64,000 nucleotides of DNA from Bdellovibrionota bacterium (GTDB lineage: Bacteria; Bdellovibrionota_C; UBA2361; OMII01), in the NCBI GenBank assembly GCA_044351885.1, contig JBILEW010000010.1, positions 30 to 64,029 on the forward strand, read 5' to 3'. The position numbers and the translations under genes are program-made. Below are positions 1 through 64,000 of this stretch, piece after piece (within the stretch, counting starts at the first letter, position 1; every line of letters starts with the position of its first letter). The notes beneath the pieces are model-generated. The model was not told the DNA's origin. It made no database searches and saw nothing but the letters and a program-made list of their open reading frames with translations.

Positions 1-104
1 AACATCAAGATGTTCGGCTACGTGCACGTTTACGAGCACGAGCACGTTCACGTGTTAAGTTCAAAAGTGAGATCACAGGTAAGTTTTGCCTCGCATCCTT
101 AGGG
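1..104 (+). mobile_element. Right half of empty NCGTRN inverted-repeat element (MITE-like), cut by window edge
   Basis: aacatcaagatgttcgg..cgtgcacgtttacgagcacgagcacgttcacgtg..ggtaagttttgcctcgcatccttaggg closely matches 1018-1126. Confidence 0.8.
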
Positions 105-226
105 GTTGGGGTACTATATCGAAGGATTGCAACCCGGTGGTATGGCATTACCATCATGGCGCGCATTTTGATCAGGAATCCGCAAGCATCCGCAGAGCCG
201 CTTTAGCAAAATAACGTCGGCTAAGC

Positions 227-910
227 CTAGCTGTACAGGCTCTCGATAACGACGCTTTGACCGGTCGAAGGATGGCAGAAGCTTACTCGGTGTGCGTGCA
301 GGAAAAATTCGCGCCCTATCCCATAGTGCAAGGAGAGGGATCGAGTCGATCCGTAGAGTGAGTCTCCGACGAGCGGGTAACCTAGATACGCCGCGTGTAT
401 CCGAATCTGGTGCCTACGAGCAGGAGAGGCGGCTACCTCGACTAAGCTGCTCTTCGTCGTCTCATCGTATGAAATCAGCGTGAAATGCGAGGTTCCTTCG
501 AGGGCGCGGGCTGCCTTTGACGGCTTCTTCTCGTAAATTTTCATCTTTCGAGCTCCACGGTGAGGAGAGCCGATATACGTCGTAACGGAGTGGTGTTGGG
601 GAAATTGACCTTCGACGCATGCAACGTATCGCTTGTCTATCTCGCCCCGAGTTATCATTTCGTGAAGGACCTCCCACATCGACTGAGTGTATGCGCCGAG
701 AAGGATCCCGCTCGTGGAGAGGTCGAGCCGGGTCACGAGACCAGCATCGGTTCCTGGTGTTCCGACCTCAGCGAGAGAAGGATCCTCGGCAAGGAGGAGA
801 TCGGCGATGGAAGAACCGCCTGACGAGCCGGCGCGCACGGAGTGAACCCCGGTCGGCTTCTCTACCGCGAAGATCTCGTTGTCTCTGTAGAGGTAGGAGA
901 GGGTGGTCAT
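227..910 (-). CDS. RluA-family RNA pseudouridine synthase
   Basis: Motifs VEKPTG, TRLDLSTSG (catalytic Asp), RRHQIRIH, PLVGDSLYG, LHA. Start moved to ATG 910 because the longer ORF (955) runs into the repeat. Confidence 0.85.
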   Translation of the reverse strand: MTTLSYLYRDNEIFAVEKPTGVHSVRAGSSGGSSIADLLLAEDPSLAEVGTPGTDAGLVTRLDLSTSGILLGAYTQSMWEVLHEMITRGEIDKRYVACVEGQFPQHHSVTTYIGSPHRGARKMKIYEKKPSKAARALEGTSHFTLISYDETTKSSLVEVAASPARRHQIRIHAAYLGYPLVGDSLYGSTRSLSLHYGIGREFFLHAHRVSFCHPSTGQSVVIESLYS

Positions 911-937
911 GTTGGGTAAGATATAATGAGGTGAAGC

Positions 938-1126
938 CCCAGGGAAGTGAAGCAAAACCTACCACTCTTATACGTGAACGTGCTCGTGCATCTGAACGTA
1001 AACGCACCCGAAACAAAAACATCAAGATGTTCGGGAACGTGCACGTTTACGAGCACGAGCACGAGCACGTTCACGTGATAAGTTCAACAGTGAGACTACA
1101 GGTCAGTTTCGCCTCGCTTCCCTGGG
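938..1126 (+). mobile_element. Empty NCGTRN inverted-repeat element (MITE-like), ~189 bp, two nested IR pairs
   Basis: Outer arms cccagggaagtgaagcaaaacctacc / ggtcagtttcgcctcgcttccctggg; inner arms acgtgaacgtgctcgtgc..cccgaa / ttcggg..gcacgagcacgttcacgt. Confidence 0.8.
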
Positions 1127-1168
1127 CAAACAAGTGGTATTTTCACCCGACGAATTTGACTAACGCAC

Positions 1169-2023
1169 ATGGAAATCATCGCAAAACTCGACAACCTGAT
1201 TGCATCCAAGACTCTCACACCGAGCACCTTTCGGCGCTTGGTGCTGCGCTTCTTCGAGCGATCGAAGCGCTCGTTTCCGTGGCGAGAAACCCACGATCCG
1301 TACGAGATCCTGGTCAGCGAGGTCATGCTCCAACAAACTCAAACCGAGCGCGTGGTTCAAAAGTACGGGCAGTTCCTGGAAAAATTTCCCTCCTGTGATG
1401 CCCTAGCAAAGGCATCGGTCGGCGAGGTGGTCGCAGTATGGCAAGGGCTCGGATACTATCGACGCGCCTTGAACCTACACCGAGCTGCACAGGCGGTAGT
1501 ACGAGATTTTGGTTCTCGATTTCCGGACGAAGTAGAAATCCTTCGAACCCTCCCAGGCTTGGGACCGTACACGGCAGCGGCGGTAGCAGCGTTTGCCTTC
1601 GGCAGAGCTGTTCCGATGATTGAGACGAATATCAGAGCGCTCTACCTGTATAGCTTCTTTCCCAAGCGAAGGAGCGTTGGTGACAAGGAGATACTCGAGC
1701 TGGTAGAGGCAACGCTCGACAAGCGTAATCCTAGACGGTGGTTTTATGCCTTGATGGATCTGGGTGTCGAGCTCAAGCGTCACCGCAAGAAGATCAATCA
1801 ACGCAGCAAGCACTACACACGCCAATCAAAATTCGAGGGCTCTCACCGCCAGGTGAGAGCAGCCGTGCTTCGGGTGTTGACCGAGAAAGCCAGAGCGAAG
1901 CGAGAGACTATTGAGAAGGCTACGAAATGCGCCTCAGAGCGGGTGGAAAGAGCCTTATTTGAGCTAGAGCGCGAGGGGTTCGTTACGTGTTCTAGGGGTA
2001 TCTACGCGCTGCGAGTGGATTAA
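1169..2023 (+). CDS. mutY: A/G-specific adenine glycosylase, short form lacking Fe-S cluster
   Basis: FPWR..DPYEILVSEVMLQQTQ, WQGLGYYRRA, HhH LPGLGPYTA, ALMDLG; no CX6CX2CX5C and no NUDIX-like tail. Confidence 0.85.
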   Translation: MEIIAKLDNLIASKTLTPSTFRRLVLRFFERSKRSFPWRETHDPYEILVSEVMLQQTQTERVVQKYGQFLEKFPSCDALAKASVGEVVAVWQGLGYYRRALNLHRAAQAVVRDFGSRFPDEVEILRTLPGLGPYTAAAVAAFAFGRAVPMIETNIRALYLYSFFPKRRSVGDKEILELVEATLDKRNPRRWFYALMDLGVELKRHRKKINQRSKHYTRQSKFEGSHRQVRAAVLRVLTEKARAKRETIEKATKCASERVERALFELEREGFVTCSRGIYALRVD

Positions 2024-2046
2024 CAGAGGGATGAAAGACCCTTGTC

Positions 2047-2072
2047 AGAAGGGACGACGTCCAGGCCGTCCG
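2047..2072. repeat. Single degenerate REP (GGACGGCG family)
   Basis: agaagggacgacgtccaggccgtccg matches 5100-5125 at 23/26; lies between convergent genes. Confidence 0.6.
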
Positions 2073-2079
2073 CACCTGC

Positions 2080-2895
2080 CTATCCCACAAACCGACGCTC
2101 ACCACGATCGGCGATCTGGGTGAACTGGCTCTTCCACTTGCGATGTGTGGAGATAATCTTGCGAGCGTAGGCGAGGCTCTCCATCGGGGCACGCGCTCTG
2201 CGCTTGAGGGCGCTATCGAGGTTTGCAGGTCCCCAGTTGTACGCGATCAGCATGCGCTCCCGATTACCACCGAACTTAGCTTCGAGATATTTCAGGTAAG
2301 CGATCCCGAGACGTAGATTCGTCTTTGGGTCTTTAAGCGAGCGAACACCGCCCCAGGAGATGTTCTCCATAGCGGAGACGTAGCGACCGGTTTCCGGCAT
2401 GATCTGCATGAGGCCTTGAGCGCCTTTGTGAGATACGGCGCCGTGTTTGAACATGCTCTCTGCGTAGATTACTGCGGCAACGAATATCGGATCGTATTCG
2501 GCCTTTGCACACTCTGACACGATCGTGTGCGCGAGCGATTCGGCTTCGTGTTGTGGCGCCTTGTGGGCATGAATGAGGTCCGATACGAAGCGTACGTGCT
2601 CGTCGTGAGAAGAGTTCCGCTCTTCGCTCGTATTCATGACTATAGGTACGAGGGGAGCCAAGGCTTGCATGGAATCACGTGCCGCTGCCAGCGGGCGCGA
2701 CGCCGAGGCGAGGGCTAAAGAATCACGTAGGGATTCAAAGGTGACCCGCTCGATAGCTACCTTCTCGGGATCTTGGAACCGAGAGAGGCGCAGCCCCGGG
2801 GCTGCAAAGCAGACGCACAGGATACTGAGAGCGCCTACCGTTACCAGATTCTCTGCGGTAAAAAATGACCGCTGTTTAGAATTACCACTTTGCAT
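2080..2895 (-). CDS. Lytic transglycosylase (SLT domain) with N-terminal membrane anchor
   Basis: VIYAES (catalytic Glu), GAQGLMQIMP, AYNWG. Start uncertain (ORF extends to 2937). Confidence 0.85.
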   Translation of the reverse strand: MQSGNSKQRSFFTAENLVTVGALSILCVCFAAPGLRLSRFQDPEKVAIERVTFESLRDSLALASASRPLAAARDSMQALAPLVPIVMNTSEERNSSHDEHVRFVSDLIHAHKAPQHEAESLAHTIVSECAKAEYDPIFVAAVIYAESMFKHGAVSHKGAQGLMQIMPETGRYVSAMENISWGGVRSLKDPKTNLRLGIAYLKYLEAKFGGNRERMLIAYNWGPANLDSALKRRARAPMESLAYARKIISTHRKWKSQFTQIADRGERRFVG

Positions 2896-3118
2896 AAGTA
2901 CATCCGCCCGTCTGGGACTAAAGTTCGCCAAAACCAACGTTTTGTTGCGAACGCCCTTTAGTCAGTTCGGTACAGCCATTAGAAGCCGTTCCCTCCCCGG
3001 TCGAACCGCTTTTCTGGAGGTGATATGGCGTTTCCACGAGAAAGCGTGCCATGCTTCAGTTGAGAAAAGCAACAAAGCCTAGTAGAATAAGGTAGTTAAA
3101 GGTAGTTTAGAGTTGCCC

Positions 3119-5017
3119 ATGGATCTTAGTGAGAGACATCAGGTGGTTGTAGTCGGGGGAGGCCACGCTGGGGTGGAGGCTGCATACGCCTCGGCGCGCC
3201 TCGGTGTGCCTACGGTGTTGGTGTCCCTCAGGCGCGAAGGCATCGGTCAGATGTCGTGTAATCCTGCCATCGGAGGAGTCGGTAAGGGTCATCTTGTCAA
3301 AGAGGTAGACGCTCTCGGTGGACTCATGGGGAGAGCCATCGATGCCACAGGCATACAGTTTCGAACTTTAAACACCAGTAAAGGTGCGGCAGCGAGAGCA
3401 TCGCGTGCGCAGGCCGACCGCGATCTCTACAAGGAGTGGGTGCAGCGCTACCTTGAGCAGGTTCCGAATCTCTCGATCGTAGAGGGTGAGGCTGCGGAGA
3501 TCGTTCTCTCCGGTGAGGAGGTGCAAGGGGTTCGTCTCAGAGATGGTTCGGTACTTCCAGCGCGCGCCGTTGTTCTCACCACCGGTACATTTCTTAAAGC
3601 GCTCATGCATACCGGCTCCTCTCAAACCGAGGGCGGACGACTCGGAGACATATCATCCAATTCGTTGAGCGACTCTCTCCGAGCGCTCGGATTTCCACTC
3701 GGACGGCTCAAGACGGGAACGCCCCCACGCCTGAGGCGCTCCACTATTGATTTCTCGGTACTCGAAGAACAGCCAGGAGACACGCCGCCACAACCGTTTT
3801 CATTCATGACCGGTTCAATCAACAGGCCGCAGATCTCGTGTTGGATGACCTCGACCAACGAAGTGACTCACGACCTGATACGTGCCAATCGTGAGCGAAG
3901 CCCGATGTTCAATGGGCAGATTAAATCAGGGGGGCCGCGCTACTGCCCGTCGATTGAAGACAAGGTCTTTCGTTTTGCGGACAAGACCAGCCATACTGTT
4001 TTCTTGGAGCCCGAAGGTTTTACCTCCGACATCGTGTATCCCAACGGGATCTCCACATCTCTGCCCCTCGATGTTCAAGAATCCTTTGTGCGAAAGATTC
4101 GAGGTTTGGAGAACGTCGAGTTTCTCGCTCCTGGCTATGCAGTTGAGTACGATTTCGTCGACCCACGCGAGCTATCGCAAACCTATGAAACAAAGGGAGT
4201 GCGCGGACTTTATCTCGCAGGCCAGATAAATGGGACGAGTGGATACGAAGAGGCAGCCGCGCAAGGGATCATCGCTGGAGCAAATGCGGCGCTCAAGGTG
4301 GTCGAAAAGGACCCGTTGATAATAACCCGAGGTCAGGGCTACATCGGTGTCATGACCGATGACCTCACGACGATGGGGGTCGATGAGCCGTATCGCATGT
4401 TCACCTCGCGCGCTGAGTACCGGTTGATCCTCCGAGAGGACAACGCCACTACGCGCATCTGTCCGATAGCGCGAGCGATAGGACTTCTTACGCCAGAGCA
4501 GATAGAGAGCTTCGAAGCGCGGCAAGGTTCGTACGACAGAGCATCAGCATGGATCTCAAAGGTTCGTGTGAAGCCGAACGCTGAAAACAATGCGTGGCTA
4601 GAACAGAACGACACGGCGCAGTTAAAGGACAGCGTCACCGTCGCGCAGCTCTTGAAGCGTCCGCAGCTCTCGCTGCGTCAGATACTGAAACAGTTTCCTT
4701 ACGAAGAGTCGCTGTCTGCTGATGTCGAGGCTGCACTCGAGATCGAGTTTAAGTTTGCAGGATATCTCAATCGTCAGGAAGAAGAAGTTCAGCGTCTCAA
4801 GAGGATCGAGGTCGAGGTCATACCGCACGATTTCCCGTACGACGAGATCAAGCAGCTCCGAGTTGAAGCGCGCGAGAAGTTAAAGAAACATCGCCCCTCT
4901 TCGATTGGGCAGGCGATGCGTATTCCTGGAGTTACACCGAGTGCGATATCGCTCTTGGCGGTATATCTGAAACGGTTTCGAGCCGGGGAGCTGGCGTCTT
5001 CCGAGGGGTCCAATTGA
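3119..5017 (+). CDS. mnmG: tRNA uridine-5-carboxymethylaminomethyl(34) synthesis enzyme MnmG
   Basis: [62 protein letters not shown]. Confidence 0.97.
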
Positions 5018-5126
5018 CGGACGGCGTGGACGCCGTCCCTCCTACGATGGTCGCGATAGAAGCAGCGATGCTTGGTCCGTGATAAAAGTGTAACCACCCA
5101 GGAGGGACGGCGTCCACGCCGTCCGT
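5017..5126. repeat. REPIN-like doublet: two inverted REP palindromes
   Basis: Perfect 27-bp IR acggacggcgtggacgccgtccctcct (5017-5043) / 5100-5126; each arm is a hairpin; lies between convergent mnmG and glmU. Confidence 0.85.
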
Positions 5127-5142
5127 GATGCGCGCGGCTCAG

Positions 5143-6549
5143 TCACGACTTATCGAGGATCTCCCGCCGCTTCTTCGCCCACTCAGCCTTGTTCTCCTGC
5201 TTCGCTCTACCGAGAGCGAGGCTGTCTGCAGGTACGTCCTTGGTAATTACCGATCCTGCTGCGATGAGCGCTCCATCGCCGATCTTTACAGGAGCCACTA
5301 AGCTAGAGTTGCTGCCGATGAAGACGTCGGAGCCGATCGTCGTGTTGGATTTCTTGTAGCCATCGTAATTGCACGTAATGGTACCAGCGCCAATATTAGT
5401 GCCATCGCCGACGGTGCAATCGCCCAGATAGGTGAGGTGCGATGCCTTAGCTTCGACGCCAAGGGTGGCATTCTTGGTTTCTACGAAATTTCCTACCTTC
5501 GCTCCAGCGCCGAGCTTTGAACCTGGTCTTATATGTGCGAAGGGACCAACGGAGGCACCTGAGCCGATGATTGAATCATCGATCTTGGTGCCAAGTTTAA
5601 TAACGGCACCTTTTTCAATCGTGGAATCGGCGATGATAGCGGTGCCTTCAATCACAACACCGTCACCGATCGATGTTCGCCCGCGCAGCTGCACATTCGG
5701 TCCGATACGAGCACCGGGCGCGATAGTAACTCGAGGATCGACGAAGCAACTCTTGGGGTCGTCGAAGTTGACTCCGTTGTCGTGAAGCACCTTGATGTGC
5801 CGTTGAGCGAGGATCTCGTTGACGAGCGAGAGATCCGCTGGGCTGTTAACACCTGCAGCCTCTTGCGCACTCGCGAGTGGGAAGGCCAAAACCGTTTGAC
5901 CTTCACTGGAGGCCTTCTCGACGATGTCGGTCAGATAGTACTCGCCTTGAGCGTTGGAGTTGGTGAGCGAAGTTACTGCCGGTCTCAAGAATGCAGAGTC
6001 GACTGCGTAGACACCCGAGTTCACCTCTTGAATGAGGATCTCCTCCGGATTGCAATCCTTGGCCTCCGTTACTTTCAAAACGTTGCCTGCGCTGGAGCGA
6101 ATGACACGCCCGTATCCGTTTGGAGGCGGTACGGTAAAAGACATCAGCGTCAGGGTCGCCTTCTTGAAGGTGTGAAAAGCAAGGAAGAGCTTGAGCGTAT
6201 CCGGGGTGAAGAGGGGGTGGTCTGCGTAGGTTATGATCACCGTTCCCTGAAAAGAGCCTAGGGCTTTGAGCGCGCACTGTACCGCGTGTCCAGTGCCGAG
6301 CTGCTCGGCTTGATACGCTACTTCAATATTGTGACCCTTCGCGCTGGGGCTGTCGGCGAGATGTCCTTCCAAGAGCTCGCGTTTGTGTCCGGCTACGACG
6401 ATCGTCTTTTCCGGGTGCAATGTCCCTGTGGCATCCAAGACGTGATCGATGAGCGGCTTTTCACGGGTCGAAACTATCGCTTTGGGGAGGTCTCCCCCCA
6501 TCCGCTTCCCCATGCCGGCGGCTAGAATGATGCAGCAGATCTTCTCCAT
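5143..6549 (-). CDS. glmU: Bifunctional UDP-GlcNAc pyrophosphorylase / glucosamine-1-phosphate N-acetyltransferase
   Basis: ILAAGMGKRM..PK, EQLGTGHAV, GEYYLTD, hexapeptide repeats, GNFVETK, HLTYLGD, ITCNYDG. Confidence 0.96.
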   Translation of the reverse strand: MEKICCIILAAGMGKRMGGDLPKAIVSTREKPLIDHVLDATGTLHPEKTIVVAGHKRELLEGHLADSPSAKGHNIEVAYQAEQLGTGHAVQCALKALGSFQGTVIITYADHPLFTPDTLKLFLAFHTFKKATLTLMSFTVPPPNGYGRVIRSSAGNVLKVTEAKDCNPEEILIQEVNSGVYAVDSAFLRPAVTSLTNSNAQGEYYLTDIVEKASSEGQTVLAFPLASAQEAAGVNSPADLSLVNEILAQRHIKVLHDNGVNFDDPKSCFVDPRVTIAPGARIGPNVQLRGRTSIGDGVVIEGTAIIADSTIEKGAVIKLGTKIDDSIIGSGASVGPFAHIRPGSKLGAGAKVGNFVETKNATLGVEAKASHLTYLGDCTVGDGTNIGAGTITCNYDGYKKSNTTIGSDVFIGSNSSLVAPVKIGDGALIAAGSVITKDVPADSLALGRAKQENKAEWAKKRREILDKS

Positions 6550-6727
6550 ATCGTATCGAACGGTAGCATGTACCTAGAGCGGGAAAAATAGGTCTAAATG
6601 GCTCAAAATCCCGACGAATAAGTCGAATCGTGGTATTGAGGGCAGCGGGCACCTCAAAACCCCGAATACCCTTTTACCTTTCACACATCCTTGGTATGCA
6701 TGTACGGCATCAGGGAGAGAGACTTAT

Positions 6728-7960
6728 ATGACCACCAAAATCCGTGTTACCAATCCTGTAGTAGAGCTCGATGGCGATGAGATGACCAGGATTATCTGGC
6801 AGATCATCCGAGAGAAGCTGATACTTCCTTTCCTCGACATCGACATCAAGTACTACGATCTCTCCATTCAGAATCGCGATGCTACGGATGACAAGGTCAC
6901 CGTCGACTCTGCTGAAGCGATCAAGAAGTACGGGGTCGGCATCAAGTGTGCGACCATTACGCCGGACGAGGCTCGTGTCAAAGAGTTCAGCCTCAAGAAG
7001 ATGTGGAAGTCGCCCAACGGCACTATCCGTAACATTATCGGCGGCACGGTGTTCCGCGAGCCGATCCTCTGCAAGAATATCCCTCGGCTAGTACCAGGTT
7101 GGACGGAGTCGATAGTCGTTGGTCGACACGCCTTTGGCGATCAATATCGAGCAACGGACTTCAAAGTTCCTGGGAAGGGCAAGCTCACGATGAAGTTTGA
7201 GCCTGCTGACGGTGGCAAGCCGGTTGAGTACGAGGTGTTTGATTTTCCCGGCGCAGGAATCGCGATGGGGATGTACAACCTCGACGAGTCGATTCAGAGC
7301 TTTGCGAGGAGCTGCCTCAACTACGGCTTGTCCAAGAAGCTTCCAGTGTACCTCTCGACAAAGAACACGATCCTCAAAGCCTACGATGGGCGCTTCAAGG
7401 ATATCTTCCAAGATATCTACGACCGCGAGTTCAAGGTCGATTTCGAGAAAGCAGGTATCGAGTATCAGCACCGCTTGATCGATGACATGGTTGCTTACTG
7501 CATGAAGTCCAAGGGAGGCTTCGTCTGGGCATGTAAGAACTACGACGGTGATGTGCAGTCCGATTCCGTGGCGCAAGGTTTCGGCTCGCTCGGACTGATG
7601 ACCTCAGTACTGATGACAGAGGACGGAAAGACCATTGAAGCCGAAGCCGCACACGGAACCGTTACCCGGCACTACCGCATGCACCAACAGGGCAAGGAGA
7701 CCTCGACCAATCCGATCGCGTCGATCTTTGCGTGGACGTGTGGCTTGAAGTTCCGTGGGGAGTTCGACGGAAATCAGCAGCTCGTAGCGTTTGCTCAAGC
7801 GCTCGAAGATGTGTGCGTTCAGACTGTTGAGGGAGGGGTTATGACGAAAGACCTCGCTCTCTGTATCTACGGTGAAGCGCTCGAGCGGAAGCACTATGTG
7901 ACTACGGAGCAGTTCCTCGAAGCTATCGCTCAGGGGATCGCCCGTCGTATGACGCATTAA
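6728..7960 (+). CDS. icd: NADP-dependent isocitrate dehydrogenase (eukaryote-like subfamily)
   Basis: [61 protein letters not shown]. Confidence 0.96.
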
Positions 7961-7996
7961 TCCTACTGGGTGGACGAACGCCTATGTAATGGAATA

Positions 7997-8140
7997 CGGA
8001 CGGCGGGGACGCCGTCCCTCCTAAGGCCGCGCGGGGAAACTTTAATAATCAACCCAACCCCCACTTTCTGGCTATGGGAAGGCTTTGCCTCGCTCCCCCT
8101 AAAACAGTCGTAACAGGAGGGACGGCGTCCCCGCCGTCCG
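7997..8140. repeat. REPIN-like doublet (same family as 5017-5126) with a second repeat module inside
   Basis: Perfect 26-bp IR cggacggcggggacgccgtccctcct / aggagggacggcgtccccgccgtccg; lies between convergent icd and the redoxin gene. Confidence 0.85.
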
Positions 8141-8201
8141 ATCCCTTGGAATCACGCAATCGTTCTAAATGGAACAACCCCCGCCATCCCTCTCCGACCA
8201 A

Positions 8202-8783
8202 TCACCGACTCTCAACCAACCCAGCGATCATCTGCACCGGCTGGACGGTATCCCAGGCACGTGGGCCTTCCAATTTGGCGGTTATGTTACCGGTGTTCGG
8301 ATCCTTGAAGTAGATAGGTGTCCCTTGTCGATCGAGAAATAGGGTACTCGGAAGCTCCTTTATCGAGAAGAAGCTCTTCAGATCGCCCGTGATATCCATG
8401 AGAACTGGAAAGGGGAGCTGAAGACGGGTGACAAAGCTTTGCGTTTGAAAGGGCTCGTCGTCTACGGCTACTCCTACGATCGCAAATTGTGAGCCCTTGA
8501 AGTTGTCGTGAAGGTTACGTAACGACGGAGCTTCGATCGAACACTCTCGACACCACGAGGACATAAAATGCAGCATGACGATCTTGCCACGTTGGTCCGA
8601 GATGCTCATCTGACCACCGTTGGCGACAGGCTGCCTCATTTGCAACACCTCTCGAAGCGCCTGATTCTGCTCCGAAGGTGCAGAGGAAGACGAACGAAGG
8701 GAACATCCCGAGGCACCCAGAAGTCCAGAGAGGATCAAAGCTACTCCGACCCAAGCCACAGACGACGATACGTTTCTCTTCAT
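8202..8783 (-). CDS. TlpA/ResA-like thiol-disulfide oxidoreductase, probable lipoprotein
   Basis: GKIVMLHFMSSWCREC, LPSTLFLD, GPRAW; signal peptide ending ASGC. Confidence 0.85.
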   Translation of the reverse strand: MKRNVSSSVAWVGVALILSGLLGASGCSLRSSSSAPSEQNQALREVLQMRQPVANGGQMSISDQRGKIVMLHFMSSWCRECSIEAPSLRNLHDNFKGSQFAIVGVAVDDEPFQTQSFVTRLQLPFPVLMDITGDLKSFFSIKELPSTLFLDRQGTPIYFKDPNTGNITAKLEGPRAWDTVQPVQMIAGLVESR

Positions 8784-8802
8784 CGGAGCGCTCCCTGTAT
8801 CT

Positions 8803-9837
8803 TCAATGCGTGACGTTAATTCTCGTAAGTTTTTGAGTGGTCGTTCGCCCGAACTGATCCCTCAAAGAAACTGAAACCGGTTGCTTTTGAAAGCTCTCTG
8901 AGGCGAGGGGGAAGTATTCCCCTATATACTGACCAGGTCGACGCTCCACCATCGGTATCGTCTCAACCGCAGAACCGATCGAAAAGAATGCCGTGTGGCC
9001 CGGAGTCCCTAGGGCAACGACGGTTAGCTTTCCTTTCGGCGCTATCACTCCGTTGGAGGCATCGTGTGCCGATGCGACCAGAGCCGGTGGAGCTGCCTGC
9101 AGAAACTCCGGACGATTCCTAGCGTTCAACGGAGCAACCGCTTTCGAAACGATCTCTCGTGCCAGGTCCGTAACTATCGTGTTGTCGAGTCCGCGAATCG
9201 GCTCGAGCACAACCGAAGACAATCCAGTCGGACCCTTGGTGATTCCACGACTGACGGAGTCTTCGGCGTGAGACTCAAAGAGGATTTTCTTCGTATTCGC
9301 AGATACCAACTTGAGGTCTATTCCTATCGTGGCTACGGTTTGAACACCGTAATAGCTCCGATCCCACTTCGTTACCTTCCCGTATAGTACAGCGTCGCAT
9401 GAAAGGAGATCTCTGCACACAGAGCTGGGATCTGCAGCAAACACCCGCTTGAGATCTAGCTTGGCAGCGCCGTTACCAGGCAAGGTGTAACCCTTGTGAA
9501 CAAACTCTGCGTCGACGATGGCAGGAATGATTACGTCGAGAGAGGCTTTCGAGAGTTCGGACTGTACGAGATCTTGAACGAACTCTGCCGGTGTCTGTTT
9601 CAACTTCGACGATACGATGACAACGTTGTCGATGAGGAGATTCTCGTCGGTTTGGACCAACTCTCCTTTCTCGTTGACTTGAGCAAAAGGTAGTACGGCG
9701 ATGCGAATCGGCTCGGCTGGGTTGAAGTCGACCGTGTGCTTGAAGGTGCCCGCGCAGGCCGAAAGCATTATGATCGCGAATCCGCCAATGAGAGGGCGAA
9801 GAAGAATAGAGGACAGACGAATGGAGGATGTTCTCAT
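8803..9837 (-). CDS. Lipoprotein, GNA1162/DUF799-like domain plus C-terminal beta domain
   Basis: Lipobox LSAC; RIAVLPF, CDAVLYGKVTKWD, LVSANTKKILF (CsgG/DUF799-like fold). Confidence 0.6.
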   Translation of the reverse strand: MRTSSIRLSSILLRPLIGGFAIIMLSACAGTFKHTVDFNPAEPIRIAVLPFAQVNEKGELVQTDENLLIDNVVIVSSKLKQTPAEFVQDLVQSELSKASLDVIIPAIVDAEFVHKGYTLPGNGAAKLDLKRVFAADPSSVCRDLLSCDAVLYGKVTKWDRSYYGVQTVATIGIDLKLVSANTKKILFESHAEDSVSRGITKGPTGLSSVVLEPIRGLDNTIVTDLAREIVSKAVAPLNARNRPEFLQAAPPALVASAHDASNGVIAPKGKLTVVALGTPGHTAFFSIGSAVETIPMVERRPGQYIGEYFPLASESFQKQPVSVSLRDQFGRTTTQKLTRINVTH

Positions 9838-9848
9838 AGTGCGCTCCT

Positions 9849-11021
9849 TTACGATCTCTCTGTGGTAAATGTGGTCGCTTGTGAGGGAACTCCACCCGAT
9901 CCTACGACGATAGCTCGAAGGTTCTCTTTTCGCGCAGGAACGGTCGATTTAGCCGTCCTCAACTCCGCGACCTTGGTGAAGGGCCCACTCTCTGTAGAGC
10001 TTGAGAAGACTACAACTTTCGAAGCTGCGCACTGGGGTACCTCGGCGCTGCATCCGAGGTTTTCGTTGGAGCGATCGGCGCCGATACGAGCACAAAGAAC
10101 CGAGAGCAGAGCCGCGCCGTCGGTTTGAGTTACATCGATCCTGTTCTGCAAAGTGCAGGGAGGCTCGACCGGTATGAAGAGCTCCTTGCGCACGGAGTTA
10201 CCGAAGGCGGTTCTGAGCTCTACCTGTGTCGTCCCCGAAGTGGGGGCAGCGAGAGCTGAGATGACGCTGCAGTAGCGCCCCGGGGAGACCTCATGTAGTG
10301 AAGCGCGTTGTGTACCTAGGAGCAGCGATGCAAACGAATGAGGAGTTCCATCGGCGCACACTTTGTACGAGCCTGGAGAATCCCATTCGGCCTTGGCTGC
10401 ACTCAATGCGACTTCGGTGCCTTCCTGTCGGGAAAGTCCTCCTCGCGACGCGACCTCCGGCAAATCCTCGACGATCCTCGCAGCAAATTTCGCTGCCAGA
10501 CTTTCGAAGCCTGAATCGCCGGTTCGTTTGACTTGAGCGATGATGCCTTGAAGGACCTGGCCAGACTCGAAAATAAGACCTCCTTTGACGCGCTCGGTAT
10601 GCTCCGCCTTGAGCAATTCCGCTCCGTCTTTGCCCTGGAAAAGCACCTCGCCACTAAGGGAGTCGTAATATCCAGCCAAGAAATTGTTTTGTGAGATAGA
10701 CGAGAGTTTAAGCACGACAAACCCGTCGACTAAATACTCGTTAGCGAGCGCTGATTTTTCGGGGCAGGTAGGAGAGGAGCAGAGTCGATTGACGACTTTG
10801 TCCTCGACTACTACGAAGCCTTCGTTCCTTAAGGCGTTGATCAGAGCACTGTGTACCGTGTCGACCCGCTCTCGAGGAATATCCACCGAATAGTCAGCGG
10901 GTAGTAGCGCAACGCTTTTGGGTAGGGCAGTGTCTTTCGATATTTTTGTAGTAAAGCTAGGTCCACAGCCGATAACTAGGAGCATGCCAGCGGCACAGAG
11001 CTGGGAGTAGGGTCTTCTCAT
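9849..11021 (-). CDS. Lipoprotein, paralog of 8803-9837 with Cys-rich extension
   Basis: GGAGGA RBS before ATG 11021; lipobox VIGC; KSVALLP; shared GTP..EVSPGRY domain. Confidence 0.6.
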   Translation of the reverse strand: MRRPYSQLCAAGMLLVIGCGPSFTTKISKDTALPKSVALLPADYSVDIPRERVDTVHSALINALRNEGFVVVEDKVVNRLCSSPTCPEKSALANEYLVDGFVVLKLSSISQNNFLAGYYDSLSGEVLFQGKDGAELLKAEHTERVKGGLIFESGQVLQGIIAQVKRTGDSGFESLAAKFAARIVEDLPEVASRGGLSRQEGTEVALSAAKAEWDSPGSYKVCADGTPHSFASLLLGTQRASLHEVSPGRYCSVISALAAPTSGTTQVELRTAFGNSVRKELFIPVEPPCTLQNRIDVTQTDGAALLSVLCARIGADRSNENLGCSAEVPQCAASKVVVFSSSTESGPFTKVAELRTAKSTVPARKENLRAIVVGSGGVPSQATTFTTERS

Positions 11022-11074
11022 ATTCCTCCGAAGTTCACGAAAAGACGGCCTCCCCACATTCGGTGGATGGAGCC

Positions 11075-11512
11075 TTACCGGACGATGATCGAACCTTTGA
11101 CCCCTTCGGGGCGATTCGGAAGACCGTAGACCGTAAACTGATATGTACCGGGTTTGTGAAAACAGGTCGACGCAAAATCTTTGGGAACGATAGGCGCATT
11201 CGATCGAATCGCTCCATCATCTCCGATCTTCATGTTTCCCGAGGCGCAATGAGTCTTGATCCCGTTGGCGTTCACATCGAGGGTAATCAGGGAATCAGTT
11301 GTGTCGTTGAGAAAGAAGGCGACCCCATCCTCGGTGCGCATCTCAAGGGTAGCCGGCTCAAGGCCCTTGTCGGTAAGCTTTACTATCTGGCTCTGGCTTT
11401 CGGGGATAGCTGCGGGGATTTCATTTGGCGAGCCCTCCGAGATGCCGCTCGTAGGCATGTACAAGAGAACAAGACAGAGGACAAATGACGGCAAAAACAG
11501 ATAACTCCGCAT
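11075..11512 (-). CDS. Exported cupredoxin-like protein
   Basis: Signal peptide; VKLTDKGLEPATLEM..GVAFFLN and F.KPGTYQF..VKGSIIV cupredoxin pattern. Confidence 0.55.
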   Translation of the reverse strand: MRSYLFLPSFVLCLVLLYMPTSGISEGSPNEIPAAIPESQSQIVKLTDKGLEPATLEMRTEDGVAFFLNDTTDSLITLDVNANGIKTHCASGNMKIGDDGAIRSNAPIVPKDFASTCFHKPGTYQFTVYGLPNRPEGVKGSIIVR

Positions 11513-11539
11513 ACGAGAGTTTGTAGCAAGGCGAGTTAC

Positions 11540-13660
11540 TTATTTCAATCCACCCAGATCGGCCGGTGCGCACCGGAATGCAGCCGAACAGGGGGTTATC
11601 TGCACAGAGAGGAGACGGGCGTTCCCGGTGGAGCTCGTCTGCTTGGGGAGTTGCAGGCTCGCGCCGGCGGCTTCGAGTGATACCTTCTGGACCTGACGAG
11701 ACGTAACGTTGTTTCCTTCGTCTCTCCCAAGCTCGTAGACAGAGGCCGCACAACCAGAAGCGCTAGGCGCTTGAAACTCCAGGAGTAGTGGACTCGAGGG
11801 AGGGGTAAAGATCGGTGATGAGGTGGTTGTCCACGGGTCGATGCGGATGAGCATGCTGCCGTCGGCGCCAGTAGCTACGAGGGAAAAACGATCCTTGTTG
11901 TCCTGAAGCCTCTGCTCGAAGAGCGGTTGGTCCCAAGATTTAAAAAGAGAGGGTACTACTATGATCCATCGCAGGCCACAGATGCGGCTCAACCAATCGA
12001 AAGACTCCGCGGAAGGAAACGAGCGCAGTGCCTCGGGAAGCTCCATACTGAGTTTCGGCCTTTGGCCGCTGTACCCGTTGACGAAGGGGATTCCAGAGGA
12101 CGCGCTCCACAGAGCATAACGAGTGCTGAGGGTCGCTGATTCTGACCACGATTTTACGCGCCCTTTCTCGAGCTCTCCCGCAAATGGAAGTGCAATCGCT
12201 GCATCGTGCGGTTGAGCCGCCTGTTCGAGGGAATCAAAGGCCGCTGGTCTGGGGGAAAGGGGATCCAGCGGGAATACAGGGGTGTAGTTTTCCAGCATCG
12301 TGATGCCAAGTAGCAGGGCGCACCAGGCAGTTCGTCGCAATCGTGTGCCTTTGAAGAGTGAGCCTAGGGCGAGCGCAGCAGTGATGTAGACGCCCATGAT
12401 CACCACGCTCCCGAATCGACTGACTGCGCGAACCGAGTCCATCCCTGGCATCAGGCTATAGAGAATCGTGAAGGGTGCCAGAGCAGGCTCTCCCTTGGTA
12501 GGATTGCCGGCAGGTCCGAACGAGAGTACAAAAAATAGCGCGATGAGGGCTGCAAACAGTGCGCGAGGAGAGCGTGTCCGCACAGCATACGTACACACCA
12601 CGAGGAGTACGACCCATCCCGAAAGGGCAGTGAGAAGCTCAGACGCGATTCCAACGTCAACAACGCTCGAAGCGCACACGAGCGTCAGCGATGCCAGAAG
12701 TAAGATCGAAAAGGATAGGAGCGAGAGTTTCTGGCGCTCTCGTGCTACATGCGCGAGTGCCGCGCACAGAACCAAGAAACCCGCGCAAAGCGTTGCCTCT
12801 GTGTGGGTCCACTGGGAGGTGAATCCGAAGAGCCAGTTGAAAGCGGGAAACGATAGATATGAGAGACCAGAGGCAGCGAATGCGTCCGCTTCATAAAGCC
12901 CCCTCGATCCGAAGGTGTCTTTTACCTGGAGATACGATGGCAAGAGCCACGCTATCGGAAGTGCACCCAAACCCATCGCACTCGCGCGCAGCCCCGCCTC
13001 TTTGAAGCTCCTCCAGTCTAGTTGTAGAGAGAAGAGCCAGATTACGCCGAGCCCCAGAGCTGCAAAGATGGCATAATAGACGGCGCAATAGAACGATGCC
13101 GCAACGCACAATCCGGCAACAAACCATCTCAACATCGACGAATTGCGCGAGCCAATTACACATGCCCAGGCCAACGGTACCCAGAAGAAAAATTGGAGTT
13201 GAGGATGCCCGAAGTTACCTGTGAGGTACGAGCTGCAGGCGAATGCAGCCGCTGCAAAGAATGACGGCATCCATTCAACCGCGAGTGCTCGACACAGAGC
13301 TAAGACCCCTAGGCCGTTAAACACAAGCGCCGCTATGTAAACGGTATTGTATGCAGCCGCTAGAGAAACTCCGCACGAGAGGAGCACGCTTGCAAGCGCA
13401 GAGGGAAGGAGGAACGAATCGCTCCAGGCCCGCGTAAGCGGATAAGGATAAAACACGTGACTCTCTCCGCGCAGAGCGAGATTAGGAAAATGGTGAAAGC
13501 TCGCCGTGAGCCAGACGTAGAGTCCGCCGTCCCCTTGAGAGCCTCCGATGAAATGGGACGAGAGGAACCCCATCCAGTGTATATGGGTAACAAAGACCAG
13601 GAGGAGTAACCCAGTGATTGCGCCCAACCACGCAACAGTAGAATGAAAACGGCTCGACAC
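11540..13660 (-). CDS. Polytopic membrane protein, YfhO-like / putative GT-C glycosyltransferase
   Basis: Many TM segments; GDG..YVW, FYPYP..AWSD, VRAVSRF, NGYSG motifs. Confidence 0.6.
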   Translation of the reverse strand: MSSRFHSTVAWLGAITGLLLLVFVTHIHWMGFLSSHFIGGSQGDGGLYVWLTASFHHFPNLALRGESHVFYPYPLTRAWSDSFLLPSALASVLLSCGVSLAAAYNTVYIAALVFNGLGVLALCRALAVEWMPSFFAAAAFACSSYLTGNFGHPQLQFFFWVPLAWACVIGSRNSSMLRWFVAGLCVAASFYCAVYYAIFAALGLGVIWLFSLQLDWRSFKEAGLRASAMGLGALPIAWLLPSYLQVKDTFGSRGLYEADAFAASGLSYLSFPAFNWLFGFTSQWTHTEATLCAGFLVLCAALAHVARERQKLSLLSFSILLLASLTLVCASSVVDVGIASELLTALSGWVVLLVVCTYAVRTRSPRALFAALIALFFVLSFGPAGNPTKGEPALAPFTILYSLMPGMDSVRAVSRFGSVVIMGVYITAALALGSLFKGTRLRRTAWCALLLGITMLENYTPVFPLDPLSPRPAAFDSLEQAAQPHDAAIALPFAGELEKGRVKSWSESATLSTRYALWSASSGIPFVNGYSGQRPKLSMELPEALRSFPSAESFDWLSRICGLRWIIVVPSLFKSWDQPLFEQRLQDNKDRFSLVATGADGSMLIRIDPWTTTSSPIFTPPSSPLLLEFQAPSASGCAASVYELGRDEGNNVTSRQVQKVSLEAAGASLQLPKQTSSTGNARLLSVQITPCSAAFRCAPADLGGLK

Positions 13661-13864
13661 GAGTCTGATCCTGATCGTTTAAGAAGTGCCTGTCGGGCAG
13701 TGTAACCTTCTTGGGCCAAGTCGCAAGAGCTTGGTGCTCATAGAGAGTTGATTTTCATCTGAGGAACACCGAGACTCCTCAGCGGAAAGTTCGGGGATTT
13801 TTCGCATGAGTGCCGAGAGCAAAAGTAGTTGCGTCAGTCAGTGCTTGTACTATTTTGACACCTC

Positions 13865-16800
13865 ATGTCGTTAGAGCCATCCCAGCCGTCAACCCCAGCG
13901 CAAGCACCAGTCACTGCCACCGATAGCGGTGCAAATCTGATCGAATTGCAGGCTCCGAAAATTGAGACTGAGGTGGCTTCGTGTGCGACGCCGACCGAGA
14001 AAGAGACTCTTACCGCCAAGAGGGGATTTTGGGGAGCTCTGCGGTTTGTCGAGCGCGGGGAGTTCGATGGCACTGAGCGAGGTCTCAAGGCACTCAACGA
14101 CGGCTTGGCTCGGGCCTGGAATCAGTCGAGCCCAGTGGGCTGGATTCTGGCCCGTGTGCGATGTGAAATTCTGAAGATGCCTCCCTTCGAGTACGCCGAT
14201 GCTCACGGACTCCTGTCACACTCAACACTAGCTGGCCTCGAAACGTATCGTTCGCTCAAGCGGGCGCGTTTCAACCCTGAAACTATTCATCTCCTACTCG
14301 AAGGATGGGAGCGTTTGGCGGAGAAGCACAAGGTAGAGAACCCTCGGATAGCCGATATGCTCGGTGAAGCAAAAAGGGAGCTGCTACTCGCCCTTACTCG
14401 TAAATACGGCCAATCGGTATACGGCGTGCTCGCGCGGTGGCGCTACGAGGTTGGTCCGGAACGCTTCGATACGCTCTCAGGATATTCCTACAAGACGATG
14501 TGGCAACGCCAGAAGGCCGGAGTTATGTTCGATTTCGGCGATTTGCTGAGAATCGGAAGGAGTTTGGGGTTTATCGAGGCGCATGAGAAGCCACCTTCCC
14601 TATGGCAGAATCCTCGTGTTCAGGAGCTCGAAGCCGCATGGATGTTCGACTCCAAGCAGATGGGCCGCCCCAAGGAGATAGCGCAGCTTTACAGGATGGT
14701 CGAGGCGTGTGGGCTCAAAGTAGACAAAGACAGCCTACACCGTGATCCGAAAATCAAGTTGCAGTCGGTTGTCGTCGAGGCGCTGTATCGATTCGAGCGT
14801 GTATCCTGGAAAAAGATCGAGCCTCTCTTTCGTGAGCTCCGCGCATGTTCCTACATCACCGAGCCCGAATATCGGCGTATCAGGGCACGATGGGTCGAGC
14901 ATTGGAAGCATCAACCAGAATCGTTCGAACGACGTCTACGAAGCATCCGAGACGAGCGCGGGCTCACCAATTCACAGCTGGCTGAGGCCCTAGATTTGAA
15001 GCGTCAAGAGATGAATAAGCCGATCCTGCCGGTTTTCAGGGCGCTTTCGTACGGTGAAAAGAACAAGCACGCATCCTATGGGGTATTGGCTCATCTGATC
15101 GGACGGTCTAACGAAGAGGTCGAATCGCTTCTCGCACAGAAGCGCAGCGAGATACTTGCACAGTGGCGGAGACAAGGGAGCCTGATTACCTCGCCGGTCG
15201 CGGTGGAGCGTGAGCTCTGGTGCCTCGATTATTCAGATCTTCCTCACACAAAGAGCGATATCCAACGGCTCGAATGGGGCAAGAGGTGCTCGCTCGAGCC
15301 GGAGCGTGTGGTAACGGAGATACGCGAAATAGGTGAATCACGCGTGAAGGTCGCGCTCAAGCGGCTGCTCTCCCAGCGAGATCTCGACACGGTCCCGAGC
15401 GCCATATCGAATCTGGTAGCTCTTGAGGGATTGGCGCCCCTGGCACGCAGGTTAGAGACCTCCGTACCTGTTCTCAAAAATATCATGAGTGGTGCCGAAG
15501 TACCCACGTATCCGAAGCTCGTGAGCTTCATGCGTCTCCTCGGTCGCCAGCCGTCGCTAGCTCTCGAAGTCGATTGGAGAGATCAGTTCGCTCGACATCT
15601 GATAGCCGAGAACCGTAACGATCTCGAGCGAGTGTTGGATGCGTACGTAGCTGAGCACAGTGATTCGCGAAGGTCTTTGCTGCAAGAGAAGGGAAGGCGC
15701 TCCTCGGATGTTGCCCGTTTTTTTGATTGGATAAGCGAGGCGGGTGTCGCGGAGCCTGCAAATCTGACGAAGGTGCTCGAGTGCTTCGATATCGATCCTT
15801 CGCATCCGACGAGGTGGTTTCTCGAGAGCGTAGCCTACGAAGGAACCGTCGCCGAGGGACTCTCCAGGTGGCTGCAAAACATGGAGCAGGTAGAGGGATA
15901 CCGAGATATTCGGACGAAATTCGACAAAGCTCTGCGCGCTCATCAGCGGTCACGAAACAAAGGAAACTCCATAGAGAAGCTTCGGGAGCAGATCGTAGAT
16001 TTCGAGATCTCTCCAGCTTCCTCTTCGAGCAGCTCCGCAGCATGTGAGATCCTCCGACTTGTATCGGGGGTGACCCTCGCGGAAATTAAGGAAGCTCTGA
16101 CACTGCCGGGTGCTGTTGAGGGATCGATTGGGGCGTCACTCGTACAGGCTTGTCGTTCGAACGGGCTATCCACTCGGGATATCGCATTCGCCTTACGCGA
16201 CATGGTTCCATCCGACCGAAGGCCGATTGGCTTGCTGGAAGTGGGGATCGAGGTGGGGATCCCCTCCGCCGCCTGTCCGCCGGGTGTGTTGGCCTATCTT
16301 GCGGTCGAATCGGCTGAGCACGCAGAGCGAAGCATCGCTGCGCTGCGATCGGAGCTGAGTACGCGAGTCGAGAAGTTCAAGTTTCCAGGCCATGATGCGG
16401 TGGTCGAGATGATGGTGTGGGGAATCCGGCGAGACGATCTTGGTATCTCTCCCAAGGATTTTGCTCGGGAGATGTGGGGAGCTGTCGAGGCGGAATCCGA
16501 TACCCCGGACGAGCCTAACGCAGTCAACGCTGAGGATGCCGTCGATAAGGAGAGTTCCGCGACACAAGAAAAACGCCCAGGTGCGCGCATAAAGATTCAG
16601 GCGCAGGAATTGGGCTTGGAAAAAGTTCGAAAGGCTCTTCGAGAAGTGATCCATCGGCGCACGGCCGTTGTTCCGTGGCAGCTCGTGGAGATAGCTACTC
16701 AAGGGATGCCAGGCAAAGACCGGGCGTTCTCGGAGCGGGGTGGATTTCGTCTCGGGGCAGCAGCTCAATTCATAGCGGGCAGCGTAATGCCGACGCCGAA

Positions 16801-17923
16801 GCAGTTGAGACGAACTGTAGAGCTTGCAGAGTTGACCTTCTCGGATGAGATGGAATGGGGCTGGAGCGAGGCATACGCGCGCTTCTTGCAGAAGAGAGAG
16901 ACAGCGCCCCTGGGCCGCGCGCTCATGTGCCAAATCGTTTCCAAGGAGTTCGATTCTTCGGACACCACAGATCTGGTTGGCGGTAAGACGCTGATCGATA
17001 ATATAGTTTCCCGTTTCTTGAAGCGTAGCGGGCTGTCCGTTCGGAAATACAGGCTTGCGCTCCATGCGGCGTGTGTCGATGGAGTGCTCGAAGAAGAGCA
17101 CATCGACGCACTCGCGCGGGCTCTCGGATACGCTCCCAAGTCTCCGGCAGCGGCATTGTTGCAGTATCTTTCTGGTTCCCACAATGCTCAGTCAGCCCTC
17201 TTCGGCTGGAGCGAAAAATTTTGGAACCGCAAATCCGCAATAGACATGTTTCTGGAGGTCGGATCCTTTTACGCCAAGGAGCGCGAGCAAAGAGAAGCAC
17301 GACTGTCGGCAGGTAAATTAAGCGTGCAGGATCTCATCGCCGAGAGTGCGCGGTTACTGCATCAGCCCGAGGGCCAGGCCTCGCGAGAGTTCGTGGCAGC
17401 CCGGAAAAACTTCGTGGGGATGACTAGGGACGAGATCCTCGCCGCGTACATTCGAGCTAAGGCGGAGCTCGTAGAAGAGAGAGAGGTTGGAAAGAAACAA
17501 GCGCCGGCGGCGATAACACCAGAAGTGTGGGTCAAACCCAAGGAGCTTTTCACACTGCCTCTCGACTCTCGTTTGGATGAAATCGTTCATCGCTTGCGGG
17601 ACGGCAAATCTGTCTCGATTGCGGATACGATAGAGTTATTGCCTGTATTCTCACCCCTAATCAGCGAAATTTATCAGTATCTGAAGACCGAAACCCCGTG
17701 GTTTGTGGCAGCGACAGCCTTCTATCATCAACCAGATGAAGCGTTGCGTGAGATTCGTGAACAATTGAGGCAGGGAAAAGAGCCCAGATACCCTTCTCGC
17801 AAATTCCTGGAGACCCACTCCACCTGGGTGCGTGGCCGCGGAGACCTCGGAAAGCTCAACTCTATATCCATGAGATTGAACTTTAGGGAGCACTTCGTCG
17901 CCCCTGGTTCGATAAAGCGTTGA
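13865..17923 (+). CDS. Large hypothetical protein (1352 aa) with internal duplication and several XRE-like HTH motifs
   Basis: Uninterrupted 4-kb ORF; LRSIRDERGLTNSQLAEALDL and related motifs; aa ~353-750 aligns with ~754-1195. Confidence 0.8.
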   Translation: MSLEPSQPSTPAQAPVTATDSGANLIELQAPKIETEVASCATPTEKETLTAKRGFWGALRFVERGEFDGTERGLKALNDGLARAWNQSSPVGWILARVRCEILKMPPFEYADAHGLLSHSTLAGLETYRSLKRARFNPETIHLLLEGWERLAEKHKVENPRIADMLGEAKRELLLALTRKYGQSVYGVLARWRYEVGPERFDTLSGYSYKTMWQRQKAGVMFDFGDLLRIGRSLGFIEAHEKPPSLWQNPRVQELEAAWMFDSKQMGRPKEIAQLYRMVEACGLKVDKDSLHRDPKIKLQSVVVEALYRFERVSWKKIEPLFRELRACSYITEPEYRRIRARWVEHWKHQPESFERRLRSIRDERGLTNSQLAEALDLKRQEMNKPILPVFRALSYGEKNKHASYGVLAHLIGRSNEEVESLLAQKRSEILAQWRRQGSLITSPVAVERELWCLDYSDLPHTKSDIQRLEWGKRCSLEPERVVTEIREIGESRVKVALKRLLSQRDLDTVPSAISNLVALEGLAPLARRLETSVPVLKNIMSGAEVPTYPKLVSFMRLLGRQPSLALEVDWRDQFARHLIAENRNDLERVLDAYVAEHSDSRRSLLQEKGRRSSDVARFFDWISEAGVAEPANLTKVLECFDIDPSHPTRWFLESVAYEGTVAEGLSRWLQNMEQVEGYRDIRTKFDKALRAHQRSRNKGNSIEKLREQIVDFEISPASSSSSSAACEILRLVSGVTLAEIKEALTLPGAVEGSIGASLVQACRSNGLSTRDIAFALRDMVPSDRRPIGLLEVGIEVGIPSAACPPGVLAYLAVESAEHAERSIAALRSELSTRVEKFKFPGHDAVVEMMVWGIRRDDLGISPKDFAREMWGAVEAESDTPDEPNAVNAEDAVDKESSATQEKRPGARIKIQAQELGLEKVRKALREVIHRRTAVVPWQLVEIATQGMPGKDRAFSERGGFRLGAAAQFIAGSVMPTPKQLRRTVELAELTFSDEMEWGWSEAYARFLQKRETAPLGRALMCQIVSKEFDSSDTTDLVGGKTLIDNIVSRFLKRSGLSVRKYRLALHAACVDGVLEEEHIDALARALGYAPKSPAAALLQYLSGSHNAQSALFGWSEKFWNRKSAIDMFLEVGSFYAKEREQREARLSAGKLSVQDLIAESARLLHQPEGQASREFVAARKNFVGMTRDEILAAYIRAKAELVEEREVGKKQAPAAITPEVWVKPKELFTLPLDSRLDEIVHRLRDGKSVSIADTIELLPVFSPLISEIYQYLKTETPWFVAATAFYHQPDEALREIREQLRQGKEPRYPSRKFLETHSTWVRGRGDLGKLNSISMRLNFREHFVAPGSIKR

Positions 17924-18054
17924 TAGTCTTATATAAATAATCCCCTCAAAGACGCTTGTTTTCTGGATCGTCTAGGGAGCGGATCTGTTAGTTTACGCTC
18001 GATTGAGCTCTCACCATAACCTTTCCTGAACACCTCGTGAGGAACGGATTTCAT

Positions 18055-18927
18055 ATGTTTACTCGCTCTTTATTCTTAGTTGTGGCAGCGCTGGTACTCC
18101 CTGGGTTTTCTGCGTATGCGCAAACGGCCCCGGCTTACGAAGTAGTCGCAGACGGAACGACCTATCAAGCGAGCTTCACGGCAGCGACGCGGAACATAAA
18201 GGAGTTTACCGTCTACTTCGTTTCAGAGGGTAATAACTCTACCGCTGTTGCAGTCGGACTGCAGGCTCCCAATGGAACGCGAGCGAAGGGTCAGATTGGG
18301 TTTCTCGGTACGCGAGAAGCTAAAGAGGTGATAGGAGATCGCGCCCTTGGCATGGATGCAAAATTCCGAAGCTCGACTTCGAAGAAGGAGTTCTCAGAGG
18401 CAGTGGTCAAGACGGACGGTAGTGGCGCCGTCAATGGTAATTCGTACAGCTGGTTTCATCTTCACAAAGATGCTTGCTCGGGCAACAAAAAATCGCGATA
18501 CATGGCCAAGGTTACCGTGAACGTCTCGGATGTAGACCCAGCATTGTACGAGCAAGGCTTCACAGTTTTTGTCGCGTTGCAGGAGTACCGTTTCAAGGGT
18601 GGGCAAGCTGCATCGATCAAGCCCGCTTCAGACGGCAAGTACCGCGGAGAGCCGATTTCGCTCATGCAAACGATCTCCTACGGTAACGAGTACTTGAACA
18701 TCAGACGCTACAAAAAGGGGGGTAAATTGCGCTCCGCGAAGCGTATCCCTGTCGTCAAGTATGTGGGCTACCGCGGACTATCCCTGTCGCTCGCACGCTT
18801 GAAAGGATTGCTCAACGGAGGCAAGGCGACCTTCGAGCTGACCAACGGCGGTGACATCTACGGAGTTTGTTTCTCTCTTGTGCGAAAGAGACAGGTTCGA
18901 AACGGTTATCCGATGAGTGCTGGATAG
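18055..18927 (+). CDS. Secreted hypothetical protein, beta-rich with basic C-terminus
   Basis: GAGGA RBS; signal peptide ending AYA-Q; no family recognised. Confidence 0.7.
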   Translation: MFTRSLFLVVAALVLPGFSAYAQTAPAYEVVADGTTYQASFTAATRNIKEFTVYFVSEGNNSTAVAVGLQAPNGTRAKGQIGFLGTREAKEVIGDRALGMDAKFRSSTSKKEFSEAVVKTDGSGAVNGNSYSWFHLHKDACSGNKKSRYMAKVTVNVSDVDPALYEQGFTVFVALQEYRFKGGQAASIKPASDGKYRGEPISLMQTISYGNEYLNIRRYKKGGKLRSAKRIPVVKYVGYRGLSLSLARLKGLLNGGKATFELTNGGDIYGVCFSLVRKRQVRNGYPMSAG

Positions 18928-18969
18928 AAAGACTTCGTCGAGAGTCCGGTGAGGTGAGAGAGGAGTGGT

Positions 18970-19176
18970 ATGAAGCGTCCGATCCGAATAAGTGAAATGA
19001 ATCAAGAGAAGGGACACCCTCGGTATCCACACGTTCACGTCGAGAGAGTGCAGCAGGAGGTAGTACAAGATCGCCGCGTCCCGGCGCGCACCCGTAAACC
19101 TACACAGCGCTTCACATTGAATCTGCGAGAAGACAGCACCGTTGAAGAGATCTCGTGGCTTCGGTTGGTCGATTAG
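18970..19176 (+). CDS. Small hypothetical protein (68 aa)
   Basis: AGGAG RBS at 18961-18965; fills gap between co-directional genes. Confidence 0.45.
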   Translation: MKRPIRISEMNQEKGHPRYPHVHVERVQQEVVQDRRVPARTRKPTQRFTLNLREDSTVEEISWLRLVD

Positions 19177-19439
19177 CGAAACGCATTCAAATAGGGCTCT
19201 CTGATGTTTCAGCAGTGCCTCGCCTGACGAAATAGCAGCCGCCTGATCGATATGGTGCTTTATAGCACTCTAGTGGTCTGAATGTAGCGAACGTGCGTTT
19301 CCAATGAGCGGCGAAGCTGGAGAGATTGGGGGCTATATACCACGGAACTTCCAAGAGGTTCTGGAGCCAAGTCCAGCTTAGGGTCCATTTGGTCAAAGGT
19401 TGGCGTAATACCCCGAAATTGAGACATAATCGTACTGCC

Positions 19440-20777
19440 ATGGGAGTTTCGAGTTTAAAAAAATTGTACGCAGCGATTGTAATAGCGGGAGTCACTCTCG
19501 TTCCGATCGCACGTGCTCAGGAGATTACTCGTCTAGGAGGTGATGCCACCTCCGATCTCCCTCCTAGTGTGGCTCTCGAACTTCCGGCTCCGAACATCGG
19601 ATCAGAAAAGTTGTCGCAGCGTCACATCGAAGCTCATGCGGAGTTTCATAGCTCCTTTGAAGGGCGAACTGTGAAGGGCAGGAGTGTCTTGGGCCCTTTT
19701 TTCAACCACAACTCGTGCGGCGGCTGTCATTTCAAGAACAGTCGGGGGCCGGTGTCGTTCTCGTCAAGTGCCGAGGGGAGTCCGATGCTCGTCAAGGTTG
19801 GCTTGAGAGGATTGAATCCAGACGGCTCTCCACGCAACGTGCCGGGAGTCGGAGAGCAGCTTCAAGATCACACCAGTGACGGAAAGGTACGCTTTAAGAT
19901 TCGTCTTCGCTTCCGTACGGAGCGTGGTAGCTATCCCGATGGCACTCCGTATACGCTTCGACGCCCGCTTCTACGGTTTTCTGTGCCAAACGTCGACTCC
20001 AAGCGGATCGTAACGTCCTTGCGAATGACCCCGCCAGTTATCGGCATGGGATTACTGGAGGCGATACCGGCATACAAGATCTACTCGTTGGTAGATCCGG
20101 CGGATCGAAACAGAGATGGAATCTCCGGCCGCGCGAGCTTTGTTCCAGACCTTCAAACAGGAAAGTCTTCGCTGGGCCGCTTCGGATGGCGAGCAACGCA
20201 CCCCACGCTCAAACAGCAGACGGCCGCTGCATTTGCACACGACATGGGAATGACCAATGAGCTCTTTCGCGAAGGTGACGGAACCTTCGAGGTCTCCTCG
20301 GAGCTGCTCGATCAAATTCGATTCTACCAACAAGCAGCAGGTGTGACCCCTGCAAGAGATCAGAGTAATCGCGATGTGGTAGCGGGTAAGTCGATCTTTC
20401 AGCGCATCAACTGTTCAGGTTGTCACACGATGACCTTCGTTACAGGTGCCTCTACGTATCCCGGTGTTGCAAACCAAGTGATCCACCCCTTCACGGACCT
20501 TCTCTTGCACGATATGGGGGTTGGTCTGAAGGATAATCGCCCGGAATTTTCTGCAAGTGGTAAGGAGTGGCGTACTCCACCGCTCTGGGGCATAGGACTT
20601 ACTGAAACTCTCACCCTCTCGAAGAAGCGCATCGGTTTCCTTCACGATGGGCGCGCCCGGACTATAGAGGAAGCTATCCTCTGGCACGGAGGCGAGGCGC
20701 AGCGCTCGCGCGATGCGTTTAAGTCCTTGCGGCGCAAGGAGCGCGAGCAATTGATTATGTTCCTCCGCTCTCTGTAG
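19440..20777 (+). CDS. Di-heme oxidoreductase family protein (DUF1111-like)
   Basis: Signal peptide; LGPFFNHNSCGGCH, GMGLLEAIP, GRFGWRA, CSGCH, TDLLLHDMG, EWRTPPLWGIG, LHDGRARTIEEAILWHGGEA. Confidence 0.88.
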   Translation: MGVSSLKKLYAAIVIAGVTLVPIARAQEITRLGGDATSDLPPSVALELPAPNIGSEKLSQRHIEAHAEFHSSFEGRTVKGRSVLGPFFNHNSCGGCHFKNSRGPVSFSSSAEGSPMLVKVGLRGLNPDGSPRNVPGVGEQLQDHTSDGKVRFKIRLRFRTERGSYPDGTPYTLRRPLLRFSVPNVDSKRIVTSLRMTPPVIGMGLLEAIPAYKIYSLVDPADRNRDGISGRASFVPDLQTGKSSLGRFGWRATHPTLKQQTAAAFAHDMGMTNELFREGDGTFEVSSELLDQIRFYQQAAGVTPARDQSNRDVVAGKSIFQRINCSGCHTMTFVTGASTYPGVANQVIHPFTDLLLHDMGVGLKDNRPEFSASGKEWRTPPLWGIGLTETLTLSKKRIGFLHDGRARTIEEAILWHGGEAQRSRDAFKSLRRKEREQLIMFLRSL

Positions 20778-20850
20778 TCGCTCGTGTGCGAAGAGGCGAG
20801 GAGCTGGCTCTGTTTCGCTCATAAGAGCACAGACCTATCCTCTTTTTGGA

Positions 20851-21285
20851 GGCTCATCGTGGAATCCAGTCGGCGGTGCCGAGGCCGGGGATAGCGCAAG
20901 TCGTTGTTTTGACCGAAACATCCCGCCTTTCCACGTGAACGTACCCGAACGAGCGGCTTTATTCCCTCCCGCCCGAACTAGAGCAGTATGCTCGACTATG
21001 AAAAACTAGACGTCTATTGAACAGCGCTATTTCTCAATAGCACGAAGATCGGTCATGGAGTGTGGTGCCCTCTTTGATCTGTTAAGCGCTCTAAGCTATG
21101 TCGTCCCCTGACGCCTGACGAGTATCGCGCTGGGAAGCGTTTGCTTACAAGGATTGCAACCATGCTTTCCAAGCTATGCCTTCAGCCCCCATGACGCTCG
21201 TTTCGGGTACGTTCACGTTTACGTGCACGAGCACGTTTACGTCCGGATAATACCGAGTCCTACCCACTCGATTCCACGAAGAGTC
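20851..21285 (+). mobile_element. NCGTRN inverted-repeat element carrying a deleted four-helix-bundle gene (copy 1)
   Basis: Inner IR acgtgaacgtacccgaa (20933) / ttcgggtacgttcacgt (21202); imperfect outer IR ggctcatcgtggaatc / gattccacgaagagtc; highly similar to 40941-41282. Confidence 0.75.
20988..21194 (+). pseudogene. Four-helix-bundle protein (23S rRNA IVS protein / TIGR02436-like) remnant
   Basis: Fragments in shifting frames: MLDYEKLDVY*, QRYFSIARRSVMECGALFDLL, LTPDEYRAGKRLLTRIATMLSKLC. Confidence 0.75.
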
Positions 21286-21302
21286 TTTTTGCACCCTGTG
21301 GT

Positions 21303-24300
21303 TTATGCAGCCTGCGGCGTCCGAAATGATGCATGCAAACGCATGCGCTCTCGCAGCGCCTCGCCCCACAAGGTACGCGCTTCGCTAAGCTCACGAGGAT
21401 GACCTTCGAAGACGACTGTGCCTCCCTGCTCTCCAGGTCCTGGTCCAAGCTCGATCACCCAATCCGCTTGCGTAATGGTATCAGCGTCGTGCTCTATCAC
21501 GATTACCGAGTGGCCTTGATCAACGAGACGATGCAAACCCTTCAGGAGTAGTTCGACATCCAAGCGATGCAATCCTGTGGTTGGCTCATCGAGGATGTAT
21601 ACCGTGTGTCCCTTTCGAGACGTGTGTAGCTCGGAGACGAGTTTTATGCGTTGGCTCTCGCCTCCCGAGAGGGTCGAGGATGGCTGCCCGAGAGTGAGGT
21701 ACCCCAAGCCTAATTCGCAGGCCAGCCTGCATACCTGGTGAACCTTGCGGTGGTTAACGAAGAAGGTTTTGGCCTCCTCGAAGGTCAGTTTCAAAACCTG
21801 GCTGATGCTCAGATCGCGAAACTTCACGGAATCTGCTTCGACGGAAAATCTACTTCCCATGCAGCCTTCGCAGAGAACCGTTGCCTCGGCCAGAAAGCTC
21901 ATCTCCAGCTTGAGCTCCCCTTGGCCTTTACACACCGAGCAGCGCCCCTTGCCCGTGTTGTGCGAAAAATAGCTCGCCCCCCAACCTCTCGACTTCGCTT
22001 CGAGGGTCTCTGCGAACACTTTACGTATCTCATCCCAGATTCCCAGATACGAAGCGGGGGTCGAACGAGAGGTTTTACCGATCGGTTGTTGATCCACTAC
22101 GAGATGACGCTCGATCGGAAGGGTGCTCGTGACGACACCGCAGGTGCCACGGTAGATCCCCTTGGCACCCGCTCCGGAAGCCAGCGCCTCCCCGAGAACC
22201 CCGTGAACGAGCGAACTCTTTCCGGAACCTGATATGCCGGCCACCACTACCAGGCTCTCGAGAGGAATTTTCACATCCAGCCTCGATAGGTTGTTCTTCG
22301 TAGCTCCTTCGATCGAGATGTGCTCTGTAGAGGTGGAGGTTGACTCGTTGATCGAGAGTTGAGTGCCGAGCGCAGCTCCCGTTGGACTCTTCTTAGCTAC
22401 AACTGCATCTCGAACTGAGCCTTCAAATACGATCTCTCCACCGTGTCTACCCGCAGCCGGTCCAACATCGATGATGTGCTCGGCCGCAAGTATGTTGTCT
22501 ATCTCGTGCTCGATCTGGATTACCGTGTTGCCACGCTCCTTGAGCTCGATCAGCTTTTTGAGTAGGCGTTTGTTGTCGGCCGGATGGAGACCTGCACTCG
22601 GTTCGTCGAAGATGTAGGTCGCCCCGCACAGAGGAGAGCCCATGGCAGTTGCGAGCCGTAACCGTTGAAGCTCTCCGTTGGACAGCGTCGAGCACTCTCT
22701 GTTGAGAGAGAGATGTTCGAGGCCGAGATCCACGAGAGTCGACAGCTTTCCCTCTAATTCCGAGAGTATTGGCAAAGCTATCTCACGTCGAGCCTTATCC
22801 GCTCGCAGCGATGCGAGCGTCTGTGCTAGCTGTGGTGCAGGTAGATTCGTCAATTCGTGAATGTTCTTTCCTAGGAGACGTATGCTGCGTCCGATCTCGT
22901 TGATCCTTGTCCCACAACATTCAGGGCATAACTTTCCCCGTACCGTTCCGAAACCATCGCAGCGATCGCACCGTCCTCTGCGTGAGTTGAAGGAGAGATC
23001 CTCCGGGTCCGGCTTGAAGAAGCCACGATGGCACACCTGACACGTTCGCTCAGAGCTGAAGATCTGCTCGTCGCTTTCACTGACTACGACAACTGTGCCG
23101 CCGCCGACAGCGAGGGTTTGGACAACGCCCTCTCGGATCAGGTCCACCGGCATGTTTTTGACATTGAAGCGAGCAGTCACGAAGTCTATAGAGTGGCTCT
23201 TGGTTTTAGCGAGTCCCTCGTCGACGAAACGTGAAGGAGCCGAGAAGGTACCATCTACACGAACCTCGCTAATCTCCGTCTCCATCGCCCTCTGGAATAC
23301 GGCTCGATGATTGCCTTTCTTTTGGTTGATGACAGGGGCAAGGATCCGGACGGTTCCCTTGTAGGTACTCTTAATGAGATCTGCGATGTGTTCAGCGGAG
23401 AGGGGAGAGATCGCCTGCTCCGGGTGATCTGGACAGTATTGAATTCCCACCTTGGCGTACAGAAGTCGCAAAAAGTTGTACACCTCGCTCATCGTAGCAA
23501 CGGTGGAGAGGGCAGAAGGTTGAAAGGTGTGTTGGTAGACGCAGATGGTCGGTTGCACGTTACGAATGTCGTCGATGGCGGGCTTCTTGAGCTCCTTGAT
23601 GAATTGACGCGCATATGGAGAGAGACAATCGAGATATCGACGCTGACCCTCGGCATACAGGATATCCTTGGCGATGGTCGATTTTCCGGAACCGGAAACC
23701 CCAGTGAGCGTCACGAGTGTGTTGAGCGGGATGTCGAGGTTCACGTCCTTGAGGTTGTGCTCCTTGGCTCCCCTGATCTGAATCGCACGTGGCCCACTGC
23801 GCGCGCCTGAGGCCCGGTTCTTTCGCGCGCGCTTAGCAGACGCGGCCTTTTTGCGGACTTTACCGTATCGTTCGACGAACTCTTTCAGGTAATGAGCAGT
23901 CAAACTCAACCTGTTCCCACTGCCCACGGTGTCCGAAACAAACTGGTGAGGCGTGCCTTCCTTGAGCACCTCGCCACCTCGATAGCCGCCTTCTGGACCG
24001 AGATCGATTATCCAATCCGCATCTGCGATGAGGCGCAAGTTGTGCTCTACGCAAATTATCGAGTGTCCCTGATCTACGAGCAGCTCGAAGAGTTCGAGGA
24101 GCCGCTCCACATCCCTGACGTGTAGGCCCGTAGTCGGTTCGTCGAAGAGGAAGAGTGATCGACCTCGCGAGCCCTCGATAATGTGAGGGACGAGCTTTAG
24201 CCTCTGCGCCTCTCCACCTGACAGCTCGCTCAAGGGGTGTCCGAGGGTCAGGTGCCCTAAGCCAAGTTGTGAGAGAACCTTACACACACTGGAGATGAGC

Positions 24301-26690
24301 AGCTCACTACCGATAAATTCGCTGCACGCATCGACGCTCATTGAGAGTATCTCGTGGACATTTCTCCCTTTGTAACGAACCTCGAGAACAGGAGCCTGGA
24401 ATCGCATACCCAAGCAAGTTTCGCATTCGATGAAGACGTCGCTCAGAAACTGCATGTCCTCGCGGATGAAGCCAGCCCCTTCGCACGCTGGGCACCGTCC
24501 TGCGTTGACGTTGAAGGAGAACGAAGACTTCGAAAGCCCGCGGGCCTTCGCTTCCTCGGTGCTGGAAAGGAGCTCGCGCACGCGATCCCAGACCTTCGTA
24601 TAGGTGGCTATGTTGGCGCGCGGAGTCTTGGAGAGCGGAGACTGATCGACTAAGAGCACGTCGCGCACATGCTCAAATCCCGATACCTGAGCATCAACAG
24701 TGAGCTCACCCGGAACGATACCTTTAGAGAGCTCGTACGATGCCTCGATGACCTCGGTTAGAAGGGAGCTTTTGCCACTACCCGAGACCCCAGTAAGGCA
24801 CACAAACGCGTTCAATGGTATGTCGAGATTGATGGACTTGAGGTTGCGATTGGATGCCTTGCGAATCTCGAGTCTTCGCTCGAACGAAGGTTTTGCGTCG
24901 CGAGCGCTGAAGGAGCGCATGCCGAGGCCATCCCAGTCTTCACGCGCACCGAGGAAGGATACCTCTCCTCCCTTTTCGCCAGCCTCTGGCCCCAGCTCCA
25001 GTATAGTATCGGCTGCTTCCAGGCAGTCGGGATCGTGCTCGACAACCGCTAGAGAGTTGCCCTTGTCCGTAAGCTCTCTGAGAGCTCGCACGAGCTGATC
25101 GGTGTCGCGTGCATGTAGCCCCACCGAGGGCTCGTCCAAGACGAAGTGAGTCGAGATGAGGTTGCTTCCCAAAGCGGATACGAGATTGACTCGTTGTGTC
25201 TCACCACCCGACAGGGTCCTCGCTTGTCGATCGAGGCTGAGGTATGGCAATCCCAGCGCGACGAGATAGCCGAGTCGACTACCGATGTTCTCGCAAACGT
25301 CCTTGAGTTCGCGCGGCATCCGTCCCTCTGTCTTGAGAGTGCCTCTCAAGCGGTCGAACCAGGTAGAGAGCTCGTCGAGCGGCATTTTCCAGATCTCTGC
25401 GATTGTGCGCCCTTCAATCTGATATGCGAGCGCGTCCGACTTAAGGCGAGTTCCTTTGCACGAAGGGCAGTCGACCTGACCGCGGTAGCGCGCAAGGAAG
25501 ACGCGCACGTGCATCTTGTATTTCTTACCTTCGAGATATTTGAACCACGCATTGATCCCGACGAACTTCCGAGAGCGGCTCTCGAAGATGAGATTGCGTT
25601 GCTCGGTAGAGAGCGCAGACCAGGGCTTGTCTATAGGAATGCCTGCCTCCTTGCAAAAAGCCAGGAGTTGCTTGTGTTCCCAGGCGGCGGAGTTGCCTCG
25701 CCAGCATTCGACTGCATATCCGGCGATCGTCTTACTGTGGTCCGGTACGCACTTGTTTGGATCGATTACGAGAATTTTTCCAAATCCATTACACTCACTA
25801 CATGCACCTATCGGATGGTTGTAGGAAAAGAGCGCCGGTCGCGGACGCTCGATCGAGATATCGCCATCACCACAATGAAAGGTGTTCTTGAACACATACG
25901 ACTCGAATAGGGTGCTGACGACTTTGGGTTCACCCAAGGTTGAAACTCGAGCCAAGGGCTTGGTGACTTTGCGAGCGACCTCAATCACCTCGATGGTGCC
26001 ATTTCCGAGGGAGAAGCACTGTTCGAGGGATTCCCGCAGCCGCTTCGCGGAGAAATTCCCCTCTTTGCAGCGGTCGATGATTACTGAAAGCTGTTTGATT
26101 CGCTTCGGTGGCGGCGTGTCTTCGAAGCTCGAGATCTCCGCCTTCGTTTGGTCGAAATATCGCGAGTACCCCAACATCTGCAGTCGCTCGAGTGTCTCGC
26201 GGGAGTTGCCAACCCTCACACCGACGAGAAAAGTAGCGTGCGACTTTACAGAGCACCAGCGCTCGAGGAGTTCGGTTACCCGCACAGGATCCCAGCGCGT
26301 AAGCTCGAGTCCGCATCGCGGGCACATCGGAGTTGAGACGTTGCTCCACACGATTTTGAGGTAATCGTTGATGTCGGTCATCGACCCGACCGTTGAGCGC
26401 GAGTTTAGGATCCTCGTACGCTGTTGGATAGCAATAGCCGGCCGCACGTTCTCCAACAGGTCAACCTTGGGGCGCTTCACCTTATCGAAGAATTGGCGAG
26501 TATAGGGAGAGAACGTCTCTATGTAGCGGCGCTGTCCCTCTGCGTAGATCGTGTCGAAAGCGAGGGAGGATTTGCCGGATCCCGAGAGCCCCGTGATACC
26601 GACAAATGTGTCGTGTGGCATCTCGATATCGATGTGCTTGAGGTTGTTCTCGCGGGCGTTACGGATTGTGAGGGAGTTGCGCGCAGCCAT
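21303..26690 (-). CDS. uvrA: Excinuclease ABC subunit A, double-length (four ABC domains)
   Basis: Four Walker A motifs GxSGSGKS, two YAEGQRRY motifs, signatures LSGGE x3 and LSNGE, multiple Zn-finger CxxC pairs. Confidence 0.95.
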
Positions 26691-27041
26691 TGGACAGAAT
26701 GTATCGTGTGAGTGTCAGAGCGGCAACAACGGGAACCTCGAAAAACGCGAAAATAGAGGTCCTTGCGGATGTAAATAGACACAAAGAGAGTGATGAGGAC
26801 AGAAGAGGGACGAGGGTCCGCTGTAATTTCTAAGCGGCTGTCCCTTGCACCTCGCTGCTCTCACCGTTCTCTTTGTAAACAGACCACTACTAAGAGAACG
26901 CGTGTGTCGAGCGATTGCTTCACCGAAGGTCTCTTGTCGCACGGGTTTGTGAGAGCGTACTCTGCCTAGCAAGACAGAGCCCGTTTTCGTACATATCCTA
27001 CATCTGGTACGATCGGTCTGAAGTTCCATAGGGGTATCGCC

Positions 27042-28286
27042 GTGAAAATGCTTGTTTCAAAATCTCTTCGAGAAAATCTTGCTCGCGTCTCTCTCTCGGT
27101 TCTACTGACGAGTTTTGCGGTATGTGCGTCGGTGCGGGCAGAGGAGGCAGCCTGTACCGTAGCCGCAGCAGCTTTGGAGCAGGCCGTGAAGATCCGAGGT
27201 CTAGAGAGAAAGTCTCAGGTTCCTTGTCTCGTAAGCGACAAGGCGCAGGTCGCAAAGTTTTTGCGTGAAACGATCGCCACGAAGCTGCCCCCGAATAAAA
27301 TAGAGATGGAGCAGCTGGTATATCGAACTCTCGGGGTAGTCCCCGAGGATTACGACTATGCAAATGGCATAATAGAACTGTATGCCAGCCAGATCGGGGG
27401 ATACTACGACCCTGAAAAGAAGCACTTCATCATGGCAGCCTGGATGCCGGCGGCGCTACAAGTAACGGTAGCCGTGCACGAGCTCACACATGCGCTTCAG
27501 GACCAACACTTCGACCTCGAGAAGATGATGGATCCCAAGCTTGAAAACGGAGACAAGCTCTTGGCTATAGCTGCTCTGGTTGAAGGCGATGCCACTGCTG
27601 TGATGACCGATTACATGAGAGCACTGGCGGGTCAGGCTCCGTTGAGCAAGGAGAGTAATATCGACAGCTTGTTGCTGCAGCAGGTCTTGGCCGGAAGCGC
27701 CGGAGGTTTTGAGAAAACCCCAGAGGCGCTTCGCTCGCTTCTGCTTTTTCCGTATACGAGCGGGCTTCGATTCGCGCACCGACTGCTCGTCGCGGGAGGA
27801 TATCCGGCTGTCGACAAGGCTTTTCTCAATCCCCCCACGAGCTCGCGTGAGATCCTTCACCCGGAGGTCTACCTGACGTCGAGCATCCCATCCAGTATCC
27901 CGAGTCTCGAAGAGTTGGACCGTGGAGGTTCGACGGCGAAGGAGTTGTACACGGATGTCATAGGAGAGTTCGGTATTTCGGCCCTTCTCGCTGCAGGACT
28001 GAAACAGAAAACCGAAGCGATCACTGCCGCCACTGGATGGTTGGGAGATCGGGTTGGAGTTTTTGAAACGCCCTCACCGGAGAGGCTGGTCTCGTGGAAG
28101 ACTCGGTGGGAGAGCGAGAAGGACGCCCAGGAGTTCGCGGAGGCGTATGGAAGGTTTTTAGAATCCCGCTATTCGACTAAACCTTCACCCGATGGCACCT
28201 ATGCTACTCGACGCAAGACCATCCGGATCTCGAGGTCTGGAGCAGATGTCTCGGTCGTTTTCGTGGCAGGCTCGACCGCTCAGTGA
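27042..28286 (+). CDS. Exported putative zinc metallopeptidase (HExxH)
   Basis: Signal peptide; IGGYYDP, VAVHELTHALQDQHF, LVEGDA, LLFPY..G. Confidence 0.7.
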   Translation: MKMLVSKSLRENLARVSLSVLLTSFAVCASVRAEEAACTVAAAALEQAVKIRGLERKSQVPCLVSDKAQVAKFLRETIATKLPPNKIEMEQLVYRTLGVVPEDYDYANGIIELYASQIGGYYDPEKKHFIMAAWMPAALQVTVAVHELTHALQDQHFDLEKMMDPKLENGDKLLAIAALVEGDATAVMTDYMRALAGQAPLSKESNIDSLLLQQVLAGSAGGFEKTPEALRSLLLFPYTSGLRFAHRLLVAGGYPAVDKAFLNPPTSSREILHPEVYLTSSIPSSIPSLEELDRGGSTAKELYTDVIGEFGISALLAAGLKQKTEAITAATGWLGDRVGVFETPSPERLVSWKTRWESEKDAQEFAEAYGRFLESRYSTKPSPDGTYATRRKTIRISRSGADVSVVFVAGSTAQ

Positions 28287-28425
28287 CTTGGTTTGCTTGA
28301 GCGCTTGTCAGGCAAGAATCGCCGTATGTGCCTGATGAGGGATGGTTTTACTTCGATTGTGGACCGAGGCTCAAGTGAATAAGAGACCTTGTCGATACCT
28401 ATGCTGAGACCTGGAGGGTAGAGGT

Positions 28426-29202
28426 GTGGACAAGGACAAGAAGTTCGATGTGCTATTACTGGATAACGACCTCGATGCGAGGATGCGGTTGCAGCATGCG
28501 ATTTCGCTCAATCCTGAATTTGGTCGAGATATTCAGACAAATAATTTCACCGAGGCTCTCGAGGTTTTCCGGGAGCAAACTAAGAGCCTAGACCTCGTCT
28601 TCATAGCAAATACAAATCTCCAATTTCAGGATATCGAGCAGTTTATCGGAGAGGCTCGAACTCTCGTAGGAGCGCAGGATGCTTCTTTTGTCGTGGTTTT
28701 CTCTTCGTATGAAGGCAAAGACGAGTTGATTGCTCAGGTATACAATTTAGGAGCGGACGGCTACATCTTCGAACCATACTCCGCCGATGATTTTCGTCGT
28801 ATGGCCAATATGGCAGCCCGTGTCGGTCCTCGACGTCTGATCGATCGTGAGGTGCTCTCGATCGGACCCACGGTAAGAGAAATGATAAAACTCATCGACC
28901 TGATGCATAGCCTACTTGCTCAGCAGTGCTCGATAGAAAAGAGCTGGGAGAGATTTCAGGCAATAGGACAGCGATTAGCTCGGTTTCAGAAGGAGTCCAA
29001 AGAGGTGTACTTCGAGTACATCCAAGAGGTCTTACCTCTATTGTCGGCTCCGGATCCAGAGATAAGCAGTCTCAAAAATCATCAGCATAAGAGCCCTCGG
29101 CTGCGAAAGCGCCTGGAGGATACGCTCCTGCGAGCGCCCGAAAAGCAAGCGGAGCAGGAGGCTGAATTGAAGCGCAAGCTCCCGCCGATCCGATGCGGCT
29201 GA
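28426..29202 (+). CDS. Atypical receiver-domain protein
   Basis: VLLLDND..RMRL, LDLVFI, LGADGYIFEPYS; GGAGGG RBS before GTG. Confidence 0.65.
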   Translation: MDKDKKFDVLLLDNDLDARMRLQHAISLNPEFGRDIQTNNFTEALEVFREQTKSLDLVFIANTNLQFQDIEQFIGEARTLVGAQDASFVVVFSSYEGKDELIAQVYNLGADGYIFEPYSADDFRRMANMAARVGPRRLIDREVLSIGPTVREMIKLIDLMHSLLAQQCSIEKSWERFQAIGQRLARFQKESKEVYFEYIQEVLPLLSAPDPEISSLKNHQHKSPRLRKRLEDTLLRAPEKQAEQEAELKRKLPPIRCG

Positions 29203-29219
29203 GGTCGCCACCAAATTCT

Positions 29220-30590
29220 TCAACGCCCGCATTCGAATCGCAACACCTCTTTGAGGTCCGATTGGAGGAACGAGTATCCATCGTTGCGTAAAGCGGTAGG
29301 CACGACACGCGTGCTCGCTAACAGCGCAGCATCCGCTAATTCTCCAAAGAGTATCCGCAGGGCAAAGCCGGGTAGAGGAAGCACCGTTGGTCTCCTGAGT
29401 ACGCTGCTGAGTGCTTTGACGAAATCGTAATTGGTAGTCGGATTCGGGGACACAGCGTTTACTGTACCGTCCAAAGTGTCGGAGTGAATTGCGTGTTCGA
29501 ATATGCCCAGGAGATCTTGAAGCGATATCCAACTCATGAACTGAGAGCCTTGTCCGAGCGGTCCCCCGACACCTGCTAGAAAAGCTGGCAGCATCTTCTT
29601 CAACGCGCCGCCGCGTGAGGTCAGAACGGTGCCGATACGCATCGTTACCAAGCGTGTATCGCTCTCTCTCAGAGGACTGGAGGCTGCTTCCCATTCCCTA
29701 CATGTGTCAGGCAGAAATCCGTGACCAAGCGGTCCGTTCTCGTCGACCTCGGTTGCTCCGGTATCGCCGTAGTAGCCGATCGCTGAGGCCATAATTGTGA
29801 CCCGTGGAGGGCGTGGAAGTTTGGCTATGGTCGAACACAGGAGGCTGGTTGAGGCTACGCGGCTATCTCGTATTCTCGCCTTCTTGGCCGCAGTCCAGCG
29901 GCCAGACGCTATATCGTCACCTCCGAGGTGGATAACGACATCGATTCCCTCGAAGACCGAAGGATCGAGTTCGCCGCCCAGCGGATTCCAAGCTCGCTCG
30001 AGGGGCGATGTTGGCTGGCGCCTCACGAGCCGTATCACAGAGTGACCGGCAGTAGTCAGGAAGCTGGTAAGTGCGGAGCCCACCAAACCAGAGGAGCCGC
30101 TGACGAGAATCGATGCGCGCGGACGACTCGCCCAGCGTGCATGTAGAGCTAGATCGTGCGCAAGAACGGAGTGTCTGTACTGAAAGAGTCGCCGGAGCTC
30201 TCGGACAAAAAGAAAACCGAGCGGCGTCGCTACAGTCGGAAGTTCGTAGGTAATCTCGTCGCGCAACGTGCACTGAGCGTCACCCGCTGGAATCACTGAG
30301 TGGATGTGTCTCCACTTCTTGAACGGCCCCGCAATCTGTTCGTCGGTGAATTGCTTGCCGGGTACATAGTCTCTGTGTCGAAACTTCCAGGTAACACCGC
30401 AGGATCCGAGAATCGGAACTTTGATGACTACCTCGGATCCATTTTCGATTCCACCAGAAGATTGCAAGACCTTCACGGGCTTCCAGGGTGCATTGAGGCG
30501 CTCGAACGCTCCCGGTCGAGCATGCCAGTCGAACACAGTAGCTGCCGCGTATGGAAGTATGCTTTCTTTTACAAAGGTTGCCACTGTCAT
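29220..30590 (-). CDS. SRPBCC + TIGR01777 (YfcH-like) NAD-dependent epimerase fusion
   Basis: WHARPGAFERL, GPFKKWRHIH; ILVSGSSGLVG, SAIGYYG, GFL..CREWE, QFMSWI. Confidence 0.9.
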   Translation of the reverse strand: MTVATFVKESILPYAAATVFDWHARPGAFERLNAPWKPVKVLQSSGGIENGSEVVIKVPILGSCGVTWKFRHRDYVPGKQFTDEQIAGPFKKWRHIHSVIPAGDAQCTLRDEITYELPTVATPLGFLFVRELRRLFQYRHSVLAHDLALHARWASRPRASILVSGSSGLVGSALTSFLTTAGHSVIRLVRRQPTSPLERAWNPLGGELDPSVFEGIDVVIHLGGDDIASGRWTAAKKARIRDSRVASTSLLCSTIAKLPRPPRVTIMASAIGYYGDTGATEVDENGPLGHGFLPDTCREWEAASSPLRESDTRLVTMRIGTVLTSRGGALKKMLPAFLAGVGGPLGQGSQFMSWISLQDLLGIFEHAIHSDTLDGTVNAVSPNPTTNYDFVKALSSVLRRPTVLPLPGFALRILFGELADAALLASTRVVPTALRNDGYSFLQSDLKEVLRFECGR

Positions 30591-30637
30591 CAGCCCCAGT
30601 TCTTCGCGAAGCCCGCTACAGTGCTACGAAATCCAGA

Positions 30638-31069
30638 TTAACCGAGCACGCGCTTCGCGGCTTCGCTGGCGCTCTTTCCGTCGTACTGGCCAGCAAAGTT
30701 CTCTTTGAGGTGCTTCATGACCAGAGGAAGCGTGAGCGCTGCGTTCGCGCTCTTCATCTCTACGATCATGCGCTCGAGCTCATCGCTACTCAGTTGCTTC
30801 GGCAAGAAAGATTCGAGCACAGAGATCTCGGCCAGCAATTGCTGCTTAGCCTCAGGTCTATTGGCTTGATCGGCGAACTGAATCGCCTCCTGGCGCTTCT
30901 TGACCTCACGCTGCACAACGGTAACGCAGTCCTGTGCCGAGAGTTCATCAATCGACTTCTGCATCTCTTCGTACTGAATCTCACTCAATACGGCGCGAAT
31001 GGTGTCGAGACGCAGACGATCCTGCGCCTTCATTGCAATTTTGAGTTCTTCTTTGAGTTTCTGCTTCAT
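30638..31069 (-). CDS. GatB/YqeY domain protein
   Basis: LK.AMKAQD..RL.TIR, KKRQEAI..F, E..VL..FLPKQLS. Confidence 0.9.
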   Translation of the reverse strand: MKQKLKEELKIAMKAQDRLRLDTIRAVLSEIQYEEMQKSIDELSAQDCVTVVQREVKKRQEAIQFADQANRPEAKQQLLAEISVLESFLPKQLSSDELERMIVEMKSANAALTLPLVMKHLKENFAGQYDGKSASEAAKRVLG

Positions 31070-31093
31070 AGCTTCTCGCGAGTGTGGTGGGCT

Positions 31094-31510
31094 TTACGCC
31101 ACTTTTACAGACTTTTGGTACTGAGTCATGAAATCTTGCAGCTTCAGAGCAGTCTCTGCGCTGATGAGGTGCTCGGTTTTACACGAATCTATCTCAGCTT
31201 GATCTGGACTTACCTTGAGGATGTTTACGAGGAAGTCGTGTAGAATATTCTTCCGAGTTAGCACTGCTCTAGCCAACTCCTCTCCTTGGGGTGAGAGCGA
31301 CAAGAATTTGTTTTCGTCTTCGACGATAAGGTTCTTGGCTTTGAGGGATTTCAAATTTATCGAAGCGCTACCGGTGGTGATGTTTAGCTCTCTGGCGACG
31401 TCAGTCACGCGAGCGTACCCACGCTTCTCTCTGAGTTCTAAAATAGCGAGAAGGTGATGCGCAGCACTGTGAGTTATGTTGTTCTCTTCGAACTTTTTCC
31501 ATACGTCCAT
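31094..31510 (-). CDS. DtxR/MntR-family metal-dependent transcriptional regulator (no FeoA domain)
   Basis: GYARVTDVARELNIT.GS wHTH; LHDFLVNIL.V..AEIDSCKTEHLIS. Confidence 0.85.
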   Translation of the reverse strand: MDVWKKFEENNITHSAAHHLLAILELREKRGYARVTDVARELNITTGSASINLKSLKAKNLIVEDENKFLSLSPQGEELARAVLTRKNILHDFLVNILKVSPDQAEIDSCKTEHLISAETALKLQDFMTQYQKSVKVA

Positions 31511-31607
31511 GACGATACCCCATCAGCTTTGGCAAGGTGCTAGTGCGCCGCTCCGGCAACTCCCGTGGGCTCAGTTAGTTGAGCAGAGCACTCAAGTACA
31601 AGCCGCA

Positions 31608-31636
31608 AACTTACTAGCTTTTGTTATGTATGTCAA
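31608..31636 (-). promoter_or_regulatory. Sigma70-like promoter for the DtxR/MntR-yqeY-epimerase unit
   Basis: Minus strand TTGACA-17 bp-TAAGTT, about 100 bp upstream of the ATG. Confidence 0.55.
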
Positions 31637-31702
31637 ACTTCTGTTTATTGTTGTTAAGGGTTGTTCATGTTAGAAAGTAGAATCTAGGTTGAGGTTTCGC
31701 AC

Positions 31703-32602
31703 ATGATCTACCACAAGATTGCTCGTTGGCCTTTCTGCTTGCTTACCCTGACGTCTGTCGTGCTTGCCGCCTTGCCTTTAGCTGCCCACTCGATAGAACG
31801 CCCAGAGGAGGTGCTCAACAAAGAGGTTGGTGTCTATACCCAACTAGGGGTCAAGGTGGATCTGAGCCGGGTATTCACGGATCGGCTAGGGGAGCGCAAG
31901 CCTCTGAAAAATTTCGCCATAGCCGATAAGCCAATCCTCATAGTACCCGTTTATTACAAATGTCCCCGGATGTGCGGACTAATCCTAGACGGGGTCGTCA
32001 ACCTGCTGAACCAAACTACGCTCCAGCTCGGCGAGGACTTTTCGGTCCTCGCGGTGAGCTTCGACCCTCTGGAGACGGCTTCGGATGCGGGGGATGCGTG
32101 GGCTAAATTCAACGAGCGTTTGATCGATGATGCTGCGCGTGGTCGAGAAGCATTTAGGTTTCTAGTTGGAAGTGACGAAGATGTTGCTGGGTTGATGCGT
32201 GAGCTCGGCTTCAAGTATTTGCGTGAAGGGAAGGACTTTGCTCACTCCGCAGCGGTTATGATATTGACGCCGACCGGAGAGATCTCGCAGTATTTCACCG
32301 GTATACAGTTTTCCCCCTGGGATGTTCGCCTGTCCTTGATCGAAGCCTCACAAGGAAAGATCGGGTCGGCGATGGATCATTTCCTTCTCTACTGCTTTAG
32401 ATTTGATCCACTCCAAGGTAAATATACGTGGGCAGTGGAAGGTGTTTTGCGAGTAGGTGGGGCATTGACCCTGCTTGGCTTGGGCCTGGTGTACTTTTTC
32501 TTTGCGAGAAAGCGACCAGAAACCGAGCCAGTCAAAGCGCCGGTGAAAGATAGTACAGAGCCATCTTCAGATGGATGGCGCGATAAAACAGGTAACGGAT
32601 AG
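31703..32602 (+). CDS. SCO1/SenC-family copper chaperone
   Basis: YYKCPRMC (CxxxC), VSFDP.E, FAHSA, LLYCFRFDP..GKY, C-terminal TM. Confidence 0.9.
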   Translation: MIYHKIARWPFCLLTLTSVVLAALPLAAHSIERPEEVLNKEVGVYTQLGVKVDLSRVFTDRLGERKPLKNFAIADKPILIVPVYYKCPRMCGLILDGVVNLLNQTTLQLGEDFSVLAVSFDPLETASDAGDAWAKFNERLIDDAARGREAFRFLVGSDEDVAGLMRELGFKYLREGKDFAHSAAVMILTPTGEISQYFTGIQFSPWDVRLSLIEASQGKIGSAMDHFLLYCFRFDPLQGKYTWAVEGVLRVGGALTLLGLGLVYFFFARKRPETEPVKAPVKDSTEPSSDGWRDKTGNG

Positions 32603-32615
32603 AGAAAGACTAACT

Positions 32616-33929
32616 ATGTTGGGATTGTTAGGAGAGCAAGGATCGGACTTTGCTCACAAGGTAGATTACGCCCACGATATTGTGACGATCATCTCGGTAG
32701 TGTGTACGGTGGCGATCGTCGGCGCGATGCTGTACTTCGCCGTTATCTACCGTCAACGAGACGGGCGCGACCACGAGACCCCGATGATCGAGGGTAACAA
32801 CCTTCTCGAGGTTATCTGGACGGTCTTCCCAACGCTGGTCGTTATCTGGGTCGCCTACCTCGGCTACGACGCTTTCATCGACATGCGAACGGCTCCAGCC
32901 GATTCGATGGAGATCAACGTTACCGGTCAGAAATGGGCTTGGGATTTTCAATACGCAAACGGCAAGAAGACCACCGGCGAGCTCGTAGTGCCCGTAGATC
33001 AGCCGGTCAAGCTCGTCATGACCTCTCGGGATGTTCTGCACTCGTTCTTTGTGCCCGTCATGAGAACGAAGATGGACGTGATCCCGGGTCGCTACACATA
33101 CGAGTGGTTTAGGCCGATTAAGACAGGAGACTTTCAGGTCTTCTGTACGGAGTACTGCGGGGATCTTCACTCGGGGATGCGTGCGCGCCTTAAGGTGTTG
33201 CCGAAGGCGGAGTTTGAGCGATGGCTCGCTGATGACAGCGAGGAGCGCAAGCTCGCTTCGATGAAGCCCTCGGATCGTGGCCAAGAGATCTACGGCAAGC
33301 AGTGTATAGCCTGTCACAGTCTTGATGGATCGCCCCGCACCGGTCCTTCATGGCTGAAGATATTCGGTAAAGAGGGCCAGCTCGTCGGGGGAGGTACATA
33401 CAAAGCCGACGAGAATTATATCCGCGAGTCTATTCTGTATCCGCAGGCTAAGACGGTGGCAGGTTATGAGGCCGCAGCGAATGCAATGCCAAGCTACAAG
33501 GGTCAGCTCTCAGACGATGACATCACGTCGCTCATCGCATTCATGAAGACCATCGATGGTACTCAGAAGGTTGCGCCTGCGCAGCCTTCTGCTCCAAAGG
33601 CTCCCGACGCTGCACAACTGGCAGCCATGTCACCAGCAGATCGCGGCAAGGCTCTTTTCAATGACCCAGGCAACATGTGCTACACCTGCCACAGCATCGA
33701 TGGCAGCCGTCTAGTGGGTCCTTCTATGAAGGGGCTCTGGGAGCGTAAGTCGAAGATGTCTGATGGCACTGAGGTAGTCTCGGATGCCAACTACATCAAG
33801 GAGTCGATCCTCAAGCCTCAGGCGAAGATGGTCGAGGGATATGGTCCGGTAATGCCAGCGATATACGAAGGCAAGCTCACGGACGAGAACATCTCCGATA
33901 TCATCGAGTACATAAAGACCCTCAAGTAG
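32616..33929 (+). CDS. ctaC: Cytochrome c oxidase subunit II with two C-terminal cytochrome c domains
   Basis: LEVIWT, QKWAW, DVLHSFF, CTEYCGDLHSGM (CuA), CIACH and CYTCH. Confidence 0.93.
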   Translation: MLGLLGEQGSDFAHKVDYAHDIVTIISVVCTVAIVGAMLYFAVIYRQRDGRDHETPMIEGNNLLEVIWTVFPTLVVIWVAYLGYDAFIDMRTAPADSMEINVTGQKWAWDFQYANGKKTTGELVVPVDQPVKLVMTSRDVLHSFFVPVMRTKMDVIPGRYTYEWFRPIKTGDFQVFCTEYCGDLHSGMRARLKVLPKAEFERWLADDSEERKLASMKPSDRGQEIYGKQCIACHSLDGSPRTGPSWLKIFGKEGQLVGGGTYKADENYIRESILYPQAKTVAGYEAAANAMPSYKGQLSDDDITSLIAFMKTIDGTQKVAPAQPSAPKAPDAAQLAAMSPADRGKALFNDPGNMCYTCHSIDGSRLVGPSMKGLWERKSKMSDGTEVVSDANYIKESILKPQAKMVEGYGPVMPAIYEGKLTDENISDIIEYIKTLK

Positions 33930-33951
33930 TTGTAAGAAGGTGAGATAAGGT

Positions 33952-35580
33952 ATGTCAGCGCACGCTACAACAGCACACAACGAAGAGCTCAATTACCTAA
34001 ACTGGAAGACCGGTCTATGGTCGTGGCTCTCCTCCACTGACCATAAGAGGATCTGCTTCTTGTATCTCTTTGCGATACTCATCTTCTTCTTTGCGGGGGG
34101 GCTGGCAGCGCTCTTGATGCGTCTCGAGCTCTCTACAGCTGGGCCTACCATTCCCGCAGTGGTGACAAGTCCGCACGTCTACAACGTCCTGTTCACTCTG
34201 CATGGAGTGTTCATGATCTTCCTTTTTGTGGTGCCCGGTATCCCGGCAACCCTTGGAAACTTCCTGATTCCTCTCATGATCGGTGCGAAGGACGTAGCGT
34301 TTCCCCGACTGAACCTATTCAGTTTTTATCTCTACGTCATCGGTGCCGCAGTTGGAGCGATATCCTTGCTCAATCCGGTCGATACCGGATGGACATTCTA
34401 TGCGCCCTACAGCACCACCACAGGTAGTTCTGTCTCGCTGATGGTTTTTGCCGCCTTCATCCTCGGCTTCTCCTCGATTCTTACAGGACTAAATTTTATC
34501 GTGACGATCCATCAGTTGCGCGCCCCTGGGATGACGTGGATGCGCCTACCGGTATTTATCTGGGCGTCATACGCGACAGCGATTATTCAGACGGTTGCAA
34601 CACCGGTGGTTGGAATGACCCTTTTGCTCATAATCGCCGAGCGCGTGTTCGGTGCGGGCATATTCGATCCAACCAAGGGTGGTGATCCGGTTCTGATGGA
34701 ACACCTCTTCTGGTTCTACTCGCACCCGGTAGTATACATTATGGTGCTTCCGGCCTTCGGCGTCGTTGGTGAGATAATCCCGGTGTTCTCGCGTAAGCCG
34801 CTCTTCGGATACAAGATGGTGGTTCTTTCCTCCATGGCGATCGCAGCGGTTGGTTTCGTCGTGTGGGCGCACCACATGTTCGTATCTGGCATCTCGGATT
34901 TTTCTGCTATCTTTTTCTCCCTCGTGACCTTCTTGGTAGCAATTCCGACAGCTATTAAGGTGTTTAACTGGGTCAGCACGATGTACAAGGGGTCGATCAG
35001 CTTCACGACTCCGATGTTGTACGCGATGGCTTTCGTATTCCTCTTCATGATTGCGGGAACAACTGGAATCTACCTCGCGATGCTTGGCGTTGATGTATAC
35101 TATCACGACACGTACTTCGTAGTAGCTCACTTCCACTACACTATTCAGGGGGGAGCAGTAATCGGCTTGATTGCGGCGCTCCACTTCTGGTTTCCGAAGA
35201 TGAGCGGAAAAATGTACAACGAGACGCTCTCAAAGTTGGCATTCGCAATGGTGTTCATCGGGTTCAATCTGACCTTCATTCCTCAGTTCGTGCTCGGTAT
35301 GGACGGTATGCCGCGGCGCTACTACGACTATCCGGCTCAGTACCAGAACCTGCACACCATTTCGACGGTAGGAGCGTTCCTAAACGGGTTCGGTTATACA
35401 TTCGCGTTGCTGAACCTGCTGGGAACGGCCCTCTTCGGTAAGGTGAAGGCTCCTCGCAATCCGTACAATTCGGTAAGTCTCGAATGGCAGACGGCCTCGC
35501 CGCCTATCCACGAGAACTTCCCGGAGACCCCAGTGGTCGATAAGGATCCGTATCACTACGGAACCCCAGCTCACGTATAG
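33952..35580 (+). CDS. ctaD: Cytochrome c oxidase subunit I, type A2
   Basis: DHKRI, WFYSHPVVY (YS motif of A2 oxidases), WAHHMF, VVAHFHY, GMPRRY. Confidence 0.96.
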   Translation: MSAHATTAHNEELNYLNWKTGLWSWLSSTDHKRICFLYLFAILIFFFAGGLAALLMRLELSTAGPTIPAVVTSPHVYNVLFTLHGVFMIFLFVVPGIPATLGNFLIPLMIGAKDVAFPRLNLFSFYLYVIGAAVGAISLLNPVDTGWTFYAPYSTTTGSSVSLMVFAAFILGFSSILTGLNFIVTIHQLRAPGMTWMRLPVFIWASYATAIIQTVATPVVGMTLLLIIAERVFGAGIFDPTKGGDPVLMEHLFWFYSHPVVYIMVLPAFGVVGEIIPVFSRKPLFGYKMVVLSSMAIAAVGFVVWAHHMFVSGISDFSAIFFSLVTFLVAIPTAIKVFNWVSTMYKGSISFTTPMLYAMAFVFLFMIAGTTGIYLAMLGVDVYYHDTYFVVAHFHYTIQGGAVIGLIAALHFWFPKMSGKMYNETLSKLAFAMVFIGFNLTFIPQFVLGMDGMPRRYYDYPAQYQNLHTISTVGAFLNGFGYTFALLNLLGTALFGKVKAPRNPYNSVSLEWQTASPPIHENFPETPVVDKDPYHYGTPAHV

Positions 35581-35616
35581 GTATTTTTCAAGGAAGAGAA
35601 TTAGGACAAGGAAGAT

Positions 35617-36273
35617 ATGAGCTCACATGCAGCAGCGACTCACGAGGTTGCTCCAGGGGATCCGCCCCACATTCACCACATGGACAGCACCACAGCGTAC
35701 GGGGCAGCGAAGCTTGGCATGTGGCTCTTCTTGGCTACGGAGATCCTGCTTTTTGCGGTGATGTTCTGCAGTTTCGCTATCATGCGATACTATCACCTCG
35801 ATAAATTCCATGACGCGAGCCACCACCTCAACTTGTGGGCCGGCGCATTCAACACAGCGGTGCTGCTCTTTTCCAGCTATACGGCTGCCGTAGCCGTCAC
35901 AAAAGCCCAGCTGGGTGACAATCGCGGGGTTGTAGTGAATTTCGGGATCAGCATCCTGTGTGGATTTATCTTCCTCGTCGTGAAGGCGTATGAGTATTCG
36001 GAGAAGGCTCATCACGGGATGTTTCCCTTCGTTTGGAACTCGAATTTTTACGAATATGCGAATTTCCTGGGCATTTACTTCACCATGACCGGACTGCACG
36101 CACTGCACGTCATCATCGGAATGGTAGTGATGTTCATTTACGGGGTGAGACCTGCCATGAGGAACCGCTATTCAGGTCGCTACTACACCCCGGTGGAGCT
36201 CAGCGCGCTCTATTGGCACTTGGTTGATCTGATCTGGATCTACCTCTTCCCGTTGCTCTACCTAGTTGGATAA
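35617..36273 (+). CDS. ctaE: Cytochrome c oxidase subunit III
   Basis: LGMWLFLATE, NTAVLLFSS, TGLHALHV, LYWHLVDLIW. Confidence 0.93.
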   Translation: MSSHAAATHEVAPGDPPHIHHMDSTTAYGAAKLGMWLFLATEILLFAVMFCSFAIMRYYHLDKFHDASHHLNLWAGAFNTAVLLFSSYTAAVAVTKAQLGDNRGVVVNFGISILCGFIFLVVKAYEYSEKAHHGMFPFVWNSNFYEYANFLGIYFTMTGLHALHVIIGMVVMFIYGVRPAMRNRYSGRYYTPVELSALYWHLVDLIWIYLFPLLYLVG

Positions 36274-36291
36274 TTCGGAGTACTAGACGCT

Positions 36292-36648
36292 ATGTCACAC
36301 GCTCATTCACACGACCATTCAAGCGGACACAACGACGGGGGTCACGTTGTCCCCGTTTCGACCTTCCTCAAGGTGCTTATTGCCCTCTTGGTACTCACCG
36401 TTATCACCGTGTTGGCCGCAAAGGTCGACATGGGCAAGTGGAACATCGTAGGCGCCCTAGGGATCGCCTCGATTAAGGCGACGCTGGTGATCTGGGTTTT
36501 CATGCACGGCAAGTACGAGAACCGTATCCTGTGGACCTACATCCTGATCCCTTTTATCTTATTGGCGATCATGATTGGAGGGATCTTCACAGACGATCCG
36601 TTCCGCAGTCATCCTCAGCCGGTAGCAGTGGAGAAGGCTAAGGCTTGA
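36292..36648 (+). CDS. ctaF: caa3-type cytochrome c oxidase subunit IV
   Basis: LLVLTVITV, IASIKATLV..FMH; three TM; His-rich N-terminus. Confidence 0.88.
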   Translation: MSHAHSHDHSSGHNDGGHVVPVSTFLKVLIALLVLTVITVLAAKVDMGKWNIVGALGIASIKATLVIWVFMHGKYENRILWTYILIPFILLAIMIGGIFTDDPFRSHPQPVAVEKAKA

Positions 36649-36765
36649 GCAAGCGAGACAAACGCTTCCCTTGGTAAGTACGGCAATTTTGCGGCGCCCG
36701 AAGGGTTAGCCCTAACAAAAAGATTATAATCGCGACGCGATGATGCTCTCTTTGTTCTCCGCTTC

Positions 36766-36795
36766 AGCCAAGGTCGATCGGCAGCCTGGCTTTTT
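36766..36795 (+). terminator. Possible intrinsic terminator of the oxidase operon
   Basis: agccaagg..cctggct stem followed by T run. Confidence 0.35.
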
Positions 36796-36802
36796 GGTTA
36801 AT

Positions 36803-36953
36803 TAACGCGGAGGCGCGGAAGACGCGGAGGGCGCAGCCGAATGTTACGAGTACTGGTCGGCTCCTCAAGTCGGCTGTTCTCGTGCACTAGCTCCCATGAG
36901 TCTCGTAGCAATGCCCATCCTGCGGTCTCCGCGTTTTCCGCGCCTCCGCGTTA
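36803..36953. repeat. 151-bp element with 34-bp inverted arms of CGCGGA units
   Basis: taacgcggaggcgcggaagacgcggagggcgcag / ctgcggtctccgcgttttccgcgcctccgcgtta (31/34 match). Confidence 0.8.
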
Positions 36954-37091
36954 CATAAGCGAAATATTCGGACACCGAAGAACTTGAGTGCTTACCGAAC
37001 GAGGTATAGTTAGCATCCTGTGGACAACACAAGCGTCGACTTGACTGTCGCCCGTCACGCAATCGTTCTTTTGCTCAAGTTCGAGCAGGCC

Positions 37092-37586
37092 TTACTCGGC
37101 GATCTCGACAAACTCGACCTCTCCTGTTTCCACGGTCAGAAACGCGATCGTATATCCATCGGCTGCGAAGAGAGCACCAGGGTTGATTACCCGAGTTCTC
37201 CCTAGTACTTCGTTGCGCATCTCATGGGTGTGTCCGTGGAGCACGTAATCGTACTGCTGGCTCTCTACTGCATCCTCGATCACGCGCGAGTTGGTTCCGT
37301 GGTTCACGAAGAACTTTTTGCCGCCCGACTCGAATGTAAGGGAATCTGCGATCTCAGCGAACCCCAACTCGGCACACTTCTTCTTGAGACCTGAACGCTC
37401 ACCATCGTTGTTGCCATACACCAAGCGTAAGGGGAGTCCGGCAAAACGCTCGAGCACGGGAGGGGAGATAATATCTCCGCAATGAATCACCATGGATGGA
37501 TTCCGCTCTTTGAAGAGCGCGACAGCCTTGATGATGGGACGTACATTCTCGTGGGTATCCGAGACGATTCCGATGCAGGTGGTCAT
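37092..37586 (-). CDS. YfcE/MJ0936-family metallophosphoesterase
   Basis: SDTH, HCGD, GNND, HG, HGHTH, INPG; GGAGGA RBS. Confidence 0.92.
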   Translation of the reverse strand: MTTCIGIVSDTHENVRPIIKAVALFKERNPSMVIHCGDIISPPVLERFAGLPLRLVYGNNDGERSGLKKKCAELGFAEIADSLTFESGGKKFFVNHGTNSRVIEDAVESQQYDYVLHGHTHEMRNEVLGRTRVINPGALFAADGYTIAFLTVETGEVEFVEIAE

Positions 37587-37676
37587 AATGAAGTCCTCCT
37601 CTGAGCGCATTTCGAAGGAGCGGACCGAAGCCTTTTTGTGTCAAAGGTTCCGGCGATGCACCCACTTAGCCGGCGC

Positions 37677-38204
37677 TCATGCGCCTTTGAGAATACGACG
37701 TATGTTTAGTAGGTCTTTCGTGTAGCGTCCATCCTTGAAGTCGGGAAAGCTCCATTCGAATGGTCGATACTCGCCCTGAGAGTAGCGCGCTGCGAGGTCG
37801 GCGTATATTCCCTGAGTCAGGTACACCTTCTGTCCCGCTTCCTTGGTGCTCGCCAAAACAACCTTATTGTGGTCGAGATAGCCGGCATCGAGGTTGACAC
37901 GTCGGCGGCCTGCTATCGCGAACTCCTGTTCGATTCGCATGCAGGTGAGCTTTGCCCACGGGAGGCTATCCGCATAATGGGGGCCCGTAAAGCTGACAAG
38001 CTGCCTCGAGAGGTCGGCGCTCATCTCGGCCTCGTAGTACCTGGTAACATCGAATGGAATCGGCTCTCCCTGGTAGTCGAGGGGCCCAAATTCCCGTGAC
38101 AGAGCCTCGACTACGGCGTGCTGCTCAACTCCTGGAGCGCCCAGAATAGCCACGAACAGCTTCACGAGAGGGATAGTTGGGGTCGTCGGCGTCTCAGATG
38201 TCAT
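37677..38204 (-). CDS. DUF4416 family protein
   Basis: F..T.YY.AEM, RRVNLDAGYL, VVLASTK, GIYADL, W.FPDF; ATGA overlap with upstream stop supports start 38204. Confidence 0.8.
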   Translation of the reverse strand: MTSETPTTPTIPLVKLFVAILGAPGVEQHAVVEALSREFGPLDYQGEPIPFDVTRYYEAEMSADLSRQLVSFTGPHYADSLPWAKLTCMRIEQEFAIAGRRRVNLDAGYLDHNKVVLASTKEAGQKVYLTQGIYADLAARYSQGEYRPFEWSFPDFKDGRYTKDLLNIRRILKGA

Positions 38205-39031
38205 GGCGAGCTCCTGGTTGTCGAAGAGGGTAGCCATGAGAGTGCCTTGGCGACTATCTCGGCTGCGATCCCTGTCCGTCGAGCGATCTCTACAGCCAAA
38301 GATTCCTGGGAGAGCTCGGCAACGTGAGATGAATCCGTAGAGCGGACGACTACCCGGCCTTTCTGTATGTAGATCTGGCAGCCCTCTCGCACCGTGGAGA
38401 CGATGGGGTATGTCATCATCTCCCACAAAAAGGATGCTTCCCAAGCCCGTACGAATGCCGACTCGTCGACCGGGATCGTTTTATAGGTCAATCGATAGCG
38501 GCGATTCTCACCCTGAACGGTGCTCAGGGTAACTGCGTGGTCTGCGATGCGCTCGAGTTCGATACGCGAATAGCTCGTCGAATAAATCCGAGTGCCGACC
38601 GAAGGAAGTGGACACGCTGAGTGGATGAGGTACCCTGGATCGACGAGGTGCCATGCGTTAGGCTCGACTTTGACCATGGCTGCACAGTGCGTGTCGTCCC
38701 CGTAGCGCCTGTTTGCTAGGATCGGATGTGCTTCGAATCCTAGAGCCCGAAGAAGGTAAATCAGGGTGTTCGTAAGCGAGAAGCAGGTGCCGCCGGTGCC
38801 GTACGACCAGAAGCTTTCGAGAAGCTCTGAGGGAGTCTCTCGCTTCGAGGCGTGAGGCTGCTCGTGTGAGCGGGTGATCTTCGTGAGGTTTTCGTATGGG
38901 ATGCGGGAAAAGCTTTGGAGCACCCGTGAAAGGAGATCCTCGCGTGTTGTGGATAATGGGATCCCGGAGCGTGTCAGGAAGATGCTAGTGGTTTCGTCGA
39001 GAGCTGAAAGAAGAGGTGAAAAGGGGTCCAT
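38201..39031 (-). CDS. Arylamine N-acetyltransferase family protein
   Basis: IPYENL, GGTCF (Cys), THCA (His), LVDPG (Asp) catalytic triad. Confidence 0.82.
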   Translation of the reverse strand: MDPFSPLLSALDETTSIFLTRSGIPLSTTREDLLSRVLQSFSRIPYENLTKITRSHEQPHASKRETPSELLESFWSYGTGGTCFSLTNTLIYLLRALGFEAHPILANRRYGDDTHCAAMVKVEPNAWHLVDPGYLIHSACPLPSVGTRIYSTSYSRIELERIADHAVTLSTVQGENRRYRLTYKTIPVDESAFVRAWEASFLWEMMTYPIVSTVREGCQIYIQKGRVVVRSTDSSHVAELSQESLAVEIARRTGIAAEIVAKALSWLPSSTTRSSP

Positions 39032-40277
39032 GATACTTATTGTCGCGTCACAAACACTTCGTCATTCAGGTGTTCAAGCAGGGCTCTTGAAGGCTCTCGT
39101 ATTTGGCCTTGCTCTCGGTATTGTACACACATCCCACGCCGAAGACATAACTGACCCAGAGCCCAAGGCGTGTTGTCGAGCTAATGCGGGTAGGGCTGCT
39201 CTGTTGAGTGCTCGAGCCCACAACTTGAGCCCACAGGTTGCCGCTAAGTCCCCGAAAGCGGTGACTCCTGAAGCGTTACCGCCGCAACCCTGGCCAGCCA
39301 ACATGGTGTGGATCCCTGGAGGAAGCTTCGAGATGGGGGGAACGGGACCAGAAACGAGACCTGACGAGCTGCCGATTCACAAGGTTCGACTCGATGGATT
39401 TTGGATGGATGAGACCGAAGTGACGAACAAACAGTTCAAGGAGTTCGTCGATGCAACGGGCTATGTAACCACCGCAGAGAAGAAACCCGACTGGGAGGAG
39501 CTCAAGAAGCAGCTTCCTCCAGATGCACAGAAGCCTGATGATTCAGTGCTCGTCCCAGGCTCTCTCGTGTTCGTACCGACCGAAGGTCCGGTGTCTTTGA
39601 ACGACTACGGGCAATGGTGGACATGGATGCCAGGAGCTAATTGGCGTCACCCATTCGGTCCAGAGAGCTCACTCGATGCCAGCCACGATAATTATCCAGT
39701 AGTGCATGTCTCGTGGGATGATGCAGTAGCGTATGCTCGCTGGGCCGGCAAAAGGTTGCCGACAGAGGCCGAATGGGAATTTGCGGCTCGGGGTGGGCTC
39801 GAAGGTAAGCGCTTTGCGTGGGGAGAGGAGCTGAACCCGAATGGCAAGCATATGGCGAATGTATGGCAGGGATCTTTTCCGTACAAAAACACCAAAGATG
39901 ATGGATATGATTACTCCGCACCAGTTCGCGCCTTTCCGCCCAACGGCTACGGTCTCTACGATATGATTGGTAATGTATGGGAGTGGGTCGATGATTGGTA
40001 CCGGAGCGACTACTATCAAACGCTGAGCACTCAGGGAGGAGAAGCGATGAATCCTGCTGGGCCTACCGATAGCTTCGATCCCGATGAGCCAAGCATGCCC
40101 AAGCGGGTAAATCGCGGAGGCTCCTTTCTTTGCCATGCAGAGTACTGCGCTAGTTATCGTCCTGCGGCGCGCATGAAGACAGCTCCCGATACCGGTCAGA
40201 TCCACCTTGGGTTCAGGACGGTGGTGAGTGACGCAGATTGGCGAAAAAATCGTTCCAATCCGAATGGGGTAAGATAA
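39030..40277 (+). CDS. Formylglycine-generating enzyme (SUMF1/FGE-sulfatase domain) family protein, exported
   Basis: MVWIPGGSFEMG, EVTN, RLPTEAEWEFAARGG, GLYDMIGNVWEW, RGGSFLC..YC, GFR. Start uncertain. Confidence 0.9.
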   Translation: MILIVASQTLRHSGVQAGLLKALVFGLALGIVHTSHAEDITDPEPKACCRANAGRAALLSARAHNLSPQVAAKSPKAVTPEALPPQPWPANMVWIPGGSFEMGGTGPETRPDELPIHKVRLDGFWMDETEVTNKQFKEFVDATGYVTTAEKKPDWEELKKQLPPDAQKPDDSVLVPGSLVFVPTEGPVSLNDYGQWWTWMPGANWRHPFGPESSLDASHDNYPVVHVSWDDAVAYARWAGKRLPTEAEWEFAARGGLEGKRFAWGEELNPNGKHMANVWQGSFPYKNTKDDGYDYSAPVRAFPPNGYGLYDMIGNVWEWVDDWYRSDYYQTLSTQGGEAMNPAGPTDSFDPDEPSMPKRVNRGGSFLCHAEYCASYRPAARMKTAPDTGQIHLGFRTVVSDADWRKNRSNPNGVR

Positions 40278-40286
40278 AATTAAAAA

Positions 40287-40946
40287 GTGGTCATGATGAG
40301 TATGAATTCACGAGTAGGTAATTCGGCATTCACAAGAATGCTATTCTTTGTAGTTGTTTCGGCACTACTGACAAGCTGCTCCTCGACAAAGGTTGTGCAG
40401 TCATGGGCTAATCCCGAGTTGTCGCCTCCTAAGCGGGTGATGATATTCGGAGTAACGAAAGAAGAGGTACTCAGGCGCTCGTATGAGGATCAGCTGAGTC
40501 AAGCGCTCACGTCTGAAGGGCTATCGGCGATCCCGAGTTATAAGGTGCTCCCGAGTGAAGGTGAGGTGGAGAAGGATAAGCTGACCGAGGCGGTTCATAA
40601 GGCGGGAGCAGATGCGGTGTTCATCACGCGGTTGGTACGTGTAGCGAAGCGTTTGGACACAGTGCCAGTGCCCGCCCCTGTATGGGGGCCACCGTTTGGT
40701 CCGTGGGGTGGTTATTATCCCTATTGGCCGAACTACTACTACGACTCTTATCGGATCGTAGAGCGTGAGTTTGCTTTCATCGAATCCAATCTCTACAAAG
40801 CGGATAGTAGTACTCTACTCATGAGTATCATGACGAGGACAGAGGACCCTTCCTACTCGGATCGTAAGGTACAAGAAGTTGTGCGCTTGGTCGTGAAGGA
40901 GTTTCGTAAGAACGGGCTGCTTGGTGGGGTAGAGGCTGCTACGTGA
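40287..40946 (+). CDS. Lipoprotein of unknown function (DUF4136-like)
   Basis: Lipobox LTSC; RRSYED, ADAVFITRLV, G/P/Y/W-rich loop; stop codon lies in the repeat arm. Confidence 0.7.
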   Translation: MVMMSMNSRVGNSAFTRMLFFVVVSALLTSCSSTKVVQSWANPELSPPKRVMIFGVTKEEVLRRSYEDQLSQALTSEGLSAIPSYKVLPSEGEVEKDKLTEAVHKAGADAVFITRLVRVAKRLDTVPVPAPVWGPPFGPWGGYYPYWPNYYYDSYRIVEREFAFIESNLYKADSSTLLMSIMTRTEDPSYSDRKVQEVVRLVVKEFRKNGLLGGVEAAT

Positions 40947-41282
40947 ACGTGCTCGTGCACGTAAACGTGAACGTACCCGAACGAGCCCCCGCCCGAAATA
41001 GAGCAGTATGCTCGACTATGAAAAATTAGACGTCTATCGAACACTGCTATTTCTCAATAGCACGAGGATCAGTCATGGAGTGTGGCACCATCTTTGATCT
41101 GTTAAACGCTCTAAGCTATGTCGTCCCCCGACGAGGATCGCGCTGGGAAGCGTTTGCTTACAAGGATTGCAGCCATGCTTTCCAATCTATGCCTTCAGTT
41201 GCCATGATCCCTGTTTCGGGTACGTTCACGTTTACGTGCACGTTCACGTCGGCATAACACCGAGTTCTACCCACTCGATTCC
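40941..41282 (+). mobile_element. NCGTRN inverted-repeat element carrying a deleted four-helix-bundle gene (copy 2)
   Basis: Arms 40941-40981 / 41215-41249 with a perfect 28-bp core cgtgcacgtaaacgtgaacgtacccgaa; tail tacccactcgattcc shared with copy 1. Confidence 0.8.
41008..41207 (+). pseudogene. Four-helix-bundle protein remnant
   Basis: MLDYEKLDVYR / YFSIARGSVMECGTIFDLL / DEDRAGKRLLTRIAAMLSNLC in three frames. Confidence 0.75.
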
Positions 41283-41301
41283 GCCAAGACCCTAATATAT
41301 A

Positions 41302-44300
41302 TCAGCAGGACAGACGCTCCCCCCTTATCAGCCTATCGAGCGACTCCAGGGTCGATACATCGATATAGATCACCTCCCCAATTCGTTCGAGTTTACCAGT
41401 AGCCATAAGAGATGCACTCATCATTACCATCTTGTCATGGCGCTCGAAGAGGCTAGGTCGGATGATCAGGTTGAGCGATCCTGTTTCGTCTTCGAGGGTC
41501 ACAAAGACGACCCCTTTGGCCGTACCCGGCCTCTGGCGAATGATCGCGATACCTGCAGCGCAAATAGCAGTGCCTTTTTTCATGCCATGCTTAGAGGAAA
41601 GAGATTCCGCTGTCATGGCTCCCCTCGAATCGAGGTAGCTCCGTACGAATTGCATAGGATGCGCTCGAAGTGACAGTCCGCTCGTTGCATAGTCGCCGAA
41701 CATCTCCCGCTGCATGGAGGATTCCGGCAGAGTAACAGCAGGGCGATCGTCACGAGGCTTCAAAAACTTGTCTAGAGGTGCAGGCCGGTGTCCAAGCTCC
41801 TGTATCTGCCAGTGCGCAGTTCGTCGGTTCAGCTCACATGAGCCGAAGACATCGGCTCGTGCGAGGGTAGTAAGGGTCGATTTAGAAACCCCCACATTTC
41901 GTGCCCAAACGGAGGAGATCGAGTCGTAGGGGCCATCTGACTCAACTGAGCGACGAAGGGCTTCTCCGTGATCTTGTCGTAGGCCGAGCACCAAGCGTAA
42001 CCCTAGTCTTAGTGAAGGACGCGCTTTCTGGGTGTCGCAATAAGATATGGTAGTGTCCCATGCACTGTGATTTGCGTCGATCGGCATGACCTTGACACCG
42101 TGCTTCTGTGCGTCCCGTACTATCTGAGCGGGAGCATAAAACCCCATCGGCTGGCTATTGAGTAATGCACACGCAAACTCCGCGGGATAGTGCCTCTTCA
42201 ACCACGCCGAGGCGTAGACCAAAAGCGCAAACGATGCAGCGTGAGATTCGGGAAATCCGTATTCGCTGAAGCCTTTGATCTGGTTGATGCACGTTTCGGC
42301 GAATTCGACCGAGTAGCCGTTCTCACACATCCCTTTGATGATCTTTTCTTTGAATGTTTGAATCACACCCTTGTGAGATTTCCATGCAGCCATAGCACGC
42401 CGCAGACGCTCGGCTTCCCCAGGACTAAAATTTGCCAAAGAGATCGCAAGTCGCATCGCCTGCTCCTGAAAGATAGGAACTCCAAGGGTCTTACCGAGGA
42501 TCTTCCTGACTCGTTCATCGGGATAGTACGGCTTTTCGAGACCGCTGCGTCTCCGCAGATACGGATGGACCATGTTCCCTTGAATCGGGCCCGGACGAAC
42601 GATTGCGACCTCGATGACGAGATCATAAAAGCAGCGTGGTCGCAGACGCGGAAGCATCGACATCTGCGCGCGTGATTCGACCTGAAAAATTCCAATGGTA
42701 TCCGACGAGCAGAGCATATCGTAGACGGCTGGGTCCTCAGCGGGAATCGAGTGAAGCCCAAGTTTTTCGGATCGGTTGAGGTTGACGAGTTCTAGGGCCT
42801 TACGGATGCACGTAAGCATGCCTAGAGCGAGGATATCGATCTTAAGCATCCCCAACTCCTCGATGTCGTTTTTGTCCCATTCGATAATCGTCCGATCCTG
42901 CATCGATGCGTTTATGATCGGTACTATCTCGCATAGAGGATCGTTACAGATGACGAATCCACCGACGTGCTGAGAGAGATGACGAGGGAAGCCCACTAAT
43001 TCACTGGAAAGAGCGAGAGTGTTCTGTACCGTGGAATCGAACGGATCGAGCCCAAGCTCGCGTAGAGTATCCGCTGTGATTGCGCAGTCGGTCCAGCGGT
43101 GGACACTTTTTGCGAGTCTATCGACCATCTCCAGAGAAAGCCCCAAGACCTTGCCGATCTCACGAACTGCGCTACGTGCGCGATACGTTACTACCTCCGC
43201 GGTAAGAGCAGCGCGTTCTCGTCCGTATTTTGCATAGATGTACTGAATGACCTCCTCTCGCCGCTCGTGTTCGAAGTCGATGTCGATGTCAGGAGGCTCA
43301 CGCCGCTCCTTGCTGACGAAGCGAGCAAAGAGGAGGTCGATGACAGTAGGGTCCACTGACGTGATACCGAGACAGAAACACACTGCTGAGTTCGCAGCAG
43401 CGCCCCTCCCTTGGCACAGGATCCCACGACTTCGAGCGTATCTGACGATGTCATGACAGGTCAGGAAATACTTCTCGTATTCGAGCTCTCGTATGAGTAG
43501 GAGCTCCTGCTCGATTGCCTCAGATACGTGTAGCGGTATTCCGTCGGGATACCGCTCTCGGGCACCGCTTTGAACGCACTCGTAAAGGTATTCGTGAGCG
43601 GACCTGCCTTTAGGACAGATTTCGTCTGGATATGTGTATCGAAGCGAGGAGAGGGAGAATTGCGAGGCTATTTCTGCAATCTCTTGGGTACGGCGAATCG
43701 CGTATGGGATATTGCGGAACAGACGTTGCATTTCATCGGCGGGTTTGAGGAAACGTTCGCCGTTTTGAAAGAGGTCAAAGCCAGCTTGCTGTATCGTACA
43801 TCCGAGGCGAATACAGGTTAGCGCATCCTGCAGCGGCTTACGCTCTGGGATGTGGTAGTATACGTCGTTAGTCGCCACAATCGAGGTATCGAGGGAGCGT
43901 GCTATCTGAAGAGCAGAGTCCACGTATTGTGGATTGAGGAGTCCGTAATTATAGGTGAGCGCAATAGAGAGAAGAGATGAATCCTTTGAGTTATCTCTGA
44001 GTAATTTGCACAGCTCGAAGAATACAGCATGTCGAGAGTTGAAAGAGTTCGAAGACGATTGAGTCTCAGTATTGTGGAAGCGGGTTTGGAAGAACGGCGG
44101 AACGAGAATCGTTACGAACTCATTCTGATAGGGAAGGAAGTCGGCTAGGCTCAAGAAGAAATCGTTCTTCGTAACGTCGCTCTTGCCGAGAGTAATGAGT
44201 CTGCAGAGAGAGCCATAGCTTTCTTTACTTGTCGGATAGACCAATAAGGAGGCTTGATGATACGGAGAGCTTCTCTCTGTCAGGTTGTGTCGTATCTGTC

Positions 44301-44514
44301 CTTGAAAGTCTACCTCTAGTCGGCATCCTACGAGGAGCTGAATTCCTGCGTCTCGAGCCGCAGTATGTGCTCTGACGATACCCGAGAGGGTGTTATAATC
44401 AGTTATTCCGATAGCGGAATATCCGAGCTCAGCGGCTCGCCAGACAAATTCATGTGGATGGCTTGCTCCACGCAGAAACGAAAAGTTGGTGGTGACTTGG
44501 AGTTCGGAGTACAT
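41302..44514 (-). CDS. dnaE2: Error-prone DNA polymerase DnaE2
   Basis: YSEL..TNFSFLRGASHP, QGRGAAANSAVC, PPDIDIDFEHERREEV, YGFPESHAASFA, RQRPGTAKGVVF. Confidence 0.96.
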   Translation of the reverse strand: MYSELQVTTNFSFLRGASHPHEFVWRAAELGYSAIGITDYNTLSGIVRAHTAARDAGIQLLVGCRLEVDFQGQIRHNLTERSSPYHQASLLVYPTSKESYGSLCRLITLGKSDVTKNDFFLSLADFLPYQNEFVTILVPPFFQTRFHNTETQSSSNSFNSRHAVFFELCKLLRDNSKDSSLLSIALTYNYGLLNPQYVDSALQIARSLDTSIVATNDVYYHIPERKPLQDALTCIRLGCTIQQAGFDLFQNGERFLKPADEMQRLFRNIPYAIRRTQEIAEIASQFSLSSLRYTYPDEICPKGRSAHEYLYECVQSGARERYPDGIPLHVSEAIEQELLLIRELEYEKYFLTCHDIVRYARSRGILCQGRGAAANSAVCFCLGITSVDPTVIDLLFARFVSKERREPPDIDIDFEHERREEVIQYIYAKYGRERAALTAEVVTYRARSAVREIGKVLGLSLEMVDRLAKSVHRWTDCAITADTLRELGLDPFDSTVQNTLALSSELVGFPRHLSQHVGGFVICNDPLCEIVPIINASMQDRTIIEWDKNDIEELGMLKIDILALGMLTCIRKALELVNLNRSEKLGLHSIPAEDPAVYDMLCSSDTIGIFQVESRAQMSMLPRLRPRCFYDLVIEVAIVRPGPIQGNMVHPYLRRRSGLEKPYYPDERVRKILGKTLGVPIFQEQAMRLAISLANFSPGEAERLRRAMAAWKSHKGVIQTFKEKIIKGMCENGYSVEFAETCINQIKGFSEYGFPESHAASFALLVYASAWLKRHYPAEFACALLNSQPMGFYAPAQIVRDAQKHGVKVMPIDANHSAWDTTISYCDTQKARPSLRLGLRLVLGLRQDHGEALRRSVESDGPYDSISSVWARNVGVSKSTLTTLARADVFGSCELNRRTAHWQIQELGHRPAPLDKFLKPRDDRPAVTLPESSMQREMFGDYATSGLSLRAHPMQFVRSYLDSRGAMTAESLSSKHGMKKGTAICAAGIAIIRQRPGTAKGVVFVTLEDETGSLNLIIRPSLFERHDKMVMMSASLMATGKLERIGEVIYIDVSTLESLDRLIRGERLSC

Positions 44515-44522
44515 GGTGTCAC

Positions 44523-46115
44523 CTACATCCACATGCCGTGCAGAAACCACTCGAGAGATTGCCGATCTCGATAGACCCACAACCATCGTCCGATCTCGTC
44601 TTGAATCTTGAAGTAGTCCCGCTCCGCAAAGCGATCCTTCTGAAGATTGAGTCGCCACCACTCCGGAGCTATGCGTTCAGGACCTATTCCCGCAGTAATT
44701 GAAAATCGCTTGCCTCGCCAGTTGATGTAGGAGGGGGGTTTGTCGGGGAGCATTGCAATCGTTGAGATCAGCTCCGGTGAGGGAAAGAGGATCGATGGAC
44801 GCTCGTTCAAGTTGTAAGGAACGATCTGTTCGCCGACATGAGAGTCCTCACTTGAAGAAAGAGCGGATCGGTAGGAAAACGAGCGCTCAGGGATGTACGA
44901 TTGACTGAGTTTGGCAAAAGTAACCCTGTCCTTGCCTATACGTACGCAAAAATTGTTCATGAGCTCCTGCTTCTCCTTTTCCGTGGGATATCTCTGCTCG
45001 GAAGGTGAAAATGAAGATTGTTCAGAAGTGGTAGCTTCGATCTGGTGTGCTGCTATTCGCACCTCGCGAACCTCTCCGAAAAATTGAAGGGTGTCGATAA
45101 TCGGTTCGACAATCGAGGACAAGTGGGATTGATCGGAGGTCGCAGTCGCCAGAGAAAGCTCCTTCCTGACAGCGCGATTCGTAGTGTCCAGTATCGTAAG
45201 CTGAAAGTACTTGGCCGCTTTTTTGTGAGCCCTCAGTTCGCTCATGAGCGATTGAAAAAGATGTTGTATAACCATCACTATCGAGCGCCTAGTGACAAGT
45301 GGGGGTTCGAAGGTCCGAGCGGTCTCGAACTCTCGGGGTGCTTCTATCGTAAGAAGCCGTTCCTCTATCTCTCCTAGGGCTTGCTCCAGTCGATACAGAA
45401 GCTTTTTGCCGTAACGCTGACCCAGGGTGTGCCGTGGTAGGGTGAGTAGATTCCCTATGTGTCGTATGCCTACATCCTTCAGGTGTTGCACGCAGGCATC
45501 ATCTACTCTCAGAGCATGCAAAGGGAGATTTTCGAGGGCAGTGGGGATCTCTGCGAACGATAGTATAGCCGATGGATTCTCTGTCCTCATATATCTCGAC
45601 AAAGCCCACGAGGCGCCGATAGTAGGGGTCAGTGCAATTCGAGCTTTTCCCTTGAATATTGAGTGGATAAAGTGCGCGCATCGTTGGAGATCTCCGTGTA
45701 GTCGTTCTGTGCCTGTCAGATCGATCGTTATGCCGTAGTGGGACGCGTCCAATCCTTCTAATGAACTAGAGCCTCGTGCACTGATGAGCTCATGGTCGAG
45801 GCCCACAAGGGGCGAGAATCGAAGGCACCAGCGCGCTAGCGCATAGAGCGCCTCGATATCTCGTAAGGGATCGAACGGTTCTACATAAGCGTCTGGGCAC
45901 AGCGCCTGTGCAAGAGGAAGTGCCATTTGAGGTCGAACACCTGCTCGCAGCGCTCGAGTGCAGTAGCGAGATACGGTTAGTTGGCGTGCTGTCGTACTCG
46001 TCAAAAGTATAGGTGATGATTCACGTTCCGAACCTTTCGAGCGTAGTCTCTTCTTCGTGACCTCTATCGACCAGTGGGGAAAATACGCGCAGAGATATCT
46101 TCTCTCGCTCTTCAT
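44523..46115 (-). CDS. imuB: Y-family polymerase-like mutasome protein ImuB
   Basis: LARWCLRFSP, DLTGTERLHG, GPERIAPEWW, RDYF, WLWVYR, WFLHG; directly upstream of dnaE2. Confidence 0.9.
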   Translation of the reverse strand: MKSERRYLCAYFPHWSIEVTKKRLRSKGSERESSPILLTSTTARQLTVSRYCTRALRAGVRPQMALPLAQALCPDAYVEPFDPLRDIEALYALARWCLRFSPLVGLDHELISARGSSSLEGLDASHYGITIDLTGTERLHGDLQRCAHFIHSIFKGKARIALTPTIGASWALSRYMRTENPSAILSFAEIPTALENLPLHALRVDDACVQHLKDVGIRHIGNLLTLPRHTLGQRYGKKLLYRLEQALGEIEERLLTIEAPREFETARTFEPPLVTRRSIVMVIQHLFQSLMSELRAHKKAAKYFQLTILDTTNRAVRKELSLATATSDQSHLSSIVEPIIDTLQFFGEVREVRIAAHQIEATTSEQSSFSPSEQRYPTEKEKQELMNNFCVRIGKDRVTFAKLSQSYIPERSFSYRSALSSSEDSHVGEQIVPYNLNERPSILFPSPELISTIAMLPDKPPSYINWRGKRFSITAGIGPERIAPEWWRLNLQKDRFAERDYFKIQDEIGRWLWVYRDRQSLEWFLHGMWM

Positions 46116-46926
46116 AACCGCTCTCCAGCCCTACAATCCAAGACCTAATCGAAGGTGACCCTCCTTTGATTCTCTCGAGAGAGAGTCTCCACAAAGGAAA
46201 GTGGTGGGGTGATGGAGTCGGAGAGATAAGCCATTTCGTCGAGGCACTACTTGGTAGATCGAGATCTTTGTACTGACGCAAAAGAAGCGCCGTCGAATTG
46301 TGCGCCTTAGCTGCGTTGCAGAGCCTTTTTGTCGTGGTGAGCGAGATTCGAGGGCAATCCGATATGACCAGCTTGACTGCAGGAGAGCGTAGCGCTGTCT
46401 CTATAGTCCACAAGGTTAGCGTATCCGTAGGCGGATCGATGAAGATGCAGGAGTTCAAGAAACGAAAGGGAAGGGAGAAGGGGGTCGGCCAGCTCCGTTT
46501 TCCGATCCATACGATCAAAAAAGGAAATGTCTTGTCGCTCTCCCGCTCCCACGAACTAAGAGGAGTAGAACAGTAGGAGTGTATCGTTCTTGCAACAAAA
46601 AAAGCGGGTAGCGCGCTAGGTATAGAAGATAAGTTTGTAGAATCTTGATAATAGAATTCATGAATAGCTCCGCAGACCAATCCACCTGAGGGAAGCTGTG
46701 TGTCTATTTCGGAAACATCGAAAGGGATCGCCTTGCGGAGCTCTCCTTGTCGAGAGTGGATCGAGTGATTCGCTCCCTTCTCTGCTCGCCATATAATACC
46801 CTGTGAGATCAGAACTTCGGCCCCCAGGGTAGCGTGAGAAGGGTTTTGTTGTTTCAGAGGCGAGTATGAGTTGTTTACCCGCTCGCAAGGAGCGGTTCGC
46901 AGAAAGGCCATAAGGCAGCTCGTCAT
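46021..46926 (-). CDS. imuA: RecA-like mutasome protein ImuA
   Basis: IDTQLPSGGL..GAIHE, LWTIETALRSPAV, KRL..AA, TKWLISP; overlaps imuB start. Confidence 0.8.
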   Translation of the reverse strand: MTSCLMAFLRTAPCERVNNSYSPLKQQNPSHATLGAEVLISQGIIWRAEKGANHSIHSRQGELRKAIPFDVSEIDTQLPSGGLVCGAIHEFYYQDSTNLSSIPSALPAFFVARTIHSYCSTPLSSWERESDKTFPFLIVWIGKRSWPTPFSLPFRFLNSCIFIDPPTDTLTLWTIETALRSPAVKLVISDCPRISLTTTKRLCNAAKAHNSTALLLRQYKDLDLPSSASTKWLISPTPSPHHFPLWRLSLERIKGGSPSIRSWIVGLESGYEEREKISLRVFSPLVDRGHEEETTLERFGT

Positions 46927-46933
46927 TTTCTAT

Positions 46934-46963
46934 GTTCTAGTATATTTCTATACTAGAAATATA
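46934..46963. promoter_or_regulatory. Candidate operator (SOS-box-like) upstream of imuA
   Basis: Two overlapping perfect palindromes TTCTAGTATA-N4-TATACTAGAA (46935-46958) and TATATTTCTA-N3-TAGAAATATA (46941-46963). Confidence 0.55.
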
Positions 46964-47232
46964 TGCTGATTTCAAGAAAGAAGGTGGAACGAAGATCGTC
47001 GGCTCTGATTTTATCTAGTTATTTCTATATATTAAGCCTGTCCAGAGGTTGTGCTTTTCGACCTTTCCTCAGTAGCATGACAATTTAGCAAGGTTGGAAC
47101 TTCTCGGAGCGGGCCTTTTGGTTTCTGGCTACCGGTCCCCTAAGGGGCTGTAACTATAGGTCAATAAACCGCCTTTTTAAGCGATGGTTAGGGGCGGTAG
47201 CCTCCGAGAAAGTTGGTGTGGATGGAAAGGTT

Positions 47233-47442
47233 ATGAATCTCACAGAACGACTTCGAAAAGCTATTTTAACTTCCAAGCAGTCCAGATACGCGATCGCGAT
47301 TGGGGCTGGTATCGATCACGCAGTCCTGCGTCGTTTTGTTCACGGGGAGCGAGATATTACTCTTGGAACCGCAGAGCATCTCGCCGCATATCTTGGTCTC
47401 GAGTTAGCGCCAAAGAAAACAAAAAAGAAAAAGAAAGATTGA
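47233..47442 (+). CDS. Small XRE/Cro-like HTH protein
   Basis: LTERLRKAI..SRYAIA..AGIDHAVLRRFVHGERDITL.TAEHLAAYLGL; purine-rich RBS. Confidence 0.8.
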   Translation: MNLTERLRKAILTSKQSRYAIAIGAGIDHAVLRRFVHGERDITLGTAEHLAAYLGLELAPKKTKKKKKD

Positions 47443-47454
47443 GAAGGGCCGGGA

Positions 47455-48306
47455 TTATAGATCCTCGACCTTTTCAACGGCATATATCGCGATATCGCAA
47501 CTTTGCGCCTTTTGCAGAACCTCTTGAGGTTCCAGCATGATCGACCTGCCAGCTTCAATCACCAAAGCAGTTAGTCTATTTTGATTCATCAGCTCTATCG
47601 TTCTAACTCCCACTGCTGGGAGATCGATACGCAGATCCTGTATGGATTTTGCGAGCTTGACCAAGACGCCGCCATCTCCTCGCACATCTCCAGCTCGCAT
47701 AATAGTAGCGTCGGTACCTTCGACCGCTTCGACTGCGATTACTGTCTTGTTTCGCACGATGACTGATTGGCCGATATCGAGGTTGCCGATGGCCCGAGCG
47801 GCTTGCCAGCCGATACGTGCGTCGTCTCTCTCCGATTGAGTAAGGTGACGTTGAGTAATTATCCCTGGCTTTGGAACACTTTTGTCGAGCAGGGCGCTCG
47901 CAGCGATCACCTGCATGCCGGAGCTTTCGATCTCGCCGATGATCCCTCTGAGGATCGAGTCGTCATTGAACGATTTCAACTTTGAGAGCATCTTGATCGC
48001 CCTCCAATCCATGCTGAATCCGGTAACGAAGTTGACCCGTTTGACACCACCGGCGAATGCCACTTGGCGAACCCCGGCTTTGGCAAGCGACTTCACCAGT
48101 TTTCCCAACTGTCCGAGGCGAACCCATGTGCAGCGCTCCGAGAGCGCTTCGATGCGCGGATCGGCCTCGTCCTTGATGGCGACCGAGATCACTGAAAGTC
48201 CGCGCGCCCGGGCGTTTTCTGCAATCTCGATTGGGAATCGCCCGTTTCCGGCTACGATGCCGATGGGCGAGGAGAGTTCGATAGTTGAATCGTGTACGGC
48301 TTCCAT
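47455..48306 (-). CDS. lpxI: UDP-2,3-diacylglucosamine diphosphatase LpxI
   Basis: GIVAGNGRFP, LDIGQSV, AVEAVEGTDATI.R, QDLRIDLPAVG. Confidence 0.92.
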   Translation of the reverse strand: MEAVHDSTIELSSPIGIVAGNGRFPIEIAENARARGLSVISVAIKDEADPRIEALSERCTWVRLGQLGKLVKSLAKAGVRQVAFAGGVKRVNFVTGFSMDWRAIKMLSKLKSFNDDSILRGIIGEIESSGMQVIAASALLDKSVPKPGIITQRHLTQSERDDARIGWQAARAIGNLDIGQSVIVRNKTVIAVEAVEGTDATIMRAGDVRGDGGVLVKLAKSIQDLRIDLPAVGVRTIELMNQNRLTALVIEAGRSIMLEPQEVLQKAQSCDIAIYAVEKVEDL

Positions 48307-48426
48307 AGGTGCTTGAGCACGATAGGATTATGAGCAGGGATCGTCAAGGAAGGTCGGTGCACGACTAAGTCCGGCGATAATCGAACCGATCCACCGCCAG
48401 GATAAGGGCGTAGCAGAGCCGACTCT

Positions 48427-48594
48427 GGACCGCGGACTTTCTAGTCCGCTTTCTGCTGGGATCATGATGCTGATAGCTAGCGGAGCGGAAGCTCCGCGGT
48501 CCAAGGGGGTGGAGGTCGGACCGCGGACTTTCTAGTCCGCTTTCTGCTGGGGTCATGATGCTAATAGCTAGCGGAGCGGAAGCTCCGCGGTCCA
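48427..48594. repeat. Tandem pair of 77-bp REPIN-like units (period 91 bp)
   Basis: Each unit: ggaccgcggactttctagtccgc..gcggagcggaagctccgcggtcca; units differ at 2 positions. Confidence 0.85.
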
Positions 48595-48787
48595 GGGGAG
48601 TCGTGATCGATTGCAGAGCCCTACTCTCTGTGTTCCCTGTGATCAGCAGCTTAGCCAATAAATGTCGCCAAGGTTCGAAGTCCGTAGCCCCTGCGTACTA
48701 CGAGAATCCACCAATTTTACCCCGCTGTTGGATCAGTATCCCCCTTTCTCCAGATAAGAGGGTGCAAAGGAGAACAAGGGTACCTTC

Positions 48788-49459
48788 ATGCATCTCTCGA
48801 TCCTCCACATAGAATATGACCTGAACGCGCGGATAAACTTCAAACAAGCCGCGTCACAGATCGCGTCTACGCACTTCCTTTCAGTAGCGGCGTCACTCGG
48901 TGATGCAATCGAAAAGATACGTGACGATCAGACCTTCGATATCATTTATATCTCTAGTCGATTTTCACGTGATGCGATCGCGAAGTTCATACAGGCTGCC
49001 AAAAATACAGAAGCAGGTGAGCACGCAGTCTTCGTCTGTGTATGCTCTGGGGTGTATTGCACCGCCAATGAGCTCGCTGACTATGCATCGATTGGAATCG
49101 AAGCTTTTCTTTTAGCCCCCTATTCGGTCGAGTCGTTCCGTGAGACCTTCGAGATCTCGGAGAGGTTGCTTGCGTCCCACACAAGCAGATCTGAAGATCT
49201 CACGGTTCGCTTACTCGTTCGAGCAACGGTCAGTAACATGGTCGATTGTGCAAGACGCTTCAAAACAGCGAAGCCATTGACGGTTCCACACGCAGAATTG
49301 AAGCGAACTGCCGAGATCGTGCGCGCCCTCCCGAATTCGACTCGACGTAGATTTAAAGAGGCGGTTAACAACGAGTTTTCTAACCAGCGTCCTGAGCGCC
49401 GTCGTCGCTCAAACTCGGATGACTTCTCCTCAAAGACCCAAAAGGCCTCGAATTGGTAA
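48788..49459 (+). CDS. Atypical receiver-domain protein, paralog of 28426-29202
   Basis: ILHIEYD..ARINF, FDIIYISS, IGIEAFLLAPYS; AGGAG upstream. Confidence 0.6.
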   Translation: MHLSILHIEYDLNARINFKQAASQIASTHFLSVAASLGDAIEKIRDDQTFDIIYISSRFSRDAIAKFIQAAKNTEAGEHAVFVCVCSGVYCTANELADYASIGIEAFLLAPYSVESFRETFEISERLLASHTSRSEDLTVRLLVRATVSNMVDCARRFKTAKPLTVPHAELKRTAEIVRALPNSTRRRFKEAVNNEFSNQRPERRRRSNSDDFSSKTQKASNW

Positions 49460-49528
49460 AGCGCTGACTTCGGAGTGTGTCCAGCGAGCGTCCACCGGGC
49501 CGCGCAAGCTCATATTAACCCCCTACAT

Positions 49529-49557
49529 TTGACAATTAGGGCTAGGTCACCCAAGAT
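49529..49557 (+). promoter_or_regulatory. Sigma70-like promoter of the efflux cluster
   Basis: TTGACA-17 bp-CAAGAT with an imperfect 19-bp palindrome in the spacer. Confidence 0.4.
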
Positions 49558-49647
49558 CTGGGCGTCCAGCGCAGGGAAACGCTGAAGCCAGGGAGTCGTA
49601 TCTGCCCAGGAGACTGCCGTTATCTCAATCCACATACGTATCGAATT

Positions 49648-50793
49648 ATGACAGCAATTACTCATCCTGGTAGGTATCGACAGATAGGTTATGCCGTAGG
49701 CGGGCTCGTGCTCGTTGTCGTTATCCTTGCAGTCGTAAAGTTCCTCCAGGTGCGCCGAGCTATGATGATGGCACCAAAGGAGGGGCCTCAAACCGTAACA
49801 ACTTCCTCGGTGACTCAGAGCGCTTGGCGCGAAGGATTCGACACCGTCGGTACTTTTGTCGCTGTTGAGGGTGCAACGCTGAGTGCAGAAGAACCCGGGA
49901 CGGTATCTCGTATCTTGTTCGAGTCCGGCTCGACCGTGCAGCGTGACCAAGTCTTGATAGAACTTGACCATTCGGTTGAAGAGGCGAATCTGGCAGGAGC
50001 CCTCTCGCGAGCAGAGCTCGCGCGTCAGAATCTCGCCCGAGCACGCACCTTGAGGAGTCAGAGCGCGCTCTCGATCGCCAACCTCGAAGATGCACAGTCG
50101 AAACTGCAGCAGAGTGAGGCGGAGGTTCGCTCCCTACGAGCCATCATCGAGCGTAAGACTATCAAAGCGCCCTTCGCCGGAAAGACCGGGATTCGCATGG
50201 TGAATGTTGGTCAGTACGTGTCAGCGGGAACGCCCCTAGTGCCGCTGCACTCGATTGATCCGATCTTCTTCAATTTTTCGGTGCCACAACAGATCCTGCC
50301 GGCTCTTGCAGTTAAGAGCCCCATCCGTTTGGAGGTCGATGCATTTCCCGGGGAGATATTCTCCGGCGAAGTTTCGGCTATCAATCCGAATGTCAACCAG
50401 GCCACTCGAACTATCGAGATCCAGGGCTCGCTCTCGAATGTCAGCGGAAAGCTACTCCCCGGAATGTTCGGTCGCGTACATCTCGATTTGGGGGCAGACC
50501 GTCCGGTGCTTACGATACCCGCATCGAGCGTTGTGTACGCCCCATACGGAAACTTCGTGTTTGTGATTGAGCGAGATAAGGATCCCGAAGGCAAGGAGAC
50601 CCTCACCGTGCGTCAGCAAGTAGTGACCCTGGGCTCACGACGAGGAGATCTCGTCGCAGTAGCTTCAGGGCTCTCCCCTGAAGAGGAGATCGTGACAACG
50701 GGGGGCTTTAAGTTGCGTCCCGGTGGGCCGGTGACGATAAACAACCAGACCGTTCCGCCAGGCAAGGAAAACCCCACTGTTCAGGATTCTTGA
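49648..50793 (+). CDS. RND efflux periplasmic adaptor (MexH/MexV-like)
   Basis: N-terminal TM; GTVSRILFESG, IKAPFAG..GIR.VN.GQYV, LLPGMF, APYG. Confidence 0.9.
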   Translation: MTAITHPGRYRQIGYAVGGLVLVVVILAVVKFLQVRRAMMMAPKEGPQTVTTSSVTQSAWREGFDTVGTFVAVEGATLSAEEPGTVSRILFESGSTVQRDQVLIELDHSVEEANLAGALSRAELARQNLARARTLRSQSALSIANLEDAQSKLQQSEAEVRSLRAIIERKTIKAPFAGKTGIRMVNVGQYVSAGTPLVPLHSIDPIFFNFSVPQQILPALAVKSPIRLEVDAFPGEIFSGEVSAINPNVNQATRTIEIQGSLSNVSGKLLPGMFGRVHLDLGADRPVLTIPASSVVYAPYGNFVFVIERDKDPEGKETLTVRQQVVTLGSRRGDLVAVASGLSPEEEIVTTGGFKLRPGGPVTINNQTVPPGKENPTVQDS

Positions 50794-50802
50794 GGCACGT
50801 CT

Positions 50803-53800
50803 ATGAGGCTCACGGATCTCTTTATCAAGCGCCCGGTTTTAGCGATCTGCTTGAATCTCCTGATTCTGATAGCCGGGTTGCAATCTATTCAGTCGCTCAA
50901 CGTTAAACAGTATCCGAAAAGTGAGAGCTCAGTTGTTACGGTCAAGACGACGTATATCGGTGCGCCGGCGGATCTCGTGCGTGGATACATCTCCACTCCG
51001 CTCGAGCGGGTAATTGCGAGTGCCGATGGTATCGACTACCTCGAATCTGCCAGTCGTCAGGGGATGAGTGAGATCACTGCTCACCTACGGCTCAATTACG
51101 ACGTGAATGCTGCGTTAACGCAGATTCAATCCAAGGTTGCACAAGTTCGTAACGAACTACCCCCCGAGGCAGAAGCTCCGATCATAAACGTGGAGAGCGC
51201 AGATGCGCGCTTCGCATCGATGTACATCGGATTTTCCTCGAAAGAATTGAACCCCAACCAGATTACCGATTACCTGACTCGAGTGGTTCAACCGCAGCTT
51301 TCGGCAGTAGCTGGGGTGCAGCGCGCAGATATCCTCGGGGCGCGAACCTTTGCGATGCGTATCTGGTTGAAGCCCGAACAGATGGCAGCGCTCGGGATAA
51401 GCGCTGCTGAGGTCAGAGCAGCGTTGGCGAGCAACAACTTCCTTTCTGCGATCGGCAACACCAAGGGCTCGATGATCTCGGTCAATCTAGTGGCCAACAC
51501 TGATCTCAAGAGTGTCGATGAGTTCAAAAAGCTCGTCGTTCGCCAGAAAGACGACACAATCGTGCGTCTCGAAGAGATAGCGGATGTCGTTCTGGGGGCC
51601 GAGAATTACGACGAAGATATTCGCTTCGGCGGCGAGTCCGCGACCTTTATCGGTGTATGGGTCCTGCCGAACGCGAATTCGTTGGACGTCATATCGCATG
51701 TTCGCGATGTGCTGCCGGAGATCGAGCGTAACCTTCCGAGCGGCTTGAAGCTCTCCATTCCTTTCGATGCAACGGTATACATTCGTAATTCTATCAAGGA
51801 GGTGCTCAAAACCCTCACCGAAACCATAGCGATAGTAATTCTGGTTATCTTTCTGTTCCTTGGGTCGGCGCGCGCGGTCCTGGTTCCCGTGGTTGCCATT
51901 CCGCTTTCGCTCATCGGAGCCGCTTCCTTGATGTTGACTTTCGGATTTACGGTAAATCTCCTTACGCTCCTCGCCATCGTGCTCGCTGTCGGTTTGGTTG
52001 TAGATGATGCGATCGTCATGCTGGAGAACGTCGAGCGGCATGTTCGGGATGGGGTGGAGCCCGTACAAGCAGCTCTCAAGGCCGCACGCGAACTCTTTTT
52101 CCCGGTCGTTGCAATGACGATCACTTTGGCAGCAGTGTACGCTCCTATCGGTATTCAAGGAGGGCTAACTGGAGCACTCTTCAAAGAATTCGCATTTACT
52201 TTGGCAGGCGCCGTAGTGATTTCGGGCGTAGTGGCGCTTACCCTCTCCCCCATGATGGCATCTCGAATAGTGCGAAAAAACGAGCGCGAGAACCGTTTTC
52301 AGCTTCTCGTTCATTCGTCATTGGATAGGTTGCGCGAAAGGTACAGGCGCGCACTCCGAACCGCTCTTGGATATTCATCGGCAGTGGTAACAGCGAGCAT
52401 CGGCCTTGTCGTGCTCCTGCTTCCCTTTTACATGATGTCGACCAAGGAGTTGGCACCTCGAGAAGATCAGGGAATTATCTTCGGAATTGTTCAGGGGGCC
52501 CCTGATTCGACGATCGAGCAGATGGGCCTGTTCACGCGGCAGATCAACGAGGTCTACCAAAGTGTGCCGGAGTACAAAAACTCCTTTCAACGTACCGGCC
52601 CTGGAGGGGGATTCTCCGGAATGGTGGTTAAGCCGTGGGGGGAGCGTACTCGTACCGTTGAGGAGATTCTTCCTGAGGTGTTGCCCAGGGTTGCTTCGGT
52701 CCCAGGGATCAGGGTCTTTCTCACATCGCCTGCGCCTTTACCGGGTGGAAGCGACCACCCTGTCGAATTCGTGATCTCTTCGACGGCGGAGCCGCAAGAG
52801 GTTGTTTCTTTCGCTCAACAGCTCATCGGGTCCGCATTCGCAAGCGGCAAGTTCATGTATGCCGATACTGATCTGAAGTTTGATCTGCCTCAAGCCGAGG
52901 TGTTTATTGATAAAGACAAAGCCAATTCGATGGGGCTGTCACTCGCCAGTATCGGTGAGGATCTCTCTGTCTATCTCAGCGGTAACTATGTAAATCGCTT
53001 TTCGATCCTCGGAAGGAGCTACAAGGTTATCCCACAGGTGAAGCGCGAGGCGAGGCTCAATCCCGAGCAGCTTCTTGCGCTGCATATTCGTGGCCCCCAA
53101 GGGGGCTTGATACCGCTGCACACCGTAGCCTCGGTCAAAGAAGGCGTTCAGCCGCGTCAGCTCAATCGCTTTCAGCAACTCAATTCTGCCAAGATTCAAG
53201 GAGCTCCGTTACCGGGAACCAGTATCGATGTCGCGCTCAAGGTTTTGGAGCAGAAGGCCAAAGAGATCCTTCCTTCTGGATACAGTGTCGATTACGCGGG
53301 CGAGTCGAGACAGCTTCGAAAAGAGGGGAGCTCTATGACCACGATCCTCATTCTAGCGATAGTGGTGATCTTCCTGGTTTTGGCGGCTCAGTTCGAGAGC
53401 TTCATCGATCCCCTCATAATCCTTGCCGGTTCAGTGCCGTTGGCTCTAGCGGGAGCGATGCTCTTTGTGTTCCTCGATCTGACCTCGCTCAATATCTATT
53501 CTCAGGTAGGTCTGGTCACCCTGGTAGGGCTCGTGGCTAAAAACGGTATTTTAGTAGTTGAGTTCGCCAATCGCCTACAAGAGCAAGGGCTGGCGAAGCT
53601 CGATGCTGTCATCGAAGCAGCGGCGACCCGTTTACGCCCGATCTTGATGACCTCCGTCGCTACCGTAGTAGGTCATTTTCCCCTTGTCATCGCGTCTGGG
53701 GCTGGAGCGAGCGCTCGAAACAGCATCGGTATAACCCTCGTGAGTGGAATGATTATCGGGACGGTTTTTACGCTCTTTGTAGTCCCTGTTTTGTACTCCT

Positions 53801-53892
53801 TGATTGCTCGAACCAAGCGCCGTAGGGAAGCCCCGGAGGATGAGCTCCATGCGTCCAGAGATGATGGGGCTTCTATAGCTGTAGTGCATTGA
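50803..53892 (+). CDS. RND efflux permease, HAE1 (MexI/MexW-like)
   Basis: DLFIKRPVLA, GLVVDDAIVMLENV, AKNGILVVEFAN, RLRPILMT. Confidence 0.93.
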   Translation: MRLTDLFIKRPVLAICLNLLILIAGLQSIQSLNVKQYPKSESSVVTVKTTYIGAPADLVRGYISTPLERVIASADGIDYLESASRQGMSEITAHLRLNYDVNAALTQIQSKVAQVRNELPPEAEAPIINVESADARFASMYIGFSSKELNPNQITDYLTRVVQPQLSAVAGVQRADILGARTFAMRIWLKPEQMAALGISAAEVRAALASNNFLSAIGNTKGSMISVNLVANTDLKSVDEFKKLVVRQKDDTIVRLEEIADVVLGAENYDEDIRFGGESATFIGVWVLPNANSLDVISHVRDVLPEIERNLPSGLKLSIPFDATVYIRNSIKEVLKTLTETIAIVILVIFLFLGSARAVLVPVVAIPLSLIGAASLMLTFGFTVNLLTLLAIVLAVGLVVDDAIVMLENVERHVRDGVEPVQAALKAARELFFPVVAMTITLAAVYAPIGIQGGLTGALFKEFAFTLAGAVVISGVVALTLSPMMASRIVRKNERENRFQLLVHSSLDRLRERYRRALRTALGYSSAVVTASIGLVVLLLPFYMMSTKELAPREDQGIIFGIVQGAPDSTIEQMGLFTRQINEVYQSVPEYKNSFQRTGPGGGFSGMVVKPWGERTRTVEEILPEVLPRVASVPGIRVFLTSPAPLPGGSDHPVEFVISSTAEPQEVVSFAQQLIGSAFASGKFMYADTDLKFDLPQAEVFIDKDKANSMGLSLASIGEDLSVYLSGNYVNRFSILGRSYKVIPQVKREARLNPEQLLALHIRGPQGGLIPLHTVASVKEGVQPRQLNRFQQLNSAKIQGAPLPGTSIDVALKVLEQKAKEILPSGYSVDYAGESRQLRKEGSSMTTILILAIVVIFLVLAAQFESFIDPLIILAGSVPLALAGAMLFVFLDLTSLNIYSQVGLVTLVGLVAKNGILVVEFANRLQEQGLAKLDAVIEAAATRLRPILMTSVATVVGHFPLVIASGAGASARNSIGITLVSGMIIGTVFTLFVVPVLYSLIARTKRRREAPEDELHASRDDGASIAVVH

Positions 53893-53897
53893 TGTCG

Positions 53898-53923
53898 CCC
53901 CTCCGAGGGGGCTTTCGGAGGGG
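53898..53923 (+). terminator. GC-rich hairpin between permease and outer-membrane factor genes
   Basis: cccctccga-N8-tcggagggg followed by only a short T run. Confidence 0.35.
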
Positions 53924-53970
53924 GTTTCCTACGCTCGTGCTCGCATCCGTGTCGTGGTATACACACATCG

Positions 53971-55488
53971 ATGAATTTCGAAACAAAGGGAGCACGTGGA
54001 GTGAGCAAGTGGATCGTAGCGTTCTTCGGGCTGATCGGATGCTCTGGATGCGTCATCGTAGGTCCTGACTATACACGTCCGGAGACTCCGGTCTCCGAGA
54101 GCTTCGTTGGGAAAGATGTTCCGGGGGCTACCCAGGGCGCGGCTGTTGAGAAGTGGTGGTACAGCTTCGCTGACAAACAGCTCGAAGAGCTCATCCTCCA
54201 AGCAGTGCACAACAACAACGATCTCGAAGTGGCACTGGAGCGCGTGAATCAGACCCGTGCCTTGCGTCGTGAGGCGTTTCTCGGACTCTTCCCGATCGTG
54301 ACATCCTCGTTCGACTATACCAACACACATATTCCGACCTCGACGTTTGCAGGAGGAGCGCTCCGACTCGGTAAGACACACATCGACAACGAGGTCTATT
54401 CGACAGGCTTCGATGCATTTTGGGAGGTCGACGTTTTCGGACGGGTTCGACGAGGGGTCGAAGCGCGTACGGCCGATAGCGAGGCCGCGGTCGCGCAACT
54501 TCAAGATGCCGTACGTATCCTGATCGGCGATGTCGCTAGAAACTATTTCCAGCTGCGCGGATTGCAGGCGCAACTGGCAGTAGCGCAGGAGAATGCGCGC
54601 ACCCAAGAGCAGGTCGTGCGTGTTGCCGAGGCTCTCTTTAAAGGTGGGCAGACCACAGAGTTCGACGTGGTTCGTGCAAAATCGCAGCTCTCTTCGACGC
54701 TCGCCTCGATCCCGATTTTGGAGGCGAATATTCAAGCGACCGTGTACCGTTTGGCAGTGTTGAGTGCGAAGCAGCCCGGCGAGTTGAGTTCGCAGCTCAT
54801 TCCACCCAAACCGATCCCCACGTATAACGGACCGGTGACCCTGGGGGATCCCGAAGAGCTCCTCCAGCGTCGTCCGGATATTCGCGCTGCAGAGCGGCGC
54901 TTGGCTTCGGCAACGGCTGGAATCGGTGTTGCAAAAGGCGATCTTTTCCCGAAACTCACCTTCACCGGATCGATATCCTTTCAAGCGCGCTACTTCGACA
55001 AGTTAACCGACGACAATAGCGACGCTTGGAACCTCGGTCCGAGCCTCTCGTGGGCGGCGTTCGACCTGGGTCGTGTCTTGGCACGCATCGATGCCTCTGA
55101 AGCGGTCGCGCGACAATCCCTCGCTCAGTACGAGCAAACCGTGCTTTTGGCACTCGAAGACGTCGAAGGTTCACTTGCTCGTTTCAAGGGGTTCAAGCTT
55201 CGGCGAGATCATCTTCAGGATGCTGTCGAGCAATCAGGAAAGGCGGTGGCCATATCGCGCACACAGTACGAGAACGGATTGATAGACATTCTTCCGGTTC
55301 TCGATGCGCAGCGTAGCGCGCTCATAGCACAGTTGAGTCTGGCAGAGAGCCAAACAGATCTCCTTACATCTCTTGTAGCTGTTTTCAAGGCAGTGGGAGG
55401 AGGTTGGGATGATGCTATCGTCGAGGTGCAAGCTGCTCCAGAGAACGGGGCGCCGCCCGTGACGAACGTTAGTGCGGTCTCTCAGTAG
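53971..55488 (+). CDS. Outer-membrane efflux lipoprotein (NodT/OprM family)
   Basis: GC..GPDY.RP, WW..F.D..L, WEVDVFG, LLQRRPDIRAAERRL, AVGGGW. Confidence 0.92.
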   Translation: MNFETKGARGVSKWIVAFFGLIGCSGCVIVGPDYTRPETPVSESFVGKDVPGATQGAAVEKWWYSFADKQLEELILQAVHNNNDLEVALERVNQTRALRREAFLGLFPIVTSSFDYTNTHIPTSTFAGGALRLGKTHIDNEVYSTGFDAFWEVDVFGRVRRGVEARTADSEAAVAQLQDAVRILIGDVARNYFQLRGLQAQLAVAQENARTQEQVVRVAEALFKGGQTTEFDVVRAKSQLSSTLASIPILEANIQATVYRLAVLSAKQPGELSSQLIPPKPIPTYNGPVTLGDPEELLQRRPDIRAAERRLASATAGIGVAKGDLFPKLTFTGSISFQARYFDKLTDDNSDAWNLGPSLSWAAFDLGRVLARIDASEAVARQSLAQYEQTVLLALEDVEGSLARFKGFKLRRDHLQDAVEQSGKAVAISRTQYENGLIDILPVLDAQRSALIAQLSLAESQTDLLTSLVAVFKAVGGGWDDAIVEVQAAPENGAPPVTNVSAVSQ

Positions 55489-55507
55489 AGGTCGGATTAG
55501 CTGAAAG

Positions 55508-56779
55508 ATGGTAACGCGGATGAAGCATGGCTGGATAACGATACTTCTGTGTACAGCCGCTGTGTGCGTGGCTAAAACTAGTTTAGCAGAAGGAGCAACC
55601 GTAGCATCCGCTTCTTCGTGCGACCGCACCATCGCGCTCGATGAGCTTCAGTCTCTCGCGCTCCAGAAGAGTCCGCTCCTAGCCGAGATCGAGAGTGAGT
55701 ATGCGAATCACATATCCGATGCGTTCGAGACGGAGGTATTGATCAATCCCGAGCTCCAAGCAGAGCAGGCCTATACGAGCATGAAGATCAACGGTGACAA
55801 CGATCCGCAAGCGAACGTGGCCCTTGCTCAGCGATTGAAGCTCTCCAACTTCGGCCAGCGGCAAAGGGTCGCGGCACTTTTGCGCAAGGCTGGTGATACG
55901 CAGCGCAGCGTGAGGTTGCTCGAGTTCACTCAAAAGATCAATTTGCAGTTTTACACCCTGCACGCTCTGCAGCGCTCGGAAGGGATCCTTATCGACTCCG
56001 AGGAGCTTGCATCCAAAAAGGTGGTGCTCGTGCATCAGGGGGTACTCAAAGGGCTTCTATCCGAAGGGGATCACAAACTCTTCGAGGCTGAGAAGTTTCG
56101 CTTGCAGGCGCAACGACGTGGGCTGCAGTCAACCATACACGCCCTGCAGGGCGAATTGAGCAAAGCGGTTGGTTCGGCCTGCGTTTGGCATGCGCGCTCA
56201 GAGCCGACTTTTCCAGCTCTTCCGAGCGAAGCGGAGTTGCTGACCAAGGCGCGCGAAAGTCGACTGAGCGATATGGCGCGAGCAGACCTCATGCTTGGCC
56301 TCGCTTCTGAGCAGGTGCGCCTAGCCGAACTCGATCGATATCCCGAGATCGCACCTCGTATCATCTATCAACATACGAATGACGGAGGTGATTTCGTAGG
56401 CGCCGGCATCGCGATACCGCTTCCGTTCTTCAATCGTAACCAGGGTGAGATCGGTCGTGCTCAGGCAACGGAGATGGCAGCTCGACGGAGGAAGGAGCTG
56501 CTTTCAGATGGCGGTTTGGAGACGCAGGTTCGTTCCCTGCATGCCGCTGTAGTTGCTGCGACGGAACAAGCCGAGCTGTACTCAGCCAAGGTTGTTCCCG
56601 CATACGAAGCAGCGCTGCGGTCTCAAGAGAAGCTGTATGCGCAGGGGAAGGGTAACGTACTTCAAGTGTGGCAGACCTTGCGTTTGTTCAACGAGGCTCG
56701 TAATGAGGCTCTTACATTGTGGCTGGGAGCGGCCACAGCACGCATCCAGCTCTCACTGCTTGTAGGAGAGGAGATATAA
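55508..56779 (+). CDS. czcC: TolC-family outer-membrane protein, CzcC-like
   Basis: Signal peptide; NPEL, IPLPFFNRNQG; directly upstream of czcB-like gene. Confidence 0.7.
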   Translation: MVTRMKHGWITILLCTAAVCVAKTSLAEGATVASASSCDRTIALDELQSLALQKSPLLAEIESEYANHISDAFETEVLINPELQAEQAYTSMKINGDNDPQANVALAQRLKLSNFGQRQRVAALLRKAGDTQRSVRLLEFTQKINLQFYTLHALQRSEGILIDSEELASKKVVLVHQGVLKGLLSEGDHKLFEAEKFRLQAQRRGLQSTIHALQGELSKAVGSACVWHARSEPTFPALPSEAELLTKARESRLSDMARADLMLGLASEQVRLAELDRYPEIAPRIIYQHTNDGGDFVGAGIAIPLPFFNRNQGEIGRAQATEMAARRRKELLSDGGLETQVRSLHAAVVAATEQAELYSAKVVPAYEAALRSQEKLYAQGKGNVLQVWQTLRLFNEARNEALTLWLGAATARIQLSLLVGEEI

Positions 56780-58096
56780 ATGAATCGGGCATACTATTCG
56801 CTCAACACCGCCGCACGAACGGGTGCTGGGTACGAGGTAGGCAGTATTCTTGAACTTTTCACAGTATTGATTACATGTGCGCTCCTGCTGTTTGTCGCTG
56901 GATGCCAAAACTCTTCGGAGGAAGGATCTCGAGAGCATGCTCACGAGGCCCAGCACGAAGAGGAGTTCGAGCGAGGGCCACACGGTGGGCGAATGCTCAG
57001 GGACGGTTCTTTCGCCGTCGAAATTCAGATCTTCGAGAAGGGCGTACCGCCGCAGTTCAGGGTGTACGGATATCGAGGTAGCGAGCCCCTCGCACCCGCT
57101 GATTTTGCCGCCACAATCCGACTCTCGCGTTTAGGGGGTCGGGCCGATGAATTCGTCTTGCAGCAACAGGACAATTTCCTCTCGAGCCTTAAGGAGGTCG
57201 AAGAGCCTCATTCGTTCGATGTGTCCGTAGACGCTCGCTACGATGGAAAGCAGTATTCGTGGTCTTATGCCTCCTATGAGGGAAGGGTGGAGATGCCAGC
57301 CGCCGTCGCGGCGCATTCTGGTGTTACGACAGAGCAGGCCGCACCACACTCGATGCGCTCGATACGTCGAGCGCGTGGGAAGATAGTTCCCAGTGAGCAT
57401 CGTATTGCGCACGTGATACCTCGCTTCGCAGGTGTCGTACGAGAGGGACGCAAGCACATCGGTGACAAGGTAGAGAAGGGCGACGTCTTGGCGATTATCG
57501 AGAGTAATCAGAGCCTACAACCGTTTGAGGTTCGCTCACAGATATCTGGAACCGTCGTAAACGGACACCTCATCGTCGGTGAATACGTGCCCGAGAATCA
57601 GTGGGTGTTCATCGTAGCCGATATATCTGAGGTGTGGGCAGACTTCTTGGTGCCATTGCGGGAAAGCGGAGATATCGCCAAGGGGCAAAAGGTGACCATC
57701 TCTTCGGTAATGGGCTCTGCTACCAAGGAGGGACAGGTTTCATACGTCGCGCCGTATGCCGACGAACGATCGCAGGCTCAACTCGTCAGAGTGATCGTGC
57801 CGAACGAGGGAGGCGCGTTCGTGCCAGGAATGTTCATCACGGGAGAGATCGTCGTAGGTGAGGCTAACATTCCAGTTGCAGTCAAGCGCGAGGCGATTCA
57901 GCGTCTACGAGATTGGAATGTCGTGTTCGTCCGTGTAGGAGATGTCTACGAAGCGCGCCCAGTCGAATTGGGACGTTCTGACGGCGACTGGGTGGAAGTA
58001 GTTGAGGGGCTTCGTGCAGGAGAAGAATATGTCGTCGGTAATTCGTTCCTCATGAAAGCGGACGCTCTCAAGGCGGGTGCTTCTCATGATCACTAA
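56780..58096 (+). CDS. czcB: Heavy-metal efflux periplasmic adaptor, CzcB-like
   Basis: His/Glu tract, RGPHGGRML, VEEPHSFDV, C-terminal KAGASHDH. Confidence 0.85.
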   Translation: MNRAYYSLNTAARTGAGYEVGSILELFTVLITCALLLFVAGCQNSSEEGSREHAHEAQHEEEFERGPHGGRMLRDGSFAVEIQIFEKGVPPQFRVYGYRGSEPLAPADFAATIRLSRLGGRADEFVLQQQDNFLSSLKEVEEPHSFDVSVDARYDGKQYSWSYASYEGRVEMPAAVAAHSGVTTEQAAPHSMRSIRRARGKIVPSEHRIAHVIPRFAGVVREGRKHIGDKVEKGDVLAIIESNQSLQPFEVRSQISGTVVNGHLIVGEYVPENQWVFIVADISEVWADFLVPLRESGDIAKGQKVTISSVMGSATKEGQVSYVAPYADERSQAQLVRVIVPNEGGAFVPGMFITGEIVVGEANIPVAVKREAIQRLRDWNVVFVRVGDVYEARPVELGRSDGDWVEVVEGLRAGEEYVVGNSFLMKADALKAGASHDH

Positions 58097-58152
58097 GGGA
58101 AGTGCGGCAAAACCTACCCGTAGCGAGAAGGTGGGGGGGTGGGTTGATATTC
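58094..58152 (+). repeat. Repeat module (AGGGAAG..GCAAAACCTACC family) inside the czc operon
   Basis: 21/23 match to 941-963; continues matching the reverse complement of ~8043-8102. Confidence 0.6.
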
Positions 58153-58197
58153 GATTTTCGCGACGGGGGAAAATCTCCCGAATCGTTAGAGGACTAG

Positions 58198-61100
58198 ATG
58201 TTTAACAAGATCCTGAGAGCTTCCATCCTCCATCGCCACGCCGTCCTTACAGTTACCGTTCTTGTCGCGTTGCTCAGTGTTTTCTCGTACAAGCGCCTGA
58301 TTATCGATGCTGTTCCGGACATAACGAACATTCAGGTTCAAATTAACACCCACGCTCCAGGCTATTCGCCCTTCGAGACGGAACGTCGCATCACACAGCC
58401 CCTGGAGTTGATGTTGGCTGGAATACCCTCCCTCGAATACACCCGCTCTCTTTCACGCTACGGGCTCTCGCAAGTAACGGTAGTTTTCAAGGACAAGACC
58501 GATATCTACTTCGCCCGTCAACTCGTCTCACAGCGCATTCAGGAATCGAAGGAGAAGTTGCCACCAGGTATCAATCCTTCTATGGGGCCGATAGCGACCG
58601 GCCTTGGCGAGATCTTCATGTTTACGGTCGAGAACGATCCGACCTCGAACAAGCAACACTCGCTTCAAGAGCTTCGAGAGATCCAGGATTGGGTAGTGCG
58701 CCCTCAGCTCAGAACGGTTCCCGGAGTGGTTGAGATCAACTCGATCGGTGGTGCCGCGAAGCAGGTTGTCGTGACACCTGACGTCGAGAAGCTCAGAGCT
58801 CATGCACTTACGCTGAGCGATGTCTCGCTGGCAATTGGTCGCAACAATACAAACGTTGGAGCCGGCTTCATAGAGCAGAACGGCGAGCAGTTCCTGGTAC
58901 GCGTTCCATCGCAAGTCGAGGTCCCGTCCGAGCTACTCGATATCGTTCTCGGTGTTCACGATACTACGCCTATTTACCTTCGTGACGTTGCGCGAGTCGA
59001 GATCGGTTCTGAGCTGCGGACCGGTGCTGCAACTCAGAACGGTCGAGAAGTTGTGCTCGGTACGGTGTTTATGTTGATGGGCGAAAATGGGCGTGCCGTT
59101 TCGCAGCGCGTGAGTACCAAGATCGAAGAGATCGCACGCTCCGTTCCGGAAGGCGTCGTTGTTCGGCCCGTGTACAATCGCTCGAATCTGGTAAATGCCA
59201 CGATCGCCACCGTCAAAAAGAATCTGCTTGAAGGAGCTCTGTTCGTCGTCGTCATACTGTTTCTCGCTTTGGGAAACTTCAGAGCAGCTCTCATTACCGC
59301 GCTCGTAATCCCGCTTTCAATGGGTGTGACGATCCTGGGAATGGTTCAAGGTAAGTTGAGCGCAAACCTGATGAGTCTCGGGGCACTCGACTTCGGATTA
59401 ATCGTAGATGGTGCTGTGATCTTGGTCGAAAACTGCATTAGGCGCCTCTCTCACGCGCAGGCTCGGCTGGGACGACTCCTCTCCAAGGAAGAGCGGCTGG
59501 AGTTGGTATACGAAGCATCCTCTGAGGTACGTCAAGCGACGATGTTCGGTGAGCTGATCATCATGATCGTATATGTACCGATCCTCGCTCTGTCGGGTAT
59601 CGAGGGGAAGATGTTTCATCCCATGGCTCTGACCGTGCTGCTAGCGCTCGGGGCGGCTTTTGTATTCTCTCTGACCTTTGTTCCTGCCGCGGTGGCGATA
59701 TTCATTACGGGACGTGTGAGCGAGCACGGTAAGATTATCACTCGGATTCAGACTGGATACGCGGCGTTACTAGGGCGCATCTTGCGATATCCACGTACCG
59801 TCCTCGTAGGGGCGGTTTGTTTTTTCCTCTCCTCGCTAGCGCTTTTTGGGCGTTTGGGAGCAGAGTTCATCCCATCGTTGGACGAGGGAGACATCGCGTT
59901 GCACGCAATGCGAATCCCTGGGACCTCCCTGTCTCAATCAATCTCGATGCAACATCAGCTCGAAACCGAGATTAAAAAGATCCCGGAGGTAAAGGAGGCT
60001 CTCGCAAAAATAGGAACAGCCGAGATAGCAACGGACCCCATGCCCCCGAGCATCGCAGATGGATACGTAATCTTGAAGCCGCGCAAAGAGTGGAGCGATC
60101 CGGGAAAACCGAAGGAGGAGGTTGTTGCTCAACTGGAGCGCCTCCTACGGGACGTTCCAGGAAATAACTACGAGTTTACCCAGCCGATTCAGATGCGCTT
60201 CAACGAGCTGATAGCAGGCGTCCGTAGCGACCTAGCCGTGAAGATATTCGGAGACGATACGGGTGTTTTGACGGAGCAGGGAAAACAGGTTGAGGCGATC
60301 CTTCGAGGTATTCACGGTGCGTCGGATGTGAAGCTTGAACAAACTACTGGCTTACCGATGATTTCGATCGAACCGGACCGAGCAAGGGTCGGACGCTTCG
60401 GTCTCAATGCAGGGGATGTGCAAGACCTCGTGCGTACAGCCTATGCCGGTGAAACCGTGAGCACCTTCTTCGAAGGGGATAGAAGCTTTCCGATCGTAGT
60501 TCGGTTGAGCGATGTCGACCGTCACGATATCAGAGCTCTGTCGCGACTACCGATCCTACTTCCGAGTACGGATACGTCGGCTCTCTCCCTCGAGGCGGAA
60601 CGAGCAGCCTTCAAGTACGAGACACCGGAGCGACCTTATCTGACGCTCGAGGATGTAGCGAACGTATCGATAGTCGAGGGACCGAACCAAATCAGTAGGG
60701 AGAATGGAAAACGCAGGGTAGTCGTCACGGCGAACGTCCGCGGGCGTGATCTAGCATCGTTTGTCGAAGAGGCTCAGTCCAAGCTCACTACTCGCCTCAA
60801 ACTGCCTGATGGGTATTGGATGGGCTTAGGTGGTCAGTACGAGCATCTTATCTCGGCTCGAGCCCGACTGATGATAGTTGTGCCGCTGGTGCTCGCTAGC
60901 GTATTCGGCCTCATCCTCGTCACTTTTCGCTCATTTCGATATTCGTTACTCGTATTCTCAGGGGTTCCCTTCGCCCTGTCAGGAGGAATTATCGCCTTGT
61001 GGCTCAGAGAGATCCCCTTCTCGATATCGGCAGCGGTGGGTTTCATCGCCCTCTCGGGGGTGTCTGTTTTAAATGGACTTGTGTTGGTGAGCTTCACGAG

Positions 61101-61377
61101 AAAGCTACTACAAGAAACGCAGGATCCGCTCTCAGCGATCATCGAAGCAGCGGTCGCTCGGGTTCGTCCGGTACTCATGACCGCGCTCGTTGCCTCGCTC
61201 GGCTTTGTACCGATGGCGCTCTCTCATGGAACTGGCTCCGAGGTTCAGCGTCCGCTGGCAAGTGTGGTGATCGGTGGCATCATCTCTTCGACGGCGCTTA
61301 CTCTGCTCGTATTGCCCGTTCTTTTGAATGTGTTCGGGGTAGTGAGGCGCACATCTCAAGCCAAAGAGCTCAATTAG
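58198..61377 (+). CDS. czcA: CusA/CzcA-family heavy-metal RND permease
   Basis: IDAVPDITNIQVQI, ANLMSLGALDFGLIVDGAV..VEN, ATDPM, QPIQMRFNELIAGVRSD, EVQRPLA. Confidence 0.92.
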   Translation: MFNKILRASILHRHAVLTVTVLVALLSVFSYKRLIIDAVPDITNIQVQINTHAPGYSPFETERRITQPLELMLAGIPSLEYTRSLSRYGLSQVTVVFKDKTDIYFARQLVSQRIQESKEKLPPGINPSMGPIATGLGEIFMFTVENDPTSNKQHSLQELREIQDWVVRPQLRTVPGVVEINSIGGAAKQVVVTPDVEKLRAHALTLSDVSLAIGRNNTNVGAGFIEQNGEQFLVRVPSQVEVPSELLDIVLGVHDTTPIYLRDVARVEIGSELRTGAATQNGREVVLGTVFMLMGENGRAVSQRVSTKIEEIARSVPEGVVVRPVYNRSNLVNATIATVKKNLLEGALFVVVILFLALGNFRAALITALVIPLSMGVTILGMVQGKLSANLMSLGALDFGLIVDGAVILVENCIRRLSHAQARLGRLLSKEERLELVYEASSEVRQATMFGELIIMIVYVPILALSGIEGKMFHPMALTVLLALGAAFVFSLTFVPAAVAIFITGRVSEHGKIITRIQTGYAALLGRILRYPRTVLVGAVCFFLSSLALFGRLGAEFIPSLDEGDIALHAMRIPGTSLSQSISMQHQLETEIKKIPEVKEALAKIGTAEIATDPMPPSIADGYVILKPRKEWSDPGKPKEEVVAQLERLLRDVPGNNYEFTQPIQMRFNELIAGVRSDLAVKIFGDDTGVLTEQGKQVEAILRGIHGASDVKLEQTTGLPMISIEPDRARVGRFGLNAGDVQDLVRTAYAGETVSTFFEGDRSFPIVVRLSDVDRHDIRALSRLPILLPSTDTSALSLEAERAAFKYETPERPYLTLEDVANVSIVEGPNQISRENGKRRVVVTANVRGRDLASFVEEAQSKLTTRLKLPDGYWMGLGGQYEHLISARARLMIVVPLVLASVFGLILVTFRSFRYSLLVFSGVPFALSGGIIALWLREIPFSISAAVGFIALSGVSVLNGLVLVSFTRKLLQETQDPLSAIIEAAVARVRPVLMTALVASLGFVPMALSHGTGSEVQRPLASVVIGGIISSTALTLLVLPVLLNVFGVVRRTSQAKELN

Positions 61378-61490
61378 TTGTAGAGGACCGATCAGAATTT
61401 AGAGCCTCGTTTCGGGGAAGCAATGCAGTACCGCACTACGGTGAAAAAAGACTGGCTCGCGGGCAATAAGTACGATAGAACGCCTAGTTC

Positions 61491-62453
61491 ATGAAGCTTG
61501 GCGAACGCGAGCAGCGGATCCTGAACATCATCCAGCAATCGTCCAATCTCTCGGTAGCGGACATCGCCCGTGAAGTGGGCGCGCAGCACCATACGGTGAG
61601 AAACATCCTAAGCCTCTTCCAAGAGGAATTGGGTCTCATTCAGTACACACCTATCAACACGTGCGCGCTGGGCTTCACTGAGTACCACGTATCTATAGGG
61701 CTCAGCGGGCTGACTATGAGCACCGTTGAAAAGCTGCTGTCGCGACTCCAGGAATCTGATCGAGTATCTTTAGTTATCGAGTTGGCTGGCCGTTACCAGT
61801 GCGGGATCTGGGCGATGAACCAGCGTCAACTCGGAGATATCCTGGATGGGTTGCTTGGAGAGCTTCCAGGGGTCACGGTAAGCGGGATCAATGTGCGGCA
61901 GTGGTTTCGAGGGTTCGGGCTTTTTCTCGGCTCCCCGCGATCCTTCGCGGGATACACGCTTGCACCGGGATCGAAAACTGAAGTTATTGACGAACTCGAT
62001 CACGCAATTCTGCGTGAGTTGTCGGCGCGTACCAACGATTGTGCGGCGTCCCTGGCGCGAGTCACCGGCAAGCCGCTCTCTACTATCAATTACCGCCTGA
62101 AGCAGTTGCAAGAGAAGCAGATCGTTCTTCCAGCGGTTTATCTACTTCCTCTTCAGAAAGCTGGACTCACCCGTGGCGTATTCCATCTGCAAACATCCTC
62201 TGGCCCGGCGGTGAGAGAGCAACTCATCCGATACTGTCGAGAGACGAACCATGTGGTAGCGCTTGCGGAGGTGACCGGAGCATGGACCTTCGAGGTTACG
62301 GCGGCACTTTCAACGGCTGCGAGCCCCAACACCTTCATTGATTCACTCGCACGTGTTCTTGGATCCAATCTGCTAAAGGCTGAGTTCGAACTGCAGTGCG
62401 ATTTGGTCAAGATCGACAACTATCCCTTCAAATCGTGGCCATTTGAAAGTTGA
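61491..62453 (+). CDS. Tandem Lrp/AsnC-like transcriptional regulator (two wHTH + ligand-binding units)
   Basis: REQRILNII..SVADIAREVG and IDELDHAILREL..LARVTG..STINYRLKQLQEKQIV. Confidence 0.75.
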   Translation: MKLGEREQRILNIIQQSSNLSVADIAREVGAQHHTVRNILSLFQEELGLIQYTPINTCALGFTEYHVSIGLSGLTMSTVEKLLSRLQESDRVSLVIELAGRYQCGIWAMNQRQLGDILDGLLGELPGVTVSGINVRQWFRGFGLFLGSPRSFAGYTLAPGSKTEVIDELDHAILRELSARTNDCAASLARVTGKPLSTINYRLKQLQEKQIVLPAVYLLPLQKAGLTRGVFHLQTSSGPAVREQLIRYCRETNHVVALAEVTGAWTFEVTAALSTAASPNTFIDSLARVLGSNLLKAEFELQCDLVKIDNYPFKSWPFES

Positions 62454-62480
62454 CTGGGGCCCCAGTCCCGCGGGGCCCTT

Positions 62481-62664
62481 CCCTAACGAAGCGAGGGGAA
62501 ACGTACCTTCGGTTTCGCTTTTAAATTTAGCACGTGAACGTGCTCGTGCTCGTAAACGTGCACGTACCCGAACATCTTGATGTTTTTATTCCGGGTGCGG
62601 TTACGTTCAGGTGCACGAGCACGTTCACGTGATAGGGAGGACGGTTTTACCTCGCCTCCCTAAG
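62481..62664 (-). mobile_element. Empty NCGTRN inverted-repeat element, reverse orientation
   Basis: Reverse complement of 938-1126 (core cccgaacatcttgatgttttt, both IR pairs present). Confidence 0.8.
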
Positions 62665-62860
62665 AGTTCCTAGCATTCGTACACTAGGAGATCCCCTGAT
62701 TCCTCGATCGCTTGCTGATGCAAAAGACGACGAAGAAACGATTACGTAATAGGTGACGAGTAGTTCGATTCAGTCATTCGAGAGCATCTGCTCGGTTCCG
62801 CCTGAGCTGAATGCGATCAAGTACGTGAATACGGCAGAGGTTAAGTCTAAAGGTTTAGCC

Positions 62861-63385
62861 ATGAATAGCTCCACCAGATCTCGATTGTTACTTACGATTT
62901 TTGCAGTTGCGACGTTTATTCCAATCTGGTCGTCATCTGCTCAATCGAGTTCCGCAGAGCAAGCTGAGGAGGATGTAGAGCTGGATGTACAGTATCCACC
63001 TGCGCCGCCTCAACCCGCATCTTGTTATGAGCTCGCAGATATAGGGTACGAGGCGTGCATGGGTCTGGGCAATCCCTGGTTAAGGTGCGAAATAGAGCGG
63101 CGAGTCTATAAAAAAATTATCTGTGACTGCCAACAGAATGACCCGAAGCCTGCTTTTTGTGCGAACGAGCCAAGCGCAGTATGCAATAAAAGTAGTCAGC
63201 AATGTTTGATTGAGGTGCAGGTTCTTTACGAAGCCTGCTGCGAGACTGAATCCGCTTTTAACTGCGGAAACAAAGCACACCAAAATCTGCTGATCTGCCA
63301 AGCAAATTATAACGCTTGCATGGCAGGTGTGCCACAGCTGCACTTTGCAGACATCGCGCCACAGGACGCTCCTGACCTGAGCTAG
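62861..63385 (+). CDS. Secreted cysteine-rich hypothetical protein
   Basis: Signal peptide ending SSA-Q; 13 Cys in CX10C / CX6C helical pattern. Confidence 0.65.
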   Translation: MNSSTRSRLLLTIFAVATFIPIWSSSAQSSSAEQAEEDVELDVQYPPAPPQPASCYELADIGYEACMGLGNPWLRCEIERRVYKKIICDCQQNDPKPAFCANEPSAVCNKSSQQCLIEVQVLYEACCETESAFNCGNKAHQNLLICQANYNACMAGVPQLHFADIAPQDAPDLS

Positions 63386-63470
63386 TCGAAACATAAAGCC
63401 TCCGAGAAGCGAGATCGAGCCGAGGTTGATGGGGTTATATGAGCAAAGGGCCGGCCTTTGCTGCACTATC

Positions 63471-63998
63471 CTACGATGTGCCTTCACTACACTTGGATGA
63501 GTGATGCGGCAAGAACGCTAGCTCATGTATGAACGTTGCGCGGTGGTCCTCATGAATCTGCACCAGCCGCTTCAGAGCTCGTCGTGCCTTTCGACCTGCC
63601 AGCTTTTTTCTTAGATGCGAGAGGACGTTTTCGACAGCTAAGTCGAGCGTTCGCGCCGATGCAGCCATCGCAGCTTGGGTCGGTTCAAGGTGAATCTCGA
63701 AGCATAAGGTGGAGGGTAAACAGGTTCGAGTGATACGATCGTGTCTCCACACGTCACGCCACGCCAGTACGTAGAGATTCTGAATGTCCGATCGAATTCG
63801 CGCTCTGTATCGAAGATTACGTCGAGAGCGATGTTCCCGGACGAGCAGCCGAGTTGCGCGGTTGATAGTGTCGAGACGTCTGAAGAGCTGGTTGTCGAGA
63901 GCTAAGAGCTTGTTGGTTAGGTCACTTTCCGTGCAGGTCGGTGGCTCGATGATGGGCTTACCTGCTGGGGTAGGTGTTGGTGGTGCTGGCGCTGGTGT
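63471..63998 (-). CDS. 3' end of a protein with Pro/Thr linker and Cys-bounded basic helical C-terminal domain (partial)
   Basis: Frame open from the window edge: TPAPAPPTPTP..CTESDLTNKLLALD..AWRDVW..C..C..LPHHSSKC..*. Confidence 0.7.
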   Translation of the reverse strand, partial: TPAPAPPTPTPAGKPIIEPPTCTESDLTNKLLALDNQLFRRLDTINRATRLLVREHRSRRNLRYRARIRSDIQNLYVLAWRDVWRHDRITRTCLPSTLCFEIHLEPTQAAMAASARTLDLAVENVLSHLRKKLAGRKARRALKRLVQIHEDHRATFIHELAFLPHHSSKCSEGTS

Positions 63999-64000
63999 CG

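Follow-up and report, generated by a model that had tools for sequence, protein, structure and literature searches.

The gene studied here encodes a cytoplasmic all-alpha protein of 1352 aa in an uncultured freshwater Bdellovibrionota bacterium and lies in a window of 64,000 nucleotides, the whole stretch of DNA that was analysed. The product is soluble and all-helical and comprises an N module, two repeat units (U1 and U2), and a C module (Table 1). Sequence comparisons directly support five XRE-like HTH modules (D1, D2, D4, D5, and D8) and point to a sixth (D7) via its homology to D4. The best explanation, to which we give about an even chance, is a transcription-associated and probably DNA-binding multi-HTH scaffold, for which we infer DNA binding, multipartite recognition, and cooperation with sigma-70 alike.

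The gene and its product

The gene is accessory, fast-evolving, single-copy, and chromosomal, and it has no fixed partner gene. The protein has a pI of 8.65 and belongs to a mildly basic family (median pI 9.16 over 25 long forms), with net charges of +12 for the N module, 0 for U1 and U2, and −1 for D5. As originally noted, no transmembrane segment was found, the maximum Kyte-Doolittle mean over 19 residues being 1.25. The Pfam scan of the protein returned HTH families and no other family, no catalytic domain was found in it, and the NCBIfam comparison gave just one chance match of 10.6 bits. Features from the ESM Atlas for the whole protein scored 0.84 or less and were taken as leads only. 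As to expression, no RNA run carrying the gene was among the 22 listed. The promoter and terminator scan near the gene gave nothing above shuffles, and no palindrome or autoregulatory site was seen upstream by the consensus promoter/terminator scan and reading of the sequence.

Table 1. Features of the gene and its product, with positions in the window
Feature	Residues	Positions	Strand	Remarks
Whole ORF	1-1352	13865..17923	+	1352 aa plus stop, ATG start; based on full-length relatives without internal stops
N-terminal tail	1-50	13865..14014	+	Acidic, pI 4.06; poorly conserved, x-rich consensus; low model confidence
N module	51-352	14015..14920	+	Most conserved part of the family; contains D1 and D2
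D1	86-158	14120..14338	+	XRE-like HTH candidate, LARVRCEILKM...LSHSTLAGLE
D2	181-238	14405..14578	+	XRE-like HTH candidate, VGPERFDTLSGYSYKTMWQRQKAG
D4	350-415	14912..15109	+	XRE-like HTH, GLTNSQLAEAL
Repeat unit 1 (U1)	353-752	14921..16120	+	
D5	506-582	15380..15610	+	Best-supported XRE/Cro-type five-helix HTH (predicted), LETSVPVLKNIMSGAEVPTYPKL
D7	751-816	16115..16312	+	Degenerate counterpart of D4
Repeat unit 2 (U2)	753-1200	16121..17464	+	Evolves faster than U1
U2 insertion	872-906	16478..16582	+	Acidic, net charge −7; low confidence; absent from U1
D8	935-1011	16667..16897	+	XRE-like HTH, counterpart of D5, GAAAQFIAGSVMPTPKQL
C module	1201-1352	17465..17920	+	Conserved, helical, no fold family matched; ETPWFVAA...LGKLN..SMRLNF

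Internal duplication

U2 is derived from U1 by duplication. The two units were matched by blastp (341-752 against 753-1200; E 3.9e-7, 22.6% identity over 257 columns), and their Smith-Waterman local score was 92, compared to 38.9 ± 5.7 for 200 shuffles (z = 9.3). Comparison of the U1 and U2 family alignments by hhalign gave a probability of 99.9 (E 3.1e-34, 386 columns), and larger alignments gave a probability of 100 (E 5.6e-45, 385 columns, 356-743 against 757-1193). The original prediction of a tandem duplication of ~400 aa was thereby borne out, as was its pairing of the units motif by motif, since every listed pair was in register by hhalign. These pairs include GLTNSQLAEAL/GLSTRDIAFAL, GVLAHL/GVLAYL, VERELW/VEMMVW, RLEWG/REMWG, SGAEVPTYPKL/AGSVMPTPKQL, EVDWRDQFARHL/EWGWSEAYARFL, DPSHP/APKSP, and GVTLAEI/GMTRDEI. 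Identity to the closest syntenic ortholog was 53% for U2 versus 66% for U1, and the U2 insertion has no counterpart in U1 when the two units are aligned, where it shows as a gap. That the N module might be a further copy of the unit was suggested by the best hhalign match (43.5; 180-247 against 505-571), which was not significant; the same applies to the match of the N module to U2 (34.3; 175-344 against 927-1088, in register).

Evidence for XRE/Cro-like HTH modules

The candidate modules were compared by hhalign to 30 genuine HTH_3 domains from related genomes, and segments X1 to X4 and C were used as controls. In local mode, the probabilities were 94.7 for D5 (508-578), 93.9 for D4 (352-415, 26 columns), and 93.8 for D8 (935-1007, 67 columns), while the controls X2, X3, X4, and C gave 0.1, 0.5, 0.6, and 1.0, respectively. 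The remaining control, X1, gave 39.1, and the test against the HTH_3 profile is therefore not perfectly clean. The two further HTH candidates proposed for the N-terminal third were supported, with D2 at 85.6 (E 5.6e-6) and D1 at 77.6 (E 1.9e-5). The proposal of two XRE/Cro-like HTHs in each unit held for D4, D5, and D8 but not directly for D7, which gave 12.2 and is linked to the fold through its homology to D4 (hhalign probability of 96.8 for D4 against D7 and 98.4 for D5 against D8). No HTH_3 likeness was seen in local hhalign for D3 (2.1), D6 (22.6), or D9 (14.4) either. Probabilities in the -glob run were lower (D5, 80.9; D8, 74.3; D4, 44.5; D2, 34.7; D1, 18.8). A SHOCT-like helical hairpin (PF22746), of the kind repeated in the proteins P0125 and P0154, was also considered for D3, D6, and D9, and these gave hhalign probabilities of 2.5 to 16.6 against P0125 and P0154, themselves weak family matches.

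Pfam HTH_31 scored 29.6 bits over the whole protein against a cut-off of 27, with its best stretch at 526-565 in D5, and HTH_3 scored 21.4 bits at 358-381 in D4, below its cut-off of 23. A PHROG transcriptional repressor also matched D4 (345-384, E 3.2e-4). The superfamily assignment by Pfam is marginal and comes from one family, HTH_31. The canonical XRE signature is kept in D5, with the T/S that opens helix 3, the turn G, and the P represented by S533, G543, and P547, which are invariant or nearly so in the family.

Structure models

The AlphaFold2 models of residues 45-760 (pLDDT 89.6, pTM 0.79) and 745-1352 (pLDDT 89.0, pTM 0.71) were both all-helical. Confidence was lower in the first 10-residue block of residues 45-54 (mean pLDDT 62) and in the U2 insertion (pLDDT 52 to 57 at model residues 131-160). 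D5 is predicted to adopt the five-helix lambda-repressor-like (XRE/Cro) fold. In a search independent of Foldseek, 49 of the best 50 PDB rows fell on D5 (model position 459/467 onward), about 40 of them titled as repressors, antitoxins, or controller proteins. The best superposition, of D5 (508-574) on ImmR (7t8i_B), gave a VIA-align Z of 7.4, a value within the chance range for helical models according to the search tool's own note, with an rmsd of 2.3 Å over 62 of 65 residues. The structural rows for D8 were weak (Z 4.4 to 5.0, 5 of the best 50) and mixed with unrelated folds, and D1 gave one row (7p4a_A, Z 5.9, model 42-135). Foldseek returned no row at E ≤ 0.001 for either whole model against the PDB or for model 1 against BFVD; in its rows, proteins with helical repeats were aligned poorly over long stretches.

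Family, distribution, and genomic context

The original description of the protein as an orphan did not hold, since the profile search found 150 clusters at 50% identity (E ≤ 1e-3). By sequence, the family matches no described one, its N, X, and C parts having no match in Pfam, NCBIfam, or PDB sequences. When the family profiles of N, U1, and C were run against PDB sequences by hmmsearch, no match had an E value under 0.015, and the C module, which is restricted to long forms, had no match among PDB sequences and no usable ESM Atlas match. In the parts of the literature reached by a full-text search, no paper was found that deals with a giant protein of multiple XRE-type HTHs or with a sigma factor extended at its N terminus in this way.

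The basic family form is N-U1, of about 700 to 900 aa, which is commoner than the long N-U1-U2-C form. In a tree of the units, a single clade (SH-aLRT 92) took in 21 of the 24 second units, and the first units of the same proteins made up another (89), and the two-unit form of most long members is accordingly traced by the tree to one old duplication; a small side group of long members probably arose by a second, independent one. The most conserved residues of the family are W, G, P, and L. The Pfam matches in 169 scans of members (two members counted twice) were nearly all to XRE-type HTHs, some of them strong (HTH_31 at 1.4e-20, HTH_3 at 2.4e-16); the exceptions were P0107, with its sigma-70 regions, and three weak or partial family matches that carry unrelated domains. 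The HTH_31 threshold was reached by 9/43, 2/34, and 10/77 members in three scans.

Carriers amounted to 26 of the 124 sampled genomes of the phylum, every one in a single order, and the distribution is patchy within the genus (20/35 genomes). Compared to the closest relative, the gene is the least conserved of nine syntenic genes (59.9% identity versus 70 to 95% for the others). Its location varies and no conserved neighborhood was found across the compared genomes; its neighbors resemble housekeeping genes. The earlier suggestion that the protein binds the dispersed repeats was not supported, as the ~350-nt repeat and the gene do not co-occur: the repeat was present in 14/20 carrier versus 12/15 non-carrier genomes of the genus, or in 12/20 versus 8/15 at the stricter threshold of at least five repeat matches.

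The sigma-70 link was found in a distant member, P0107. The N+U1 profile aligned to its residues 21-647 (probability 99.9, E 5.2e-35, 579 columns), and Pfam placed sigma-70 regions 1.2, 2, 3, and 4, a complete sigma-70, at 793-1233. A 66% relative of P0107, labeled Candidatus Peregrinibacteria, has the same domains. The fusion of N-U1 to a full sigma-70 was seen in only two clusters (P0107 and P0187), of a different phylum, and it is a hint that the family may take part in initiating transcription. In the 1352-aa protein itself, no Sigma70_r2 or Sigma70_r4 region was found by Pfam at E ≤ 10, and the RpoD of the host genome is a separate gene product of 789 aa. Complex prediction for residues 45-760 with residues 540-789 of this RpoD gave no answer (score 0.00), which is uninformative either way.

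Proposed function and alternatives

In the explanation favored here, the XRE/Cro-C1 HTH domains of N, U1, and U2 would be embedded in a rigid helical scaffold. With several such modules held at set distances along a single chain, the protein would bind to an extended or multipartite DNA site and have no need of the dimerization on which single-domain XRE repressors depend. The protein may also work alongside the sigma-70 holoenzyme, because N-U1 is fused to the N terminus of sigma-70 in another phylum. A more specific form, which we consider unlikely, is that the N-U module is a hitherto unrecognized multi-HTH partner of the machinery that initiates transcription. As a "sigma extension", it would dock onto the sigma-70 holoenzyme and read further DNA close to the promoter; it would do so as a separate protein of one or two units in one Bdellovibrionota order and as a covalent fusion to sigma-70 in Candidatus Peregrinibacteria. 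On this view, two independent duplications of the unit, the second being probable, would suggest that reach along DNA may be under selection. That the fusion to sigma-70 was seen in only two clusters of another phylum counts against the favored explanation, as do the slightly acidic charge of its best-supported HTH, D5, the net neutrality of U1 and U2, and the unlikeness of D7, D3, D6, and D9 to HTH_3. The same charges are in keeping with a protein-protein scaffold, in which the XRE-like modules would be degenerate structural bricks, like those of RodZ, cyanase, or HppE, set in a rigid helical body. The partners of this body would be other proteins and not DNA, with RNA polymerase or sigma as possible examples. 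This alternative we regard as possible, if doubtful. The pTM of 0.79 speaks for modules packed in fixed positions and against a loose string of beads, few members pass the Pfam HTH thresholds, W, G, P, and L dominate the conserved positions, and RodZ (which as 2wus illustrates an XRE fold binding a protein, MreB), cyanase, HppE, and MPnS are among the structural neighbors of D5. However, the family is mildly basic overall, D5 retains the canonical XRE signature, and some members have a strong canonical HTH_31 or HTH_3.

A conflict-related accessory protein, for example an immunity regulator or a sensor of phage or prey, which would recognize an invader through its HTH array, is improbable. The patchy distribution, low conservation, and variable location of the gene would fit such a role, as would the presence of the protease-controlled repressors ImmR, DdrO, and CapH among the neighbors of D5; these rows are, however, within Z 1 of many other XRE proteins. 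PADLOC (PADLOC-DB 2.0) matched no family for the protein or six neighboring ORFs at E ≤ 0.01, the neighbors are housekeeping-like, and no relative was among the six matches to the search patterns on viral contigs. No effector or NTPase domain was found in the protein or its family, apart from a doubtful weak match to the NACHT giant P0146. A defence-like or conserved neighborhood was not seen either, and the defence sensor proposed originally was not supported. That the gene is a chance ORF or a decaying, non-functional remnant is discounted almost entirely by full-length relatives down to 29% identity, all without internal stops, by the confident predicted fold, and by metagenome data, in which the gene was intact with zero insertions or deletions in 4/4 lake runs examined and one variant had seven codons changed, four of them synonymous.

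Comparison with known systems

With about 150 clusters, the family would be a new entry, so far unannotated, among the proteins catalogued for uncultured freshwater Bdellovibrionota, and the clear domain map of the 1352-aa protein offers constructs that are open to testing. AraC/XylS proteins and the eukaryotic POU domain carry more than one HTH per chain and recognize bipartite sites in monomeric form; they have just two modules, of different HTH classes, and no sequence or fold match to the 1352-aa protein was seen. RodZ and YmfM share the XRE fold with D5 (2wus_S, Z 6.5; 3fym_A, Z 6.5), and the use of this domain to bind MreB shows that protein contacts, too, can be made through the fold. 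Unlike the 1352-aa protein, in which no transmembrane segment was found, RodZ sits in the membrane, and it carries one HTH. Sigma-70 factors are all-helical single chains in which several HTH-containing domains recognize distinct DNA elements that lie a fixed distance apart. Their layout is alike by analogy, and the direct link is provided by the N-U1 fusions P0107 and P0187; the 1352-aa protein differs in having no sigma-70 region by Pfam.

Few DNA-binding modules are as common in bacteria as XRE-type HTH domains, which to our knowledge have been described almost exclusively in small dimeric regulators of a single domain. Single-domain XRE/Cro-C1 proteins have one HTH per chain of roughly 60 to 130 aa and read palindromic operators as dimers. 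D5 is predicted to share the five-helix fold of ImmR, DdrO, P22 c2, 434 repressor, SinR, HigA, and C.AhdI (Z 6 to 7.4, rmsd 1.9 to 3 Å, 53 to 65 residues), and D1, D2, D4, D5, and D8 share HTH_3 profile similarity with such proteins. In contrast to them, the protein described here combines at least five modules within a helical scaffold in a single chain of 1352 aa, and an array of at least five XRE modules in one rigid chain would be a different route to specificity for DNA or for a partner.

RESULTS

The gene encoding the giant HTH protein has a G+C content of ~55%, as in the remainder of the window, and its reading frame is described in the table together with the other features discussed below. 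The ~400-aa tandem duplication claimed in the original prediction was found to be real. A blastp comparison of residues 341-752 with residues 753-1200 gave an E value of 3.9e-7 at 22.6% identity over 257 columns, and the local alignment score of unit U1 against unit U2 (92) exceeded 200 shuffles by 9.3 sd. The family alignments of the two units were matched by hhalign with a probability of 99.9 (E 3.1e-34, 386 columns), all of the motif pairs previously listed being aligned, and deeper alignments with a probability of 100 (E 5.6e-45, 385 columns), pairing residues 356-743 with 757-1193. The units were in register from 331/736 to 670/1116 in an 80-residue sliding comparison, and five U1 sub-segments each paired with their U2 counterpart (probability 94-98). 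Antisense ORFs of up to 329 aa also lie within the gene. No sign was seen that these are genes; their weak conservation in relatives (38-48% identity) is what would be seen opposite a conserved coding strand.

Coordinates of the features in the window (nt) and in the proteins (residues)
Feature	Position	Strand	Description
Giant HTH protein gene	13865..17923	+	ATG start, open throughout, 1352 aa
Module N	residues 51-352		contains D1, D2
Unit U1	residues 353-752		contains D4, D5
Unit U2	residues 753-1200		contains D7, D8
Module C	residues 1201-1352
Antisense ORF (example)	16193-17182	-	within the giant HTH protein gene
AT-skew peak	12001-14000		AT skew +0.21
Two ORFs	8803-11057	-	344 aa, GNA1162-like lipoprotein domain; 402 aa, no family
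UvrA-domain protein	21303-26690	-	1795 aa; UvrA DNA-binding, UvrA interaction and ABC ATPase domains
Dispersed element copies	2-103, 972-1126, 20930-21290, 40933-41290, 62532-62630		intergenic
Tandem repeat	48427-48608		91-nt unit, two copies, 92% identical
G+C-rich palindrome and variants	2046-2072, 5013-5044, 5099-5130, 7996-8023, 8114-8140		intergenic
P0107, sigma-70 region 1.2	residues 793-818		Pfam
P0107, sigma-70 region 2	residues 997-1064		Pfam
P0107, sigma-70 region 3	residues 1077-1149		Pfam
P0107, sigma-70 region 4	residues 1164-1233		Pfam

The candidate HTH segments were compared with an HTH_3 reference of 30 genuine domains (Pfam E <= 1e-8; 30 of the 63 matches listed) from 21 related genomes. 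The module sub-alignments were cut from alignments A8 and A9, and rows covering <60% of a segment were removed, leaving 27-43 rows each. The local-mode probabilities were 94.7 for D5 (E 6e-8, 55 columns), 93.9 for D4 (26 columns, helices 1-2 only), 93.8 for D8 (67 columns), 85.6 for D2, and 77.6 for D1, followed by D6 (22.6), D9 (14.4), D7 (12.2), and D3 (2.1). Among the control segments, X2, X3, X4, and C gave 0.1-1.0 and X1 gave 39.1; X1 has the string IQRLEWGKR, resembling the ISRIERGKR turn. A -glob run produced lower values (D5, 80.9; D4, 44.5; D8, 74.3; D2, 34.7; D1, 18.8), with the order reported as the same. D7 was homologous to D4 (probability 96.8) and was therefore deduced to be a degenerate copy. 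Since D1, D2, D4, D5, and D8 match HTH_3 and D7 is homologous to D4, the predicted count stands, with two HTHs in each unit and a further two in the N-terminal third, D7 being included by homology alone. On the protein itself, Pfam reported HTH_31 (29.6 bits, cut-off 27) and, below threshold, HTH_3 at residues 358-381, and the PHROGs entry "transcriptional repressor" matched residues 345-384 (E 3.2e-4). Nearly all Pfam matches across the family were to XRE-type HTH families: HTH_31 in 9/43, 2/34, and 10/77 members (best E 1.4e-20), HTH_3 in 3, 2, and 5 members of the same sets (best E 2.4e-16), and HTH_19, HTH_26, and Xre-like-HTH in a few members each.

The AlphaFold2 models of residues 45-760 (43-sequence alignment; mean pLDDT 89.6, pTM 0.79) and residues 745-1352 (34 sequences; mean pLDDT 89.0, pTM 0.71) were helical almost throughout, and confidence was low for an acidic insertion in U2 at about residues 872-906. 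Foldseek searches with the whole models against PDB or BFVD gave no match at E <= 0.001. With a Foldseek-independent aligner, 49 of the 50 best rows for the first model fell on model positions ~464-530 (protein ~508-574), corresponding to D5, and ~40 of these were, by title, XRE/Cro-type repressors, antitoxins, or controller proteins. D5 was superimposed on ImmR with a Z score of 7.4 (rmsd 2.3 A, 62/65 residues), to be read with the aligner's own warning that Z < 8 may be a common arrangement; further matches were DdrO, HigA, CapH, P22 c2, 434 repressor, SinR, C.AhdI, and BldD. The D5 result was deemed to carry weight because the list was uniform and the small targets were covered almost completely. 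D1 was matched by one row (7p4a_A, Z 5.9, protein 86-179). For the second model, XRE proteins accounted for just 5 of 50 rows (Z 4.4-5.0, protein ~935-1017, D8), among unrelated folds. We consider the anatomy settled: the gene is real, and its product has a confident all-helical fold in which a 400-residue stretch is truly duplicated and no fewer than five modules are XRE-like.

A family profile (residues 60-1240; alignment A2, 10 sequences) scored against 1.84 billion cluster representatives retrieved 150 proteins at E <= 1e-3, of which 117 reached E <= 1e-10 and 59 reached E <= 1e-30, and a word-indexed search found five full-length relatives at 49-71% identity, so the protein is not the orphan it was first taken for. 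Matches were present in 15 of the 41 related genomes searched, and those 15 included full-length proteins at merely 29-35% identity without internal stops. With HMMs for the individual domains (N, U1, U2, and C), the family divided into a long form (N-U1-U2, mostly with C; ~1230-1350 aa) and a commoner short form (N-U1; ~650-950 aa). Carriers were labeled as uncultured Bdellovibrionota or Bdellovibrionales MAGs, and some as Deltaproteobacteria or Pseudomonadota. Within the phylum, 26 of 124 sampled genomes had a match at E <= 1e-5, all of them labeled as the same genus (20/35, own genome counted), the same family, or the same order. The own genome has a single copy, its two matches being U1 and U2 of one ORF. 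The NACHT giant P0146 (profile E 1.6e-5) and the proteins P0125 and P0154, with a SHOCT-like repeat and TrbI, are weak or partial matches carrying extra domains and are probably not members. In 20 lake or freshwater metagenome runs (18 studies), 65% or more of the words sampled from the gene were present; two of these runs may be the source sample, and none is listed as RNA. Contigs spanned the gene without insertions or deletions in all four runs examined, and one run differed by 8 substitutions, which fall in 7 codons (4 synonymous).

A quick IQ-TREE tree was built from 85 units (24 first units, 24 second units, and the single units of 37 short forms), excluding P0002, which is identical to the giant HTH protein, and units covering <300 HMM positions. 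Of the 24 second units, 21 grouped in a single clade (SH-aLRT 92), and the first units of the same 21 proteins formed a separate clade (89) that branched in parallel, which provisionally points to one old duplication behind those long forms. For the long forms P0009, P0027, and P0029, the two units were sisters (92), which suggests, also provisionally, that their unit was duplicated independently or that gene conversion has taken place. In the 871-aa member P0020, the first 157 positions of U1 are followed by positions 218-423 of U2, the arrangement that unequal recombination between units would produce.

Of the nine genes shared with the closest syntenic genome, that of the giant HTH protein was the least conserved (59.9% identity; others, 70.1-94.6%), with 69% identity in N, 66% in U1, 55% in C, and 53% in U2. 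Synteny was retained only with this genome; four others had different, housekeeping-like neighbors (M48 peptidase, DUF3617, glycosyltransferase, AdoHcy hydrolase, and tRNA-guanine transglycosylase). In the window, the gene is flanked upstream by a divergent gene for a polytopic membrane protein of 706 aa and downstream by a gene for a 296-aa product bearing a signal peptide. No PADLOC model matched the giant HTH protein or six neighbors, and no relative was found in viral contigs with the sequence patterns used. The AT-skew peak, far over the rest of the window, coincides with the minus-strand membrane-protein gene, whose coding strand is T-rich. Elsewhere in the window, the two ORFs at 8803-11057 are absent from the syntenic region of the closest genome, a difference that is a two-gene insertion or deletion. 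The UvrA-domain protein is far longer than an ordinary UvrA and has 87% identity in that genome.

The dispersed intergenic element is ~350 nt long, has hexamer-periodic ACGTNN runs (ACGTGC/ACGTTT/ACGAGC), and gave 42 BLAST matches (203 candidates) in the own genome. Of the 35 genomes of the genus, 26 carry it, in many cases at the ends of contigs; it could be an element similar to a MITE or a REP, or an array of binding sites. The speculation that these repeats are bound by the giant HTH protein was not supported: there was no association between repeats and gene, since repeats occurred in 14 of 20 carriers and 12 of 15 non-carriers of the genus, a count that MAG incompleteness weakens, yet incompleteness cannot produce many repeat-rich non-carriers. 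Each unit of the 91-nt tandem repeat holds inverted arms GGACCGCGGA...TCCGCGGTCC. The palindrome GGACGGCGTCCACGCCGTCC and its variants resemble terminator hairpins that are shared, or else a REP-like element.

DISCUSSION

The functional reading draws on a domain fusion. A Pfam scan of 15 members of odd length showed sigma-70 regions 1.2 to 4 in P0107 (1259 aa), and the N+U1 family profile matched residues 21-647 of this protein (probability 99.9, E 5.2e-35, 579 columns); a 66%-identical relative with the same sigma domains is labeled Candidatus Peregrinibacteria. From these profile and Pfam matches it was concluded that a sigma-70 factor can have the whole N-U1 module as its N-terminal half. 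The fusion proteins, P0107 and P0187, are each a complete factor with a ~650-residue N-terminal N-U1 extension. Read as a domain fusion, the arrangement suggests a role of N-U1 at promoters or on the holoenzyme, although it was seen in 2 of ~150 clusters, in another phylum. We infer that the giant HTH protein is most likely a transcription-associated, probably DNA-binding, multi-HTH scaffold, a function to which we assign an even chance. The leading alternative, a protein-binding scaffold made of degenerate HTH bricks, is judged possible but less likely.

Members of the family are publicly annotated as "hypothetical protein" or, automatically, as "transcriptional regulator with XRE-family HTH domain," and no description of the multi-HTH family or architecture was found in the titles and abstract openings of the literature searched. 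The giant HTH protein is composed of known domains, but its architecture and family are undescribed.

Follow-up and report, generated by a model that had tools for sequence, protein, structure and literature searches.

How does the same broken gene come to lie at two places 20 kb apart, each time between inverted arrays of hexamers? A sequence-only reading of the window (the whole stretch of 64,000 nt analysed here, from a Bdellovibrionota bacterium) had recognised at both loci the start, middle and end of a four-helix-bundle gene (TIGR02436/PF05635, the 23S rRNA intervening-sequence protein), with some 50 codons lost at a shared junction, and had proposed that the defective unit was copied after it broke and moves in trans. 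These observations hold: the two copies (A and B, Table 1) align from the inner portion of the left arm until some 40 nt beyond the right arm, with a mean column identity of 85%, and outside this stretch their flanks are unrelated to each other. The remnants lack about 47 codons, and each copy stands between convergent protein-coding ORFs, not inside a 23S rRNA gene. The remnants themselves do not match the PF05635 profile at E ≤ 0.01; their family membership follows from their DNA identity (87-91% for copy A, 85-90% for copy B) to an intact gene at another site of the genome, which scores above both family cut-offs (84 and 81.3 bits for two genome copies on PF05635, cut-off 33.8; 73.5 bits on TIGR02436, cut-off 24). 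The intact copies (C173:64476-64869 and C88:43234-43627) stand between the same arms, which are about 42 nt long and made of ACGTGN hexamers. In copy A the codons for DVY run straight into a stop codon, and 7 nt are duplicated near 21110; metagenome contigs diverge past 21028 into undeleted gene sequence. The left and right arms of copy B (40941-40981 and 41215-41249) are 94% complementary, and complementarity reaches 98% when the right arm of copy A (21202-21242) is paired with the left one of copy B.

Table 1. Features of the hairpin elements in the window.
Feature	Position	Strand	Remarks
S-family element, third	1..103	.	right half only, cut by the window start
S-family hairpin element, gene-less	939..1126	.	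homologous hexamer arms, conserved 17-nt loop, own TIR
Copy A, left target-site duplication TTTTTGGA	20843..20850	.	7/8 positions match the right flank TTTTTGCA
Copy A, left TIR, ISL3 type	20851..20874	+	among the genome's 52 TIR matches; resembles the TIR ending relatives' ISL3 transposase genes
Copy A, spacer from left TIR to left arm, ~56 nt	20875..20930	+	conserved among copies (alignment, 18 full copies)
Copy A, left hexamer arm	20931..20949	+	only ~2 units left, plus inner end ACGTACCCGAA
Copy A, PF05635/TIGR02436 gene remnant	20988..21194	+	141-nt deletion, junction ~21028/21029
Copy A, right hexamer arm	21202..21244	+	7 units
Copy A, right TIR	21262..21285	-	
Copy A, right target-site duplication TTTTTGCA	21286..21293	.	
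Copy B, left hexamer arm	40941..40981	+	left TIR and spacer missing
Copy B, PF05635 gene remnant	41008..41207	+	deletion class as copy A, junction ~41048/41049
Copy B, right hexamer arm	41215..41250	+	one unit shorter than that of copy A
Copy B, right TIR	41269..41292	-	homology to the G016 ortholog restarts shortly beyond
S-family hairpin element, second	62482..62664	.	opposite orientation

Both loci are very probably decayed copies of a single non-autonomous DNA transposon of the MITE type. The full element measures about 600 bp and consists, in order, of a 24-nt terminal inverted repeat (TIR), a spacer of about 56 nt, a left arm of about seven ACGTGN hexamers, the 115-aa PF05635/TIGR02436 gene, a right arm complementary to the left one, about 15 nt and the second TIR. 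The hexamer arms, previously taken for the mobile ends, are thus cargo: the TIRs stand outside them and form the true ends of the element. The genome contains 52 matches to the TIR and 13 TIR pairs that span 138-600 nt, and gene-less minimal elements of 138-164 nt are numerous. An 8-bp duplication (exact or 7/8) flanks 7 of the 13 pairs, the other six having no clear duplication, and A or T makes up 45 of the 56 bases of these seven duplications; the element inserts into AT-rich DNA with an 8-bp target duplication. Five relatives carry 75-120 TIRs each (0 for the reversed control pattern), and the element is found in one genus of freshwater MAGs in the Bdellovibrionota: among the other species of this genus, 20 of 24 yielded its DNA, compared with none of 16 other families in the order. 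Presence and absence can be read at both loci: G009 and G016 have no insertion at locus A, the two stop codons there being only about 12 nt apart, and G016 has none at locus B either, where its intergenic region is 88 nt long and free of the element. The ORF upstream of copy B (40287..40946) now stops at a TGA within the first hexamer of the copy, while its ortholog in G016 runs six codons longer; copy B lost its left end later, along with the last codons of this neighbouring gene. No empty allele was seen within the population in contigs of four metagenome runs.

What moves the element? ISL3-family insertion sequences make an 8-bp target duplication, and in three relatives (G015, G009 and G019) an ISL3 transposase gene ends about 20 nt before a TIR. 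At the right end of these insertion sequences, the sole end that is readable, the TIR equals that of one G000 element at 23 of 24 positions in L243 and L244 and is a close variant of it in L242. This near-identity suggests an ISL3-type MITE, moved in trans by a transposase that relatives possess and this assembly lacks: no ISL3 transposase gene was found in the window, nor at E ≤ 0.01 in the genome (173 contigs, 96.7% complete). The earlier reading was right that the element is non-autonomous and moved in trans, but not that a recognised transposase is missing from the picture, since the ISL3 enzyme goes with the same TIR in the three relatives. One ISL3 member has been reported with 8-bp direct repeats (PMC12554700). 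Like other MITEs derived from insertion sequences, here of the ISL3 family, the element is short, lacks a transposase, occurs in many copies with insertion polymorphism and deletion derivatives, and pairs an 8-bp duplication with TIRs nearly those of the full insertion sequence in related genomes. What sets it apart is the passenger gene, under selection and with an apparent promoter, that it bears in a hairpin of its own; the same passenger module also rides a second, unrelated TIR vehicle (C73 and, partly, C88).

The shared deletion tells how broken copies multiplied. It removes 141 nt (positions 140-279 of a 513-nt reference) and its junction, 139/280, lies in a 9/10 microhomology; 11 copies carry it, both window copies among them, and two other classes, 154/297 and 165/336, comprise two copies each. 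Short microhomology deletions within the gene founded derivative lines that went on being copied, and copies A and B are members of the 141-nt deletion line. Could the same junction instead reflect independent deletions in intact copies that had inserted separately? The microhomology would favour such recurrence, and since the 139/280 carriers fall into two separate tree groups (C50 and C13:40789 versus the rest), this deletion may indeed have arisen more than once. We nevertheless consider it unlikely that recurrence, rather than the copying of broken elements, explains the sharing: near-identical deleted pairs occupy different sites, C50 and C13:40789 having the same junction and different target duplications (AAAATCAT versus GTATTTTT); even the rarer classes are each found at two sites; a near-match, 165/315 in G045, groups with the 165/336 copies; and the deleted form is matched contiguously at at least six places in G045.

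Why, then, would a MITE carry this gene, the sole ORF of the 600-bp element? The PF05635 family, which includes the 23S rRNA intervening-sequence protein and is related to Avd, is widespread and structures of it have been solved. An AlphaFold2 model of the intact protein (pLDDT 95) predicts four helices (residues 4-24, 32-53, 58-84 and 90-111) and resembles the family structures 2gsc and 2rld (Foldseek TM-scores 0.88 and 0.86). For the family motif, GxxRxxxSxxxNxxE (PMC3936711), alignment A2 shows conservation of R40, S44, N48 and E51, and an invariant D-Q at positions 36-37 in place of the first G. Relatives of the protein are described as homopentamers (PMC4990558), and the entry 2gsc has five chains. 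The dN/dS values of 0.06-0.2 in deep pairs (dS around 1), against 0.5-4 in the closest pairs, indicate purifying selection on the gene between lineages. A promoter-like motif lies within the loop, so that the gene's own transcript would be without the left arm. As for spread, the gene is dispensable: G007 and G016 have 120 and 89 TIRs and no PF05635 match at E ≤ 1e-8, TIR number being independent of the gene, whose selection must therefore come from elsewhere.

A clue may come from outside the genus. In Myxococcota, Chloroflexota, Actinomycetota and other Bdellovibrionota, too, PF05635 genes are flanked by inverted arrays of 6-8-nt tandem repeats (44/63 and 20/25 genes; controls, 6/137 and 3/92). 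The repeat period and unit go with the protein subfamily and not with the host, even within one genome (G126), and the sequence of the arms varies between lineages while their complementarity is kept. A gene between inverted short-tandem-repeat arrays is thus a layout conserved around PF05635 in several phyla, and it matches that of the ORF-bearing 23S rRNA intervening sequences. We found no published account of this rule in the literature searched, mostly the main texts of open-access papers. The rule makes the function of the family testable: does the protein bind the repeats, and does RNase III cut the stem? The arms presumably act in one of two ways, or in both: by folding read-through RNA into a long stem, which RNase III would cut, and by offering the ring-forming protein a row of binding sites.

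One could also suppose that the protein is the element's own mobility factor, which binds the arms, the gene-bearing copies being autonomous or helper-competent masters. Some transposons do have arrays of subterminal binding sites, no other ORF exists in the element, the tracking of repeat unit by protein subfamily and the persistent complementarity of the arms would suit such a factor, and selection on deep branches with decay of terminal copies is expected of element-encoded functions. This idea appears improbable to us, however, because ISL3 already accounts for the TIRs and the 8-bp duplication, because gene-less 138-164-nt elements and a second, S family of hairpins abound, and because G007 and G016 reached some 90-120 TIRs without an intact gene.

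Likeness to the 23S intervening sequences raises a further alternative, that of an RNA-level step in which the arms would pair within an RNA resembling an intervening sequence and this RNA would be excised and reinserted, possibly by reverse transcription with the Avd-like protein. ORF-bearing intervening sequences are described from Coxiella in a 2016 paper that also names Leptospira, Brucella and Xanthomonas, and that presents the protein family as having no known function and the origin of intervening sequences as unclear (PMC4990558). As in the present element, a long terminal stem encloses a gene of the same family (S23p/PF05635), which tends to decay, short tandem repeats adjoin it (heptamers upstream of the ORF in Coxiella), and the Coxiella sequence, with its 28-bp stem and excision by RNase III, is itself viewed as selfish (PMC4990558). 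RNA folding predicts a long terminal stem (-124.7 and -189.5 kcal/mol; z-scores -6.3 and -6.0), which none of 100 shuffles equals, and Avd has the same fold (TM-scores 0.77-0.80 between the predicted model and 4dwl and 8ub7). Yet movement through RNA is very unlikely, and nothing in the data requires it or points to it as the earlier reading had conceived: fixed 8-bp duplications and TIRs outside the stem indicate DNA transposition, the promoter-like motif is situated within the loop, and stem mismatches show no excess of G:U over A:C (55 versus 57), hence no sign of strand-specific RNA selection among the copies. Identity to Avd is only 10-11%, and, unlike in diversity-generating retroelements, a reverse transcriptase is not found (0 PF00078 matches in the genome). 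The element also differs from 23S intervening sequences in lying between protein-coding genes and not in rRNA, in its dozens of copies, in its TIRs, duplications and empty sites, and in that both its arms are tandem hexamers. The locus is best seen as a free-living relative of intervening sequences that bears direct signs of DNA transposition and whose probable vehicle, ISL3, can be named.

More tentatively, and with considerable doubt, PF05635 proteins and their flanking short tandem repeats might constitute one self-contained, horizontally spreading module. A ring protein, each of its subunits contacting one 6-8-nt unit, would read the arrays in single-stranded DNA or in RNA, which would account for the way period and unit track the protein subfamily; stem formation by the inverted arrays would render the cassette harmless within transcribed DNA. 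The 23S intervening sequences, the copies reported in operons and those borne by MITEs would then be one element in different lodgings and, if so, the short-tandem-repeat families dispersed in the genomes of some bacteria could be what remains of it.

Hexamer arms are not restricted to the gene-bearing element. The genome has 208 and 209 period-6 arrays whose core is CGT or ACG, while eight other trinucleotide cores gave counts of 10-78, so that the arms are not a product of chance. The S family is gene-less (84 copies with readable flanks) and has three members in the window. Such numerous, intergenic and palindromic hairpins evoke REP or BIME palindromes spread by a Y1 (RAYT/IS200-like) transposase, and the genome does contain 11 PF01797 matches. 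These are weak, however (22-36 bits, in ORFs of about 335 aa), none lies within 5 kb of an arm, and Y1 enzymes leave neither the TIRs and 8-bp duplications of family L nor the CTAG-like flanks of family S; this origin is the least probable of those considered. An identity as REP elements with a RAYT is likewise disfavoured, no Y1 transposase in the genome being flanked by the repeats. As abundant intergenic hairpin modules that recombine as mosaics and attract other insertion sequences, the elements do resemble REP/BIME and Correia-type repeats, from which they differ by their tandem-hexamer arms, the protein gene in the loop of source copies and the absence of a linked Y1 transposase. The hairpins, which also draw in other insertion sequences, break assemblies, as judged from the many contigs that end in one. 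The S element near the window start is itself flanked by CCAG/CTGG, as opposed to the CTAG-like flanks usual in its family.

The two look-alike loci first described are borne out by the sequence of 20700-21500 and 40700-41500, and the finding itself is real. The alignment of copies A and B begins in the inner left arm and continues until about 40 nt past the right arm, with a mean column identity of 85%; further out the two flanks are unrelated. Each arm consists of tandem hexamers (for example ACGTGA ACGTGC TCGTGC ACGTAA ACGTGA ACGTAC, with CCGAA as the last part), arm pairs are 94-98% complementary, and arrays of period 6 occur genome-wide 208 times with a CGT core and 209 times with an ACG core, against 10-78 for eight other cores. 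In the assembly (4.0 Mb, 173 contigs, 55% G+C), 164 left-arm ends and 144 right-arm starts were located by motif; they combine into 108 pairs, 86 with loops of 15-23 nt (66 of exactly 17 nt) and 22 with loops of 105-393 nt. Both 393-nt loops, on contigs C173 and C88, hold an intact 115-aa ORF, with PF05635 scores of 84 and 81.3 bits and a TIGR02436 score of 73.5 bits; the protein is predicted to fold as a four-helix bundle (pLDDT 95), its nearest structures being 2gsc (TM 0.88) and 2rld (TM 0.86), followed by Avd (TM 0.77). BLAST with the intact element, akin to the search with arms and remnant proposed in the sequence-only reading, returned 30 cargo-bearing places. The objection raised there, that only two copies might exist with homology running into the flanks, does not hold given about 30 places and unrelated flanks; segmental duplication is ruled out by homology that ends at the element ends, by the number of cargo-bearing places and by empty orthologous sites. 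Intact-copy numbers are lower bounds because many contigs start or stop inside elements (C120, C153, C104, C79, C36, C52 and others), and four seemingly intact gene pieces are in fact cut by contig ends; the hairpin repeats are a main cause of assembly fragmentation.

An alignment of 18 full copies with their flanks revealed that conservation extends beyond the arms: both element ends carry a 24-nt terminal inverted repeat (TIR), the left one followed by a spacer of about 56 nt. TIR matches number 52 in the genome, with 13 TIR pairs that span 138-600 nt and none longer; seven of the 13 are flanked by direct repeats of 8 bp (perfect or 7/8; table), and five relatives carry 75-120 TIRs per genome, against 0 for a reversed control pattern. 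To our knowledge, an 8-bp duplication is general for the ISL3 family. The ISL3 transposase profile (PF01610) has no match in the genome under study and matches 3/34 other species of the genus, in all three of which the ISL3 gene stops about 20 nt ahead of a TIR of the element's type. In one such locus (L243, with AT-rich outer flanks), the TIR equals a variant on C50 at 23/24 positions, a comparison of one end because the relatives' contigs stop at the left end of the ISL3 element. The TIRs, the 8-bp repeats and the ISL3 genes ending near such a TIR therefore make the element an ISL3-type MITE, whose mobility is ordinary and which, we infer, is mobilised in trans. No TIR pair more than 1 kb apart, as expected of an autonomous insertion sequence, occurs among the pairs of this genome or the listed matches of the five relatives; a lone TIR on C40, lying behind an exonuclease-like ORF, is a remnant. 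PMC12554700 describes one ISL3 member that has direct repeats of 8 bp.

Coordinates of element copies, target duplications and neighbouring repeats (C, contigs of the genome under study; L, single fetched loci; G, other genomes)
Feature	Location	Detail
Copy A	window 20851-21285	8-bp target duplication TTTTTGGA/TTTTTGCA
Copy B	window 40941-41292	
8-bp target duplication		AATTGATT
8-bp target duplication		TTTATTTT
8-bp target duplication		GTATTTTT
8-bp target duplication		ACAAAAAC
8-bp target duplication		ATTTTATC
8-bp target duplication		AAAATCAT
Tandem pair of 91-nt unit	window 48427-48608	92% alike, own inverted repeat inside
Inverted repeat	window 36792-36964	45-nt arms, rich in GCGGAG-like units
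Y1_Tnp (PF01797) matches	C7, C143, C107, C39, C6, C116, C139, C8, C148 (x2), C170	22-36 bits
rve-family insertion sequence	C67 (~116090), C50 (~6400-6540), C152 (~30010), C65 (1-1400), C114 (1-100)	ORF ~404 aa
DDE_Tnp_1 (IS4/IS5-like) element	C60:15560-16880	transposase split across two frames
Hairpin directly downstream of PF05635 paralog C167:9163-9465	L004 1389-1463	32-nt arms, 94% complementary, hexamer-periodic, CTCCTG type
Convergent PF05635 gene pair of G127	G127 C29:29199-29781, G127 C10:51275-51857	examples from at least 12 copies

Other candidate enzymes were rejected. DDE_Tnp_1 and rve matches belong to different insertion sequences that have inserted into hairpins and do not have the TIR in common with the element. 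A co-occurring RAYT/TnpA or reverse transcriptase, which the sequence-only reading had thought worth listing, does not emerge as a partner: the genome has 11 weak Y1_Tnp matches, none near an arm, and no reverse transcriptase match. The Y1_Tnp ORFs, mostly of about 325-357 aa, form a multi-copy family unlinked to hairpins. The rve insertion sequence sits at an identical right-arm position in at least five element copies and appears to target hexamer arms, and the DDE_Tnp_1 element on C60 lies in the middle of a hairpin of family S, the gene-less short-loop elements.

Orthologous empty sites, predicted if the unit is mobile, were found for both window loci. At locus A, the convergent genes are direct neighbours in two relatives (G009 and G016), their stops lying about 12 nt apart, and in a third (G022) the same genes are separated by 108 unrelated nt. 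At locus B, the spacer of G016 is 88 nt long and element-free, and the upstream ORF there is six codons longer (in the window this ORF terminates with a TGA in the first hexamer); the G022 spacer contains a different copy in opposite orientation. Copy B lacks the left TIR and spacer and was therefore truncated after insertion. Of 24 other species in the genus, 20 have element DNA, against 0/16 genomes from the order's other families. In four metagenome runs from lakes or freshwater, copy A is present on contigs, flank contigs enter the insertion without mismatch, and summed depth is about 100-fold higher on the arms; no joint across an empty site was seen in these contigs. None of the 20 runs listed for the locus is an RNA run. 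Sequence related to two further window repeats, the tandem 91-nt unit and the inverted repeat with GCGGAG-like units, also turns up at locus B in the spacers of G016 and G022.

Gene-internal deletions, named by their junctions in a 513-nt intact reference, fall into classes 139|280 (11 copies, both window copies among them), 154|297 and 165|336 (two copies each), and 193|388 and 139|394 (one each). By the topology of a midpoint-rooted FastTree tree of 27 copies and 324 columns, classes 154|297 and 165|336 each appear to cluster, and the carriers of 139|280 split into two groups; two origins of this deletion are possible because its junction sits in a 9/10 microhomology. Within each of the two groups, near-identical deleted copies occupy different sites with different target duplications, and a relative (G045) has the deleted form in at least six places. 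The earlier claim that the unit was copied after it was broken thus mostly stands, the near-identical copies at distinct sites speaking for it and the division of the 139|280 carriers against it.

The arm-gene-arm unit is not tied to a single vehicle. Family S, with three copies in the window, is marked in 84 of the 86 short-loop hairpins (those with readable flanks) by a conserved 17-nt loop, its own outer inverted repeat and CTAG-like flanks. An S-type shell encloses a gene remnant on C73, an ISL3-type left end is joined to an S-type right end on C88, and elements on C37 and C88 are inserted in S loops at ACAAAAAC; from these mosaics, the arm-gene-arm unit behaves as a carrier-independent module. 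Three Kofleriaceae and Myxococcales MAG loci (L108, L103, L129) have short outer inverted repeats beyond the arms with CTAG on both sides, a likeness to family S suggesting that small TIR elements may commonly carry such cassettes.

We can only infer the roles of the protein and the arms. The motif AAC, 15-18 nt, CGA[TA]A lies between left arm and ATG in 13/63 PF05635 genes against 39/1260 control windows, with a looser form discerned by eye in more genes; it resembles the promoters that extracytoplasmic-function sigma factors use. Should the motif be the promoter, the gene's own transcript would lack the left arm, and the full stem would form only in read-through RNA or single-stranded DNA. 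Terminal stems are predicted at z of about -6 for copy B and the intact element. Rfam gave nothing at E <= 1 on copy A and a single chance-level snoRNA match (E 0.59) on the intact element. Counts of G:U against A:C stem mismatches gave no transcribed-strand signal, either in a crude pass (198 vs 231 and 34 vs 46) or at consensus-paired positions of 65 S copies (55 vs 57).

The PF05635 gene is functional somewhere. dN/dS is 0.06-0.2 among divergent lineages at dS of about 1 and 0.5-4 among the closest copies (nine sequences, three read through one stop). Uninterrupted full-length ORFs are found in 4/20 fetched relatives' loci, all four in G009; the others have frameshifts, stops or contig-end cuts, and in G016 all five loci are broken. 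TIR numbers across relatives do not track the gene, so a need for transposition does not account for the selection. Two further PF05635 paralogs, on C56 and C167, have no flanking arms, the latter with a hairpin directly downstream (table), and PADLOC defence-system models matched 0 families on three paralogs.

The cargo and a repeat architecture shared across its family are not ordinary, and we did not find them in print, bearing in mind that supplementary surveys may hold them. Homologs of 44-53% identity occur in MAGs of Haliangiales, Kofleriaceae, Deltaproteobacteria, Candidatus Brachytrichaceae (Chloroflexota) and Solirubrobacteraceae; at 8/9 loci examined the gene lies between inverted arms of like hexamers, oriented as in the genome under study (on the coding strand, CGTG-type units precede the gene and CACG-type units follow it). 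In other Bdellovibrionota the arms are made up of quite different hexamers, such as CTTTCT/GATCCT or GGTTCT. Among 63 non-identical, near-full-length genes, which are not independent (11 copies come from the genus element and about 20 from a G127 two-gene module enclosed by hexamer arrays), 23 have flanking inverted repeats of period-6/7 units and five have other inverted repeats, against 0/106 and 0/600 control intervals; 44/63 genes and 6/137 controls have a period-6/7 array no more than 200 nt away on one side or both. In an independent set, the best PF05635 gene per genome from 29 genomes of Anaerolineae (n=25 after four with short flanks were dropped), tandem arrays of period 7-8 accompany 20/25 genes and inverted repeats built of arrays 14/25, against 3/92 and 0/92 controls. 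The repeat period goes with the protein subfamily: proteins at least 37% identical to the one studied here have hexamers, with one exception, those 26-35% identical have heptamers, and both kinds are present in one genome (G126). A coding explanation is ruled out by the heptamers. Two papers mention tandem heptamers upstream of the ORF in the Coxiella intervening sequence (PMC4990558) and PF05635 genes inside cas operons (PMC3936711). Close convergent or divergent PF05635 gene pairs were also seen in G127, G032, G035, G097, G081, G053, G069 and G070, and the convergent pair of G127 is enclosed as a whole by inverted hexamer arrays of CCCGCT / AGCGGG type.
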